Shown here piece after piece: positions 1 through 64,000 of a stretch of 64,000 nucleotides of DNA; within the stretch, counting starts at the first letter, position 1, and each line of letters starts with the position of its first letter. The notes below the pieces were generated by a model. The model was not told the DNA's origin. It worked only from the letters and a program-made list of their open reading frames with translations, and did no database searches. Source of the DNA: Amoebophrya sp. A120 (lineage: Eukaryota > Protista > Dinoflagellata); assembly GCA_905178155.1 (NCBI GenBank), contig CAJINV010000001.1:13142635-13206634 (forward strand), in the 5' to 3' direction. Made by a program: the position numbers and the translations under genes.

Positions 1-1191
1 AGGTGCCAATTTTATTTCGGGCGGACGGAAGAGGATGTTGATGCTGCGTTAACCCGTTTAGTTTTGAAGACGAGGACCCAGTTACCGAGTGCTGGTCCAT
101 CAAGTTTCTTGTTCTGTTAGTGTTCCCACTTCCAAAGGAAGAGCTCCCCTCGAGGTGATGATGTCGTGCGCCACTGGTTCCGACACCCAGATGGTCTATA
201 TCCCCGGCCTCGAAGTCCCCGCCCCGCCGCTGCGCCCCCGTCGATGTCGCGACCAGACTGATTTTCCGTGATGCTCGACGGTACCTCGGGCTGGCAAACT
301 CCAAATCCGGCAACTCGTCCAGGTCCGAGAGTGTCGTCACGTGGTTTGGCAGCACCTGCGCGGATCGGATTACCCGTCGCCGCTTTTTGCGCCGGTTTTC
401 CCGCGCTTCCCCCGAACAGTACGCCCCAATCATGGCAACCACGTAAACACCGTGAAAGGCGTAGTTCAACGCGAGATAGAGGTAAGCTGGCACCGGGCTC
501 CAATTGTCAAGATTCTGCCGTCCGTTACACTGCACGAAAACCTGGTAGAGAATTAGTGGGAGCGGAAATGTTCATCAAGACGTTTGACAATCATCATGAG
601 GCTGCTCGATAGACATAGAAACAGAATTCAAGAGACTTTCAAGTAATCACTATCCGCGAAGTAACATGAATAGAAAGCACTTCCACTTCGTCATCATGGT
701 CGGCATCCGGTAATGAAAACTATGTATACCCCAAAGAATTTCATTTTCGTCAGCACGTCCTGGAAAACGATGTCCACGGTAAGGGACAGAAAGGTGACCA
801 GCAGCGAAAAGGCAAACTTGACCGACCCGAGCTCTTGGAATCCGTTCGCCATGTACTCCGTGTCGCAAAGGCCCATGAACAGGCCGACGATCTTGAACAG
901 GTTGAAGAAAAGCACTGCAACGCCGTTGAAGACCAAGTGGGCCATGACATTGTTCTGCGTGTTGTTGACGCAACAGTTCTCCCTGCAGTAAGTGCTCCCG
1001 TTGTTGTAGTTATTGTTCACCAGACCGTAGTTATGTCCGCCGCCGACCGGGCCGACCCGAGGCGTGATGGTCTGACTAATGTCCAGTCCGATGATCAGGC
1101 AGCAGCAGGAAAACAGAATCCAACAGTGCCACAAAAAGATACAGTTGTGCTTCCAACTGTCGCCGACAAACTCGACGCCATACACCGGCAT
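1..1191 (-). CDS. Multi-pass membrane hypothetical protein, spliced, runs off window start
   Basis: ORF 694..1191 has several hydrophobic segments. A second frame opens after a CAG acceptor near 542 (VFVQCNGRQNLDNWSPVPAYLYLALNYAFHGVYVVAMIG...) and stays open to base 1. The junction between them is unresolved. Confidence 0.55.
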
Positions 1192-2010
1192 CCTGTTGAT
1201 TTGCAGCTATTCGCTGTCCTTCTCAAAACCTATCTAGTTTTGTCTTCACATCGTAGTAGTCTTCCTTATCCTTTGCTTTTCTCCACCACATCACGATCAC
1301 TGTGACAAGTATAGTAGAAGCGGTCAAAACAAACGTAACGGGCGGCTCTACTTGGGGCTGTCGAGCACGCAGAGTGTCGTCCTATTCCAATTATACCAAA
1401 ACAACCACATCGGTCCTAGCATTCAGGATGTTTCCCACGCACAGCTCCTGACATTAGAATATCGTGATCGTTGTTGCACAAATTATGAAGAAACACATCT
1501 GTACAAGTGCGAATTCTAATTCTTCTATCTTTATTCACTATCCTCCGCTAGGACTAGGAGTGCGCATCCGCATAATTTTTTTTGCATAATTTCCATTTTG
1601 CTTAGATCAAGAGCGGAAGCGGTGAAAGGATCATCATCATTTTCAAATCATTCCGGCGATGGATCTGCTGCAAGGATCTCGCTGAGATTTGAAATTTCAA
1701 TTTCAAGATGCTTGACGTTTTCGTTTCAATTTTGAAGATCAGTGACATCAACAACCAGGTCAGCTACACAAAGTGAAGATCGGAAGCATTTTGGTTGCAG
1801 TCCACCAAACAGCGAGCATGTCGAAGAAAATGAAGCGGACAGAGATGAACAGACATGTTGGCTCTTCAGAAAACTGGCTAGGGAGGAATTTACTTTCTCG
1901 CTTTATGCCGATATGTTCGCTGTACATCCATCTGTACCCGTTGAATCCTGCTTGACCCTCTGAATCATGTATGAAATTTTCTTTAGCTGTCTTTTACTTT
2001 GCCCTCGTAG

Positions 2011-3861
2011 CTACCTGCAGAAACCGGGAATTGATTGGATCGTGGGCCGAAGCATGCCACAGGTCGGACATTCGGGGTAGCCAACGGCTGGCAACAGTGC
2101 GGAAAACCGTTCTAAATTTACGGGCCGAGGAAACAGTGGTGTCCTCTCCACCGAGTCTACATCGTCCTGCTGCTTTACCACCCAAATCAGATACCGCAGT
2201 AACGCTGCCTCATCGGGTGCAGATTCGGACTGAGTAGAGTCTCGAGTGTCGCCATTCGTCTTATGCTTATCGTTTTCTTGCAGCTCGGTTGTAACAGTCG
2301 ACCCTCCCGTGGCAGCTCCATATGCTGCAATTCCAATTGTAGTTCCTGTTGCAAATATATTGATCCCTTCCATGTTGGTAGAAGTGCTTCCCCCCTCGAA
2401 CATGTTGTCCTCCACTGCAACTGCGTGGACATTTTCTAGGACTTGGCCGTGGAATGCGCAGACCGTGTCGCAACAATCGCAGAGCCAAACCTCAGCATCG
2501 TTCCAGTAGGAGCCACAACCAACACAGAAAGCCGGCGCGGCGTCGATTTCTTCTTCGTGTTCGCCGTCCGGATAATTCTCGACTTCTTCGTCTGGTGCAT
2601 TTTTTCGTTTAATGATTAGACCCACGTTGCTGTGCGCGTCGTTGGTGAAGTCGCACACTCTGCAATCCCATGAAACGCAGCTGGGATAAGAAGTCGGCGG
2701 CCCGTATTGTGCCAGTACTTGTTCCCCTGATAAGGCAGTTGCCGTGCCTTGGAGGATTCTAGAAGCACGACCTTCGTTTCTTGGAGGCAAACTGAGCATC
2801 GCGGCGAACAGGCCGGGGGTAAAGTTATAGCGGCTAGAAAAAATCAGCTGCAGCAGAAATGTCATCAACTGGCGCTCCAAATTCTGCGTGGGTGCCGCAC
2901 GACGTAATAAAGCGGCATCTGTGACGAAGGTGTTCGACGTGTTTCTGTTTGCTGGCGAGATTTTTTCCGACGCCGGCGGACAAACTTCTACTGTGGCTGC
3001 AGGACATGCTTGATGGTCCTTCGCTTCATCTTTCTCGTCGGTTTCTGCGTTTTGTTCTACGTCGACTCGCTCAAATTTCTCTGCCATGGATTTCATCAAC
3101 AATATTCCTTCGACATCCTGCGACTCGTTGACTACCACTTGGTCTGTTCGTCTCGAGGTAGTGCTGGGTCCTCCACCCAATGCGCTAGTAGGTCGTTTCA
3201 TCCGTCGGTCTGGTATCTTAATCTTTATGCCAAGAAAGTTGCGCAAAATATTCCTCCACGACTTTAAGTCTTCTCTGGTCAAGCGCCAGACGTGCTTAGT
3301 GCCGCTGCTCCCCGGTAGCGCCAGGCGACAGAAAATGGCTGTGCGGAGTAGGAAGTCGCGAGTACTCCTTTGCTCTAGAACACGAACACCGTCGGCTTTT
3401 ACGACTTCCTTGAGACGACGAAACGGATAAAATTCCGAGAGCCACGAAACATCCATGCTTGGCCTGCTTCTTGGCGCGGTCGTCGAGGAGCTTGCGGCGG
3501 CTGAGAGTACAGCGCTATTTGCCGTCGTGTCGACTTCCTGGTTCGAAGCATCTTCTTCTTTTTCTTTCCGCGGCGACGAAGTAGATGTGCGTGATCTTTG
3601 CGCTCTCTCTCCACCAGCTACTTCTTGTCTTGTCGTGGTGCTTCCGCTCGTTTTTTCTATAAATGGAGCGATGAATTCTTGGAAAAAATCCTCGCCGTAG
3701 CTGGAGCTCGCTGCTGTGCTCCCTCCTGCAAGAAAGACCTCCGGTTCGATAAACTCGACTTCGTCGGTGTTGAAGTGGATTCGCCGCAGCTTCTTCGGGC
3801 TGTGCTCCAGCACGTCGCCACGAAACGCGGAGTAATACCACGCGCGCGCGTCCTCCGACAT
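2011..3861 (-). CDS. Hypothetical protein with RanBP2-like zinc-finger motifs
   Basis: 616-aa ORF with WDCRVCDFTN, CVGCG and WLCDCC motifs. Confidence 0.65.
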   Translation of the reverse strand: MSEDARAWYYSAFRGDVLEHSPKKLRRIHFNTDEVEFIEPEVFLAGGSTAASSSYGEDFFQEFIAPFIEKTSGSTTTRQEVAGGERAQRSRTSTSSPRKEKEEDASNQEVDTTANSAVLSAAASSSTTAPRSRPSMDVSWLSEFYPFRRLKEVVKADGVRVLEQRSTRDFLLRTAIFCRLALPGSSGTKHVWRLTREDLKSWRNILRNFLGIKIKIPDRRMKRPTSALGGGPSTTSRRTDQVVVNESQDVEGILLMKSMAEKFERVDVEQNAETDEKDEAKDHQACPAATVEVCPPASEKISPANRNTSNTFVTDAALLRRAAPTQNLERQLMTFLLQLIFSSRYNFTPGLFAAMLSLPPRNEGRASRILQGTATALSGEQVLAQYGPPTSYPSCVSWDCRVCDFTNDAHSNVGLIIKRKNAPDEEVENYPDGEHEEEIDAAPAFCVGCGSYWNDAEVWLCDCCDTVCAFHGQVLENVHAVAVEDNMFEGGSTSTNMEGINIFATGTTIGIAAYGAATGGSTVTTELQENDKHKTNGDTRDSTQSESAPDEAALLRYLIWVVKQQDDVDSVERTPLFPRPVNLERFSALLPAVGYPECPTCGMLRPTIQSIPGFCR

Positions 3862-4272
3862 GGTTCGTCTTCATGGTTCAAGTAGAAGCTTACTGAGCAT
3901 AAATTGTAACGACCAAGGGCAAAAGGTAGTTCTGCTCCAATTTGAAGATTTGGATAGTCTATGGTACTTCTAGAGCCTGCCCTAAACAACATCAAAAGTA
4001 AGTACACGCAGTGAAAAAATTGATGATTTGGTGTGGTGAACAGACCGCGACGTAGAAGACACAGTTGAGACCACCAATAGGCGACTCGGGGAGTTTTTTG
4101 TCTCTTGTGGATGAGACATGCTGGTGCATCCTTTGCATATTCCTTTTTTCCCACTTTCCATTCTCTACAACTACAACTACAATCGGCTTCTTTTTAATGT
4201 ATGTGGCAAAGAACGAGTCAGAAAAAGTTCTGATGAATCTTGAAGACAGCTGCATCTCAGCAAATTCCTGCG

Positions 4273-6169
4273 CTACCCACATCGTCTTTTCACAGGGCTC
4301 TGTGATCGCGACACACGGTGAACCTCCCGCAGTACACTTTTGCTTAACGCCCGCGACTGTGCCGCTGCTAGGCGAACCTGGAATGGATTCTCGTTTTCCT
4401 TTTCCTCGCTATCGCCTTGTCCCGCATTCGGCCCTTCCAAAGCAACCGCGGGAATGTACAGCCGGGCCTCTGTCTGCAATTTCCAAATTTCCTTCAGCAT
4501 CTCCTGTTTCCGCAAGAACGTGTCGATCTTGGCCGCCTGCACTCCGCCTTTTTTCTGGATTTCTAGTGCGGCCTGCCGGTTCCGCAACCGCTCGATACAG
4601 TCCCGCTCGTACCGCTTTAGCGCCGGGGCTGTGGACGGCAGAAGGGTTTGTCTTTTTCCCGGATCTAGAATATTTGTACCCCCGTTGCGACTTTTCATGC
4701 TGGGCGATGAAGCTCGCTGTTGATGTTGTTGCTGTGCTTTTTGCATAGAACTCACATCTCCGGCAAGAAGAGCAGGAGGTGCGAAGGCGCGATCCCCCTC
4801 AGTATGAAGCTGATTCGCCGTGGTCTCGAGCTGCGCCAATGCGAGACCAAAAGACTGCGTTTCGTCGTGTGCCCACGGGTTGATGTTGCAGTTTTTGCTT
4901 CCGCTTTTTCCATCACCTTTTGCGGACATTGCCAAAATCGCCTCCTCCCGTTCTCTGCGTCGGCAAACGGCGCTGCTATCCACAGAAAAAAAACCCATCC
5001 ACATCCATTTTCTGCATGACAGACACATGATTTGATACGTGTTTTGCATTACAAATTGGATGTGGATGGGTTTTTTTCTGTGGATATTTGCGCAACTCCG
5101 CGGACGAAGCGTTCTTCTCCATTTTCAGATGGGTCAGCAGTTCCGCCATCTCGCCTTTCAACTTTGCCTTCTGCTCGGCGATGGCCGTCAATCGCTCCCG
5201 CGCCGCCGCTCTTGCCTTCCCCCTGCTCGACGGACTGCTTGAGGACTCGTTTGGAAAAATGTGCGCCATCGGCTGCTGCTCCGTTTCCAGCTCGATATCC
5301 TGCTCGGTCGAGGCTGAGAGAAAGCCTCCCTCACCATCTGGATCGAAGATCTGTTTCTCATGCTGCTGAACAAGCTCTGAACTTCTGTGATCTACTCCGG
5401 CGTCAGAGGAAGTGCTACTTGCACCATCGTCAGCTCGCAAATACCCCGGGAGGGGCAATTTGGCAGCCCATTTCGCTGGCACGTGCTTCTCATCTGCGCG
5501 TGCTCTGATGTCTTCGATTTTTGTCAGGCTCATCCCGTCGTCGCCCAACACATCAAGAACATCGCCTTCTAGATCGTCGTTCCAATATTTCTCGGTCGCG
5601 ATGAGACGTTTTAGCCACGATTCCAACTGCACGGACTTCTTATTTGTATCGGGCGACGGTGTGCGTGACCCTGACCCAGTAAAAGCATCATCATCCACCT
5701 CGTCGTCAAAGTCGTCGCTATATATGTCGTCCTCTTCGTCGTGCGACTCTCCATACGCCTCGCCTTTTTCACCGCGTCGGGTGGACTTTGGCGACTCTCG
5801 CTTCTTGGGGGACTTGCACGTGGTTGTGGTGAAACGGGTTTTCTTATCTTCCCGGCGTCCAGGCGTGACGCTTGTCGGTTTTTTAGTTGCAGAAGTAGAG
5901 AAGCTACGCTTATCCTCTACTATTCGACGCGGTGACTCGTAGGCAACGTTTCTCGGGGCCCAGCGCTGTTCTTGCTGCGTGCCTGTATGTAGTTGCTCCT
6001 CACTATCAACAGCCTCGAGCGCATCACCTCTTCCGCTGCGGCGCGCACGTTCCCATCTGCCCCGGCCGGGTTCGGCGCGGTATTCTGTTGCCGCTTTTGC
6101 ATCGACCCGGGACCACAGTCTTCGAAGATGATCGCTCTCGTGCTGTTGTGATGAATCTTGAAGCCCCAT
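4273..6169 (-). CDS. Hypothetical coiled-coil/low-complexity protein, two ORFs joined across a TIR intron
   Basis: ORFs 4976..6169 and 4273..5049 join in frame (ELRK|AVCRRREREE) when 4977-5086 plus 5 nt is removed. Confidence 0.7.
4977..5086. mobile_element. TIR introner, family D (110 bp)
   Basis: TATCCACAGAAAAAAAACCCATCCACATCCA...TGGATGTGGATGGGTTTTTTTCTGTGGATA; flanks GCTGC/TTTGC. Confidence 0.9.
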
Positions 6170-7504
6170 TTTACGTATTTTTGTTGCTATATCTTAGCAT
6201 TATACACTTTTTCGGACCTGGCATTTTTGATTTTTCATGACGCGCTTGTGATCTTTTGATGGACTGCAAAGCAGATGCAAAACCGTCGCCGATGACGGCC
6301 ATTTTTGCGCAAAAGTTACATAAAAAAAATGGTCATCAAACTCAAAAAGTTGGTTCTTTACAAAACCCGACACTCCACGTTGCGATCGCGTGACGAAAAA
6401 GAAACCTTTGTTTCCTCGCCAAGGCTGCGCTTTTTGAAATCTATTCTCTCTTCTCTGTATCTTCGGCAGTCGCAGTTTCGGCTAGTCGTTTCAAAAGCCG
6501 TTTCGAATCTGTAATCACTGCCTTTTTTCCTCTCCTCGCCTACGGCCACATCTCCTCTCCTGGTTCTACAATGAATTAGAAATGCCGAAAAGCAATCAGA
6601 TGAACCATATGTCTGTGTGTGCGGCTCTGGAGGTACTAGAACCAAAAAAGCAAACGACATATATCAAGACGTCACGACTCGATCTTAGTAGGCGCGATGG
6701 GCTTGTAGACCCGGAGCCCTCCGACCCCCACACCTTTCTTCACTGAGCAGGTGCAGGAGAGAAACGCGCATGATGAACAGAAGCAAATCGTAACACAAGT
6801 ACGATAACGACACAACAAACGGAGAAAGGAAGCTTCATGTTCATAATGATGTCAGGACAGTCCACATACTGCAAATACAAATTTGAAACGATATGAACGG
6901 AAACGGACGCAAAACCAACGAAAGTGCCTGATCGTATGTCGATAGAACGGTGGAGGGTGTTTCCTGGTTTCCTGAAAATGGAACATGAGTACGAAGATGC
7001 TGCAGCTTTCGTCACACGCCTTCTTATTTTAAAGTAGGTGTAGAGCAAAAAGTACTATTGCTCTGTCTCCGTCTCGTTGTCGCATGTCGTGGTATTTCGC
7101 TTACTTAAAAAGTTCTTTCGTTTGACAGAAGGTTTCTTTGTATAAACTACTCAGGGTAAAAACTAGACTTTTCGCTGTACTTCGCCAGCGTATGTCTGCA
7201 GAGCAAATACTTGTACGGAACAAAAAATAAATGAGGAACTGCGCCCGCCTGGGCGTGCTCGACATGAGGAGCAGCTCCACCGCGAGCTGCTGCTTCACTA
7301 CACTCTTCAATATCAATTTCATCCGATATCATAAATTATATGGCCGTGGTGATCGTGATCATACGAACCAACATACACACTATGAATTGGTTCTATGACC
7401 GTAATGGTAATCACCTATCACCAACGAAATAGAGTTGTGATATCCGGGAAGAGGTGGGCTGCTAGTACCTGGCCCCTGCAATTCGTTGGATGAGGGGGGC
7501 GCGG

Positions 7505-7789
7505 TTACTTTGCACCAGGACTGCTTTTCGGGGACTTGGGTGCAGCATTGGTGGCACTCGGTCGCTTTTCTGCGGACGTCGGGGAGCCTGCTTTGTGCTC
7601 TCTGTACTTCTGTTCCTGGAGTTTCCGCAGCTCAGACAAGGAGGAAACGCTATCGGTATTGCCTCGCAACGGCGGCGGACTCTCTGTGGCTGTCCCGCTG
7701 GGGCTGGGCGCTACCGGCGCCACTGCCGCTTGCTCGACCGAAGGGCGATTGGCGTCCGGCACCGGTCGGGTGTCTGATTTGTGTTTCAA
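7505..7789 (-). CDS. Possible exon of a small hypothetical gene
   Basis: GC-rich 94-aa Pro/Ser/Ala-rich ORF between AT-richer flanks; no recognisable domain. Confidence 0.3.
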   Translation of the reverse strand: MKHKSDTRPVPDANRPSVEQAAVAPVAPSPSGTATESPPPLRGNTDSVSSLSELRKLQEQKYREHKAGSPTSAEKRPSATNAAPKSPKSSPGAK

Positions 7790-8009
7790 ATAATAACGGC
7801 TTTATCTTCAACGTAGTCCCACTCCCAGTAAATCATCCACTCGCACTCACTCGTAGTACTGGACTATCACTATAGTATAGGAACAAAAACAAAAAGAGCG
7901 GCCGGATCTGCGTGAGCATTCAATGCTCGTGCAGAAAAATGCAGCCTCAATTAAAATCAATGGATGCCATGGATTGAAATGAAAAATCTATTTATTTCGA
8001 GCCAACCAC

Positions 8010-11000
8010 TCAAGTCGAAACCGGAATACCTGAAGACGCCCCCGTGTGTGCGTGTCCGTTTGGGCTAGGCGTTGGCGTGGTCCCATTCCCAGTTGGCTGT
8101 GCTGTATGGCCGCCATTTGCAACTGCCGGTGCCACTCCGTTGGCCGCTGCAGGCGTATCCACCGCCGGTGTAGGCGGTTGACCGTTCCCGGTCATACCAG
8201 AAGGCGCCGCGCCAGCTGTTGCAAAAGGCGACTCCAAGACAGTTGCAGCCGGACCTGCGGGGGAGGTGGCACTGCGGGGTCGCTCTGCGGAGCTCCTGTC
8301 TACAGCAGTTGCAGAGGACGACACGGCTTCAACTGGCGGGGGCGGAGACGCCGCGATTGTTGTGTTTGCCATTTGCGGCGGTGAGGGTGCTGAAGTCGTT
8401 GTCGCCGGCGGCGCTGGAGACATGCCAGTAGTAGGAGCTAGCTGCTGTCCTCCGGCGCTGTTGTACTGCGGAGAGAACATCGGGGGAAGCGCCATGGGCC
8501 ACAATGGTGAAGGAAAGCCCAATGAAGATGACCCAGAAGCTCCTGCAGGTGGTAACACGCTGGCTGTGGCAGAAGTGCCGGCAGTTGTTAGGAGCGGGTC
8601 TCCTGCAGCCGCAACTTGCTGGTCGCCAGGGTGCATTCCTGGCGTTGGCAATCCCGCGGGCGGAGCAGGCGAAACGCCGGCCATTGTTGGAACTCCACCT
8701 GCTCCGGGTGCCGCTCCACCGGGGAACAGTGTTGTCGTTCCGGGCGACGGCGCAAGTCCTGTTGGAACGACTGGTGTCCCGACGGCGCTCCCCGGATTAC
8801 TCTGCATCATCAGCAGCTGCTGTGCCTGCATTTGCTGCAACCAGAAGGCCTGCATCTGCGAGAGTTGCCGGATGGTGCTGTTCGTCTGTTCCACCATCGC
8901 GTGAAACTCCGGGTTCGGCGACAAAAACGGCGGCTGGCTTGTGGCGCTCACTCCACTCATGTCGGAGGGTGACCGCGCAAATGCCGGCGCGAATGGGCCG
9001 GACGGACGGGAGCTGCCAAACGGCGTACTACCTGGTGGAAGCAGCGAGCCGACGCCGGTTCCAGGTGTGCCAAGCGGCGACGGCAGTATTCCCGCTTGCG
9101 GGGGGTAGAGCCCTCCTGGGGACGGAAGTGCCGACGAACCGGTCGCGGGCGTTGGCCTCTGGTTGTAGATATTGTAGCCCGGGGGGAGCAGGTGCTCGGC
9201 GCCTGCTGGGGGAGGCGCAAACGCGGAATGCGTGGGGAAAGGCAGTGACGTCGCGACAGGTCCACCTGTTCCGGGGGGATAGTTGTAAAGCGAACCAAGA
9301 GCAGGCGGTGGAGGCGGGCCACCTGCGGCGTCTGGCAGCATGCCATGCGGGCTTTTTACCGGTGAAAGAAACTGTTGTTCCGGCTGCGAAGAGGAAGACG
9401 ATCCAGGAGGTGGATAAAAATTTGGGTCGCCCCCAAAAAGCGCAGCACTAGTTGAGGGCGAAAGTGGCCCGCCGTACTGCGGACTGCCCGTGCTGTCGTC
9501 GGCTGCCATCTGGTCTCGCAAGGTGGCCCAGGCAGGGGCGGCTTGCTCCGTTTGAAATAAAGCGGTTGCGGGAGACGTCGTCGATGTGTCGATCTCTTTC
9601 CCGGGCGGTGGCCGACCACGAGGACCCCGCGAGGAGGAGCTGCTACTGGAAGACGACCCAGCACTGTTGTGTGGGAACGCGGCGTTCTGCTTCCGCATCA
9701 GTTCCGCCTGTTTTCTGGCGGCTTCGGACGTGGGTTCGCGGAAGTGCCGGGACCGGATCGCGGAGGTTTGGTACGTTTGTTCATAGGCAGGGTCGGTTGT
9801 GTTTTTGCTCCCGTGCTCGATTTTTCGCAGGCTCGCGGGCGCGTCCTCCACAGGCTGATCTTTCTTTTTGGTTTTGCCAATAAAAGTGTCCAGCCAGCCG
9901 GTGGATTTAGAGGACTTCTGCTTTTTGTCGTGGTCTCCCCCACCGTCTTCCGCGGCCTCGTCGCGATCCTCCTGACTGGTACCCGCACCGTGATCGCCCT
10001 GGTGTACGTGTAGGGATTGTATGAAAGTAATAATTTTCGTCTTCACTATCGATCAGGAACAGGAGGAGACTTGTAGTCGTGTCCGAAACAAGATAAGTAC
10101 ATACGATGCAGCGTTGTGTGGCTGCAAGTGCAAGGAGATTGCGTTTATTTTTACTGAATTCAACTTACCGCATCCTGCACCAGTCGGGATGGATTTGCCT
10201 CCTGCTTCGGCGTGCGCCCAGCTTTTTTGTCGCTCTCGCGGTAAGCCTCGTTCAGCTTTTCGCGCTCTATCGGAATCTCGGCCCGACAAGTTGGGCAAAC
10301 TTGTTGCATCACCTGCGGTGAGTTGATGTTGATCATTGCGAAAACTATTGCCAAGCTCGACATTCGTTGTATCTCATTTTGCCTTCCCACAACCATGCAT
10401 CAATCAGACATTCAACTGTGCTCAACGTCAGACAAAACATTATACCAGCCATGATTTGAGGCAATCCACGTGAAAGATGTGGTTGCACGGCAGAATGACG
10501 CTCCCTTCGTTTAAGTCGTCGCGACAAATGATACAAGTTTCCGCAGCCTTCAGCTCTTCCTCGTCCGCCATGCGAAACTTCGATTCGAAATCCGCCATAA
10601 TGCAACGATACCTGATTGTAAGATTGACGGCGTAAAAACTTAGTGGTGCGCATTCACGTTCTCGCTCACTCAGCTAGACCTAGAACTTCTTACTTTTTCC
10701 GCGCAAATTAAACGGTGCACAGTTCATATAAGTACCAGCATTGTGAGTCTGTATTTATAATAGTCATACCAAAAGCAGAAGCAGAACCAAAACCCACATC
10801 CCATCATATTTCTATGCACGGAATAGGTAGTTGTGGACATCGAACGGTAACTGAAACTGTAGTACTTTCGGAAGTTCCTCAGCCTGGTCGTGAGCTGGCG
10901 CGCCACCTGGATGATATCCGCCATCATGTAGATCGGCAGCCTGCTCGGATTCTGGATGAAGAAGACGCTCATGAAGCACAAAAAGATCGTCATGGACACC

Positions 11001-12471
11001 ACATCGCCGAGCAGCTCGAGGTAGAAGATGTAGGCGGCTTTGCCCGGCCACCCGTGCTCCAGTGAAGTGTCAATGAGGTGGAGCACATACCTGTGGTAGT
11101 CGTGTCCATTCTTCTATTTCATCTACTTGGAGGACAATCAGAACCAACACTTCCTTTGCATCTGTATCTATCTTGCAGCACCTGCCGTGCTGGCACTGGC
11201 AGCTTGTGACGTTAATGTAACGAACAAATTAGTAAGAGGACAAGGACCAACGTCAAAGGCAAACCAGAACTACAAAAACTATGTGAAATTCACTGTACTT
11301 GAGCATAGTGACGACGATCATTGCGGCCATGGAGAAGGACTCGAATATGGAGTTCTCAAATGTTACATTCTCAACCGTTACATGAATTTGTAATGCAAGA
11401 CTGGCAAAAGTGAAAGGAGAAAGATTGCGCCTCTTGCATTACAAGTTTCACGCAGATTTAGGCGCGGCTTAGCCCTTCGCAAATTTGTCATGCGGAGCAG
11501 CCTTATCGTGAGGATGATGATGGTGTTTTTGCATGACAGATCCATGTAACAGTTGAGAATGTAACGTTTGAGAACCCCATATCGAACAGAATCCAGGTGT
11601 AAAAGGTCGAGTGCCGTCCGCTCGCGGCGTAGAACCTTTGCAGCGTCGCGATGTCGACCAGAATGAGCAGCAGCATGAGCACCGCGAGTTTTATCTTCAC
11701 GGATTTCTTCGGGGCCCCGATCTCGAACATGTGGGTCACCCGGATCTGCGCGATCAGGTGAAACATCTTCAAAAAAATCACCCCGACGATGAACTGCATC
11801 AGGCTCAGCGTGGCCACCTCTTTTTGGTCGATCGTCGGGGAGTAGAACACCAGAAAAAGGATTGTGTCCGCGAGAAACCCCCGGCCACTGTCAATCAGCT
11901 GCTCGATCTCCAGGTCGCGAAGTCGCCCTGAAAGATTATGAAGCAATTCATTTTTGTAGTTGCAAGAAAAAGAATAAAGCGAAAGCCGATATAGTATTTT
12001 CATCATAGGTGAAGAAAAACATGATCGATCCTGAAGATCAGGTATGATTCACGTTCAGGAAGATGCACCAAACGTCGCACTCAGTAGAACAACTAGGCTT
12101 ACCGATGAAGAACTTGAGCGTTAGCCATCCCAGCATGACGAACAGCGAGAAAAGGAAGTTGTACAGGACGGCAAGGCTCACCTGTTTTTGGTTCATAATT
12201 TTCATTCCTTTTGTAATTTGACGTAGAGGGTTACTTTTGCAACGAACCCTTTCCACAACCAGATGTAGAGACACACCTAGTAAAAATGCTCTTGAGATGC
12301 TTTTCTATTCTTGCCGCAGTCACACAGCATTTTTCGTCGGAAAACAGCTTGTACTTTGTCGCTGGCCAGGTGGATCACCGCAGGGTAGAACTGCTCGTGT
12401 ACACTCCAGGCATGCAGGCAGTTTAGCATTGCCGCCCCTGCGGACAGCACGAAGTACGAGGAAAACTTCAT
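8010..12471 (-). CDS. HRD1: ERAD E3 ubiquitin ligase HRD1/synoviolin-like, multi-exon
   Basis: N-terminus MKFSSY...HEQFYPAVIHL; GRLRDLEIEQL; FLKMFH; KYVLHLID...W..KAAYIFYLEL. Spliced RING-H2 reads CIICRDDL...LPCNHIFHVDCLKSWL|VMQQVCPTCR (exons near 10445-10612 and 10168-10311). Long Pro/Ala/Gly/Ser tail at 8010-~10000. Confidence 0.92.
11346..11581. mobile_element. TIR introner, family A (236 bp) in HRD1
   Basis: TATGGAGTTCTCAAATGTTACATTCTCAAC...GTTGAGAATGTAACGTTTGAGAACCCCATA; perfect TCGAA direct repeat; removal gives WILFE|SFSMAAM. Confidence 0.95.
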
Positions 12472-13859
12472 TTCCCCTACGTAGATGCCAGATTCTTGGT
12501 GCTCACGTGGTCTGTCTTTCGGAGGTGACTCACCCTGAAGATGACCACAAGTCTTCCACACGACAAATCGTCGCCTCAACCCAAAAGTTATCAGCTCACA
12601 CGCAGTTCCTTTCTTCTAGGATCGTCTGTCGCTGAGGCTGACGTTGACAGCAAGAACGTAGCCTTGTTTTATTCGCAGCTGGGTTGTTCTTCGAGGTTAC
12701 ACTTCTTAGTGTCCACCCACGGCGCGAGCTGCTCGCATCGAGAAGCAGAACAGGACACGACCTCAATGGTCGATATCGAGTCTCTAGAACCGGTAAACAG
12801 ACTTCTGACCATTGGCATTGTCCGGCGACAGCGCAGCCTAGTAGTCGAAGATTGCTCGTCGTGGTCTGTTTGCTTTTATTCTGACAAATACGAGCGAAGG
12901 CGAAATCGATGAATTCTGCGAAACTAGCGTCGTGATGTCTACTGCTCATTCATCGACGAATCGAAATCGACGATTAATTTCACTGTGACAGTGTGTACGA
13001 CAACATCTAGTCATCGTTACAACAACTACTTGCCAGTTTTTCTACGTGCTGGCACAACTTCTAATCATTACTTACACTTTTTAGCATGTACATACAGAAA
13101 CAGAATAGCATCGTACACAATCGAGGACATTAGCAAAATTTCTGGTGTCGTGCGACAAGAAGATGAAGAGCGATATCATGAAAATCAGAACTAAATGAAG
13201 GCGGGAGGGTGAGCGTGAGTAAGACTTCTTCTAGTGGTAATGCGAGGCATCACCATCGAACAACTCGAGCTTGCGTGGCGCGTTGGAGATCTTCTGTGTG
13301 TTGGCCTGCGTATTACACAGGCAGTTAATGAACTGATCACTGATTTCAAGGCGATGGTGTTAATCAATGTTATAGAGTTATTGTACTCGTCGAATGCATT
13401 TATCCTGCAAGTTCTTCGTGTTCGTAAGATGGCACTTTGATTTTTTTTCTGGGATTCTGCATGTCAAGACAAAATCAATGACCGAAGCGTGTATTCTAAA
13501 TTTGTGACCATCATCATGCGAACACTTTTAGCGCCGTGAGATCATCATGTCAGAGCAGCTGAGCTGCGCGTCTCGCACCTCTCTTGTTCTTTTTCGCTTT
13601 CCTGTCGCTCATCAAAAGTTGCAAATCCAAATGCACACTCAAAGTGCATGAAATAGAAATTCATTTGTGTGATACTCAAGAAGCAAAAGCACGAGGTAGA
13701 TGACGCAAGAAGAAAGAACAAAAAACTAAAACAGGGTCCAAAGGATAAGGATCTTGATAGACGTTCATCTGTGTAGTGGTAATGTGTTTACAAGCGTCGA
13801 ACTTCGGACGGAACGAGTTTACAATCGACCTGACGCTACGTATTTCTTTTGATTTGAGT

Positions 13860-13913
13860 TTATTTTTGTCATTGTCTACTTATTCGTTATTTTTGTCATT
13901 GTCTACTTATTCG
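13860..13913. repeat. Perfect 27-bp tandem duplication
   Basis: TTATTTTTGTCATTGTCTACTTATTCG x2 in intergenic DNA. Confidence 0.9.
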
Positions 13914-14253
13914 AATTCGATATTTGTACAATTGGGAGCATACACGGGCAACGGCAAAGTAGAACGCAATAGTCACGAAATCGATAACCCTAACTGTAAT
14001 GTTGTTGAGTTAGAGTTTGAGTACATTTTCATACGGAAAAAGAAAAGCTCATCAAGCACAGTCCGATTTTCTTTTCTCTGGTGTTTCCTTCATCTGAGAA
14101 TGCAAGAAGTGGTGTTTCAGTATTGACTCAATTGCTTGTGCTTAGAACAGGAGAAAGCAGTGCTTAAATTTCTTTTTTTTCACCCGAACAAATTCTTCTC
14201 GGTGATGAAACGCGCCGGATCTTCACGATCGATGGATTCCCATGCGGTGACCT

Positions 14254-17200
14254 CTAGTCTTTCGACTGCAGGCGATCAAATTGTGCAAGCGCCGCGTCAA
14301 GATCTTCTCCTGCCTCTTGAGAGAGTAATTCGTTAGAAGACAGGGAGAGACTGTCACTGCTGCTGCTGCTCAACGAGTTCGGAGGTTTTCGCCGCGCCGC
14401 TTGAGTTTGTGCTGTCTTTGGTGCTGTGTTATCGCCTCGTCCGGCGGCCTCTTCTGCACCCTTTCCTCCCCCTGAAACGCTGCCAGCAAGAACTTCGTCG
14501 CTCGCGACTGCGGCAGCAGCAAGGTCAGAAGCATCTTCGTCAGCGCCCTCGTCTTGTCGTGCGCTGACCGAGGATTCCTTCGAGGATGCGACGCGAAACG
14601 ACGAGGAGCTCGACGAGGAGGAGGATGAACTTGAGGACTTTACCTCAGCGGAGGAATTTCTCTTGCTCAGAACATCATCCTCCGATACACGATCGCGATC
14701 AGGATCACGCGCTGCGACAGACGAAGCGGAAGATGATGAAAATTCACCTCCCGCAGAAGAAGCGCCTAGAATATCATCTTCGTGCAGCCCCCGCGAAGCC
14801 GAAGACGAACTCCGACTGTCTGCCACCAAGGACCTCCTTCCCTCAGCTTTGCTCGGATCATGTCGACCCGTACTACTAGCTTGATCTCCTAGAGCAGCTT
14901 CATTGTGCTCGCCTTCCGTTGCAGCCGACGAGGCTGCGGAAGAACTTTGACCAAGTAGAAAATCTTCGTTGTTCTCTTCCTGTGCTGCTTGTCCTTCCTG
15001 CGCGTTCAGTTCCTGTTCGTCGAGGAGACGAGCAGTCGAAGACTCATCCTCGATATGAACAAATCTTTGCGGCTCGCTCTGTACCTCATCCTCGACGGTG
15101 AATGTCCTGGCTTCCTCTTCGACATCACCGTCCTCAGCTAGACCGGCCCACTCGTCGTCGATTTGCTCTTGCAGATCCGAACCCGACAAGACTTCTGACG
15201 CATGACTTTCCTCGTCTGCGAGCAACTGGCGCCGGAACATCGAGGAAGGTGACGTGGGCGGACTCGATCGGACGACCGACGGTGGACGGGGTGGAGGTCG
15301 CGGTGCCTGCTCGTCCGCGTAGTTTTGCTCGGCGGGGACAAGAATTTGGGTCACGCCACTTACTTTTTCCAGCGCTGTAATGCCGGACGACCCTGCCGGT
15401 ACGAAGAAGGAGCTGCTGCCTTCTTCCGAATCCTTCTCCAACTGATCAGTATTTTCAAGATTTTCAGCATCCTCCGCAAGAGACGGGATTATTTTCAGAG
15501 CGGAAGGCTTGTTTCTGCGCATCGTGGAGCCCCGAGACGTGGAAAATGTTGACGGCGCAACTGGTGGCAAGTAAACGTGCTTTATTGGCTCCTGCTGCAT
15601 TTTATTCCTCGAAGTAGACCGCGACGAGGCTGACAGGGACACAGACAGTCGGGAATTTTCCTTCTCCATCTGTGAGGTGGAAGAATTGTTCTTGTTACCT
15701 GGAGCTGCTCCACCTGCCTCCATCTGCGATGCGTTATGCGCCGCCTGCAAATGGGTGGCTTCTTTGTGCAGGAGCTGCTCGACGAACAAATCGGTGATGA
15801 GACTCTTCGAACTTCGGGCCGATAACACTGAGATGTCCGCCGACAGGGCCTGCGTTTTGAACACGTTCGGAATCTCGTTTCGCGGGTGGCCGTCGTGGAC
15901 CAGCAACGGCTCCGAGTACAACAGGCTGGTGACAGCGTAAAGCGGGTTGAAACCGAGCTCGTCCCGCGACAGCACGTCGTCTAAATCCCGTTCCGCCAGA
16001 AGTTCTTGTTGCTGACTGTGGTCTTTCGTTTCTTTATTTTCCTTGCTACTCGTCCGATCTACTCCAGCAGTCGCGGTCATAATTTCAGCGGTTTTTTTCT
16101 GGTTGAAGCTTTTCGCACCAGTGCCACCATACAGAAATGAGTCCGCGCCACCCTTTATCCTGAGTAAAAACGTACCCACACCAGAGTCAAGATGGGGAAT
16201 CGGCTAGACAAATCCACAAGTTTTGGCTGTTTTGCATGACAAATTCGGATTCGTAGTATAGTGCTGCTTGAGCTAGCTCAGCAGCATCACAGATCTAGCA
16301 TACCATGCTGATTGGAGCATGACAAATTGCAAAACACGACTAGAAAATGCTTCTCATGGAGCTCCGCATGAGAAACATTTTCAGCATGCAGATTTGCATT
16401 ACAACTCTGGTGTGGGTACGTTTTTACTCAGGATACCCTTCACCGCGTTTCGGAAATCGTCGGCAGTGGGCTTTTCCCGATTGGGCGAACGAAGGAGCCT
16501 ATCAAAAATAAAAATGTCTGGGTCTGGAAACTTGTGATGCTGGGTGGCGTCTCATGATGAGGCTACAGATGCTGGCTCAGCATGACAAGTTTCTGAGCTC
16601 CTAGCTGTTGCCTATTGCTATTCTGCATGACAAACTGCGCTTCTGCATCACAGAAAAGCGGAGCTCTTGGGTAACGTGCATGACAGATTTAAGAGTCATG
16701 CCAGACAAGCATGACAAGTTGGATTCTTCCAGACCCAGACACTTTTACAGTTATTAGAGCCGCTCTTCGGAGAGAAGCACCCGATCGAAAAGGTCGGAAA
16801 GCATCAGCTGAATCTCGGCAACGAGGTTGTCGATCAAAAAACTTTTGTTTCTTGCCGCTCCTGATTGATGTTGTCCTGGCTTCTCTTCTCTCAATTGTAC
16901 GACTCGTTTCGGGGAATACAGTTCCTGCTTTTCCTCCAGATAAGCGAGAGAAAACTTCGTCAGCACCTTCTCGAGGAGCTGCTGTAAAATCGCCTGCTCA
17001 CCGAGTGAAACATCTACATTTTCGTCGAGGAAGGCCGTAGTGTCTACAACTCTCGGAGGTGGAGATGAGGACGGATCAGTTGGAAGTTGTGCTGTTCCAG
17101 CTGCAGCTTCATCTTGCGGCACTTCTTTCTCTACTGCTTGCTGCTGGTCTTGCCGATTTGCGGCTGCGCTTCCCCCTATTTCGGTTTGTGGCGAGTTGGT

Positions 17201-20200
17201 CTTGCTTTCGATCGCACTCGACAGAACGATAGACCGGTCGGCCAGTCTTCCCACCGTGCCGTAGCAGAGCCGGCGCTGCAGTGCTTTTCGTGCGAGCGCG
17301 CGGACTTCACTGTGCATAGTTGCTTTGAACGCTTCTGATTTCCATTTCACATCAGCGATTTCGAGTTCCAGTGCTTGTTTGGTGGTCTTCGAACCGGCTA
17401 CGGGGGTGTTCGGATAACTATCCGGGTGGTATTCTTCGCGCAGGATGCGGAGGTTTTCTGACGCTAGTTTTCTGCTTTTGCGCTTCGGAAAGCCGGCGCC
17501 GAGCACCATAGAAGAAGAGCTGGATGCGGCTGAAGAGCTTCCTTCTTCCTCTGTGCTCGAGGGCAAAAAGAACGCTGGTGGTTTTACCACTTCGCTGCTC
17601 TTGCTTCCCTCGTCCGCCGACTCCAGGGCCTGGAGAACCACCCGGCGAATGCAGCGGTCGCTTACACGCAACGACGGTTCCTCACAGGGCTCCTCTGAAA
17701 CGATCGACAACGAATCGGCACCCGCGAGGGAGGAAACCGCATCGGGGTCTTGATCCGGATCAAGAGTGACCGGCTGGTGTAAAATGTTGTCGTGCCCGTC
17801 TGGCTGCAGCACCATGGCGTTATCAGCAGCGACATCCTGATTTTTTCAGAACAAGGAGCAGTCAACAGGAATACCAACACGTGGCATTTCCTATTTTTCT
17901 ACTTTTCGTTTTGGTTTTCCACATGTGTAGTACAAAAACTGAAAAACAGAATGACTGTTGTACCTCTTGCTCTTGCGAGAAGGCTGCGCTGTTTTCGATG
18001 TTGTCCAAATTGAGCTGCAGAGCCACTTTTGCCTCGGATGCCCGCGCGATTTGGATCTGAATGGACTGCAACAGCGAAAAAATCTCTTGCACCTTTTCCC
18101 GGAGCATCTCCTGCGCACTGCGGTCGAGGTCTTCGATCTGATATTAGATAAACGGGTATTGTTCCAACTTCCGTGTTCTTTCTGCAATATACGAGTACTT
18201 ACTGATATTCTAAGATTCTTGCAAGGTCTCATATCATCTCCTCCAAACACAAAAAACATACACGCGCTTTGAGTGGCTGTATTTCTCGCGTCAGTATGTG
18301 CTCAAGCTGCTCGTTGACCGTTTGCATGTCGGGTGAGAAAGCCATGTCCTCCGAAACACGGCGTACGTTGGACAAAGTCGCATCCAATAGAAGTTCCACA
18401 TGATCAGCAGGGCTGGCAGCGGCAAGCTGGCTAGATAACGGGGAAGCAATATCGTCATTCTCCAACTGTGTTGCCTGCTCTTTCATCTCCCTACTTCGTT
18501 TGTCGTGTTCATTGTCTTGGGTAAGACCATGGTACAAAGAATTTGAAGCGAAGTTTTCCGGCGGGATGGTCGGAAGGGAATCGAGCGTGGCCACGGGCTG
18601 TGGGCTGACGGCGGACAAACCCGCTGTCGACACTGCTGGCGCATCACCGGCGGCTGTTGAACTCTGGCCGACCTCGACAGGATCATCTAGACCTTCTCCT
18701 TCATTTTGGTCAACATCTTCGTCCGTTTCATGCACCAGTCGCGCGCCGCTGCTACCGAAGTTTGCTTCGAGAGTCTCGTTCGGTCGGTTTTCGTCCGACT
18801 CTTCGTGCGCCGCCTGCAGCTCATCTCGTGCAGCTACTCGTACTACATCAGATCCTTCCAGATTCCGCTCGGCTTCAGAACCTGCAGGTGAATGTGCGTC
18901 TTGTTCTTTCTTTTCAGTTTCAACCACAGTCACGGTGGCCACTTCCGTTCCTTCTTTACCCTCGCCTAATGGATCTTCTACTTCTGCGTGGTTATTGCCT
19001 TCTTCTTCTTCTCGATCCTCGTACACGCCCTCCGGGTCTCCCTCCTGCCAGCGGAACACGCCGCTTGCTCCTGCTAGTTTGGAACTACCGTTTCGATGCT
19101 TCCGCAGCATGTCCTCGTGCATCTCCGAAAGGCCACTCACACCTGGTAAATCTTTTTCCAGCTCCGTAATTTCATCTTCCACGCCACCTTCTTCAATGGT
19201 CCCCGCCACGATAATCGCATCCGAATTTACTCGTCCAGCAGACGTCTCAACATCATTCGACCCTTGTTCGTCCAGCACAAAATTCTGGTAGTTGCTCGAA
19301 AATACGACCGGCGTCACGCTAGCCCCTGCGTCTTCGTCGTGCGCGGAAAGGATCTGCCTGCCGGTGCTGGAGGAGGAAACGCCCTTGACGTAATCCACGT
19401 CCGGCCCGAGCTCTTCCGCTTGCTTGTGGGAAATCTTGGCCCCGCGTGCAGGAACTGGTACCGCATGGGCATGGGTGTTGGAAGAAGTGCTGGAGTTGGT
19501 CGCCGCGCTGTTTATTGTGATTCCATCAGCGTGGCCCGTTATTTCATCCGCAGCAGCTGTCCCCTGAGGTCGTGAAACTGAAGGCGACGTCGAGGTTCGT
19601 CTTTCGGGGCCATGCACAAAAACCTCTTCTAGCGGGTCAAACGCCGCGTTGCTCTCGCTCCCTTGTGAGGGGGAAGAGATAAACGTTTCCACTGGTGGTC
19701 TCAGGTGCTTGCCAAAATCTGTGGTCCGCGGGGAGAAGCTGTCCGCGGATTTATTCTTCGTCGTTACTGCTGGCTTTCGCTTCTTATTTTTCTTGGAAGC
19801 AGCCCCGTCAGCTGCAGAAATCCGCTGGTCCGGTTGTACTTCTCCCGGCAGCACGTGGACCCGCTCCTCCGGTGAACTGTGCTGGGAGATCAAGTTTTTC
19901 CGCCGGAGCTCCGGCGACCTATTGAAAATTTCGTCGAACTCGCGACGGTCGTCTTCTGTGAGACCGGGCGACCGCTGGCGCCGTTGTTGTACTGCTGTTT
20001 CTTCTTGACTATGATCCGGATCGTCGTCGTCGTCATCGTAGCAGTTTTGATTTAGAAGTCGGCGACCTGCAGCATCGGCTTCATTATTTAGAGTTCTTTG
20101 GTTCTTCTCGTCGCGGTCGCGTAACTGCTTCGCTAGCAGGGCGGAAGGGGAACTACTATACGTCGCTTCTTCGCCCCCTGCTCCGAAGGTATTGATTTCG

Positions 20201-22140
20201 AGACCGCCACTCTGATGCTGCACGAAATGGTCCCGCAACGCGTCGCGAATTAGCGGATCGTCGCTCGTCGGTGCCTTGTTTCGCCTCGGCCCGGCACTCT
20301 GCGGCCGACGCTTTGGTTTCGGCTGTGGCCGTACCGGCGCCTGTATTCGCTCCGCCGCTTTACCACGCGGCGCGCCGGGATAAGTCCCACCTACCGCGGT
20401 CGCGGATTGATGTTTCTTGCTCTTCTTAGCCGCACTTTCCGGCGGCGTCCTACCATCGTCGGTGCCTTCATCGCCTGGCTCATTTCGTTGGTCGAAGGAC
20501 GTTTCAGTCTCACCTTCCACCTCCTCGTGGGGCTCATACGAAGCGCCGCGGCCATCAGCATCCTCCATTACTTCAGGCGGCGGAATAAACTCCAAGTCCG
20601 GCATGTAATCACCAGTGCTGGTACTGCGTTGGAGGAGATCCGCTCGTAAATCCATCACTTCCGCTTCCAGTTGCAGCAGCTCAGCATGCAAAGCCAGTCG
20701 GTCGTCCACTTCTTTCGCGGTGTTCCGTGCCGCCGCGGTCTTCGGTCTTTTGTTTCCACCAGACGATAAACCGCGAGGATTAGCAGTTATCGCAGAAGCG
20801 TTCTTGGGCATAGCAAACCGCTTGGCGGATCCCGGCCTCCTTGGTCCACCACTTCTGCGCCCGCTCGTTCCAGGTTTGCGTCCCAGCGCTTTTCGCAGCG
20901 CTACACTCTCGTCTTGCAGTTTCTGGATCAGCCGGCGCTGCGTCGTGGCGGACAGATTTTTGTCCACCGCCGCCTGCTCTCCGCGCACGACCGGCGGACC
21001 CACTCGGCCATACCGGTAAGCTTGCCGCTGCAGACTCGTCTCCACTTTACGAACCCACGTATGCCCATCGACTTTCGGTGGCTTGGCCGCGTTGGGGTTG
21101 GCGCCGTCATCTTGATCTTCGTCTTGATTCATCTTCTCGTTGTCTACTGTAGAAGTTGCGAGGTGGACACCTGCTGCACTACTTATACCTGCGCCTTTCT
21201 TGGTACTACCCTCAAGCTGGTCTTCGCGAACCTGGTCGAGATCCATCTCGACTTCCTGCAAGCACTTCAAATACGCTTTGTTTGCGTCCGAAGTCCTGCG
21301 CTTCTGCAGCTGCGCCCGCATCAGCCGGTTGCCGGCCTCCAAGTCCCGTAACAACTCCAACGCACGGTCGTCTGCGGAATGAACCCCCCGTGACGGCGAC
21401 AGGGAGCCGCCTCCACGGCCTCCACCGTGTGGCGCAGTTCGTCCCGCTGTGCTCGACGTGGCACCGCCGCTCTGTTGTGTGCCTGCGTCGATTTTATTTC
21501 CCGTTCTGGTGTGCGCGGCTGCTTTATTGCCTTGCACGCCGGGGTCGATCACGACGCTGTAGGAGTACAGCTCCCCGGTGCGCAAACGAATCTCCATCAG
21601 TTCTTGAAAACGGCGAGGGACCTGCGTATTTCAGTTTTAGTATCTTCTTCGGACACAAATCACCATAAATGAAGCATGTACGTCGCGGAGGTGGAATCAG
21701 GAATTAGGATCAGCGGCACCACAAGAACTTAGTGTGAATGACACGACGCACACGGTTGAGCTGCGTTCTTCCATGTAGCTAGAAGCAACAAGTGCATTTA
21801 AACTAGTACGCACCTTTTCCACCGTCCGCACCGTGAGCCGGAGCCCCACTTCCTCTTTCGGCGCGATCCTGACCCCCTGGCTTGGTTGGACGTGAAATCG
21901 GTACAAGGGTACCGGCGGCACATCGAGGATAGGGTCGCCCGAGGGCAGCCTCTCGTGTCCCGCGATCGTGGTGAAACCGTTCTGGCACTCGAGACGCACG
22001 TCAGCGATTTCGATCGGCTGCTTGCTCAGATTTCGCACATACACCGTCTGGTCCGAGCACTTTCCGGTCTTCAAGTTGCTAAACCACAGGCACGGGGGAG
22101 CACATTCGAGTGCCGGCGGCGGGGCCCGCTGGTAAACCAT
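14254..22140 (-). CDS. Very large (>2000 aa) mostly disordered protein with an N-terminal ASH/Ig-like beta-sandwich-type domain
   Basis: ORFs 21697..22140, 18229..21597, 17862..18107, 16754..17815 and 14254..16179 can be linked by three GT-AG introns and two TIR introns (LKAR|IEDLDR; QEQE|DVAAD; EERL|LRSP; AVKG|GADSF). The domain call rests on the P..L.F...V.N.S pattern only. Confidence 0.7.
16156..16435. mobile_element. TIR introner, family C (280 bp)
   Basis: Perfect 32-bp TIR TATCCTGAGTAAAAACGTACCCACACCAGAGT; perfect CCCTT direct repeat. Confidence 0.97.
16500..16756. mobile_element. TIR introner, family B (257 bp)
   Basis: TATCAAAAATAAAAATGTCTGGGTCTGGAA...TTCCAGACCCAGACACTTTTACAGTTATTA; perfect GAGCC direct repeat. 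Confidence 0.93.
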
Positions 22141-23405
22141 TCTGATTCTAGAAGTAGAGGTGCCCGACCAGGCCCGGGGAGCTCAATTTCGTCCTCCAGC
22201 TCCTGACTACAACGAAACAACACTCAGACCGAGTGTAAACGAGGGTGGCCCATATTGGGCAGTGTACAAAACGATGAGCAGGACGAGTCTCCTCCATTTA
22301 ATATTAGCAAGTGGCTCTTACGATAGTGATACAGTGATTGCGAGTAGGTCAAGCGACACATCGAAAAAACGAAAAGCGACTCCATTACAATTACATCGAT
22401 GCTTTCAGGCGATCAAGAAAGAACTCGAGGGGAGGACGATTGTCGTGCGAATAGAACAAACGATAGTTGCTCTCAATAAATTGAAACTCATGAACCTCCA
22501 AGCAAGGCAGGGCGAAGAGCAATGAAGAAGCCACAGAGAGAACAAATGTAACGCTCTGTCTCCATCGCACTTGCATGCTGTTACGCATGGCGGACGCTCT
22601 GCAATATGATGATCGGAGTCGGACTGAATTTGCAGCCTTTCAATATTTATATTTTTTCATCCAACCAGCTATATTGTCGCGATACCTATAGTCGTTGTAG
22701 CAACAAACTTTCTTGTTGTAGTGGGAAACCATCAACAGAAAAAGGTCGTCCTCGTTGTCGTCCAGGTCCAGGAAAATAAAGTAAAAACCAATAAGTCATA
22801 AACGACTCAAAATTATGTCGTCGGCGATCTCTATCAAAATGAAGGAAGCACAGCAAAAATAAACTATAACTAGCCAAAGTTTAACATCGAGGATACTAGC
22901 TGCTAGTACAACTTCTATACTCAGAGGATACAACCTCCGTACTCAGAGTCACAGACCACAGCAGTCGCAGTCATGAAAAAAGCAGCCAATCGTTGAGAGA
23001 GAGTATTTAGCTTGGAAGATTCCTCAGCAACGACAGCGTGGGCTTTCTTGCAAAGTCATGGTCAACAGCAACACCGTAGTCCTGACGATGCAAACCAAGA
23101 ATTATTTTTATTTCAACATGATCATAGTACAAATCAGATTCAAGAATTCGTAGTCGCGATACAAGGAGACGATATCATAAAATAATGCCGATTTCCGGCA
23201 CCGCGCTTGATGTCGTGCGTTGACAGACGGTGCCGGACTTCGTAAGCATGTGGACTTTCTGCCAGCACTTGAATCAGCTTGGTGTACACTTTCTGTGAAA
23301 CGAAAACGCAAACAACATTAACATAAGTATCGATATGTACATAGATTTGCTGGAATCAACATTTTCGCTAAACTAATGACGAACATAATTTGATGACAGT
23401 TCTCT

Positions 23406-26400
23406 TCAGAACTGGTCAAACCAGGCGGGTCTTCCTTGGCGGCGCTGCTTCTGCTCTTCGCGTTTCCGCTTCTGGACAAAGGGGTCACCAAAGGGCCAGA
23501 ACTTGTAACGCTCCGGGAAGTACTTTCGTTCGATCTCTTCGCGGAGGCTTTGCTTCTTCTGCTCATCGTCGCTGTCGCTATCATCGTCTTTCTTCTCTTT
23601 CCCCAGATCCGCACCGTTATTGTACTGTTCGCGCTTCTCGGGGTCCGACAGAGTTTGGTACGCCAGGGCAACACGCTGGAACGCCCTGTGGTTCGGGGGA
23701 GTTTGTTCGTTGCACAACATTGCTTGCTATAGACACATTCAAGACTTTGATTTAAAACCTGCACTAAAGTGCCTAATTCTAACGTTACGCATAGCAAAGC
23801 ATGGAAGAGGAAGATGTCTTCAAAAAAAAAGACAACCTCCAACAAAATTTCTTTACCTCGTACTCCCTCCTTCTTTGTCCGGGTGGTATTTCAAAGATAA
23901 CACGCGGTACGCTCGCTTAAGCTGCTTTTCCGTGGCATCCTGGGATACGCCCAAAACCGCGTAGTGGTCCTTTTCGTTGGCAATGTCGCCCTCGCCGGCC
24001 GCCTCCGCCCACGTGCCCAGCTTCTGCTCCGAGAACATGCCAGTCGTTTGGAACGTAACACCGCCGCCGCGACGCTGCATCGCGTGCGCGCGTACTAGCC
24101 AGTCGAGCAGGTGCTCCCAGTCGCGGCCCAAACCCATCAGGGTCTCGTATGGCGCTCTCAACTGTTACATTCTCAACTGTTACATGATTTGTCATGCAAA
24201 TTTACCACCAAGATCGCCACGATTAAGCTGCTTCGCATGACAAATATCCGAAGGGCTAAACAGCATGTAAATCTGTGCCAAATCTGTAATGCAAAAGGCG
24301 CAATCTTGTCCCTTTCACTTTCGCGGTTCTTGCATTACAAATTCATGTAACAGTTGAGAATGTAACAATTGAGAGTCCCATATCTCGAAACTCTGGATTG
24401 CGTCCTTGGCACGACCTGAAGGAAAAAAGAAACGGTCAGGGAAATTCACGACTCCCACCTCGTCTTGAGGAACTTGTTCATCAAGTGCAGAGGGATACAA
24501 GTTCAAGTACTTACAACTACGGAAACCACAAGCAAAATACACTTCAGTCAGAGCACCAAAGCGAACAAGGGTACAACTTCATCAACCTACCAGCGTCCAT
24601 CTGCACGACGCCCTTTCTGAATAGCGCCCTTTTGTATTTTGGAAACAGACCGAGCGCGTGGTCCAAATCGTCTAACGCCTTTCCGAATTCACGCATCCGG
24701 CGGTAGGAGCCTGCGCGCGCGGCGAACAGCTCCGCCCGCGCCCACTTATCGTCCTCGAACTTCGTGGCGCCCTGAATGGCCATGTCGTACCACTTAATCG
24801 CATCCTCGAACAGCCCGCGCGAATAGGCGTCCATCGCCCGTCGTTCCCCACGCTCCTTTTCTTTCCAGAAGTTCACGCGTCGCTTTGCCTCCTCGCGCGC
24901 CCATACTCCGTGTGGATTCAGCTTTTTCTCCGGGTGTGCTGTGCTGGTGGTACTAGCGACTGAGGATGCCTCCTTCTCTACTCCTGTTGTGACACTACTG
25001 CTCTCCAGTAAGCTCGGCACGTCTTCTGCAACGGTTTTCAGAAGAGACAGAGCTTTCTCCTTGTCGGCCGTTTCCGTAGCGCTCCGCAGGGAGAATCTGG
25101 CGTGCCACAGAGCGGCAGCGGTGCTGTCTGGGTAGAGTTTGATCGCAACCGCCGCTTCTCGGGCCGCCTCGACCTCCCGTCGCGTGCGCAGTAACGCTGG
25201 AATCAGGGTCAGACGCAACCGGAGGTTGTCCAAAGAGCAGCTGTCGTCGGTTCCCTGCGTGATCAGCGTCCGCAGCTCGTGCACGCCCTTCACGACCGCC
25301 TTGATGCTGCCGTCGGATTCGCACAGGACCGCGGCATCCTGCGCACGGACGCCGAGGGTGCCGCGCCGTAACACGTCCGAGGGGCCGGACACAATAAAAG
25401 CGGGCATTCCCGTCCCGACTGCATTCTGCTCTGTCTTGTCCTTCTGCTCTGCGGGCTCCGTGTCCTCACTTTTCTGTTCAACCTCGACCTTTTTATTCTC
25501 TGACGACGGTGACGATGAAGCTCCTGCCGTGGCTTCTCCACGATCGCTGGGTGTAGGACGAGGTGCCACTACGCGCGTGGGCTGCACGCGACTTTTCAAG
25601 GACTTAACTAGAACGTCGTGGGCACTCTGTGCCGCCAGCAATTCGTCCCTGTTTCCGAAGGAGTCGCGCTTCTGTGCCCGCAGGGCCACCGCGAAAACGT
25701 CGGCGAGTGCTACGGTCCGAGACGGTTTGTTGCTTGCTACTGTTGATGATACGGGGGCGGTGACATTGTCACTGACTAATTCTGGAGAGGTGCTGGACTC
25801 CACCGCCATCGGATCGTCGACGGGCTCCGCATCGGTGCTCTTTTTATCGGTGAAGGGCGAGGTATCCTTTTCGCTAGCGACCGTTGAACTAACGTCATCC
25901 TCCTCGACCATGCCCAACTTTTCCAGGGAAAGCCCAAGTGACCGCGCGCACTTCGCGAGTGGCCCCTCGGCGGACCCCGAAGAATCGCTGCCGCTTGCGG
26001 GATTCATGTTCTCGATCTGTAGTAGATTTCGTACGTGTGATTCCCATTAGTCCTTTGCCTTTCAGATAGATAAAAGTGTTTATTACGAAGATTATTGGGC
26101 GATAATTTCCCGTCCATTGCAGGGACCTGCTGAGCAAATTGCATTGTATTTGATCCGCTCTTGTTTCAAACAGACACGGCGCCCGCTCTTTAGCCCTGCT
26201 ATACTTGCAGCAACCCGCCGGACAGCGAGGCTGTGGAGGCCCGGCGAAACATAACCCTCCTACGCAGTCGCAACATCAAGTGGCGAGAGCTGGAGGAGAA
26301 CAGCGCGCTGGAGGTTTGTGGCCTTGGCAGACCGGCTCTTGCACTCGTTCCGTATAGTAGCACCAATCAGAGGGCGCACACCAAGTGGGCAACACAGATT

Positions 26401-29400
26401 GATTTATACTACGGCGAAAGGATCCCGATTCGCGCTACCTGGGCGCGTCCCTTAATTGTCGTCTGACTTTAGGCCGGACGCTATCTGTGCGGCGCGCGGG
26501 TGCAGTTTGCCCGCCAGCGGTGCAAGGGGCGCAGAGCCCTGCTGTGCGCCCTTCGTCAAGAAGAGCGGCGCCGGCCCCGCCAGGGGGCTGGGGGTGCCCG
26601 CCAAGGCTTTCCCGAATAGCGCAGGCCCCACCGCTTCCGTCCATCCCCGGGAAGTGCCGCCACCCAGCTGCTGCGCGCGGCGTGGGGCGCCAGGGCTTAC
26701 GGCGGTGCGAGCGTGCCCACTAATACGGCCGAAGGCCGAGAGGGGCACGCCATGCCGGGCCTCTTCGCACACGACGCGGCAACACGCCCGAGGGCCTTCC
26801 TCGGAGTGGCTGGTCGGGCAGGGTGTGGCGCTGGGCTGTTCAGGTTAAGCCGGCCGAAACCCCACCACCATCTCACCCAACAGAGACGGCGAGGCGCCTC
26901 GCCTGCTCACCAGGAGCCTGCAATGCTCGCCCGCTTCCAGAGCGGGGCTCTTCTTCAAGAACAAGAGAACACCCACCAGGGGTAGGGGGATCGCGCGCAG
27001 GATTGCGGGCGCCGCCCTTCTTCACTCGGCAGGAGGAGCGGCGTATTGCCGCTTAGTTTGCGCGATTTGATGCGTCTACCTCTAGTAGCGCATCTGGGCA
27101 CAAGGCCCCTCTCACGACTTCCCTTCCCACCAGGGGCGGGCACCTGCTGAGCAAATCTTGATTTTTTCTGAAAGTCCTTCAAACATATGTTTCGAAATAT
27201 AGTACCCTAACACTGACCGCCTGCTCCTGCTCGTCCTTGAATTTCACTCCTTGGCGGCCGGACTCGGGCTCTGTGACAATGACTGCGATTTTTCCGTTCA
27301 TTGCTGCGTTTTTCAATCCGGACAGAATCACCTCCTCCCCGATGGAAAATTTTTCTGTGCGTACCTTTTTCACCATACGAAAATGCGAGAGATCCAGCCA
27401 TGACTCGATGTCGTGTTCCGGTTCTTCGTTCTTTTTATTCGTGCTTTCAGCAGGAGCTCCTGCTTCTTTACCAGCTGCGGCCTTTTTTTCCTCCTCGGCC
27501 TCTTCCTCGTCCATGGAAGCATCGGAGGCGTCCGCAAGGCGCGGCTCAAAGGGACGATCGAACGCCCCAGCGTCCGGCTTTTCCGCCGGCAATTCAGCCC
27601 TCATTTCCGGGAGATCCACAATTTCTTCGAGGCGGTCTCGCTCCTCGTCGAACTGAAAATTTTTTTTGTAGAAAAAGAAATTATCATAGCGCATGTTATC
27701 CTTCATCATCATGATGAGGCAAAACAACACTAGTAGCACACGACGATGGTGACCGGAGAAGAACATCCAAAGCAAATCCGCAGTCTGACTACCTAGTATA
27801 TGGTTATGCTGTCAAACAAGCGCCTGTTGCTCTTTCTTCCAGTATCCCTTCTTCAGCTTCATCTTCTTGCATTTACAACTCTCCTGATGTAAAAACTGAT
27901 TTCTATACGTCTTCGTCTCGCAGAGACACCCAGCGCTCCTCCAGCCAGTTGTCACCGCCGAGGTACATGCCCCGATAGTAGCTGTCGTTGCGCTGCTCGG
28001 TTTTGATCTGCAACCAGACCTCGTCGTCGACGGTGCGTTTCTCCATGATTTGCAGGTATTCCCCGTGCCGCTTGTGCCCAATGACCGGCGCTTCGAACAT
28101 GGGGGACACGCGTACTTCCACACCTCCCAAGCACCGGACCCGGTACACCCAGCAGCCCGACATCCGCTCCGGGTCGAGACCTGAAGACGCGGGAAGAACA
28201 TTTCTCGGCCTAGTTGGAGCGCAATCAAAGTGTGCTTTGAGGTCTGCTCCTCAAAATTTTCCTGGATTTCTCGAAGCTAGAACATGCAATGACGCATGGG
28301 TCGTTATTAATGAATCCAAATAAAGTATACCAGTGAGCGCCTCGATTTTGGGCAATCTTTTTCCGGACTTCGCGGCGACGATATTGGCGTCGTAGCAGCG
28401 CTGCGTGTAGCGCATGTCGCTCACCGTCTCCCGGTCCAAAATGGCAATCACTTGCCAGGGCAACTCGTCCTCGTCGTCTTTCTTCTCCTCGGCGGGCTGG
28501 ATGGCGCGGCAATCCGACACCGGCTTTTTGTTGCTTTCCTTGGAAGAAGTTTTCGGTTTCTTCGACGAGGACGAGGCTGCGGCCCCGCCGTTCATTTCGT
28601 CGTCGTCCGAATCGGAATCCGCACTCGCCCAAGCCTATCCTGTGCAAAGGTATCGTATTCGTATAAATGCAAGTCTTGCATTACAAATCTTTATCTTGAG
28701 GGAAGTCCGCATTTCAAATTTTCGCTCTCATGCTGAGGAAATTTCTTGCAATGCATTTATACGAGTACGATGCTTTTGCATTTCATAAGGCCTCTTCCTC
28801 GTCGCAGCTTTCCTCGACGGGGGTGGAGGGCTGGCGGTGGAGGTGCTTCCAGGAAACGCCGGCACCCGGAATGATGGTGTCGCCGTCGTGGCGGAAGCGG
28901 TCGCGCCCCTGCGGATCCACAAACAACCACTCGCGCTTGTGGAGGGCGGAAACTGTGGTCGGTGTATTCTTGCGTTGGTCAAGACGGTATTGTATTGTCT
29001 ATTCCCCAAATAGTATTTGGGGGGCCGGGGCTGCACGAAAGTCGAAAAATTCACACGATTTCTAGAAAAGAAAATATTCGTCTCCTACGACAACGCGAAC
29101 GCATAGGTAATAAATTGTATATATCTCACCTTCATCATCGCTGTCCTCCTCATCGCTGTCATCCATGAATTGTTTTTGTCTTCGACGTAAATAGGACGCG
29201 ATTGGTGGCTCTTTCGGTTTCGGCTTCTCCTTCGGTTCGACCAGCACAAGGAGCCAGCCGGTTTTGTTGTCATTCCGATAGGAAAGCAGCACCTTGTGGC
29301 TTTTGTCCACCGTGGTCACGGAATCGTTACGCACACAGACGTAAATGCCGTTCAGCTGCTCGACCGTACTTCCTGTCGCGAAGAAACCCAGAGCTGGCTC

Positions 29401-29484
29401 GCGCACGGTGACAAACCCACGCGACCGCTGCTGGCGGGGCCCGCCACCGTAAAGGTCCAGCTGATTGTTGCACGACAATGCCAT
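23406..29484 (-). CDS. Multi-domain co-chaperone with TPR repeats and a C-terminal DnaJ (J) domain, multi-exon
   Basis: J domain [35 protein letters not shown]...[21 protein letters not shown]; TPR segment [17 protein letters not shown]...[23 protein letters not shown]. Upstream ORFs link in frame (VSVR|IENMNP across intron 26017-27205; EEEA|WASADS). Confidence 0.8.
24148..24382. mobile_element. TIR introner, family A (235 bp)
   Basis: TATGGCGCTCTCAACTGTTACATTCTCAAC...GTTGAGAATGTAACAATTGAGAGTCCCATA; perfect TCTCG repeat; removal gives QSFE|TLMGLG. Confidence 0.95.
26140..27141. mobile_element. Non-coding GC-rich 1.0-kb insertion, SINE/short-retroposon-like, inside a GT-AG intron
   Basis: Perfect 15-bp direct repeat ACCTGCTGAGCAAAT at 26125-26139 and 27142-27156; no TIRs, no convincing ORF, many hairpins. 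Confidence 0.8.
28636..28787. mobile_element. TIR introner, family E (152 bp)
   Basis: TATCCTGTGCAAAGGTATCGTATTCGTATAAATGCA...TGCATTTATACGAGTACGATGCTTTTGCATTTCATA; flanks AAGCC/AGGCC; frame restored. Confidence 0.9.
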
Positions 29485-30359
29485 GCTGGTTAAACTTTCA
29501 GCTTAATCTATCTAAAGCGAAAACGACGACGAAAACGAAAAGGTCATCTACGTAAACCAGCTAAAAACTGGACCTGCTCGTCGAAAAACTTCTTGTTCCA
29601 CTTGGTCTTTTACTTTAAGACGAGCCTACTGTAAACTTGTTCTGGCTCTCTATTTTTCTACTTCTTGGTCCTGACTACTCGCACTTTTTCTTTTTACGCA
29701 TTCACATAGCCTGGCTCTGTCTGTGTGCAATAAAAATTGGAAGTCGTGGACAAGAACAGGCTGCAACCTTAGCGACAATCGGACCAAAAAAATGACGAGA
29801 CTTGGTTCGAAAGAATAGATCATAGTGAAAATTTTGCTCTGGCAAGACGTACACGATGAGATCTGCTATTACAATTGAATCATGACTGAGCGTGGTGGGC
29901 GTGGTACTGGCGCTAAAACTAATGGCTAGTGGTATAACATGACGGGACTGGGAGCTGGTTTGAACATTCATGGGCGTCGATTTTATCAAAGCAGGAACAA
30001 CGTGCCGGACGAGCGAATTTTCGTATTCAATCATGAAATATTGACTCGCCCTTGAATCAAAAACTACAGCCTCAACACGTACAGAATATGGACAAGACTG
30101 AAAATCAACTAAGTAGGCCACGAATTCGAAGACAAAACACACCAGAGGGGGCCGGTAATTTGCCACATCTTCCAACTACATCACTTCGCACCATCACACG
30201 ATCGAAAACGAGGCCCAATGACTTGCCCCCCATACAGGTTGTGAATCATACACATAAATTGAAGTACAAGATGAACATCAAACAAAGCATAAGAAATCTT
30301 CAATCAGCACACTGTATCACTTGTTACGTCTCAGCTTCGCCCTTGATGTTTGCTGCTCC

Positions 30360-31172
30360 TCACCCCTCGCCGTCCTCCTCCTGCATCGCCTTGGCCAGGT
30401 TTTCGATCTCGATCATTTCCGGCGGCACGCGGAGCGTCGAGGCCAGCTATGGCGCTCTCAAGTGTTACATTCTCAACTGTTACATGATTTGTAATGCAAA
30501 ATCACAATCAGAATCGACACGATCAAGCTGCTTCGGATGACAAATTCTCGATGAGCCAAACAGGCTGAGAATTTTTGCCAGATCTGTTATACAAGACGCG
30601 CATGGTGACCCCTTTCACGTTTCCCATTCTTGCGTCACAAATCAATGTAACAGTTGAGAATGTAACAGTTGAGAACGCCATACCAGCTGCGGTTCGGTCC
30701 TGGCGAGGAGTAGGTGGAGTCGATGCAGCCGTGTCAACATATGCCACAGGTTGGTCCCGTGGCAATTCTTCCTCGAGGTCGAGCTTGCTGTTGGGGAACC
30801 GCCTCTCGTACTACTACCCTCATCTAGCGACTTCGCGGCGATGGGATCCGATTCCTTAATCGCCTGTTCCAGCTTAAAAATAATCTCGGTCAACTTCTTG
30901 CCCCAATAATCCACCCACCGGCTCGTCGCAGAACTGCATTGTCGCAACTGGATTTTGCGTCCGAGCAAACGCACCTCCGCGCCGGGAAACAAGTCCCACA
31001 CTCCGGCCAGTCGCGCCGGCGGCGTAGTGGTGTAGAGAACGGTGGTCAGGTGCTTGTCAGCTCCGATGGAAACGTGCGCCTCAGCAGTCAAAACGTCGAA
31101 CAGAATACGGAGAGTCTCCTTGTTCTCTCCCTTCGACGTCACCCAATGCGAGTGAAACTCCAGGCATACCAT
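30360..31172 (-). CDS. DM10-like domain protein (possibly flagellar)
   Basis: DLFPGAEVRLLGRKIQLRQCSSATSRW resembles the DM10 C-terminal motif; second exon ASTLRVPPEMIEIENLAKAMQEEDGEG* follows the introner. Confidence 0.65.
30448..30682. mobile_element. TIR introner, family A (235 bp)
   Basis: TATGGCGCTCTCAAGTGTTACA...TGTAACAGTTGAGAACGCCATA; perfect CCAGC repeat; removal gives EPQL|ASTLR. Confidence 0.95.
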
Positions 31173-32206
31173 GCTCGATTTTCAAGGTCGTGTAAAATAT
31201 GAATACAAGTTGGTGTAGATGAACAACAGATGAAGACGACTCACTCGCAATGGTAATAATATACTCGAAGATGTAGAGTCTTTATCGTGTTCGCGCCACC
31301 ATAGAGGGCTGCATCAGCTCCTTCCTATCAAAAATCATGTCGAAGAAGCGCTTGTAGGTGCAGGACCTAACGTACGAATGGAACAGAAGCCGGCAAAGAG
31401 AGACAACTAGCACAAAGACAAAAAGAAAAACGAAACCAAGGCGGGAAAACAGAAACCACGCTATCATATGTGAAGAATAGACGACCAGAGAAATCCCCGA
31501 AAAAAAATCAAAGTATAAGTACTGCTACTGGCCCCAAACCAGTCATATGTACAGCTCCCCCTGACAAGAATGAACGGCGCCGCCACAGAAACCGAACACG
31601 AGACCAAAAGAAGCACGCCCCGAGTGCGCGTTCAAAGAACTGAACCAACGCGGTCGCGCAAAGCCTTCTCAAACAAAAAAAGCGAAGTCGAAGTGCCAGT
31701 TGTTGCATTGCTTGAGCTTCCTGCGGTCTAGCTATGTCCTCATTAATTTTCGTTGCTACAAAGCACAAGATTGTTCATTTTTTGAGTTCGGGGCGCGTTC
31801 AAAAATCGTCAAAGGACGTCGAGAATCAAGGGTGGTGCAGTGGTGCATTTCAGTTTTCGCAAATATTCAAACAAAAGACAAAGTCGTCAGAAGTCCCGAA
31901 GATGTTCGCTTGTTTATTAAATCCACGTTCCAAATTTTGGAAGAAGAAAGGAGGCGCAGCAGTCGTGCTCCCCGTCCTCCTACAAAGTAGTCATGAATTC
32001 CTCATCGCTGACAACGACATCGATCCGGCCATCTTGCAATGAATCACTGTTCTTTCCGCATGCATCCATACCAAAGAGCCGAAGAGGATCGAAACCTGCG
32101 GAACAGCGCCAGAGGATGCCGCATGTTGTGCTAGTGCTGTGCGCTACGTCAAACGAAGATTCACTTCAAGACATTTTATCCCGTGGGAGCACGCTCTCGA
32201 CCTTCG

Positions 32207-35200
32207 CTAAGCTGCGTTATCTTTAATATTTTTTGGCGGGGGCGCGGTGGTCGGTGATGCCTGCAAGTGGAGCGAAGTCGCGCAGTCAGTGGTAAACTTT
32301 TCCAAAACTGACAAGTCAAATTCGTCCTCATCCTCGGCCAGAATGGCTGCTTCCACAGGTTCCAGCGCGGGACTGTGTTCGCTCTCTTCAGCTTGCTCGT
32401 TGTGTGTCGTGCCTGAAACAATCGCCGGTTCTGCGGAACCAAGCTGCCCCGCCGGAGCTGCAGGAGGGTCAACAACCGACAGCAGCTGCCGTGGTCCTCT
32501 CTGGTGCTCCTTCGTGGTACTGCTCATTGCTGTAGGGTTGTTGTTCCCTGGAGTGCTGACAGAGGAGATTGGCATGGCGGTAGCTGTGCCCGAGATTGCA
32601 TCCACAAACGGTGTCGATATGGCGGAAACGGGAGAGGGCTCTGCTGCTGTAATGTGGTCTCCGACAGGTCCTCTGGTAAGCGTGCTCACCGCGCTCGTGA
32701 ACGACTGCGATTGCGGATTGCTTACGGCGGGAAACCCCGCCAGTGCCGTCGCGGTGATCTGCTTCGCACTAGCGATCAGTGAAGATCCACCGCCCGGAGC
32801 TGGAACTGCTCCGACGGTGGCGTGCGGAATAAAACCGTCCTCGGGCGTAGCAAAGCCGTCCAGGTGTGCCGGCGATGGATGAATGATCGGCTCTTGCACT
32901 TGCTTCTGCTTGAAGCGACGCTTCGGTTTGTCCTGCTTGAGTGATGGAAAGGGTTGGTTCAGAAGTCCCTGCGCGAACAAAGGATCCTCGGCAGAGCCGA
33001 GAGCGGGAACCACAGGGTCTTGACCTGAACATGACAGTTTCGTTCCGTTTCTTTCGGTACAGATATAATGCAGGACTCTCCATATTAAAGACACCATCAA
33101 CCGAAAGAAAAAAAATTTGTCAACATCGGAAATCGTCATAGGAGATTCTACTGCAGTTACCTTTGTAAGTACATTTCATCTTGATTTTCATTAGAAGTAG
33201 TGTCGTGCAAGACTACTGTAAAAATTATACTAGTTCCTCCCGGACAGAGGATCGTTGACTCCTCGACAGAAGTCTCCACTCGGTGGGAAACGGGCTCCAC
33301 CGTGACTTTTTGAATATCCAGCATGACCGGCTGGACTCCGGCGGCGCGAGGCGATATGGAGTAAGAAAGGCCCTGTAAGTTCATTATTCTTTTCGCAATT
33401 ACCCACCAAATGCAGATTCAACGAGGAGTCGTACCTAGAACTGAGGGTCCAAGAAGTGAAAATCCAGACGCGAACTACTGATTACGTTTTTACTATCCTT
33501 CATCCTCATCAGCAACATGAACATCGTTATGCAAAAAATGAGTCAGTCCGAAAAACACAAGAAAAAACAGCAGGAAATGAATACGCTCCTGCCGCTTTGA
33601 CTGTCCGGGCGGCCGGCATTCGAGGAGGTCGCGCCTATGTTATTTGCAATCGAAGACGTGTCTATGGACGATAGGTTGTGCGGATCGATCATCTTCGACG
33701 ACTTTGCAGCAGGGGCGCCCGCTCGGCCCCGAGCACCTACGCTGTGGGTAAGTAGTTTTCGCTCGAGCTTCTTGATATAGGTCGTATCTTTGTCAATCTT
33801 CTGACGTAGCTGCGTGTTCTGTTCCTGCACCGTTTTCACCTTGCGGCAAAGATCCAGCATCATCTTTCCGTTGTCTTGCTGGGTGGCCGCAGTTTGACGG
33901 AGCTTGCGGTCACTGTCCTGCTTCTGCAAGCGCTCGACCTGATTCTGCAACTTCTGAATCTCGGTCTCGTATTTCTTGCGGAGGGCCGATCGCTCGCTGA
34001 AGACGACCTGAAAAGCGAATTCGTATACTAGTGCCTCGATGGATTCGACATTAAAATGGGTCACTTAAGTTAAAATATTCAAGAACTTCTAAAAGAACCT
34101 CTATTGATAGAGGTTCTCGGCCATTTTCTAACTTCTCCATAGATGTTCTAGGTTTTCTAGATTTCTAAGCTTTTTCTAGATTTTCTACAGTCTTTCTTTT
34201 TTCTTCTTTTCTTTATTTTTCTTACTGATTTCGTTGCTCTTTGATTTTTTTTTTTTTTCTAATCTTTTCACTGTTTCTTGACATTTTCTAGCTTGAGAAG
34301 CTCTATCTCGTACCTTCTGGACCCAGAACCTCTATCACAATAGAGCTTCTGACCCCAGAACGTCTATTGGGATAGCGGTTCTGGGTTCCGTAGCCTCTAG
34401 ATTTGTTTCTAGACTTTGGCGGCCAAGAATCTAGAAACTAGATTTCTAGAAATCTAGAAATCTAGAAGTCTGGAAATCTAGATTTCTAGGTTCTAGAAAT
34501 CTAGAAATCTAGCTTCTAGATTCTGGCAGTCAGAACGCCAGCACTCCTGCTCCGAGCAGCTAACAGTCCAGCTTCCCTGGTTGCGAGAAGCCGGCAGCTC
34601 AGCCTCCCCGGCTCTACGAGAAGCTGGAAGTCCAGCTTCCCCGGCTCTACGAGAAGCTGGAAGTCCAGCTGCCCCGGCTCTACGAGAAGCTGGGCGCCCA
34701 GCTTCCCCGGCTCTACGAGACGCTGGAAGTCCAGCTTCCCCGGCTCTACAAGAAGCTGAAAGCCCAGCTTCCCCGGCTCTACGACAAGCTGAAAGTCCAG
34801 CTTCCCCGGCTCTACGAGAAGCTGAAAGTCCATCTTCCCCGGCTCTACGAGAAGCTGACAGTCCAGCTTCCCCGGGCGGCTCTACGAGAAGCTGGAAGGC
34901 CAGCTTCTCCGGCTACGAGAAGCTGGAAGTCCAGCTTCTCCGGCTACGAGAAGCCGGACGCTTAGGCCCCCCGAGGAGCTGGGCGCTCACCTACAGTGAA
35001 AAGATGCGAAAAAAGGACGGCGAGGCCCTTGCTCTTTGCAGGTAAGGCATAAGGGTCAGTCTGCCTGCGTGCGCGCCCCCGGGCCAGTCTGCCTGCGTGC
35101 GCGCAGTGCGCGATCTTTTTTTCCGACCGGCAAGCCAGCAACGGCCGGACGCGAAAAAAACGCCCCGCGCCCCCGGGGCAATGTGCCTGCGTGCGCGCAG

Positions 35201-38200
35201 CGCGCAAAATTTTTTTTCCCCTGCGGGCCTCCAAGGAAAGGCTGGACGCGGAAAAAACACTCCGGCCGGGCCCGCAGGCCAAGGAAGTTACGCACAAAAA
35301 GTTTTTCCAGGCCGGCCGCAGGCTGCTAGGCGCGAAAAAAACGCCCCGGGCCCGGAGGCCAAGGAGGTTGCGTGCGCGCAGCGCGCGAACAATTTACTTT
35401 ATTCTTTCTTTCAGCCGGGCCGGCCCCGGAAGGGGGGCGGGTCCGCAAAAAGTCCCCAACCGCGCCCCCGGGCCAACATGTGCGCGCGCGCGCGCGAAAA
35501 ATTTTCGCCAGCCCGCCCCCGAATGCCGGGCGGAGAGAAAGGCTCCGCACAAAGGCTTGCGCGCGCGGAGCGCGCGGAATTTTTTTTCCGGCAAACCCCC
35601 AATCGTGGACACGAAAGAAGCGGCCCCGCCCACCCTCTAACGCCACGGCCACTATGCGCACGCAGCGCGCGGTAAGTTTTTTTCCGGCCAACACCCGGTA
35701 GCCGCGCGCGATTCATCACCATCGTCATCACCTTGCTAGCAGGCGAACAGCTTTCCTCATATTGAAGAAAAACTTTCTGCGCCCATCTCAAGCTAAGGCG
35801 GCTGCGCGCGCGCGGCGCGCGAAAGTCGTTTCCGGGACTGCCCGGACGCCGGACGCAAGCAAAAGCGCGCCAGAACAAGGCGCCTGCGCGCCGCGAATAT
35901 TTTCCCGGCAAGACCCCGAGGGGGCGGCGCGAAAAAAACCTCCGCGCCCGCCCGCAGACCAAGGCCGGCGCCTGCGGGCGGGCAGGGGGCGGTGGCGAAA
36001 ATTTGCTCTATTTCTTCCGGCAGCCCCGGTTGCCGGGTGCAAGCAACACCTCGCCGCGCCCCCTGGCCAACATGTGTGCGCGCACAGCGCGCGATATTTT
36101 TTTTCCAGCAAGCCCCCGGCCGCCGGGCGTGAAAAAAAGTCTCAAGCCACTGACTCACCCACGCAAAGAAAGGCGCGCGCGCGCACGCAGCGCGCTAAAG
36201 TTTTTTTTCAGCCGGCCCCCGGTTGCGGAAAAAAATTTCTTACGGAAAAAAATTTCCTCGCCTACGGGCCGGAAGAAAACTAATGCGCCCGCGCGCGCGC
36301 AGCGCGCGAAAATATTTTCTCGACAAGCCCCCGACCTCCGGGTGAGAGGAAAACCTTCCAAGCACGCCCTCAGGCCAAGGAAGGCGCGCGAGCGCTGTGC
36401 GCGCGCGCGAAAATTTTTTCTCAGCTGGTCCCCGGTTGCGGAAACAAAATTTCTTGCGGAAAAAAATTTCCTCGCCTACGGGCCAAAAGAAAACTAACGC
36501 GTCCGCGCGCGCGCAGCGCGCGGGAATTTTTTCTCGACAAGCCCCCGACCTCCGGGTGAGAAGAAAACCTTCCACGCAGGCACGCCCTCGGGCCAAGGAA
36601 GGCGCGCGCGCGCAGCGCGCGCGCGCTAAAGTTTTTTTTCAGCTGGCCCCCGGTTGCGGAAAAAAATTTCTTCGCCTACGGGCCAAAAGAAAACTAATGC
36701 GTCCGCGCGCGCGCAGCGCGCGAAAATTTTTTCTCGACAAGCCCCCGACCTCCGGGTGAGAAGAAAACCTTCCACGCACGCCCGCGGGCCAAGGAAGGCG
36801 CGCGCGCGCGCTAAAGTCTTTTTTCAGCTTGCCCCCGGTTGCGGAAAAAAAATTCCTCGTCTACGGGCCAAAAGAAAACTAATGTGCCCGCGCGCGCGCA
36901 ACGCGCGAAAATATTTTCTCGACAGGCCCCCGGCCGCCGGGCGTGAAGAAGAGCGCCCAGGCACGCCCTCAGGCCAAGGAAGACGCGCGCGCTCCGCGCG
37001 CGCGCGCGAAAATTTTTTTTCAGCTGGCCCCCGGTTGCGAGAAAAAATTTCATCGCCTACGGGCCAAAAGAAAACTAATGTGCCCGCGCGCGCGCAACGC
37101 GCGATAATTTTTTCTCGACAGGCCCCCGACCCCCGCCGGGCGTGAAAAAGAGCGTCTACGCACGCCCTCAGGCCAAGGAAGACGCGCGCGCAGGCGCGCG
37201 CGCGCGAAAATTTGTTTTCAACTGGCGCCCGGTTGCGGAAAAGACTTTCCTCGCCTGTGGGCCAAAAGAAAACTACTGTGCGCGCGCGGCTCGCGAAAAA
37301 TTTTTCTCGACAAGCCCCCGACCACCGGGCGAGCAAAAGATCTTCTACACCCTCGGGCCAAGGCGTGCGCGCGCTGTGCGCGCGGAAAATTTTTTACCGG
37401 CCGGCCCCCGATCGCGGGGCGCGAAAAAAATAAAACAGCCCACACCCTGACGCCGTACATGGTGAGGATGCGCGCGGCGCACCCACGCGAGGTTTTTTCC
37501 GGTCAACGCCTTTTAGCCGGCCATGGAGAGGCACCTCCCACGCTCACCCAAGGCCAGGGCGGTCTGCGTGCGCGCAACACGCGCAAACTTTTTCCCGGAC
37601 GGCCCCCGACTGCCGAACGCACCGAAAACCTTCCGCGCCCCGAGGCCGAGGCGCCTGCGCGCGCGCAGCGAGCGCACGACAAATATTTGCCGCCGAGGCC
37701 CCGCCTGGAGGACGCGAAAAAAACCCAACCGCCCTCAGACAGGCAAAGGCGTCTGCGGGCGCGCAACGGGCGAAAGACTTTTTTCGATCGGGCGGCCCTC
37801 GATAGCTGGGAACGACCAAAGGCTTCCGCGCCTTCAGGTCGGGGCGCATGCGCATGCGCGCGCGCGCAACTTTTTTTTTTCCGGCGCGCCGCCCTCGCTG
37901 CTGGACGCGCAAAAAACATTCGCTCCGCGCCCCCCCGCCAAGGCGTCTGCGCACACGCAGCGCGCGCTCGCAGAATATTTTTCCGGCCCGCCCCGGGTTT
38001 CCGGACACGAAAGAATACCTTCCACGCCCTCAGGCCAAAGCGCTTGCGCATGCGCTGTGCACGAAAAAAAATTCTCGGCAAGCGCGCGGCTACCGGGCAC
38101 GCATAGGGAAGGGCCTCTACGCCTGCCCGGTCATGGCGCGCGCCTGAGTGGGCGCGGCGCGCGCGAAAATTTTTTTTCGGCCGGCCCCTGATAGCAAAAG

Positions 38201-39915
38201 GAAATAAGGAAGCATCCGCCCCCTGCTCGGGCCAGGGTGTCTGCGTGCGCGCGGCGCTCCAAATTTTTCTCCCGGCCACAGAGCAATACAGAATGGGCAC
38301 GCGCATACCATCACCACTGTCAGCGACGGCGCCTAGGGAAGCGCGCGCGGTAGGCGCAATGCCATTTTCCCGGCGCCAAGCGCAGGCAGAATACGAGAGG
38401 ACGCCCGCGCCCCTCCAAAACAAAAATCCGAAGCGCGCACCGTGTGCCAATTATTGTTTTCAACAAAGAGCAGCGAGAACATCTATGAGAGTCAGAATGT
38501 CTATGCGTGAGAATCTCTATAGCGTTTTTAGAAGTTCTATAATATTTTTTTTTTCTAGACATGCCTGTCTAGAAAACGACAAAAAATAATTTAAGTAAAG
38601 GGCACTCGCCACTTAAGGCGGGGACCGAGCTTTTACTGTCTAACGTTCTATCTTTCTACGTTGTTCCGGACGTGAGTCAGAAGTAAGTAGCGCTTACTCT
38701 TTCAACTTTTCTAAAAATTTCTACAACTACAAACAACTTTCCAACTCGACAAGGAAAAGAGCGTACAACAAGAACAAACGCGGATAATTCATCATCCGTA
38801 CCGAATCAGCCCATTGTGGTCGATCCCAGCAGTTCCCCTTACTTGGCCCCGCATTTCCCTTCGCGGGGCTTGCGTTTCGGCTGCTGGGTGCAATGGTCGT
38901 TTCGTCCCCCGGGACCGGATTGAAATTATTTCCTGTGGGATTGCCAACAAAACCACCAGCTTCATTGCCGACGCCGAGCGGCAGCTCGTCAGAGCCGCCG
39001 CCTTCCAGAGCGGAATTCCGGATTCCCCCCAACACTTTTTGCAGTCTTTGACGCCACAACGCGCCGTCGCCCGCTCGTGCCTTCCAAAATTCCGCCTGCT
39101 CGAGCATTTCTACCAGCAACTCGCGCAATTCTTCCCCGTGGCCGTGCTCGATGCGCAGCTGCCGGCGCTGCTTCTCCTGCACCTTTTCTGCCTGTTTCTG
39201 CTCCCGCGCCGCGGCGTCAAATTGCAGCCCCAGTTGCTGGTTTTCCTTGGTCAAGTCGGCGATATGAAACGCAAAAGCATCGCACTAGAGTAGAAAAAGA
39301 AATCGCATGACAAATTCCCTCAGCATGAAAAATGGAATTTGTCGTGCTGATTTGCCTTGGGTACAAGATTTGCAATGCAAGCCTTGCATTTGTACGAGTG
39401 CGAAGATACTTTTGCAGTGCATAGGCAATCTTCAGCTGCAACTTGTTCACGTCCTCCCGAACCCGCAGCGCGTCCTGCCGCTTCGCTTCTAACAGGGCCA
39501 GCACCTGCTCCTCCTGCTCAACGATGCGCGCGTTCGAGGCTGCCAGCTTGCGCTCGAGCTCTGTGATTTTCTCGGCAGACTCTACGGTGTCGAGAAAGGA
39601 GCCGACGTTGTCTACTGTAGAACAAGAACCACCATCCTCCCCGCTGCCGCGACGAGAAGATCGTATTTCGTGGGCCAGCTCCATGATGCGCTGCTTCTTG
39701 TTACTCGGGATGCGATCCAGGTACGAGCTTCCTGTGGGGGAGGGAAACGGGGCCTGGGGATGCTGCTTTATCTGCACCATCTTGCTCAAGGACGAGGGGT
39801 CGCCGCTGGATGAAAAGACCGGTTTCTGGGTGGAAAAAGTTGAGGAACGCCCGCCCGTGCGCTTGCTTGAGACCATCGGACTCTGGTTGCGTAGAGATAA
39901 CAATTGCGCAGACAA
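32207..39915 (-). CDS. Coiled-coil protein, multi-exon, spanning a 4.8-kb repeat-filled intron; start uncertain
   Basis: LKIA|DLTKENQQ across an introner; WADS|VVFSERSALRKKYE across a predicted GT-AG intron at 34008-38801. The link to 33157..33384 and 32207..33139 is plausible but less certain. Confidence 0.65.
34072..34521. repeat. AT-rich palindromic repeats: AGAACCTCTAT...ATAGAGGTTCT units, then a (TCTAGAAA)n array
   Basis: Hairpin units near 34094, 34326 and 34356; TCTAGA-containing 8-9-mers at ~34395-34521. Confidence 0.85.
34585..34955. repeat. 33-bp minisatellite, about 11 copies, each self-complementary
   Basis: Unit GAGAAGCTGGAAGTCCAGCTTCCCCGGCTCTAC; GAAGCTGGA/TCCAGCTTC inverted pair; no spacers. 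Confidence 0.95.
35060..38450. repeat. GC-rich satellite: ~90-100-bp monomers with (CG)n and A/T tracts, with a ~190-215-bp dimeric core
   Basis: CAGCTGGCCCCCGGTTGCGG-like starts at about 36209, 36422, 36640, 36825, 37021 and 37218; diverged GCGCGCGC-AAAATTTTTT monomers on both sides. Confidence 0.9.
39263..39423. mobile_element. TIR introner, family E (161 bp), opposite orientation to the 28636 copy
   Basis: TATGAAACGCAAAAGCATCGCACT...AGTGCGAAGATACTTTTGCAGTGCATA; flanks GGCGA/GGCAA; frame restored. Confidence 0.9.
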
Positions 39916-41662
39916 ACCGACGGAGGCCGAAGAGGGAGAATCAAATACTTCTTCTATACCTATAGAGCGGCTGAAATTTTTGTGTCCGACTCATTGGAAG
40001 CGGGATGGCAATGCGAAGAACTATCCTATAATTTGTTTGTTTTTCTTTTATTTTACTATTCCACAACTGATAATGAATACCACAAAACTTACTCTGATGT
40101 ACAAATTCGCAACCAGTACCAAATGAGCACTGAAGATGACACAGTGACAATGATTCCAAAGCTGCCCAATGACAGCAGGTGCCGTTTTGTTTCACAATCT
40201 CGACCACGACTCTCACAACTCATAAGCAGTCACAGCTGCGCCACACAAGAATGAAGGGAGCAAGTAAAACGAAGAACCAAAACGCGAACACTTTATCGAT
40301 CGCCGCAGAGAAAAATACGGCCTGCCGTGATTCCTGAGGCAAAGGCTTTCGCATGGGCATTCGCTGCTCCTGAATGTACAACACAATTTTGCGTTTTTTT
40401 TGTTGAAAGCTTGAATGCAACGTGGAATCGGGGTACTTCTCTTTTCGTATGACAACAGCACAGCTCACGCGAGCTCTAGACAATCCGGTGGAAATCGTTC
40501 CTTGCACTTCAAAGCTCTTTCTTACTCTTGCAGCTTGTTGAAAGTATTTTAACAGGTGAGAAAGAGGTCGACGTCCGTCGCTACTTGTTGTGTTGAAAAT
40601 TCGTTGGCGAGCTCGTCTCCGCTACTTAACATTGAGGAGGGCAGCCAGCGTGTTCATCTTCGTGTTCGTTTTACTACATAACCGTCCAGTAAAAAACATG
40701 TGGAAGATTCAGAAGCAGAAAACTTGGTTAGCTAGCTCTTGGTCAATCAAGAAAATGACACCTCATGACAAATGATGTTGATGACAAAAAGCACTCTTCA
40801 TAAAGGAGCTGCAAGGTGGTCGCAGACTCGGAACTGAAAACTCTAGTGGTCCAAAAAGGCAACACGGAAGATTCAGATTGCTATTCTGGCCCAAATGAAA
40901 GTTCTTCGACAACACCAACTAAAAATCCTGTTGTGTTGTGGAAAACTGTGCACTGGCCGCCCGCGTGAAAAGGCGCCAGACGCGCGAAAAGGCCGAAAGG
41001 GCTTCTTGTCCGAGTTTCTTTCGTCCCCTCTTCGCTGATGTGCTGCTGTGGTTGTTTCGTTTTTGTGCATTTTCGGCACACAACTCAGCGCACTGGACTT
41101 CCTTGTCGGTCTTGGCCGCGGTTGATGAGGTGGTAAAAATTATTCGCGCAACTGTCGCCGTCCGATTCTGCCCGCTCCGTCATGGCCTGGTGCCTGTTCC
41201 TGTACAAGTACATTCGGACGATGGAAACGATTTGAATTTGTTTGCCGTTTTCGTTTTTCGGAGTTGCAGTTCTAGTTCCCATTAAAAATTCTGCGCAGAA
41301 ACATTCAGTCGAGCCGGTGTCGACGCCGGAGATGGAACCTTTGCCTGTACGTCAACTACGAGAGGTCCTGTTCCTGTTCGCAAAATCTTGGTAACGATTT
41401 TTTGCACTTCTCTTTTCTCATCCTCCCTCCTCGTCGAGGACGAGGAACTCGTAGTCCTACAATATTTCCTTCTACGTGCCCTCTTTATTTGTGCGGCGAC
41501 GGTAGAATATCACTAGTTTCGCGACTGCCAGGGACGATATTAAACTGCAAGAACTGCGTGCCGGAGGGCAGGGGATAAATCACTGCGAGCAGTAGTTCGT
41601 GTGCAGAAAACAAGGGTGAAACAGAAGGAGCGTCTTCAGGTCGTGGAGAGCAGCAGTCGGCG

Positions 41663-42710
41663 CTAAATGTCAAATCTTGTTTGGTGGTGCGTGTCACTCA
41701 TGGACATGGCTCGCTGCAGGTGAAGCTCGAGCACCTTGCACCTGCTCTCTGCGACTTCTGCTCGTGTCCGTTGCTCTTCGACCTGAAGTAAAATTTAGAT
41801 GTTTCGTTCTTTATGTGGAGCGAAGGATAATTCATAATTGTGATTGATTGGAATCGCTGATATTTTGTGATGTAGTTGTGCTTGTGGTAATGCCACTTCT
41901 ACAGCTGCTGTTGCACCACCAGCAGCATGAGCATCTTCGAATTGACATTTCATGTACACCCTGGTGCCCAATACATTCGTGCAGCAAGTGGATTTCCTCT
42001 GTCAACCTTGTTTGATAATTTTCGCACATGCTCTAGAAAATTGATGACGTACTAGCAGCAATTCAAATTCTGTAAAGATTTTCCCACAGCGCAAGGATCG
42101 TTCCTCTGGTACTTAATACGACTTACCTGCTTTTGCAGCTGCGGCAGACTGTTGGTGACTTGTTTGTGGTTGTGGTGTATTCGCTGCAGGGTTTTTAGCA
42201 AAATCCGATTGGCGTTCGCCAAACTTTTGCTGCGAGTGGTTGCCGCGTTTGTCGCCTGTGTCTCGAAGGCCCTGAGGAATTGCTTGATCGCTTCTGTGGC
42301 CATGGTGTGGTCATTTTGACAATTTGACAGCTGGCCCATCAACTCGCTCGTCCAACTATCCACATCGATTGCACCCGTCCCGCCCTCCTCGTCCGAATGG
42401 AGGGCGGCCGCGGCGGCTGCCACTGCGCCGCCCCGAGAACTGCTTACCGAAAGGACCTGTAGGTCGATCATGAACGATGCGTGAACGTGATCAAGCTATG
42501 AAGTGTTAAAATCCCATCTTAAACTGTTGTGCAACCATGTACAACCAAGAATATTATAGTCGCAATCTTTTTTACTAGTACATGAACAAGCTGCCAGCAT
42601 AATCTTATTACCTGGTCCCCATCTTCGATGTTCCAATCTCGCAGGATAGCCTCAAGGTCGTCGACCGACACGGGTTCCGATACGGAACTCATGTTACTCC
42701 TGCCGTCCAT
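41663..42710 (-). CDS. Small coiled-coil protein resembling the C-terminal region of plant/protist CUE-family proteins; three exons, start uncertain
   Basis: GT-AG joins give DGDQ|VLSV...DSWTSELMGQL...ANRILLKTLQRIHH...LQKQ|VEEQRTRAEVAESRCKVLELHLQRAMSM...RFDI*. The family resemblance is from memory. Confidence 0.6.
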
Positions 42711-43612
42711 GTTCGATTTCGGGCTTGGAGGTGCGGCTGGTGACGAAGATTCTTAGGATATTACGCACAGCTTGACGAGGACGTGGCTTTAGTGCCAATC
42801 TTCCAGCACGTGCGATGGATTCGCGCCCGCGGACGATTTATGATGATGCTGATTTCCAGCCACTCGTCTTCTTGTTCTTTTCAACTATGTTGTCAAAATC
42901 ACATGCGGGCAGCACACGGCCAGGGACTTTAAATTAGAGACCCAGTTGGTAAGAATTGAAATTCATATTACACGAGTGCTGCAATCGACACTGTTGAGTT
43001 CTACATCAACGACCTGGTGCGGCACATTGCTGCACCTCTCACACAGACAAAAACCAGATAGATAAAAGCCACACAAGCTCGGATGAATGAATGGGAATGG
43101 GTAACTGTAACACTAGGGCATAAAATGAACTCGAAGACCCCGAGTTTCACACTCACAGGTATCACGGGTACGGGTACAAAATCCCGTAGATACGCAAAAA
43201 TTAGTGCTGGAACAGGGCAAAATTTCTGCGTAAGCGTAAAAGAATCCCTCGTGCTTGTTTGGTAAAGCGAGAGGGGGAGACCAACACAAAGAGGTGCAGA
43301 TTATTGTAGCGATGACTTCTTCTACTCAGAGAAAAACTGTGATACAGGAAAAAATTTGAAATTTTGATTCGCAGCAACGCTGCGGATACGGTTAAACTAC
43401 TTTGCATTTGGTCGACAGAGCGACATTGCAAAGTCGTCAGCTGGTTGCAGGCTCCGAACGACGAAAAGCGGCCCACCAAGATTGGGCAGACCTAAACCCA
43501 CCACACCATGGGGAATGAAATTGAATTTGCGACGCGTTATCGTATTTTTTGCGTGACGCCAACGAAGGCGCTGAGTTTTTCCGTCGAGTACTCCGGCGAG
43601 TACCTCGGTCGA

Positions 43613-43749
43613 GCTGCTGTATCACACTTTTACAATTTCACTAAGCGGAAGCTAACGCCGGTGCTATGGTGGTTTTGTAAAAGTGTGATACAGCAGCGCA
43701 GTGTACTCGTGCGAGCACTACCGCGATCTGCTGTATCACAGTTTTCCAA
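43613..43749. repeat. Perfect 23-bp inverted repeat plus a third direct copy
   Basis: GCTGCTGTATCACACTTTTACAA (43613-43635) and its complement (43675-43697); CTGCTGTATCACAGTTTTCCAA (43728-43749). Confidence 0.9.
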
Positions 43750-44788
43750 CTGGCCAAGTGTTTCGCTTCAGCTGTCTTCCAAAAGTGCTCACTTTGCATC
43801 AAAAAAATGAGATATATTCGCTGGACTTGATTCCAGTCCCTGCCTAACGGTCGCCACCTCGACCACCTACTTACCTGCTCTGGCCGCCCATTGCGGCATG
43901 TCTTTGACTGCAAGTCGTTGCGGCAACCGCACTCAAATACTGTTCGCCTCGGCGAGTCAAAATTTCAAATTTTTTTCTGTATCGCAGTTTTTCTCTCAGT
44001 ATCTTCTTTTTCGTACAAGTACGGGGAATTACAAATACATAGGGGTACAAGCAGCTCTCTTCAGAATGAGTGCGATAAAAATTGTTGAGGACCTGCTTGT
44101 AGGGAAAAGATGTGAAGAGGTGAAGACAGGAGAAGACACAATATTGAAACTCAAACTACCTCCAACGAAACAATAATCAAGTGTAGAAGTAGTCGCACGA
44201 GCGGATAGAAGTAGAACGACACTATCGCTTTCTGGTGTAGTTCTTGTCGGTGTTGGAACGATGCTTTTCCGTTCTTGTTCCTGTCCAGTACGAACTCCGA
44301 ACCTAGTCTCTCACCGAAGCACGAATCCAGGTACCGAAGCTATCAAAATTTGAAAGTCAAAAGTATCTCTCAACGATACGAATTCCGAACCCGTCGGAGC
44401 ACTGCGGTAGTACTTCGAAAGTTATTTCATCGCTTATTTCTCTATGTTGCTGAGCAGATCGTTCACACTTGATGACTTTAGTCACAATCTGTGCCGCTCC
44501 TACATATGTCTCAAATTGATTTTTTTCGAATGTCAATGTGAAGATGTTTGACCACATTTACATTTGATAAGATGAAGAGACCACATTGTCGCGTATTCGG
44601 AATCTTTTGTCTTTTTCTATCTGTCTTTATTAGGTAATATGATGAAACGTGATTAAAAATGAATTGAGTGTGGTTGGTGCTTGATGTTGATTCGTACTTT
44701 GCATTTTATCATTATCGTACCCCCGATTTCTTGCTTTACGTCCAAGTAGGTGTCGTGCCGCAACCGCTTCGCTTGCAGCCGCACTGAC

Positions 44789-47700
44789 CTAGACCTTCTC
44801 GCAGCAGATCTGCCGAAAGTGGTACTTCATGGCAGGCTCGCGGTTCGTCCTTTCGCCACTGGGGATATGCCAGTAGATAACGGAGTTGACGGATGCATGC
44901 TCCTTGGATTCCGACCACCTCCAGGATGTTCCGTCGCTGCACCAGTCGTGTATTCCCTGAAACAAAACTAACCACCCCCATCCAATTTGTCATGCTTAAC
45001 AGACTGCGCAGCTCAAGCCCCCATTCAATTTGTCATGCAAAACATGTAGGAAATTCTGTGTCTGTCATGCAAAAAGTAGATGGTGATGGTTAATTTTCAG
45101 GGAATATTGTGGCTCTTGATCCCGTACTTGTCATCGTACTTGCCGGCTTGGAGGTCTGCACAGGTTTCCGGATGCCCAGGGGCGACCACTTTGTTCGATT
45201 CTATGGGATTCCCAAGCGGTCAAATCTCAACTGTTACATGATTTGTCGCGAAGATCTACACGATGACGATCGCAATCTCGATCAAGCTGCTTCGCATGAC
45301 AAATTCTCGAAGGGCCAAGAAACAGCATGGAAATCAATCTATGCCAAATCTGTAATGCGAGAGGAGCAGCAGGCTCCCGCTCCCCAATTTTGATTTTGCT
45401 TTTGCTCCCCTTGCAGATACAAATTCAATCGGGTGCTCGCTTCTTCAGGCGAGCGAGTAACTGTTTAGCGTACTTTCTATGTTCCTGCTTGTGAATAGCT
45501 GGCGAATAGTGTTTCAACTTATCACCACCGGAGCTTGATGAAACAAAACCCTTTTTAGCTGTGAACCAGTCAAACTCGGGGAGTTGCCTGGGAGAATGTC
45601 AGCCGGAGCCAACTATCAGCCCTGGCTTCAGAAAGGCGCAATACTACCTCCTCATCCGTACTGCACCTATCAACCTCCGCACAACCGCAAGGTCCTAAGC
45701 AAGCCGCCTCTGCTTGCCCTTCCTTGCGTCAGAACAGGCGCCATAGAAATGGCAGGTCCTAAGCAAGACTCCTCTTCTTGCCCTTCCTGCCGACCCCACC
45801 TGAGCCTGAGCTCTGGCAGTGGTACGTAAACGCCACCAAGAGACACAGGAAAACACGGAGTTATGCCCTGCATCTCCCAGTTGCCCCCCTTTACCCTAGC
45901 CCTAACCCTTAAACCCTACTGCTGCACCGCATTGCTCGGCGCCTGACTATTTGTTTCGCTGCACTCCTGGATTTGGTAGTGGGTCTACTTTTGCTTCTTA
46001 TTTGCGCCTTTGATGTCCTGCATCGCTTCATTAGTGGCTCTGTACCCGAAAGTAGGAGAAGCGCCGACTTCTCCAGTAGCACGGTTGCGGTGAGAGTAGT
46101 CGCTGCAATATTGAAAAACGGGAACCGTAGGTTCGCCTGCTACTTCCTTTCCCGTCAAAAAGGATCGGCTTCAGTGAGAGGGAACCGCAAAAGAAAAAGG
46201 GTGTTGCTTCTGGAGAAAAACAAACATGCTGGATCGTCAGTATCTTCTTGTAAGACCTGCTGGCACTGCTTGTGTGTGGAACAGACTTCTGCTGCACGCG
46301 ATTTTCGATCTTGTGCGGAACAACATCTTGGATCAATTCGAGCATTACGACCTCTGGATGGGAAGTAGCACTGCGCAAGGCAGCGCGCTCAAGAATCCTG
46401 ATCTTCATTACTACTATTCCTTGCTTGGATGGATCCGATACAGGAGCAGGCTGAAGTGGTGATCCTTGTTGTCACTGCATCGCCAACTACTGACCCGTCT
46501 TGCCAGGTCTGCAGAAACATCTTCCCTCTGATCTTGCCTCGCCCCATCCTGGTGCGAATACTTCTTTCACCCCCTCAGTCACCCGCCTGCTCCGCACCAG
46601 CGCCGTCTAGCTTCCTCCTTTTCAGCGCCTCCTTCCCCTCCTGCAACCACGCCCGCGGGACCGCCGCCATCTCCTCGGCCCTGGTCGGCTTGTCACTCCT
46701 CGTCTTGTACGGCCAGCAGTGCGATAGGCTGATCTTATTCTCCGGCTGCTGGGTCGCGTCTATTAGCCTGTTCATGTGCGTCTTGGGGCATTTCTGGATC
46801 ACCCTTGGCGCATGCTTGCCTGCGTATTTGGCAGCTTCCGGGACTGCGGGGCACTCCACTAGGAGGTGGTCCACTATTCTGGAAAACTTCCGCACATCTT
46901 GGTCTTCGTCATCCTCCTTGAAGCCCTTGATCCAAGAGCCTCCCTGGACCCGCTTCACCTTGACGTCGCCGCCACAGAGGCGGCACACTGGCCATCCCCG
47001 TGGACATCGTTTGACCATCGTTGCCGGTAAAAACGATTCTCCCGACCAAAGCGACAAAGCGACCCGCTGCTGCGCTTCGTTTAGCCCCGCTAGCTCCAAT
47101 CTCCCTAGCGCCCGGACCCTCGACGCCCGGTGTAGGGTAGTCACGTCCCGGTCTGCCTCTGCTTCCACTGCTTCGTGGGAGCTTTTGCGCTCCTCCCGCG
47201 CAATGAGCTTGACCCGCTGCTTCGAAATAGGTTCACACACCACATCTTCCGGGCTGTCTTCTAGCTGCCCCAGGCCGTCTGCAATGACATTAAGTCGGAA
47301 GCCCCGGTGGGACGGCACCCAGAAAATTTCCACCGTGGTGCCCAGGTGGTTCACGAGGATCTTGTTGATCCCCTGCCTTATCTTCGTCATGTATTCCAAC
47401 CTGCTGCAGCTGTTTTCCAAGGCTTGCAGCACACCATTAGCGTCGGTGAAGATTCTGACTACTGTATGCCCATCCTGCAGCGCCTCGTCGATGATCAGCA
47501 GTAACTGGTCCAGCGCTATTGCCTCAACATCAAATTGGGGGAATTCGGTCCAGACCCGAAACGTTACTGCTTGCTGGTCTTCCGTCGTTTCGTAGAAGCA
47601 GTTGGCCCGCTGCGATTTCCGGCTTGTCCCGCTGCCTCCCAGTTTGCCGCCATCGCAGCTCGCCCGGAGTTCTTCCGGTGGCACCGGCATTGGGCATAGC

Positions 47701-50700
47701 TGTTGCTCCATGGCCATCGCCAAGTCTTGCTCCTGGCCGTGCTGTATGTCGAATCGGGCGTAGACCTTCTTGGACGTGAAGATCTTGATCCTACTCTCGT
47801 CGAACCACTCCGGCTGCTGGTGCAGTCCCCCAGCGGAGACTGCATGCCCTTTCGCTTCGCCCATCAGGAAATACTTCATCGTCTCATGTTCCACTTGCAA
47901 GTTATCCAGCGGGCAGCCCATGCCTATCAGGTCAAACGAGGCCTGGACCGGGAAGAGAGACGACAGTCCAAGCGAGGATCGCAGCGCCTTTGCGACCGTG
48001 TTTCGCAGCTCTTTCTGTGCTGCCTTGTCCTCCTGCAGGCCTTCATAAAGTGCCGCGGCGGCGTAGTTGAGGTGACTCCGGCATTGCTCGTTAAAGAACT
48101 TGACGTCTTCCGCCGGGATACGCTCCTCCTTGGTCTGGTTCGCACGCGTTTTCGCTTTCGCCAGGATCTTCACCTGCCTGCGGTCGACCTCTCGCTCCGT
48201 CCTTCCGCAACTCTGCAGAATGAAGCCGAGATATTCGAAAAAGCTGCTGTCGCCCGCGCTGCCTCTTGTGGCCTTCAACCACTCTACTTTGCCGAAGGTG
48301 AGTCCCGTATGCCGCTGCCAGTCGGTAATGTGCGCCTCAGCTGCCGCCTTTTCCTCCTCCACCTTTCCGCCGTCGAAATCGAAGAGGAGGAGAACATCGT
48401 CGGCGAATACCTCTGGCAAGAGCTGGACGATGGACCTGTCCAGCTGGTCGATGGAATCCGCCAAGTAGACAACCCACAAGGCCGGTGGGAGCCTGGGGCC
48501 TTGGCCCATTCCGACTATTGGCGTCCAGCGGATAACTATCGCGCCGTCCACTAGTATTGCGTGACAGCGACCCCGGAGCCATTCGTATATCTGGTAGCAG
48601 AGCTCCTTCGACGCGCCTCGCTTTTGGAGTCTTTTCACCATCTCCGAAAACAGCACATTTTCAAAACCGCCTTCAACGTCGGCTTTTCTGGCGTATTTGG
48701 TGCGCCCTGCGGTTCTCGTCCTGAAGTGCCTCACTGCTCTGTAGAGTGATACGTCAGCGGACTTTCCTGGGAGGTACGCCGACTGCTCCACCACCTCCTT
48801 GGCGATCTTGAAAAGCTCCTCGAGTAGAAGCCCCTCCGGGACTTTGTCCGGAGCGTCAGGCAGCGCCACCGGGCGTTCGTTCTCCACTAGTCCCATCTTC
48901 TCCTGGACCTTGGGAACCGCAGAAATTAAATTACTCTTCTCGAAGGCCATTGGTCGCATCTCATTGTATGCGTCCTGTTGTTCCGCAACCCATCTCTTCC
49001 AATACTCCAACGGCACCTCTCTCACCTGCTCGGGGCGTATCCCGGAGAGACCAGGACTGCGGGCCGGGAACACCGCTGCGAGCGCCCTCTCCAGTGCGCC
49101 TGACTTCCACTCGACTTTGGCACTTGGGCCAGCGTTTATCAACTCCATTATCTTCGCGTGGGAAACTGGGTCACCACCGTGGGGCTCTTTTCTTCTGAAC
49201 CTCTTCTCCCTTGTTCTAGCGATTTCACCTGGATCAAGGATGATCCTCCCCGCCTTGGTGTCCATGAGCAGTGCTTGCCGCTCCCTCGGGATGGTTGCAG
49301 ATTTTGTTATGCGGGCTGTCCCCATCGCCTTGGCGAGGTCGCGTGCAAGGTGGAGATGCTTGCTGTGGTCATTGGCCATCTCCACCATGCTGTCCTTCAG
49401 AGTGCGTTTCTGGTCCTCAGTCATCTTTATCGGCGCTCGCATCCGCTGCTCTGCAGTGGGAGGTAGCTCCGGCAATACCCGTTTCGTGAACGCCGAGCTT
49501 TTGACCTCGACCCAGATACCCAGATGGTCCGACAGCACGTACTGCGGCTGTACTGTTTTTGCTGTCGCCTTTTTCGTCCCCCGGTCTCGGATGAAAGCCA
49601 CGTCCGGCCTGGTCTGGGCTTCCGCCGCAACCCTGCTAGGCGTCGTTGGGAGTAGGTCTTGCACCACTCCGCTTCTGCACTCCTGCCACCTTCTCACCTT
49701 CGCCTCCGAATTGTAATCGCCTGTCGCCAACATCGTTTTGCCTGAGAAGCCGCTCTGTATCGTGTGAAGTACTACTTGCAGCTCCTCAACTCTCTTCTCC
49801 TTCTCCTCCTGCGTTAGCCCCTGCCCCTGCGGGGGCTTTATGTAGCCCTGTGCAGATACAAATTCAAACTCATGTAACAGTTGAGCGTGTAACGTTTGAG
49901 AACTCCATAGAAGCGCGTCCGTCCTTACAGCAGCTGATCTTGGCAATCCCCGGGTCTTTCCTGTCGTACAACGTAATCGCATTCTGGTCATCGTCATTGA
50001 ACCCTCCGCTGTCATTGCAGAGGTTGTGGTCGAGATCCTGCAGCCATTTGCACTATCAGAATGAAAAATCCCCCCTCCCCATATCTTATCATGCTGCGGC
50101 ATCCATTTGTGTACACGAATCAGATCTGTGCTGCAGTAAAGGACTGAACGCAGAGCGCGACCCTAGGTCGGGGCCTTTTCATGTAGGCGCCTAGCATGGA
50201 AGACGTCTGCCCTGTAAACCTTACAGCATCACAAACCGCCTGCATAACGCGGCGAACTCTCTGGATTTGCCTACTTCTTGCAAGAGTGACAGGATTTGTC
50301 TTTGTGGTCGCAAATCTGCATCACAAATTTTCAGAAGGATCATGCGTTCTTTTCAATGTGGGGAGGCGGGACCTTTCCTTGCAATATGCACTTGTAGTTG
50401 TTTTGCTTGTCTTCCGGGCTGGTGCAGCACGTGTCCACGCAATGGCCCTCCGGGTCGTTCAGCGCTCCCGCTCCCCGGCAATAGTTGCGCGGTTGCCCGT
50501 CTTCGTGTGCGATGAGCCACATTCTGTTGTCGTCGCAGATCCCGTGACTCTGCTCGAGACTTTCGCACGTAATCCGGGGTACCGCGGGCACGCACCCCAG
50601 GAAAAGAGTCACGCTCGCCCCTCCGTTTTCCTTGTACTTACAGAACTCGGCCTTCTCGGGACTCCCCGCCACGTACACATCCGACCCACCGTCGCACACA

Positions 50701-52906
50701 TCCGACGTGATCTGCTCTCCAAACTGGCGCGTGCCCCATCTTCCCTTGTCAGGACCAGATATGCATTGGAAATATGTCGTGTGGGTCTGGAAGACTTCTC
50801 CGAGATTGTGCTGCTAGGTCTGGTCGACAAAAAAATGACTCTGTACTTATTGCATGACCAGCAAAGGCGCCCACTTTTGGCCACTCGAAGATGCCATTTG
50901 TCATGCAGGACGATAGGCATCGAGGAGGCTTCTCAGAACTTGTGACGCTGGCGCCCGTATTCCAAACCATCTGGGTTAGTGTCAGAGTCGTCGTCGGTCG
51001 TGTGAATAAACCTCCTGCATGACAAAGCACACAATCTACTTCCATACACCCGAGACGATAGTTTGCAGTTGATGCCAGACGTTGTGGCGCCGTTCTGGAG
51101 GCAAAATTTCTGCGCCGTTACCAAGGCCTTATCGTTGCACTTCTTCTTTACGCTGCCCTCGTTGCTGGCGTAGTCGTAGACCGAGCCTTGAAGTTGTGGT
51201 TGTCGTTTTTGTTCGAGTGCATAAGCATAGTACTACTTAATAATCTCAAGGTCAATGTCAGGAACAATGTTGAAAAAACCGCGATAAACAAGCCACTAGC
51301 GACGACATCTGATATTTACAATTAGGCGAAGCTGAAAAAAGTCATCTTGTAAAGCACGACCTTTTTTCCAGTAGAACGCCTGCTCAGAAATGCTGATCTG
51401 ACTCTCCGCACCTCCACCGGTAATCAATTTGCAGACCGGAAAACTGGCCGACCCTTTAAATTTTATGGAGTTCTCAAGCGTTACATTCTCAACTGGTACA
51501 TGAATCAGAATCTCGGACGCAAGAATAGGAAAAATAAAAGAAGGGAGCGTGCACATCTCGCATTACAAATTTGGCACGGATTTTCATGCTGTTTAGTCCT
51601 TCAAAAATTTGTCATGCGAAGTAGCTTTATCGTGTGGGTGCTGCTGTGCGTTTTGCATGACAAATTCATGTAACAGTTGAGAATGTGACGTTTGGGAGTC
51701 CCATAAAGATGACCATGCCATTGTGAACGCCCTCGGGCTCCGCTTCGTACTCCGAGGCGGGCGGCACGCCCGTATCAAATGCAAAAATGTCTGGGTCTGG
51801 AAGAATGCAACTTGTAATGCGTATTTCAGTTTCAGAACACAAAAAAGTCTCTCATGAATACGCAGCAGAAGCTCCCACTTTTTGTCAGCAAAATAGGGGA
51901 CTTGTCATGCGGATTCGGCATTGCGGAAGGTTCTAGAAACCTGTGATGCTAGAGCTTCCATGCCAGACCTTCTGTGTCATGCAAAAACAGCATGACTCTT
52001 CCAGACCCAGACACTTTTACACTTCATAGCCCGGAAGGGAGTTGCAATTTGCGTCCGGCGTCGGTCCGTGCGGGCAGCGCTCTTTGTAAGCCTTTTCCGC
52101 TTTTTCAGCCAATTCCTTCAGCTTGTTGTAGGACTCTTCGGTGTGCACGCAGAAGTATTGTGGGTACATCCAGCTCGGCCTGCAGCTCATCCAACTGCCG
52201 GTCCATTCGTTGTAGGCATTCTGTATTCCGTGAAAATTAACCATCGCCACCCAGTTTGCCATGCAAACGATGTAGAAAGTTCTGTGTTTGTCATGCAAAA
52301 AGTGGATGGGGATGGTTGATTTTCAGGGAATATTCTGGTATTTCAGCTCGTCCATGTTGTGTTCGGGGGCTTCCTCGCCCAACGCCTCTTGGGCCTCTTC
52401 CCAGGACTCCTCCAGGCCCTTCACGTGGACTTGCACTGCAGAGGCCAGGCTTGTTTCCCCCTCCTGAAGACAATGATTTTTGGAAAATCTTCATCTGGGG
52501 ACGCGATTTACAAAGACAAGAAGGCGCTCCTGCGCTCTTCGTATTTAGTGTTTTGAAAAATAATGATTTGCAAAGAACTTTTTCATTTTTCGGCGCAGCC
52601 GGTCTTGTTTCGCAACGGGCCCTATAATACCTGCAATATCTCCATAGTTTCATCGGAGCCCTGCTTGTTGGGAGTCGCGTCGCCGGTGGCGCCATCGACT
52701 TCGTACAGATTTTTCTGCTGCTGGCCCCGAAGACTCCTCTGAGACGATTTATCATACGCCGACACAGTGGAAATCAACTGCGTATCTAACTTCACACAGG
52801 TGGTATAGAGCAGGCACGATGCTGCGAAAGCACGGGGGCGCGGAGGACCTGGAAACGAGAAGGACCCGCCGGCCCCGATGCTCCCTTGGCCTGGTCCCGC
52901 AAACAT
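44789..52906 (-). CDS. Cys-rich repeat protein split by 6-7 TIR introns and 2 GT-AG introns; hosts the LINE
   Basis: A continuous frame can be rebuilt: MEILQ|EGETS...LKYQN|AYNEW...SLPG|VPPAS...MVIF|KGSAS...WKK|GSVYD...NCK|QCISG...EKN|CKWLQD...DGRAS|NKVV...KSHN|WCSDG...QICCEKV*. Confidence 0.8.
44951..45106. mobile_element. TIR introner, family D (156 bp)
   Basis: TATTCCCTGAAAC...TTTTCAGGGAATA; flanks TCGTG/TTGTG. Confidence 0.9.
45429..49850 (-). mobile_element. 5'-truncated non-LTR retrotransposon with RNase H (I-group/Ingi-like architecture)
   Basis: Perfect 17-bp TSD TGCAGATACAAATTCAA at 45412-45428 and 49851-49867; ~1.1-kb 3' non-coding region; no poly(A). Confidence 0.93.
46575..49850 (-). 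CDS. LINE polyprotein: C-terminal part of APE endonuclease, RT, RNase H, CCHC finger
   Basis: ATGDYN and SDH (APE); ERPVAL, KADVEGGFENV, GMGQG, FADD and YLG (RT); SCDGG, EAIAL, FTDA and WVPSHRG...N..AD (RNase H); CRLCG...HLLVEC. No internal stops. Confidence 0.92.
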   Translation of the reverse strand, partial: QGYIKPPQGQGLTQEEKEKRVEELQVVLHTIQSGFSGKTMLATGDYNSEAKVRRWQECRSGVVQDLLPTTPSRVAAEAQTRPDVAFIRDRGTKKATAKTVQPQYVLSDHLGIWVEVKSSAFTKRVLPELPPTAEQRMRAPIKMTEDQKRTLKDSMVEMANDHSKHLHLARDLAKAMGTARITKSATIPRERQALLMDTKAGRIILDPGEIARTREKRFRRKEPHGGDPVSHAKIMELINAGPSAKVEWKSGALERALAAVFPARSPGLSGIRPEQVREVPLEYWKRWVAEQQDAYNEMRPMAFEKSNLISAVPKVQEKMGLVENERPVALPDAPDKVPEGLLLEELFKIAKEVVEQSAYLPGKSADVSLYRAVRHFRTRTAGRTKYARKADVEGGFENVLFSEMVKRLQKRGASKELCYQIYEWLRGRCHAILVDGAIVIRWTPIVGMGQGPRLPPALWVVYLADSIDQLDRSIVQLLPEVFADDVLLLFDFDGGKVEEEKAAAEAHITDWQRHTGLTFGKVEWLKATRGSAGDSSFFEYLGFILQSCGRTEREVDRRQVKILAKAKTRANQTKEERIPAEDVKFFNEQCRSHLNYAAAALYEGLQEDKAAQKELRNTVAKALRSSLGLSSLFPVQASFDLIGMGCPLDNLQVEHETMKYFLMGEAKGHAVSAGGLHQQPEWFDESRIKIFTSKKVYARFDIQHGQEQDLAMAMEQQLCPMPVPPEELRASCDGGKLGGSGTSRKSQRANCFYETTEDQQAVTFRVWTEFPQFDVEAIALDQLLLIIDEALQDGHTVVRIFTDANGVLQALENSCSRLEYMTKIRQGINKILVNHLGTTVEIFWVPSHRGFRLNVIADGLGQLEDSPEDVVCEPISKQRVKLIAREERKSSHEAVEAEADRDVTTLHRASRVRALGRLELAGLNEAQQRVALSLWSGESFLPATMVKRCPRGWPVCRLCGGDVKVKRVQGGSWIKGFKEDDEDQDVRKFSRIVDHLLVECPAVPEAAKYAGKHAPRVIQKCPKTHMNRLIDATQQPENKISLSHCWPYKTRSDKPTRAEEMAAVPRAWLQEGKEALKRRKLDGAGAEQAGD
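50054..50341. mobile_element. Degenerate TIR-intron candidate (could alternatively splice as GC-AG)
   Basis: TATCAGAATGAAAAAT...ATTTTCAGAAGGATC; internal TGCATCACAAAT motif; interrupts the Cys-rich frame. Confidence 0.5.
50773..51060. mobile_element. TIR introner related to family B (288 bp)
   Basis: TATGTCGTGTGGGTCTGGAAG...CTTCCATACACCCGAGACGATA. Flanks are decayed (GGAAA/GTTTG), yet removing the element plus 5 nt gives NCK|QCISG in frame. Confidence 0.8.
51464..51705. mobile_element. TIR introner, family A (242 bp)
   Basis: TATGGAGTTCTCAAGCGTTACA...TGTGACGTTTGGGAGTCCCATA; flanks AATTT/AAGAT; frame restored. Confidence 0.92.
51773..52028. mobile_element. TIR introner, family B (256 bp)
   Basis: TATCAAATGCAAAAATGTCTGGGTCTGGAAG...CTTCCAGACCCAGACACTTTTACACTTCATA; perfect GCCCG repeat. 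Confidence 0.95.
52224..52332. mobile_element. TIR introner, family D (109 bp)
   Basis: TATTCCGTGAAAATTAACCATC...GATGGTTGATTTTCAGGGAATA; perfect TTCTG repeat. Confidence 0.95.
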
Positions 52907-54206
52907 TCGCGCGAAACTTCGTGCGAAAAAGCTGCTGCCCTCGTGACAAAGAGCAATATTCCTATTCGTTTATATGTCCGCGACGTAGAGTGAGAATTTC
53001 ATATTAGAGATTAAACAATTTTTAAAAAATCAAAATGCATTCACATCCAGAAAACCACTCTTCGGGAAGTGAAAACGAAGCCCCGTGCTTACAGCTGAGG
53101 TTGTGCAACGAACATCAGGGTCCACACTATCCTTGATATACCATATTAGGTCGTAACTAATCGGCCACCTCAGGCGTCCTCTCGTTGTGCCGTCCCCCTC
53201 TCGTGGTCCACCTCGCACGCACGCAATATGTTTCCGAACGTCCTGCTGGCTTTAGGGCACCGACCAGGGTCGGGAGAACAAGAGCTGCAAGGAATTATGT
53301 ATCTATTATTTTCTTTTTGTCCAATTTCTACCTCGAAGAACATCCCAAAACTACATCATAGAGCTTCATCTGACTCATCGAACTTCCACTGGAAAGAAGG
53401 TGGACTATCAACTTTGTTGTACGAGATCGATGCTTTTGCTTTTGTGCATCGAGTGCTTTCCCATTTTTTGCATATGTTCTGCCTTGCGATCGCAACTGCG
53501 TTCGTTACAAAGAGGAGCCACATCCTGTGCTACTACTTCACTCTCCCGCCATTCACTTCTATTTGTATTTTGTTATCGTAGCCGCTCTTTTATCGTGGAT
53601 GTCAATTCACACGACGACATCTTTACGGTGGCAACGCGTTACAGTTGCGGCACGCGACACGCGAGGTCATGCCCGAGAGTGACGCCTTCACGTTGCCCTC
53701 TTCACTGTGAAAATGAATGGCAACATGCACGACCACACCTCTTACGGTGCGCGTACGTGTAAAGAAGCCTGCTCTCACAGACTATTTATGTAGGTCAACG
53801 ATATCTGCTGAAAAATTAAAGAAATCGAAGAAGTACACAATCATCGTGTGTAAAATGCGCGCGAATACGAGTAGAGCTGGAAGTATTAAGAGAAGTGCCA
53901 TGATGAAACCCGGGAGGTTGACCTTGTTGTTCACAGCATGAGAACGAAGAGGCAGAGAGGCGAACAAGGAAAACTAAATAGGCGCCCCATTCCCCTGCGT
54001 TCCCGTTGTGAAGGTCAGCGTTAACGTTATGAAGAAGCAGCTCTTCGTAAAGAAGGAAATCATGCACCTCAGCACTGCCGCCCACGTCGGTTCGTGACGC
54101 CCTTCAGTCCTGCTCTCGTTTCTTGAGACCAAAGAACTGCACGACCACTCCAGCGAGAGAAAGACCTGCATATCACCTTGAAACCAGCAGTCCCCGAACT
54201 CCCCTG

Positions 54207-55969
54207 CTATGAAGACGAGAGCGTATCCTGCGTCTGCTTGCTCATGCCGCTGTTGCGACGTCTGCCCGAAACAACTGCATGCACAACCAAAACCTTTTTG
54301 TTGCTCTGTTCAAATTGGAGTAGTACTCGCTGCAAAAGTCCGGCGTGCTCTTTCCAAAGTGATACGACGAGCCCGTTCACTATCCAGGAAAAAACACCCA
54401 CCACATCCAAATCCACCTATTTTCTGCATAACAGGCACTGCAACTGGATGTGAGAGAAAATGAATTTGTATTTGGTGCATTCTTCGCATGATAAATTGGA
54501 TGGGGATCGATGGATCTTTTTTGCCGATAGTCACCATCAGCCAGAATTCCCCGCTTTCTGTCTGGAGCATCTGAAAACGAGATTTTTTTAAACCGGGTAG
54601 TTCCGTGTCTGTATCCATTTTAAGATGAAGAACATGAAACTCAAACCAACCTAAATTTGTAGTCATGACTCATGACATGGATGGGGTTATCAATCGAGTC
54701 AGCGGTCATACATGATACAAAAAAATGGCTGTACCTCGTCCCCCCGTTCCTTGATGAGCGCGTCCATTTCAAAAAGTGGCGTGAAAAATTCGCCCTCGCC
54801 CTCCGTTGCCCGCCAAATGTGATTGAAGCCGAGACAGATCAAGGCAATCACACGGAAAATCACTAGCAAATCCTTTTTCATCGTTGTTGTCCTGCTCAGG
54901 TCAAACCGCAATACATAGGCAAGCCTATCTGCGCTGCAAACCTGAAGAGACACGCTGTGTCGCCTTACATTTCAATGACCGATTACGTTACAATTTACAA
55001 CTTACTTTGGCTTTATCATACATTGTTTCCTTGTCTCAACGAAGGTCCCTTTTCTTTTGCGATCACAGAAGCGAAGATCCTGCACTAGCAATTTTCTGGA
55101 TGGTATGGTAGGCCCCAAGGAAACTGGTAGCACAGATGAAAATCATGTTCTCTACTACTTTTCTGGAAGCGAGATACCCGGCGACAAAGGTACTTATGCC
55201 CAGAAACGCATACCGCACCAGATTCAGGTAGGCGTCGCCCTCGGGCAGGTGCTCCAGCTGCTCTATCACGATCTCAAACATGAGAATCTGCTGGAATGCG
55301 AGGCCTGTCCAAGGAAGTTGTACTTTCTTCGTACAAGTTGTAGAAATGAAACAAATGGGCTGCGGGTCCCCCGCCGATAGCATTTCAGGCGGCGCAACCG
55401 GAACGGCGACCATGTCCGAAACAAGAGCAGTCATCGTCAATACAAGCAAAATAAAGTGAAGATGCGTCGCCCGTTCATTCTTAATCCTCAAAGATCACAA
55501 GAGTACCAGCAAATGGCAACCAGCAGAGGGCGCCCAGGCAAAACATGGCAAGCGGAACGACCGAGACGGTTGCGATTCCGGAGAGCAGTCCAGTGCCATA
55601 CTGCAGAAGCGTCGCTGTGCTCGAGGGCACCGTTTTCGGGAGGTTTTTCTGCAGAAACAGCTGGAACACCCAAAAGCCAGTGAGGAATCCGACCAGAAAG
55701 AAAACAAGTCTCATCATTTTCAGACCACGGAAGGCGAATAGCAGGCCGACCACGAGGCAGAGTCCGGTAAACGTGTATTCTGACCATTCCTCGGGCAACC
55801 CAAAGTCCTCCATCATGAAGTCCTTTACGACATCATCGGACACCACCACTACTGGCGCTTCCGTTTCCTGTTCCGCGGCAGGAGGGGCAGTGCTGGATGA
55901 TGGTGCAGCAACCGCCGCCTGCATGTAGTACGCAGTGGCGGAAGCAACACTTCCAGGAGTAGCGCTCAT
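54207..55969 (-). CDS. DUF4203/TMEM198-like multi-pass membrane protein, multi-exon; 3' exons tentative
   Basis: LVVGLLFAFRGLKMMRLVFFLVGFLTGF...GLLSG...FCLGAL...CATSFLGAY pattern. Confidence 0.7.
54381..54529. mobile_element. TIR introner, family D-like, diverged (149 bp)
   Basis: TATCCAGGAAAAAACACCC...GGATCTTTTTTGCCGATA; flanks TTCAC/GTCAC; removal gives FWLMVT|GLVVSLW. Confidence 0.75.
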
Positions 55970-57056
55970 TTTTTCGCTGGAGAGGCCGCCGGCGGACGAC
56001 CCTCCTGTCGGGGGTTATACTACTACAGCCAACAAGCAACAGCTAATACTAATAGCAGCACCGCCACCGGGCCCTTCCTCTTGCCGCTCTAGGATAGATG
56101 ACAATACTGACATCTATTTCACATCGATAGACTACTTAGACATAAACTGTACCAGCAGCTGGCGCATCTTTCAACAATATCGACAGGCATCGCCAAAAGA
56201 AGCTCAATCGTCAAGAACAAGAAGATAAAGAACTATCTAAGAAAGTAACATCACGACGAAGCAACAAATCAATGTGTTTCAATGTACTTCTCAATTGGGC
56301 TTTCTCTTCGACGACGTGTCCATTGAACGCAAACGACAGGCAGAGAAAGGGATAGAACGGAATGACACACCGATACCATACCATACTGATTCGAAAAATC
56401 CTTTCACGTTGTACGACTTTTCACATTTCTGAGCAGTGGCGACCTTCTCGTTCTCCACAGGTCAACGATTGAATACAGCTCGCGACATCCACAGGTCAAC
56501 AATGAAATACAGCTCTGCAACTGCATCGTAGAACAGCAACAGCGATATGGTTGCCGCATTAACGTGTGGCTTCACCTCGGATGCTGCTGTCGCGCATCCT
56601 CTGGAAGATAGAGAAAAGGCAACATGGCCACTCCTTGTGCGTTGCACTAGGCCAATGAAGCACTTAACATGAAGAAGGAGGACTCTGTCCTCTAACGCAA
56701 TTCCAATCACCGTCACATCACATGATTCACAGGAGCTCCTTTACTAGGTAAGTTCCTTCTTGTTTTTATTAAGTAGTTGTGAACTGTCACTGTGCCAGGA
56801 AATTCGTACACAAATGGAAAAGCAATCATATCAACCGATTGCAGCAAGATGTTGCCAGACACCGAGAGAGACCTCGTCGTGCGATACAGGACGCGGCCTT
56901 CAACTTCTATTGAGCTCCGAAGTCTGCTCTCCTGACCCTGAATCGCAGCAGGTATGCGCAGTAGCAATTGTAATATATAACAGCAAAAGCGAATGCAAAA
57001 GCTAAAGCTTGGACTTCAATATAGCTACCATCGCTCCTCCCGCCCCGACAATGTTG

Positions 57057-60000
57057 TCACTCCCACATTCTCGAGCTACTTCCCCCTCCTCTCTGCCAAC
57101 TGCTGCTGCTTGCTGCCCCTCCTGCCGTCGGAGACGATAGGCCCCCGCCGGACGAGGACGTCTGACTGGCCAACCGCTTCGTCTTCTGCACGGCCTTTTT
57201 GCTCATGGATCCGCGCCTCTCGGGCAAGTGCAGGAAATTACAGGCGTCCCCCAGTCGGCATTTGCCGGTGGTCTCCCAGTGCACGCAACCCTTGGTCTTC
57301 GCATTGCTCGGCGCGTCGTTCTGATTGGTATAGTCCGCCCAAGTTTTCAGCGGGCCGCCGCTGCGATTTAGCCGCACGGAGGGACTCGAGTCGCCGCTTG
57401 GAAGCTGCAACAGCGTCGCCGCGGGCGGGGGCGGCGGAGTCGTGGGGTTGTAGTTGCTGTCATTATGCGAAGGGCGGCGGGCAATTTCAGGTGGCCTGAA
57501 AGCCGGATTGGACGTTGTCGGAGACGAAGGTGCTACATTTGTGGTTGTTCCGCCCCCCGGTGCAGCTCCGGCGACTGCACCACCACCCGTGCCAAACGAC
57601 CCACTCCGCATTGCTGGCGAATAGTTGTAGCTCAAGATGTTAGAAGGACTACGTAAAGTAGAAGATGCTGCCGGCAGAGCCGGAGAAGCTGCCGCAGTTT
57701 TCGGGGTCGCGGAAAGACTTGTGCTTGTTTTCGGCGTTGTTGTCCCAGTATTGAAGCTACTCCTGGTCGTTCCGTCCGCTGCTGTATTCCCAATTCGGTC
57801 TGCTCGAGATTGTACTAGCATTTTTTGCTCGTCCCCCAGAGGACCATCGAGCTCTCTGCCTTCGACAAAGGGAGACGATTGCGCGCTTGACGACCCCCCG
57901 TCGCGGGGGTCGCCCTGACTGCTGGCGCTCTTGCTGCTTTGCGATGCGGATGCGGAGAAAAATTTTCGTGCCTCAAAGCGTTCCGGTCCGGGAGGCCGCG
58001 GCTTCCGCTCTTTTTTCTCTGCTTCTGCACCCGACTTCTTCGCTTTTTTGTTTTTAGTTCCCGAGCTAGTTGATTTGGGTTTACTCCCTACTTGGGTAGA
58101 AGTAGCTGCACTCGTCATCTGCGGATCATGTTGTGCCTGCAGTAAAATAAGATCATCCACTTGAGAGTTGGGGATTATGGGAGAACCAGGAAAGGATTCC
58201 CCGCCGGCACTCGTGGCACTAGGCCGCGAAGTTGACGTGGCGCCGGCATTCCCGCTGCGGCTGGACTTTTCGCTCGAGGCCCCAGCGTGCAAATACGTTT
58301 TGTCGTTGGAGGAAGACGTTTTGTTTTCTTCAGTCGACTCTTCCCGCACCGCGGCTAAATACTGCGCCATCAAAAATTGGCTGGCCGCTGGCATGGCGCC
58401 GGGTGGTGGCGGAGAAGATGAACCAAAAAGAGTGGTCGTTGTTCCACCTACGCCTCCTACTTCTGCTCCGGCGGCCGCTCCTGCCAGCAGCATCATCTGC
58501 ATCTGCAACGCCTCCGGTAGTGGTGCTGCGAGGTTTGGATTTTCATTTTGCAGTCCGGCGCCGGGTGCATCACTTCCGTTTCCAGCCGGAAAAGGCGATC
58601 CGCCAGCACCGGCCGCTGCGCCGAGCAGACCGGGGAAGTGCGCTGGTAGCAACAGCGGATCCATAAACGCCGGGTCCATCAGGCCGCCGGGGCCGAGGAG
58701 GGGCTGTCGCATCATATGATCAGCAGAAAAGGCACCACTAGGCGGTGCGATCCCCATGTTGCCTCCGCCAGGAGGTGGGCCGGCGGTCGCGTTAACGCTA
58801 CTGAGGTCTCCTCCTGCGAATGCTGCCGGGAAGAGCTGTGGAAAAGAAGCGCCACTTGGATGAAAAAGCAGCTCGGGCATCGCTGCGGAAACAAACGCTG
58901 CATGGTTTGAGTTTGTGGTTCTCATCATCTCCTCGCCTGTGCCTGTCCACGTCGCGGAAGCCGTGGCCCAGACGCTGTCGCCCAAGAGACTGGAAAAGGC
59001 GCTCTGTCGCTCTTTGCGCACGCATATGAGAGTGGACAACTCGTCCTCCCCATTCTTACCATTAGCTGTGGAGGTTTAGCTTTCGTGTCTACAGCCACAC
59101 GAAAGCTAGCATTAATGTTGACAGGTTCTGCTTCACAAATCTGAATGTCTAAATAAGTTACCGTGCGCGAAGTACCAAAAGCAACACAAGGCAGGGATAG
59201 GAAAAGGAATGCATTTGAGATTTTGCATGACAAATTAATGAGGGGGAGCAGGAGGACCACGAGTTGTGCACTTTCATAACGCAGGCGTCCACGTGCTGGT
59301 GGAGCTCCTTCGCTACATTTCGACTTACAACAGCACCCACGTCGAGGACTTTCCCACCCAAGGCGCGCTGCACGCTCTCTGTAGTTGTTTTTGGAAACGC
59401 ACTCATTCTAGACTAAGCAGAGACAAAAACATAAACAAGATCATGGACAAGGAACGACAGGTATGTTCCTGGTGGCTTAGCAAATCTCATAAAAAATGAC
59501 AAGCTGTAGAAAATTCCAAAACATGATCCTCTAGGTCATGATCACTTACGCTTAGCAGCTGGTAAAATAAACTAACAGTACCTGTGGTAGGCTGCTCGCT
59601 GCTGCTTATCTCCCCGGCGCTTGTCTTCGAAGCGCTGTCGTCTAGTCCGGTCATGTGCATGCTGTTATTTGAGGGCGAGCTTGGCCGCGAGGACTCGACA
59701 CCCGCTGATGGTAATGCCCCCGCCCCAGGCCCAGGGTTAGAACTCTCTCTGCTAGCAACACGACCACCTCCATCTGCGGTCATTTCCAGTGCTCTTGCGA
59801 CGTAGTTGCAGTACAAGGCCTGAATATCCCGGGCGGACCGATCCAGGGCCCGCGCTATCACCTCCTTTGGAAGGTACCGCGATAATTCCAGCCGAGGACC
59901 GCCGCTCGACGGCAACCGGCTGTGGTCCAGACCCGATTGCTTGCTGGACACACTGTGCTCGAGAAAGTCGAAACCGCGGACGTCTTGCATGCTGGATAAA

Positions 60001-60839
60001 GGTTCCAGGTCCGGGGTCATGGGCGACGGGGTTTTTGGGTAAATGACCTGCGGACTCCGCGGGTCGCTGTTGGCCGTTGGCGATCGACGCTTCGGTTTCG
60101 GCAGGCCGAGCGAGTTGGAAGTTGTTGTACTAGGGGCGAGGACTTGGACCACAGTCGCCTTCGAGCTCGGGTTGCTGTAGTTCGGGGGCGTGAGAACCCT
60201 CCCCATCCCTCCGGGCGAGGGCTCCCGGAGCGGAATTGGAGCAGTCACTGCACCCTGCTCCGCTGCGACGGCGGCCGCGTAGGACCGCATCACGTTTACC
60301 ACGCTGGGGTGAAGCGGAGAGGCGGGTGCGGACTGCTGCTCGTTCACTGGCGAAGACCGGTCCGACGGGGGACTTGTCGGGCCGCTGTAATTTTTGTGGT
60401 CCAGCATAAGAACCTCCTGCTCCGTAGGGAGGTTCTTGTTTTCGCCAGCTGCACTGCTGGTGAACATCATTTGATGAAGATGGCCATCAGGAGGCTCAAG
60501 CCGCTGCTGCTGTGCAAGATGCTCAGCACTGTCTTGCCGCCTCCGCGCGTTCTGCTGGTGGAGGTGTTCCTGCCCGCCCACTACGTGGTCCTTCTCCTGC
60601 GACGAAGGTAAAACAACTCCTCTTACGCTGCGCTTGTGCGCGGGACTTTCAATGACAAGCTGCTGCGGCGATGCTCGCCCGGGGGAACGTGAGGATGCTG
60701 GTCCCTTCTGCTCGACATCCCTGTGGGAATGGTGTTGCTTTCTTGCCGACGAGGAAGCCAGCGCTCCCGGGGTCGTCGTCGTGTCAACAGAGGGCTCGGC
60801 TTTGGGCCCTTGCTGTGTACTACTGCTCATGGGGTGCAA
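57057..60839 (-). CDS. Low-complexity protein with a C-terminal CCCH zinc finger, three exons
   Basis: KTKGCVHWETTGKCRLGDACNFLH (C-x8-C-x5-C-x3-H); joins QPTT|ESVQR (GT-AG) and DACV|RKERQ (introner). Confidence 0.8.
59025..59278. mobile_element. TIR introner, family F (254 bp)
   Basis: TATGAGAGTGGACAACTCGT...ACGAGTTGTGCACTTTCATA; perfect ACGCA repeat. Confidence 0.93.
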
Positions 60840-62876
60840 AGAGGCGTCGGCGTCGGCAGTAGACAGCGCTCAACAAGAACACTGTCTGTTTAATCCGTCG
60901 ACGCGATCAAGTACATAAGCATCAACATGTTATCACCGGGATCGGGTTCACGTCAGTGCAACTCGGAATTGCCAAGAGCGTATAGGTCAACGAGAAGCCA
61001 ATTGCAATTGGCATTTGGTGTCGATTTTGTTTTTGACTCTTCATCGTGCATACGAATGGGTTTGAATTCGAAATTAAATGAAGGCGATAGATACATGTAC
61101 ATGGGTTTAGGTACTACTTACTTGATTTAAAATAAACTTTCTTGTGAATAGATACGTGCGCAACACGGGCTGATAAAAGTCACGAGTGACTACTTCGTGC
61201 TAGAGAGAGCTGGCACCATTTGCAGGAAGAGCACTCATGAAGGTTGAGCGCCATGATGTTCGTCTCCGTGTCGACTCAAGTTCATGTTCACCTAAAACTC
61301 GCAGGAAAAAATAAAAGGAAAAACGAACAGAAAAACCTACCGATTGACAATAAAAAAGTAGATCTAGATCTATTGTAACCGAGCACACGAGGACGAGAGA
61401 TCCGCGCGGATCCGAAAATACGACACGGAGACCGATAACGATCAGAAAAGAAAAAACCGATGACAAAGTAGTTGACTTTCAGTTTAGCCAAATCGAAAAA
61501 AGTTCCAATGCATTCCTCGCACCGATATTTATACGCATACTTTTAGGCAGTTAATTTTTGACTAAAAGCAGTTCAAGCAACATCCGAAACAAATTTGGAA
61601 GAACCGAAATACCGAATTCCTACTCGGGCAAACCGACTGCAGCAGAGCTGTTCGTGCCTGTCTTCGCCGATTACGCCTTCCTATGTCACGGCTGCGAAAC
61701 AAGTCAAAGTACTTAACAAGTGAATGACCATCAGGCCCAGGCTTGCTCTTCTTGCAACAGCAAATGCAAGAAGTAAAAGTATGTGTGTCCTCCTCGTGAT
61801 TGTTTCAATTTTGAATAGCCATTGTACATAATCAGCAAACTCGCCATCTATTCAGTGGCAGTGGGCGGATATGGATCTACTCCCCGTCGGGATTAATCGC
61901 GGAGGTAACTCCGTTCTTCGCCGGAGAATACCGGGCGAATTTTCGCATGCTGTGGCGCCCCCATTCTCAACCCCTGGTCGTGACCGGTCGTCGTGTGACA
62001 AATCTACGAAAAATTATTTACGATTTGTATACGTAATGGAAAATTGAAATTGAGACATCGTTAAAAATCACAATGAGTTGATACAAAGAAATCACAAACA
62101 TATCATGGGACTTCGTCGAGCCATCTGCTTTACCGAGCAATGCAGACCTACTTTGTGGCTCGTTCTTGCCGTGCTCGTCCCCGCCCCGCCCTTGTCCTTG
62201 AGCTTCAATGTCATATACTCTCGAACAGCGAATTTCTTGAACCAATTTGGTATTGATTTCAGTTACTCCTAGGTAAAAAACAAATTGCGAGTAAACACGA
62301 ATTTTTCCTTTTGTTTTCGACGTAAACATGATGAATGACAAAAGCTGCCTAGAACGAACGAAACACGATTTTTGGGAATTACAAGTTGCCCGTTCGCAAA
62401 TCCCACGCGGTTCGTTTCGATGATTGTTTTTTGCTATAAATGTAAACTACTGTTTTCGAATTGAGAAGAGCACGAGTCGAGCTCGAGGCCTCCCGTTCTT
62501 CGGTTTGATGATGTATCTAGTCAGATTTTAAAAATAGTGGTATTTTTACTCTGGCATGATTAAAAGCGCGATGAGAAGATAACTGGCATATATTAATTTT
62601 GGCTTTGGGTGGTACAAAAATGAATCCGCAACCACGCAGGAGGGGCCCTGATCTTGAGCAGACCGGCCTGCTCTGACACTCACTGCGAGAAGGATGTGAA
62701 GGAGCTGCAAGCACCGCACCATCTGTTCCTGCACACACTGACATGCGCATTCGCATTTACTCATGGGATACGGATAGTGAATAAATCTTCACTGCAAAAT
62801 TACTACAACAAGCAAGTCGCAACAGCACGAAAACTTCGAGCATTGACCGCCCTACATTTCGTCGTGTTCATTGTCG

Positions 62877-64000
62877 TTATGCACCCTGCGATTGGTCTCC
62901 GGGCATGATTTTCAGCACGGCCTTCCGCGTTTTTGCCACTACTTCTTGCAGGTCCTTGTCGGAGTGCAGCGACGAGATGCAGAGGCGGAGCGCAGGGGTC
63001 TCCGACTCGGTCAACTGAAATCGTCGCGTCAGTGCCTTTTCCACGGATCCCCTCTGCCACAAATCCAGCACGATGCCCCTATCTGCGAGCTCTTTCTGCA
63101 GGAGGCCAAGCAGCGAATTGTTGCCTGAAACGGCTCCGCCGGAGGAGGAGTGCTGGTTTATTTTTGTTTTTCTTGAAGTTTCTATTTTCTCGCGGAGAAA
63201 AATAACGTAGCTGGCGCCCGAGATTGCCAATTTGTCTCCCACCGCATCGTCCAAGCTTCGCCGCACGGTGTCCGCATTTAGTCTGAGCTGCTGAGCGCGC
63301 TGCGCAAAGGCGCCCTTGCCCAGTCTTTCCAGCACTTCCAGGTTCCATTTGCAAGACACGCCCGGCGCCGAGGCACTGAAGCAATACCTGGTTGGTGGTT
63401 AGAGTGGCTTGCAAGCTGCGAGAATAATTCGTTCGATCATATAATTGGGAAGACATCGCCCGGGAAACAAAGGAAAACTGAATTTCATAAATTTTTCGTA
63501 TTTCTACCCGCTGCTCGTCAGGCGAAGATCGCGTATCAAAGCATGGCTGGTGGCGCAGAAGCCCCCGATTCCGGCGATGCCGTATTCCAGCGAGGCCATA
63601 ATGACGTCGATTTCGGCCACGGAAACGCCAAAATAGTCGACGATGCCGCGGGGCCCGAGCGCTCCAAAGCTGAGGCTCTCGTCGAGTGCAAGCAGAACTC
63701 CGTACCGCTTTTTCAGCTTCAGCAGCGCAGGTAGGTCCAGTATGGTGCCGTCGCAGTGGGACAAGGCTTCCGCAATCACGTACGTGTGGCCCGTGATCGT
63801 CGACGACGTGGAGGCTGCTTTCCCCTTGTCGCCTCCTCCTGCTCCGCCGGCATTCATGTTCTTCTGCTCTTTTATCCTTTCCTGCTCCGACGTCTTCAAA
63901 AGGTGTTCAAGCTCCTCGGCGTCTTTGTAAAATTTCAGTTTGAAGCCCGAGCGGTTTAGCCGCAGGCCAGCCTTCACGCCAAAATTTACGCTTTCCTGGC
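62877..64000 (-). CDS. LCB1: Serine palmitoyltransferase subunit 1, 3' part
   Basis: LDESLSFGALG, IDVIMASLE (no PLP lysine, as in LCB1), GGFC, RLTSSG|YCFSAS, PALRLCIS; GT-AG intron at about 63388-63507. Confidence 0.88.

Follow-up and report, generated by a model that had tools for sequence, protein, structure and literature searches.

TIR elements that end in TA..TA, with repeats of 5 bp on their flanks, were found to be removed from RNA as non-GT-AG introns, and one register fits all resolved junctions within a 64,000-nt stretch of DNA (the window, to whose whole length all coordinates refer). At these junctions the element leaves with 5 nt of flanking sequence, one base on its 5' side and four on its 3' side, and the TA of the TIR lies at intron +2/+3. 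U+2 and A+3 of the genome's canonical GUA donor are thus kept, and G+1 and the 3' AG are free. Registers 0–5 denote the possible cut placements within the 5-bp overlap; in register 4 the intron reads N-TAT...ATA-NNNN (1 base before the element, the element, and 4 bases after it). The 4 exon bases upstream of the cut recur as the last 4 intron bases, so that any insertion site restores the original mRNA. The reading that we place slightly on the probable side is that the elements are DNA transposons of a non-autonomous TA..TA kind with a 5-bp TSD, removed from RNA with one duplicate at register 4, likely by a relaxed U2/U6 spliceosome.

Two window exons were 100% identical to database proteins named Amoebophrya sp. 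A120; this identity and the introner elements published for that strain bear out the link of non-canonical introns to Amoebophrya made in a preliminary description of this DNA. Splicing was assessed in two spliced contig sets (X1 and X4), treated as RNA from their skipping of canonical GT-AG introns (the RNA label being a guess); both runs came from one single study and consisted of contigs rather than reads. These were compared with a DNA-like run (X5), which had an even depth near 30, kept introns, and had contigs running from the flanks into the TIRs. A raw-read run (X8) yielded 125 reads matching one repeat end only, with 1/30 bins covered.

The window held 19 elements, 11 of which had perfect 5-bp repeats. 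The preliminary description had counted 16 elements and 8 perfect repeats; its TIR, TA..TA and 5-bp anatomy was recovered at the places that it gave. All elements and the micro-exon described below were on the (-) strand. Group A comprised the element at 11346..11581 in the HRD1/synoviolin gene (Pfam PF25563; perfect 5-bp repeat; RNA joint 11340>11582, 241 nt), the element at 24148..24382 in a gene with TPR and DnaJ Pfam matches (perfect repeat; contig gap with two options, of which 240 nt is one), 30448..30682 (perfect repeat; frame support only; no RNA joint among 15 listed of 217), 45202..49909 (RNA joint 45196>49910; register 3–5) and 51464..51705 (flanks 3/5; RNA joint 51456>51704; register 3 or more). 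Within 45202..49909 lay a 4.44-kb non-LTR-like retroelement (45412–49867), and the whole unit left as one 4713-nt intron; the retroelement ORF had no match in Pfam and matched an RT-containing chain only weakly (E 0.13). Two group B elements had opposite orientations, 16500..16756 (perfect repeat) and 51773..52028 (perfect repeat; RNA joint 51767>52029). The former was fitted in length jointly with a single-copy type at 16156..16435 (perfect repeat): RNA contigs retained 60/607 nt across the pair, and the missing 547 nt equalled both elements with their 5 nt. Group C elements were located at 4977..5086 (flanks 3/5; predicted intron 4973–5087), 44951..45106 (flanks 4/5; RNA joint 44945>45107 in X1 and X4; register 4 or 5), 52224..52332 (perfect repeat; RNA joint 52217>52332) and, in degenerate form, 54381..54529 (flanks 4/5; register 4 or less). 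Group E elements were located at 28636..28787 (flanks 4/5; sequence and frame only) and 39263..39423 (flanks 4/5; frame only). A TIR element at 59025..59278 had a perfect repeat and frame support only. For 28636, 30448, 39263 and 59025 the reading frame determines how much is removed only up to a multiple of 3; in an RNA length test of 28636, removal of the element plus 3 to 7 nt each fitted some model, and retention fitted none.

The remaining elements were more divergent. An element with TAC termini and a nested hairpin (43620–43690) lay at 43323..44001 (RNA joint 43317>44002, 684 nt; X4 depth 90.8). An element with a degenerate TIR (13/20) and a perfect repeat was located at 50054..50386 (RNA joint 50048>50387, 338 nt). 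A degenerate element with 8/20 end identity and the sense start CAT was located at 50760..51074 (RNA joint 50754>51075); its spliced form had an X4 depth of 113.8 vs 7.51 for the unspliced contig. A TIR element at 54171..54364 (flanks 2/5 only; register 4 or 5) was separated from that at 54381..54529 by a coding micro-exon of 11 nt (54366..54376), and RNA joint 54166>54531 carried exactly these 11 intervening letters (54366–54376).

The element plus 5 nt was missing from spliced RNA contigs at 11/11 resolved junctions, in agreement with the earlier proposal that these non-GT-AG introns derive from TIR transposons and leave the RNA, wherever inserted, together with exactly one copy of the TSD. 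Both element orientations, a non-coding insertion, the 11-nt exon and the 4.7-kb unit were all spliced. Taking out 7 elements and 2 canonical introns produced a 558-aa frame; otherwise the host frame reached at most 151 aa. The HRD1 junction was colinear with 10/11 aligned homologues, the 11th having only gaps there, and the TPR/DnaJ frame remained open after element removal. The element at 43323–44001 lies in non-coding transcript ~780 nt past a stop codon, yet is spliced. The statement that all elements interrupt coding exons therefore does not hold, 43323 being outside the reading frame. Dominant retention, use of cryptic GT-AG sites and excision from DNA, each named beforehand as a contrary outcome, were not seen where tested in the RNA and DNA-like contigs.

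The pairing of TIRs with flanking repeats was not attributable to chance. Fifteen window pairs had TIR identity of at least 14/20 and flank identity of at least 4/5 (12 of the elements above, 2 nested inner pairs and 1 satellite pair), whereas 30 block shuffles gave 0.47 on average and at most 3; for pairs with perfect flanks the figures were 9 vs 0.07. Repeated families were further supported by 37 more loci with elements in another assembly. Among 57 further elements from these loci the 5-bp repeat was perfect in 43 and matched at 4/5 in 9; lengths 3, 4 and 6–9 were never perfect, and length 2 was perfect in 3/57. Over the 38 ends in the window, T1 was present in 37, A2 in 38 and T3 in 35, so that the rule that all elements begin TA(T) has exceptions, among them 50760 with its CAT start. 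The terminal TA is also needed by a transposase, and its conservation need not reflect splicing. An A-rich stretch followed (A in 25, 28, 35 and 29 of 38 ends at positions 11–14). BLAST grouped the elements into sets of 5, 4, 2 and 2 copies, and X5 depth over element bins ranged from thousands to ~195,000 vs ~30 elsewhere. The families had been called unrelated; an internal motif, GCAT[GT]A[CT]A, proved common to 17/19 elements (43323 and 54171 lacked it), and its stricter form GCAT[GT]ACA had 35 occurrences in the 4.6 kb of element sequence vs one in the other 59 kb. From these shared motifs the families look like one transposon group. The internal motif was also considered as a branch point, which is unlikely: it is on the antisense strand only in RNA-supported 16156, 16500 and 54381 and is absent from 43323 and 54171.

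The register was fixed from imperfect repeats, which differ between copies. Perfect repeats at 6/11 junctions do not constrain it. The allowed registers of the 11 RNA junctions intersect in {4} only, with lower bounds set by 44951 and 54171 (4–5) and by 45202 and 51464 (3 or more), and the RNA upper bound resting on one junction, 54381 (4 or less). At 4977 the residue in deposited protein P0035 is given by register 4 alone, in a gene model that may derive from the same RNA. For six informative cases with random registers 0–5, the probability that all fit register 4 is p = 0.004, and that all fit any single register at most 0.023. No element of the 19 offered GT-AG in any register 0–5, and GC-AG was an option only at 16500 and 28636, exactly as previously described. 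Register 1, in which introns would end TA+N and both GC-AG options would be real, was ruled out by 44951, 45202, 51464 and 54171; in register 4 none of the 19 elements has GC-AG. U was present at +2 of register 4 in 18/19, the exception (50760) beginning GC, with C at +2. Canonical donors in the window (6 RNA-defined, 2 inferred) had G in 8/8, T in 8/8 and A in 7/8 at +1 to +3, and exon -1 was G in 6/8. G was enriched at TSD position 4, which in register 4 is both exon -1 and intron -1 (34/68 vs 0.29 in background coding sequence; p = 0.0004, uncorrected for ~20 cells); this base-bias count took in 49/57 loci elements (5 with <4/5 flank matches and 3 with stops were left out), strand calls were correct in 14/18 validation cases, and codon-position bias could contribute.

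Whole introns were folded for 18/19 elements, 45202 being too long. Terminal TAT/ATA was predicted to pair with a probability of at least 0.5 at 2 or 3 of 3 positions in 14/18. The predicted fold left the ends of 50760 and 54381 unpaired and showed open terminal bases in 50054; 50760 and 54381 still lost the element plus 5 nt. The idea of a 5-nt offset measured from the base of the hairpin holds for its total, which divides as 1 + 4, and a ruler measured purely by structure is not borne out: because these two elements splice with unpaired predicted ends, the sequence of the termini may be as important as the stem. In the mechanism we propose, insertion would be by a DDE transposase or integrase, probably of IS3EU/GingerRoot type, and the internal motif common to the families would be a DNA-binding site. 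A relaxed U2/U6 spliceosome would be the catalyst; the element's terminal UA would serve as donor +2/+3, end-to-end pairing would place the 3' cut, and the terminal stem may replace U1/U2AF in site finding. In the yeast spliceosome structure, as far as the source was available, 5' G+1 pairs with 3' G-1, and U+2 with U6 A51 (10.1101/212811). Given these contacts, joint loss of G+1 and G-1 with U+2 kept is the pattern expected of a relaxed spliceosome. In published Table S4, whose motifs come from aligner-placed junctions and are possibly biased, NT opens 9/9 of the non-canonical motifs most frequent in A120, and TT opens 9/9 of the A25 motifs. Amoebophrya is described, in the text available, as having a near-complete spliceosome in which U1 snRNA was not found (PMC7789003).

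An unlikely but substantial alternative keeps the same fixed register and assigns it to separate, spliceosome-independent, Euglena-like cleavage and ligation, freeing circles or linear RNA. By the available text on non-conventional introns of Euglena, an unrelated lineage, the code there sets paired triplets a fixed spacer away from either end, and excised circles are reported (Nomura 2025, PMC12501133; PMC11282704). These introns resemble those of the window in a suggested MITE-like origin, ends that pair (in the window by prediction, for most elements), set-spacer cuts and lack of GT-AG, and freedom of G+1, AG and any branch consensus, splicing in both orientations, and like treatment of an exon as short as 11 nt and an intron as long as 4.7 kb all suit such a system. 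Their code as given there (N3-CDG ... CH'G-N5-6, then a purine) is nevertheless absent from window ends, which read N-TAT ... ATA-N4. The kept bases moreover coincide with canonical +2/+3, G is enriched at -1, and elements with degenerate stems are still spliced. The accessible literature on Fritillaria borealis offers a precedent for spliceosomal adaptation to non-canonical introns of TIR origin: its introns are, like these, TIR/TSD transposon-derived, and an adapted spliceosome handles them (PMC11282704, PMC13326754). As reported there, Fritillaria prefers AG-AC/AG-AT ends, with U2AF duplicated and U1 retained, whereas the window elements keep no 3' dinucleotide, and for Amoebophrya U1 snRNA is reported as not found.

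It is improbable that only the total (element plus 5 nt) is fixed, with the cut sliding per element within the duplicated bases, as implied by the 2021 A120 paper, and register 4 simply commonest. Legends of that paper do describe sites as variable relative to the hairpin (Fig. 3) and repeats as lying 1–5 nt from splice sites (Fig. S23; PMC7789003), the part of a 2025 dataset covered (22/58 A120 rows) has mixed mechanisms and TSD lengths of 2–5, and only six window elements are informative. All six nevertheless fit register 4, 9/9 top A120 motifs start NT, and perfect repeats let aligners slide, which would itself yield the published variability. A hairpin with direct repeats is the classic setting for template switching, and the junction evidence is cDNA-derived; even so, it is very improbable that the junctions are reverse-transcriptase artefacts. 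Sliding homology amounts to just 1 nt at 54171 and 44951, there is no terminal stem at 50760, where the spliced form dominates, host frames require removal, and homologues are colinear over the HRD1 junction. Least credible is excision from DNA, somatic or life-stage, in place of RNA. It would suit the likeness of the elements to DNA transposons, and X1/X4 are labelled as RNA by a guess; against this, X1/X4 skip canonical GT-AG introns too, and X5 keeps introns, enters TIRs from the flanks and has depth 0 for 11340>11582 (72.1 in X1 and 33.4 in X4), a comparison that covers one joint in contigs, which drop rare variants.

The class, the hairpin idea and the 5-bp repeats are already published (PMC7789003). 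In the consulted portions of that paper (Farhat et al. 2021), A120 introner elements have TAT-starting inverted repeats, then 7 variable bases and AAA; they are non-GT-AG and MITE-like with 3–5-nt direct repeats (a 5-bp example is given) and a hairpin model. Window elements share with them the strain, the TAT-start TIR, the A run, 5-bp repeats, non-GT-AG RNA splicing and repeated families. According to the text of that paper, as covered, splicing follows no clear signature, sites vary and the border is unknown, whereas in the window one register (-1/+4) with U+2/A+3 kept fits all junctions and an internal motif links families; the paper's figures may show a modal register. The fixed register derived from imperfect repeats is the part not found in the print sources covered. 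No published register for A120 elements was found, with figures, subscription papers, 36/58 A120 rows and PMC12130899 supplementary files 13–14 outside the scope of the search. IS3EU/GingerRoot elements (PMC10045372, PMC12730594) likewise have TA..TA termini, and fungal IS3EU ends in TAYGG..CCRTA, as do group A elements; their TSD is usually 6 bp, in contrast to the 5-bp window type (0/57 perfect at 6, 43/57 at 5). No transposase was found among 23 window ORFs scanned, one weak TniQ match below cut-off falling in a host ORF. Algal and dinoflagellate introners, in the portion of PMC9860276 available, are also TIR-transposon introns, with the TSD contributing part of the splice site, but those shown carry or co-opt recognisable splice sites, whereas window elements need no particular target dinucleotide. 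The GT/GC..AG termini of U2-type spliceosomal introns are absent from window elements in register 4, and U+2 is present in 18/19.

These elements were published with their mode of splicing open and their border undefined in the text covered, and a fixed register leads to testable predictions and a guide for re-annotating ~30,000 introns. A bolder proposition, to which we give somewhat less than even credence, is that one hidden code, N|UA...UA-NNNN|, underlies tens of thousands of 'signature-less' A120 introns: one transposon group would provide U+2/A+3, the terminal stem would replace U1, U2AF, G+1 and 3' AG, and any insertion in either orientation would be silent. If the spliceosome is the catalyst, this is natural splicing without G+1 and 3' AG, with a bearing on the question of which contacts in the active site splicing cannot do without; if it is not, a second, independent Euglena-like system exists. 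In both cases the register accounts for the low cost at which a DNA transposon can saturate exons.

Nineteen TIR elements acting as non-GT-AG introns (named by start coordinate) were located between 4977 and 59278 by TA..TA inverted-repeat scans, sequence reading and RNA joints. Element lengths were 109-679 nt, save one of 4708 nt, and the 5-bp flanking repeats were perfect in 11, matched at 4/5 in four, 3/5 in three and 2/5 in one. Pairs with a TIR match of at least 14/20 and a flank match of at least 4/5 numbered 15 in the window, compared with 0.47 in 30 shuffles. The motif of group A (a BLAST family) was used as a query and recovered 37 loci in another assembly; 57 elements were called there without use of the flanks, and the 5-bp repeat was perfect in 43 and 4/5 in 9. 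As the preliminary description had stated, GT-AG was absent from registers 0-5 (0/19 elements; register = cut position within the repeat), and GC-AG was possible only at 16500 and 28636. Its placement of every element in a coding exon was incorrect, as 43323 sits ~780 nt past a stop codon. A short TAT..ATA hairpin with no direct repeat (43620-43690) is nested within this element (43323-44001). All host genes examined (window 1-64000) were on the minus strand, which fits the unidirectional clusters reported for the genus. Two window exons matched, at 100% identity, proteins whose database name is Amoebophrya sp. A120.

Removal from RNA was assessed in contig sets X1 and X4, which are presumed RNA and come from two samples of a single study. 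Their contigs agree near-exactly with the window but lack its canonical GT-AG introns. Among the joints listed, the element plus exactly 5 nt was skipped at 11/11 resolved junctions (11346, 43323, 44951, 45202, 50054, 50760, 51464, 51773, 52224, 54171 and 54381), as had been proposed; 15 joints of 217 were listed for the alignment that includes 11346. Elements 16156 and 16500 were fitted jointly (547 nt removed), and at 24148, in the TPR/DnaJ gene, removal of the element plus 5 nt was one of two options that fit. DNA-like contig set X5 kept the introns, with a depth of 0 for the HRD1 joint. One unspliced contig was listed, at 50760 (depth 7.51 vs 113.8 spliced). The claim that deletion restores HRD1 was confirmed, as no insertion appeared at the junction in alignments with 10 of 11 homologues. 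A 558-aa frame opened once seven elements and two canonical introns were removed, and an RNA joint defined an 11-nt coding micro-exon (54366-54376) between non-canonical introns 54171 and 54381. An X4 contig (43001-44945) spans a gene end (~44790) and element 43323 and runs towards the next downstream gene, representing a long 3' UTR, read-through or simply merged contigs. The sole raw RNA read match in the window (run X8; 16708-16749) falls on the end of a group B repeat, from which it shows 4 differences, and has different flanking sequence; its source is a related element that lies elsewhere or belongs to a different strain.

Imperfect repeats limit k, the number of bases retained from the upstream repeat copy. 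Allowed values were 4-5 (44951 and 54171), 3-5 (45202), 3-7 (51464) and 0-4 (54381); six perfect-repeat junctions were compatible with every k, and the intersection over junctions was k = 4. At 4977 the three possible products differ in one residue, and the deposited protein P0035, whose gene model may derive from the same RNA, carries the k = 4 residue. The chance that random registers would fit all six informative cases to one register was p ≤ 0.023 (our own arithmetic). The intron therefore reads N-TAT...ATA-NNNN, so that the 5-nt offset first proposed holds as a total, divided -1/+4. Outside support came from published motifs, of which the nine commonest in A120 all start NT and all nine in A25 start TT (PMC7789003 Table S4), and from a G excess at repeat position 4, a position that register 4 places at exon -1 as well as at intron -1 (24/49 loci elements, with strand inferred by calls that were right in 14/18 validation cases, and 10/19 window elements, vs 0.29 background). 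No statement of this register was found in the literature searched.

BLAST grouping gave families of 5, 4, 2 and 2 copies, with six elements ungrouped. These had been called unrelated, which we revise: the terminal pattern is common to all and an internal motif is present in 17/19. In its strict form this motif was counted 35 times within elements and a single time elsewhere. The motif can lie on either strand with respect to the transcript, and a role for a transposase is therefore more likely than one in splicing. Group A is spliced in both orientations (11346 and 51464 opposite to 45202). IS3EU/GingerRoot elements are likewise defined by TA..TA termini, but their TSD is usually 6 bp (PMC10045372, PMC12730594, in part) and that of the window elements 5 bp, so this likeness is a lead rather than membership. 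One group A element contains a non-LTR-like retroelement (45412-49867, minus strand; 4.44 kb) that is spliced out with its host. A direct repeat (≥15 bp) is present at each of its ends, and it has a 1195-aa ORF (46578-50162 frame) with no Pfam match and a weak match to an RT-containing chain; a few telomere-like units (45890-45920) lie close to its 3' end. Elsewhere, a ~1-kb GC-rich repeat bounded by a short direct repeat (26125-27160; X5 depth ~130-220 vs 28) lies in a long TPR/DnaJ intron, and a block without genes (34070-38560) holds short palindromic arrays along with satellite-like repeats rich in GC.

Both the class and the hairpin idea had already been published: Farhat et al. 2021 (PMC7789003, excerpts) describe 29,850 A120 introner copies with repeats that begin TAT and have a run of A seven bases on, direct repeats of 3-5 nt, and a hairpin bringing exon borders together. 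These excerpts report that U1 snRNA was not detected in A120, give no clear splicing signature and an unknown border, and term splice sites variable relative to the hairpin. The element system is real and already published; the additions that we could not find in print are the shared motif and the fixed -1/+4 register with conserved U+2, which is based on six informative junctions. In the portions consulted, introns of other strains are mostly canonical and one strain has U1 (PMC12005148, PMC11453091), a 2025 introner dataset mixes mechanisms and TSD lengths with superfamily unknown (22 of 58 A120 rows; PMC12130899), and introners taking splice sites from TSDs are described (PMC9860276).

In register 4, T+2 and A+3 come from the element and +1, -2 and -1 are free; canonical donors in window genes are GTA in 7/8. 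In the yeast post-catalytic spliceosome, G+1 pairs with G-1 and U+2 with U6 A51 (10.1101/212811, in part), so introns that lack G+1 and G-1 together yet retain U+2 are consistent with a relaxed spliceosome. We slightly favor such a spliceosome, in which the terminal TA would supply donor positions +2/+3 and pairing of the element ends would take over site finding by U1 and U2AF. A spliceosomal route is described for such introns in Fritillaria (PMC11282704 section 6; PMC13326754), and diplonemids have introns with paired non-canonical ends alongside a spliceosome that is near-complete (PMC12621601), each source seen in part. Against this reading, 50760 carries C at +2, the terminal TA is needed for transposition too, and any branch point is hypothetical. 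The leading alternative is a separate system like that of Euglena, whose introns use triplets that pair and are set at fixed spacers, and reportedly leave as circles (PMC12501133, PMC11282704, in part). As to the earlier proposal that splice sites are measured from the hairpin, a pure stem ruler is disfavored by 50760 and 54381, which are spliced though their ends are unpaired in the predicted fold (predicted end-to-end duplex of 50760, -10.1 kcal/mol, near six canonical introns at -4.4 to -7.4). The fixed register and shared motif make the mechanistic question directly testable.
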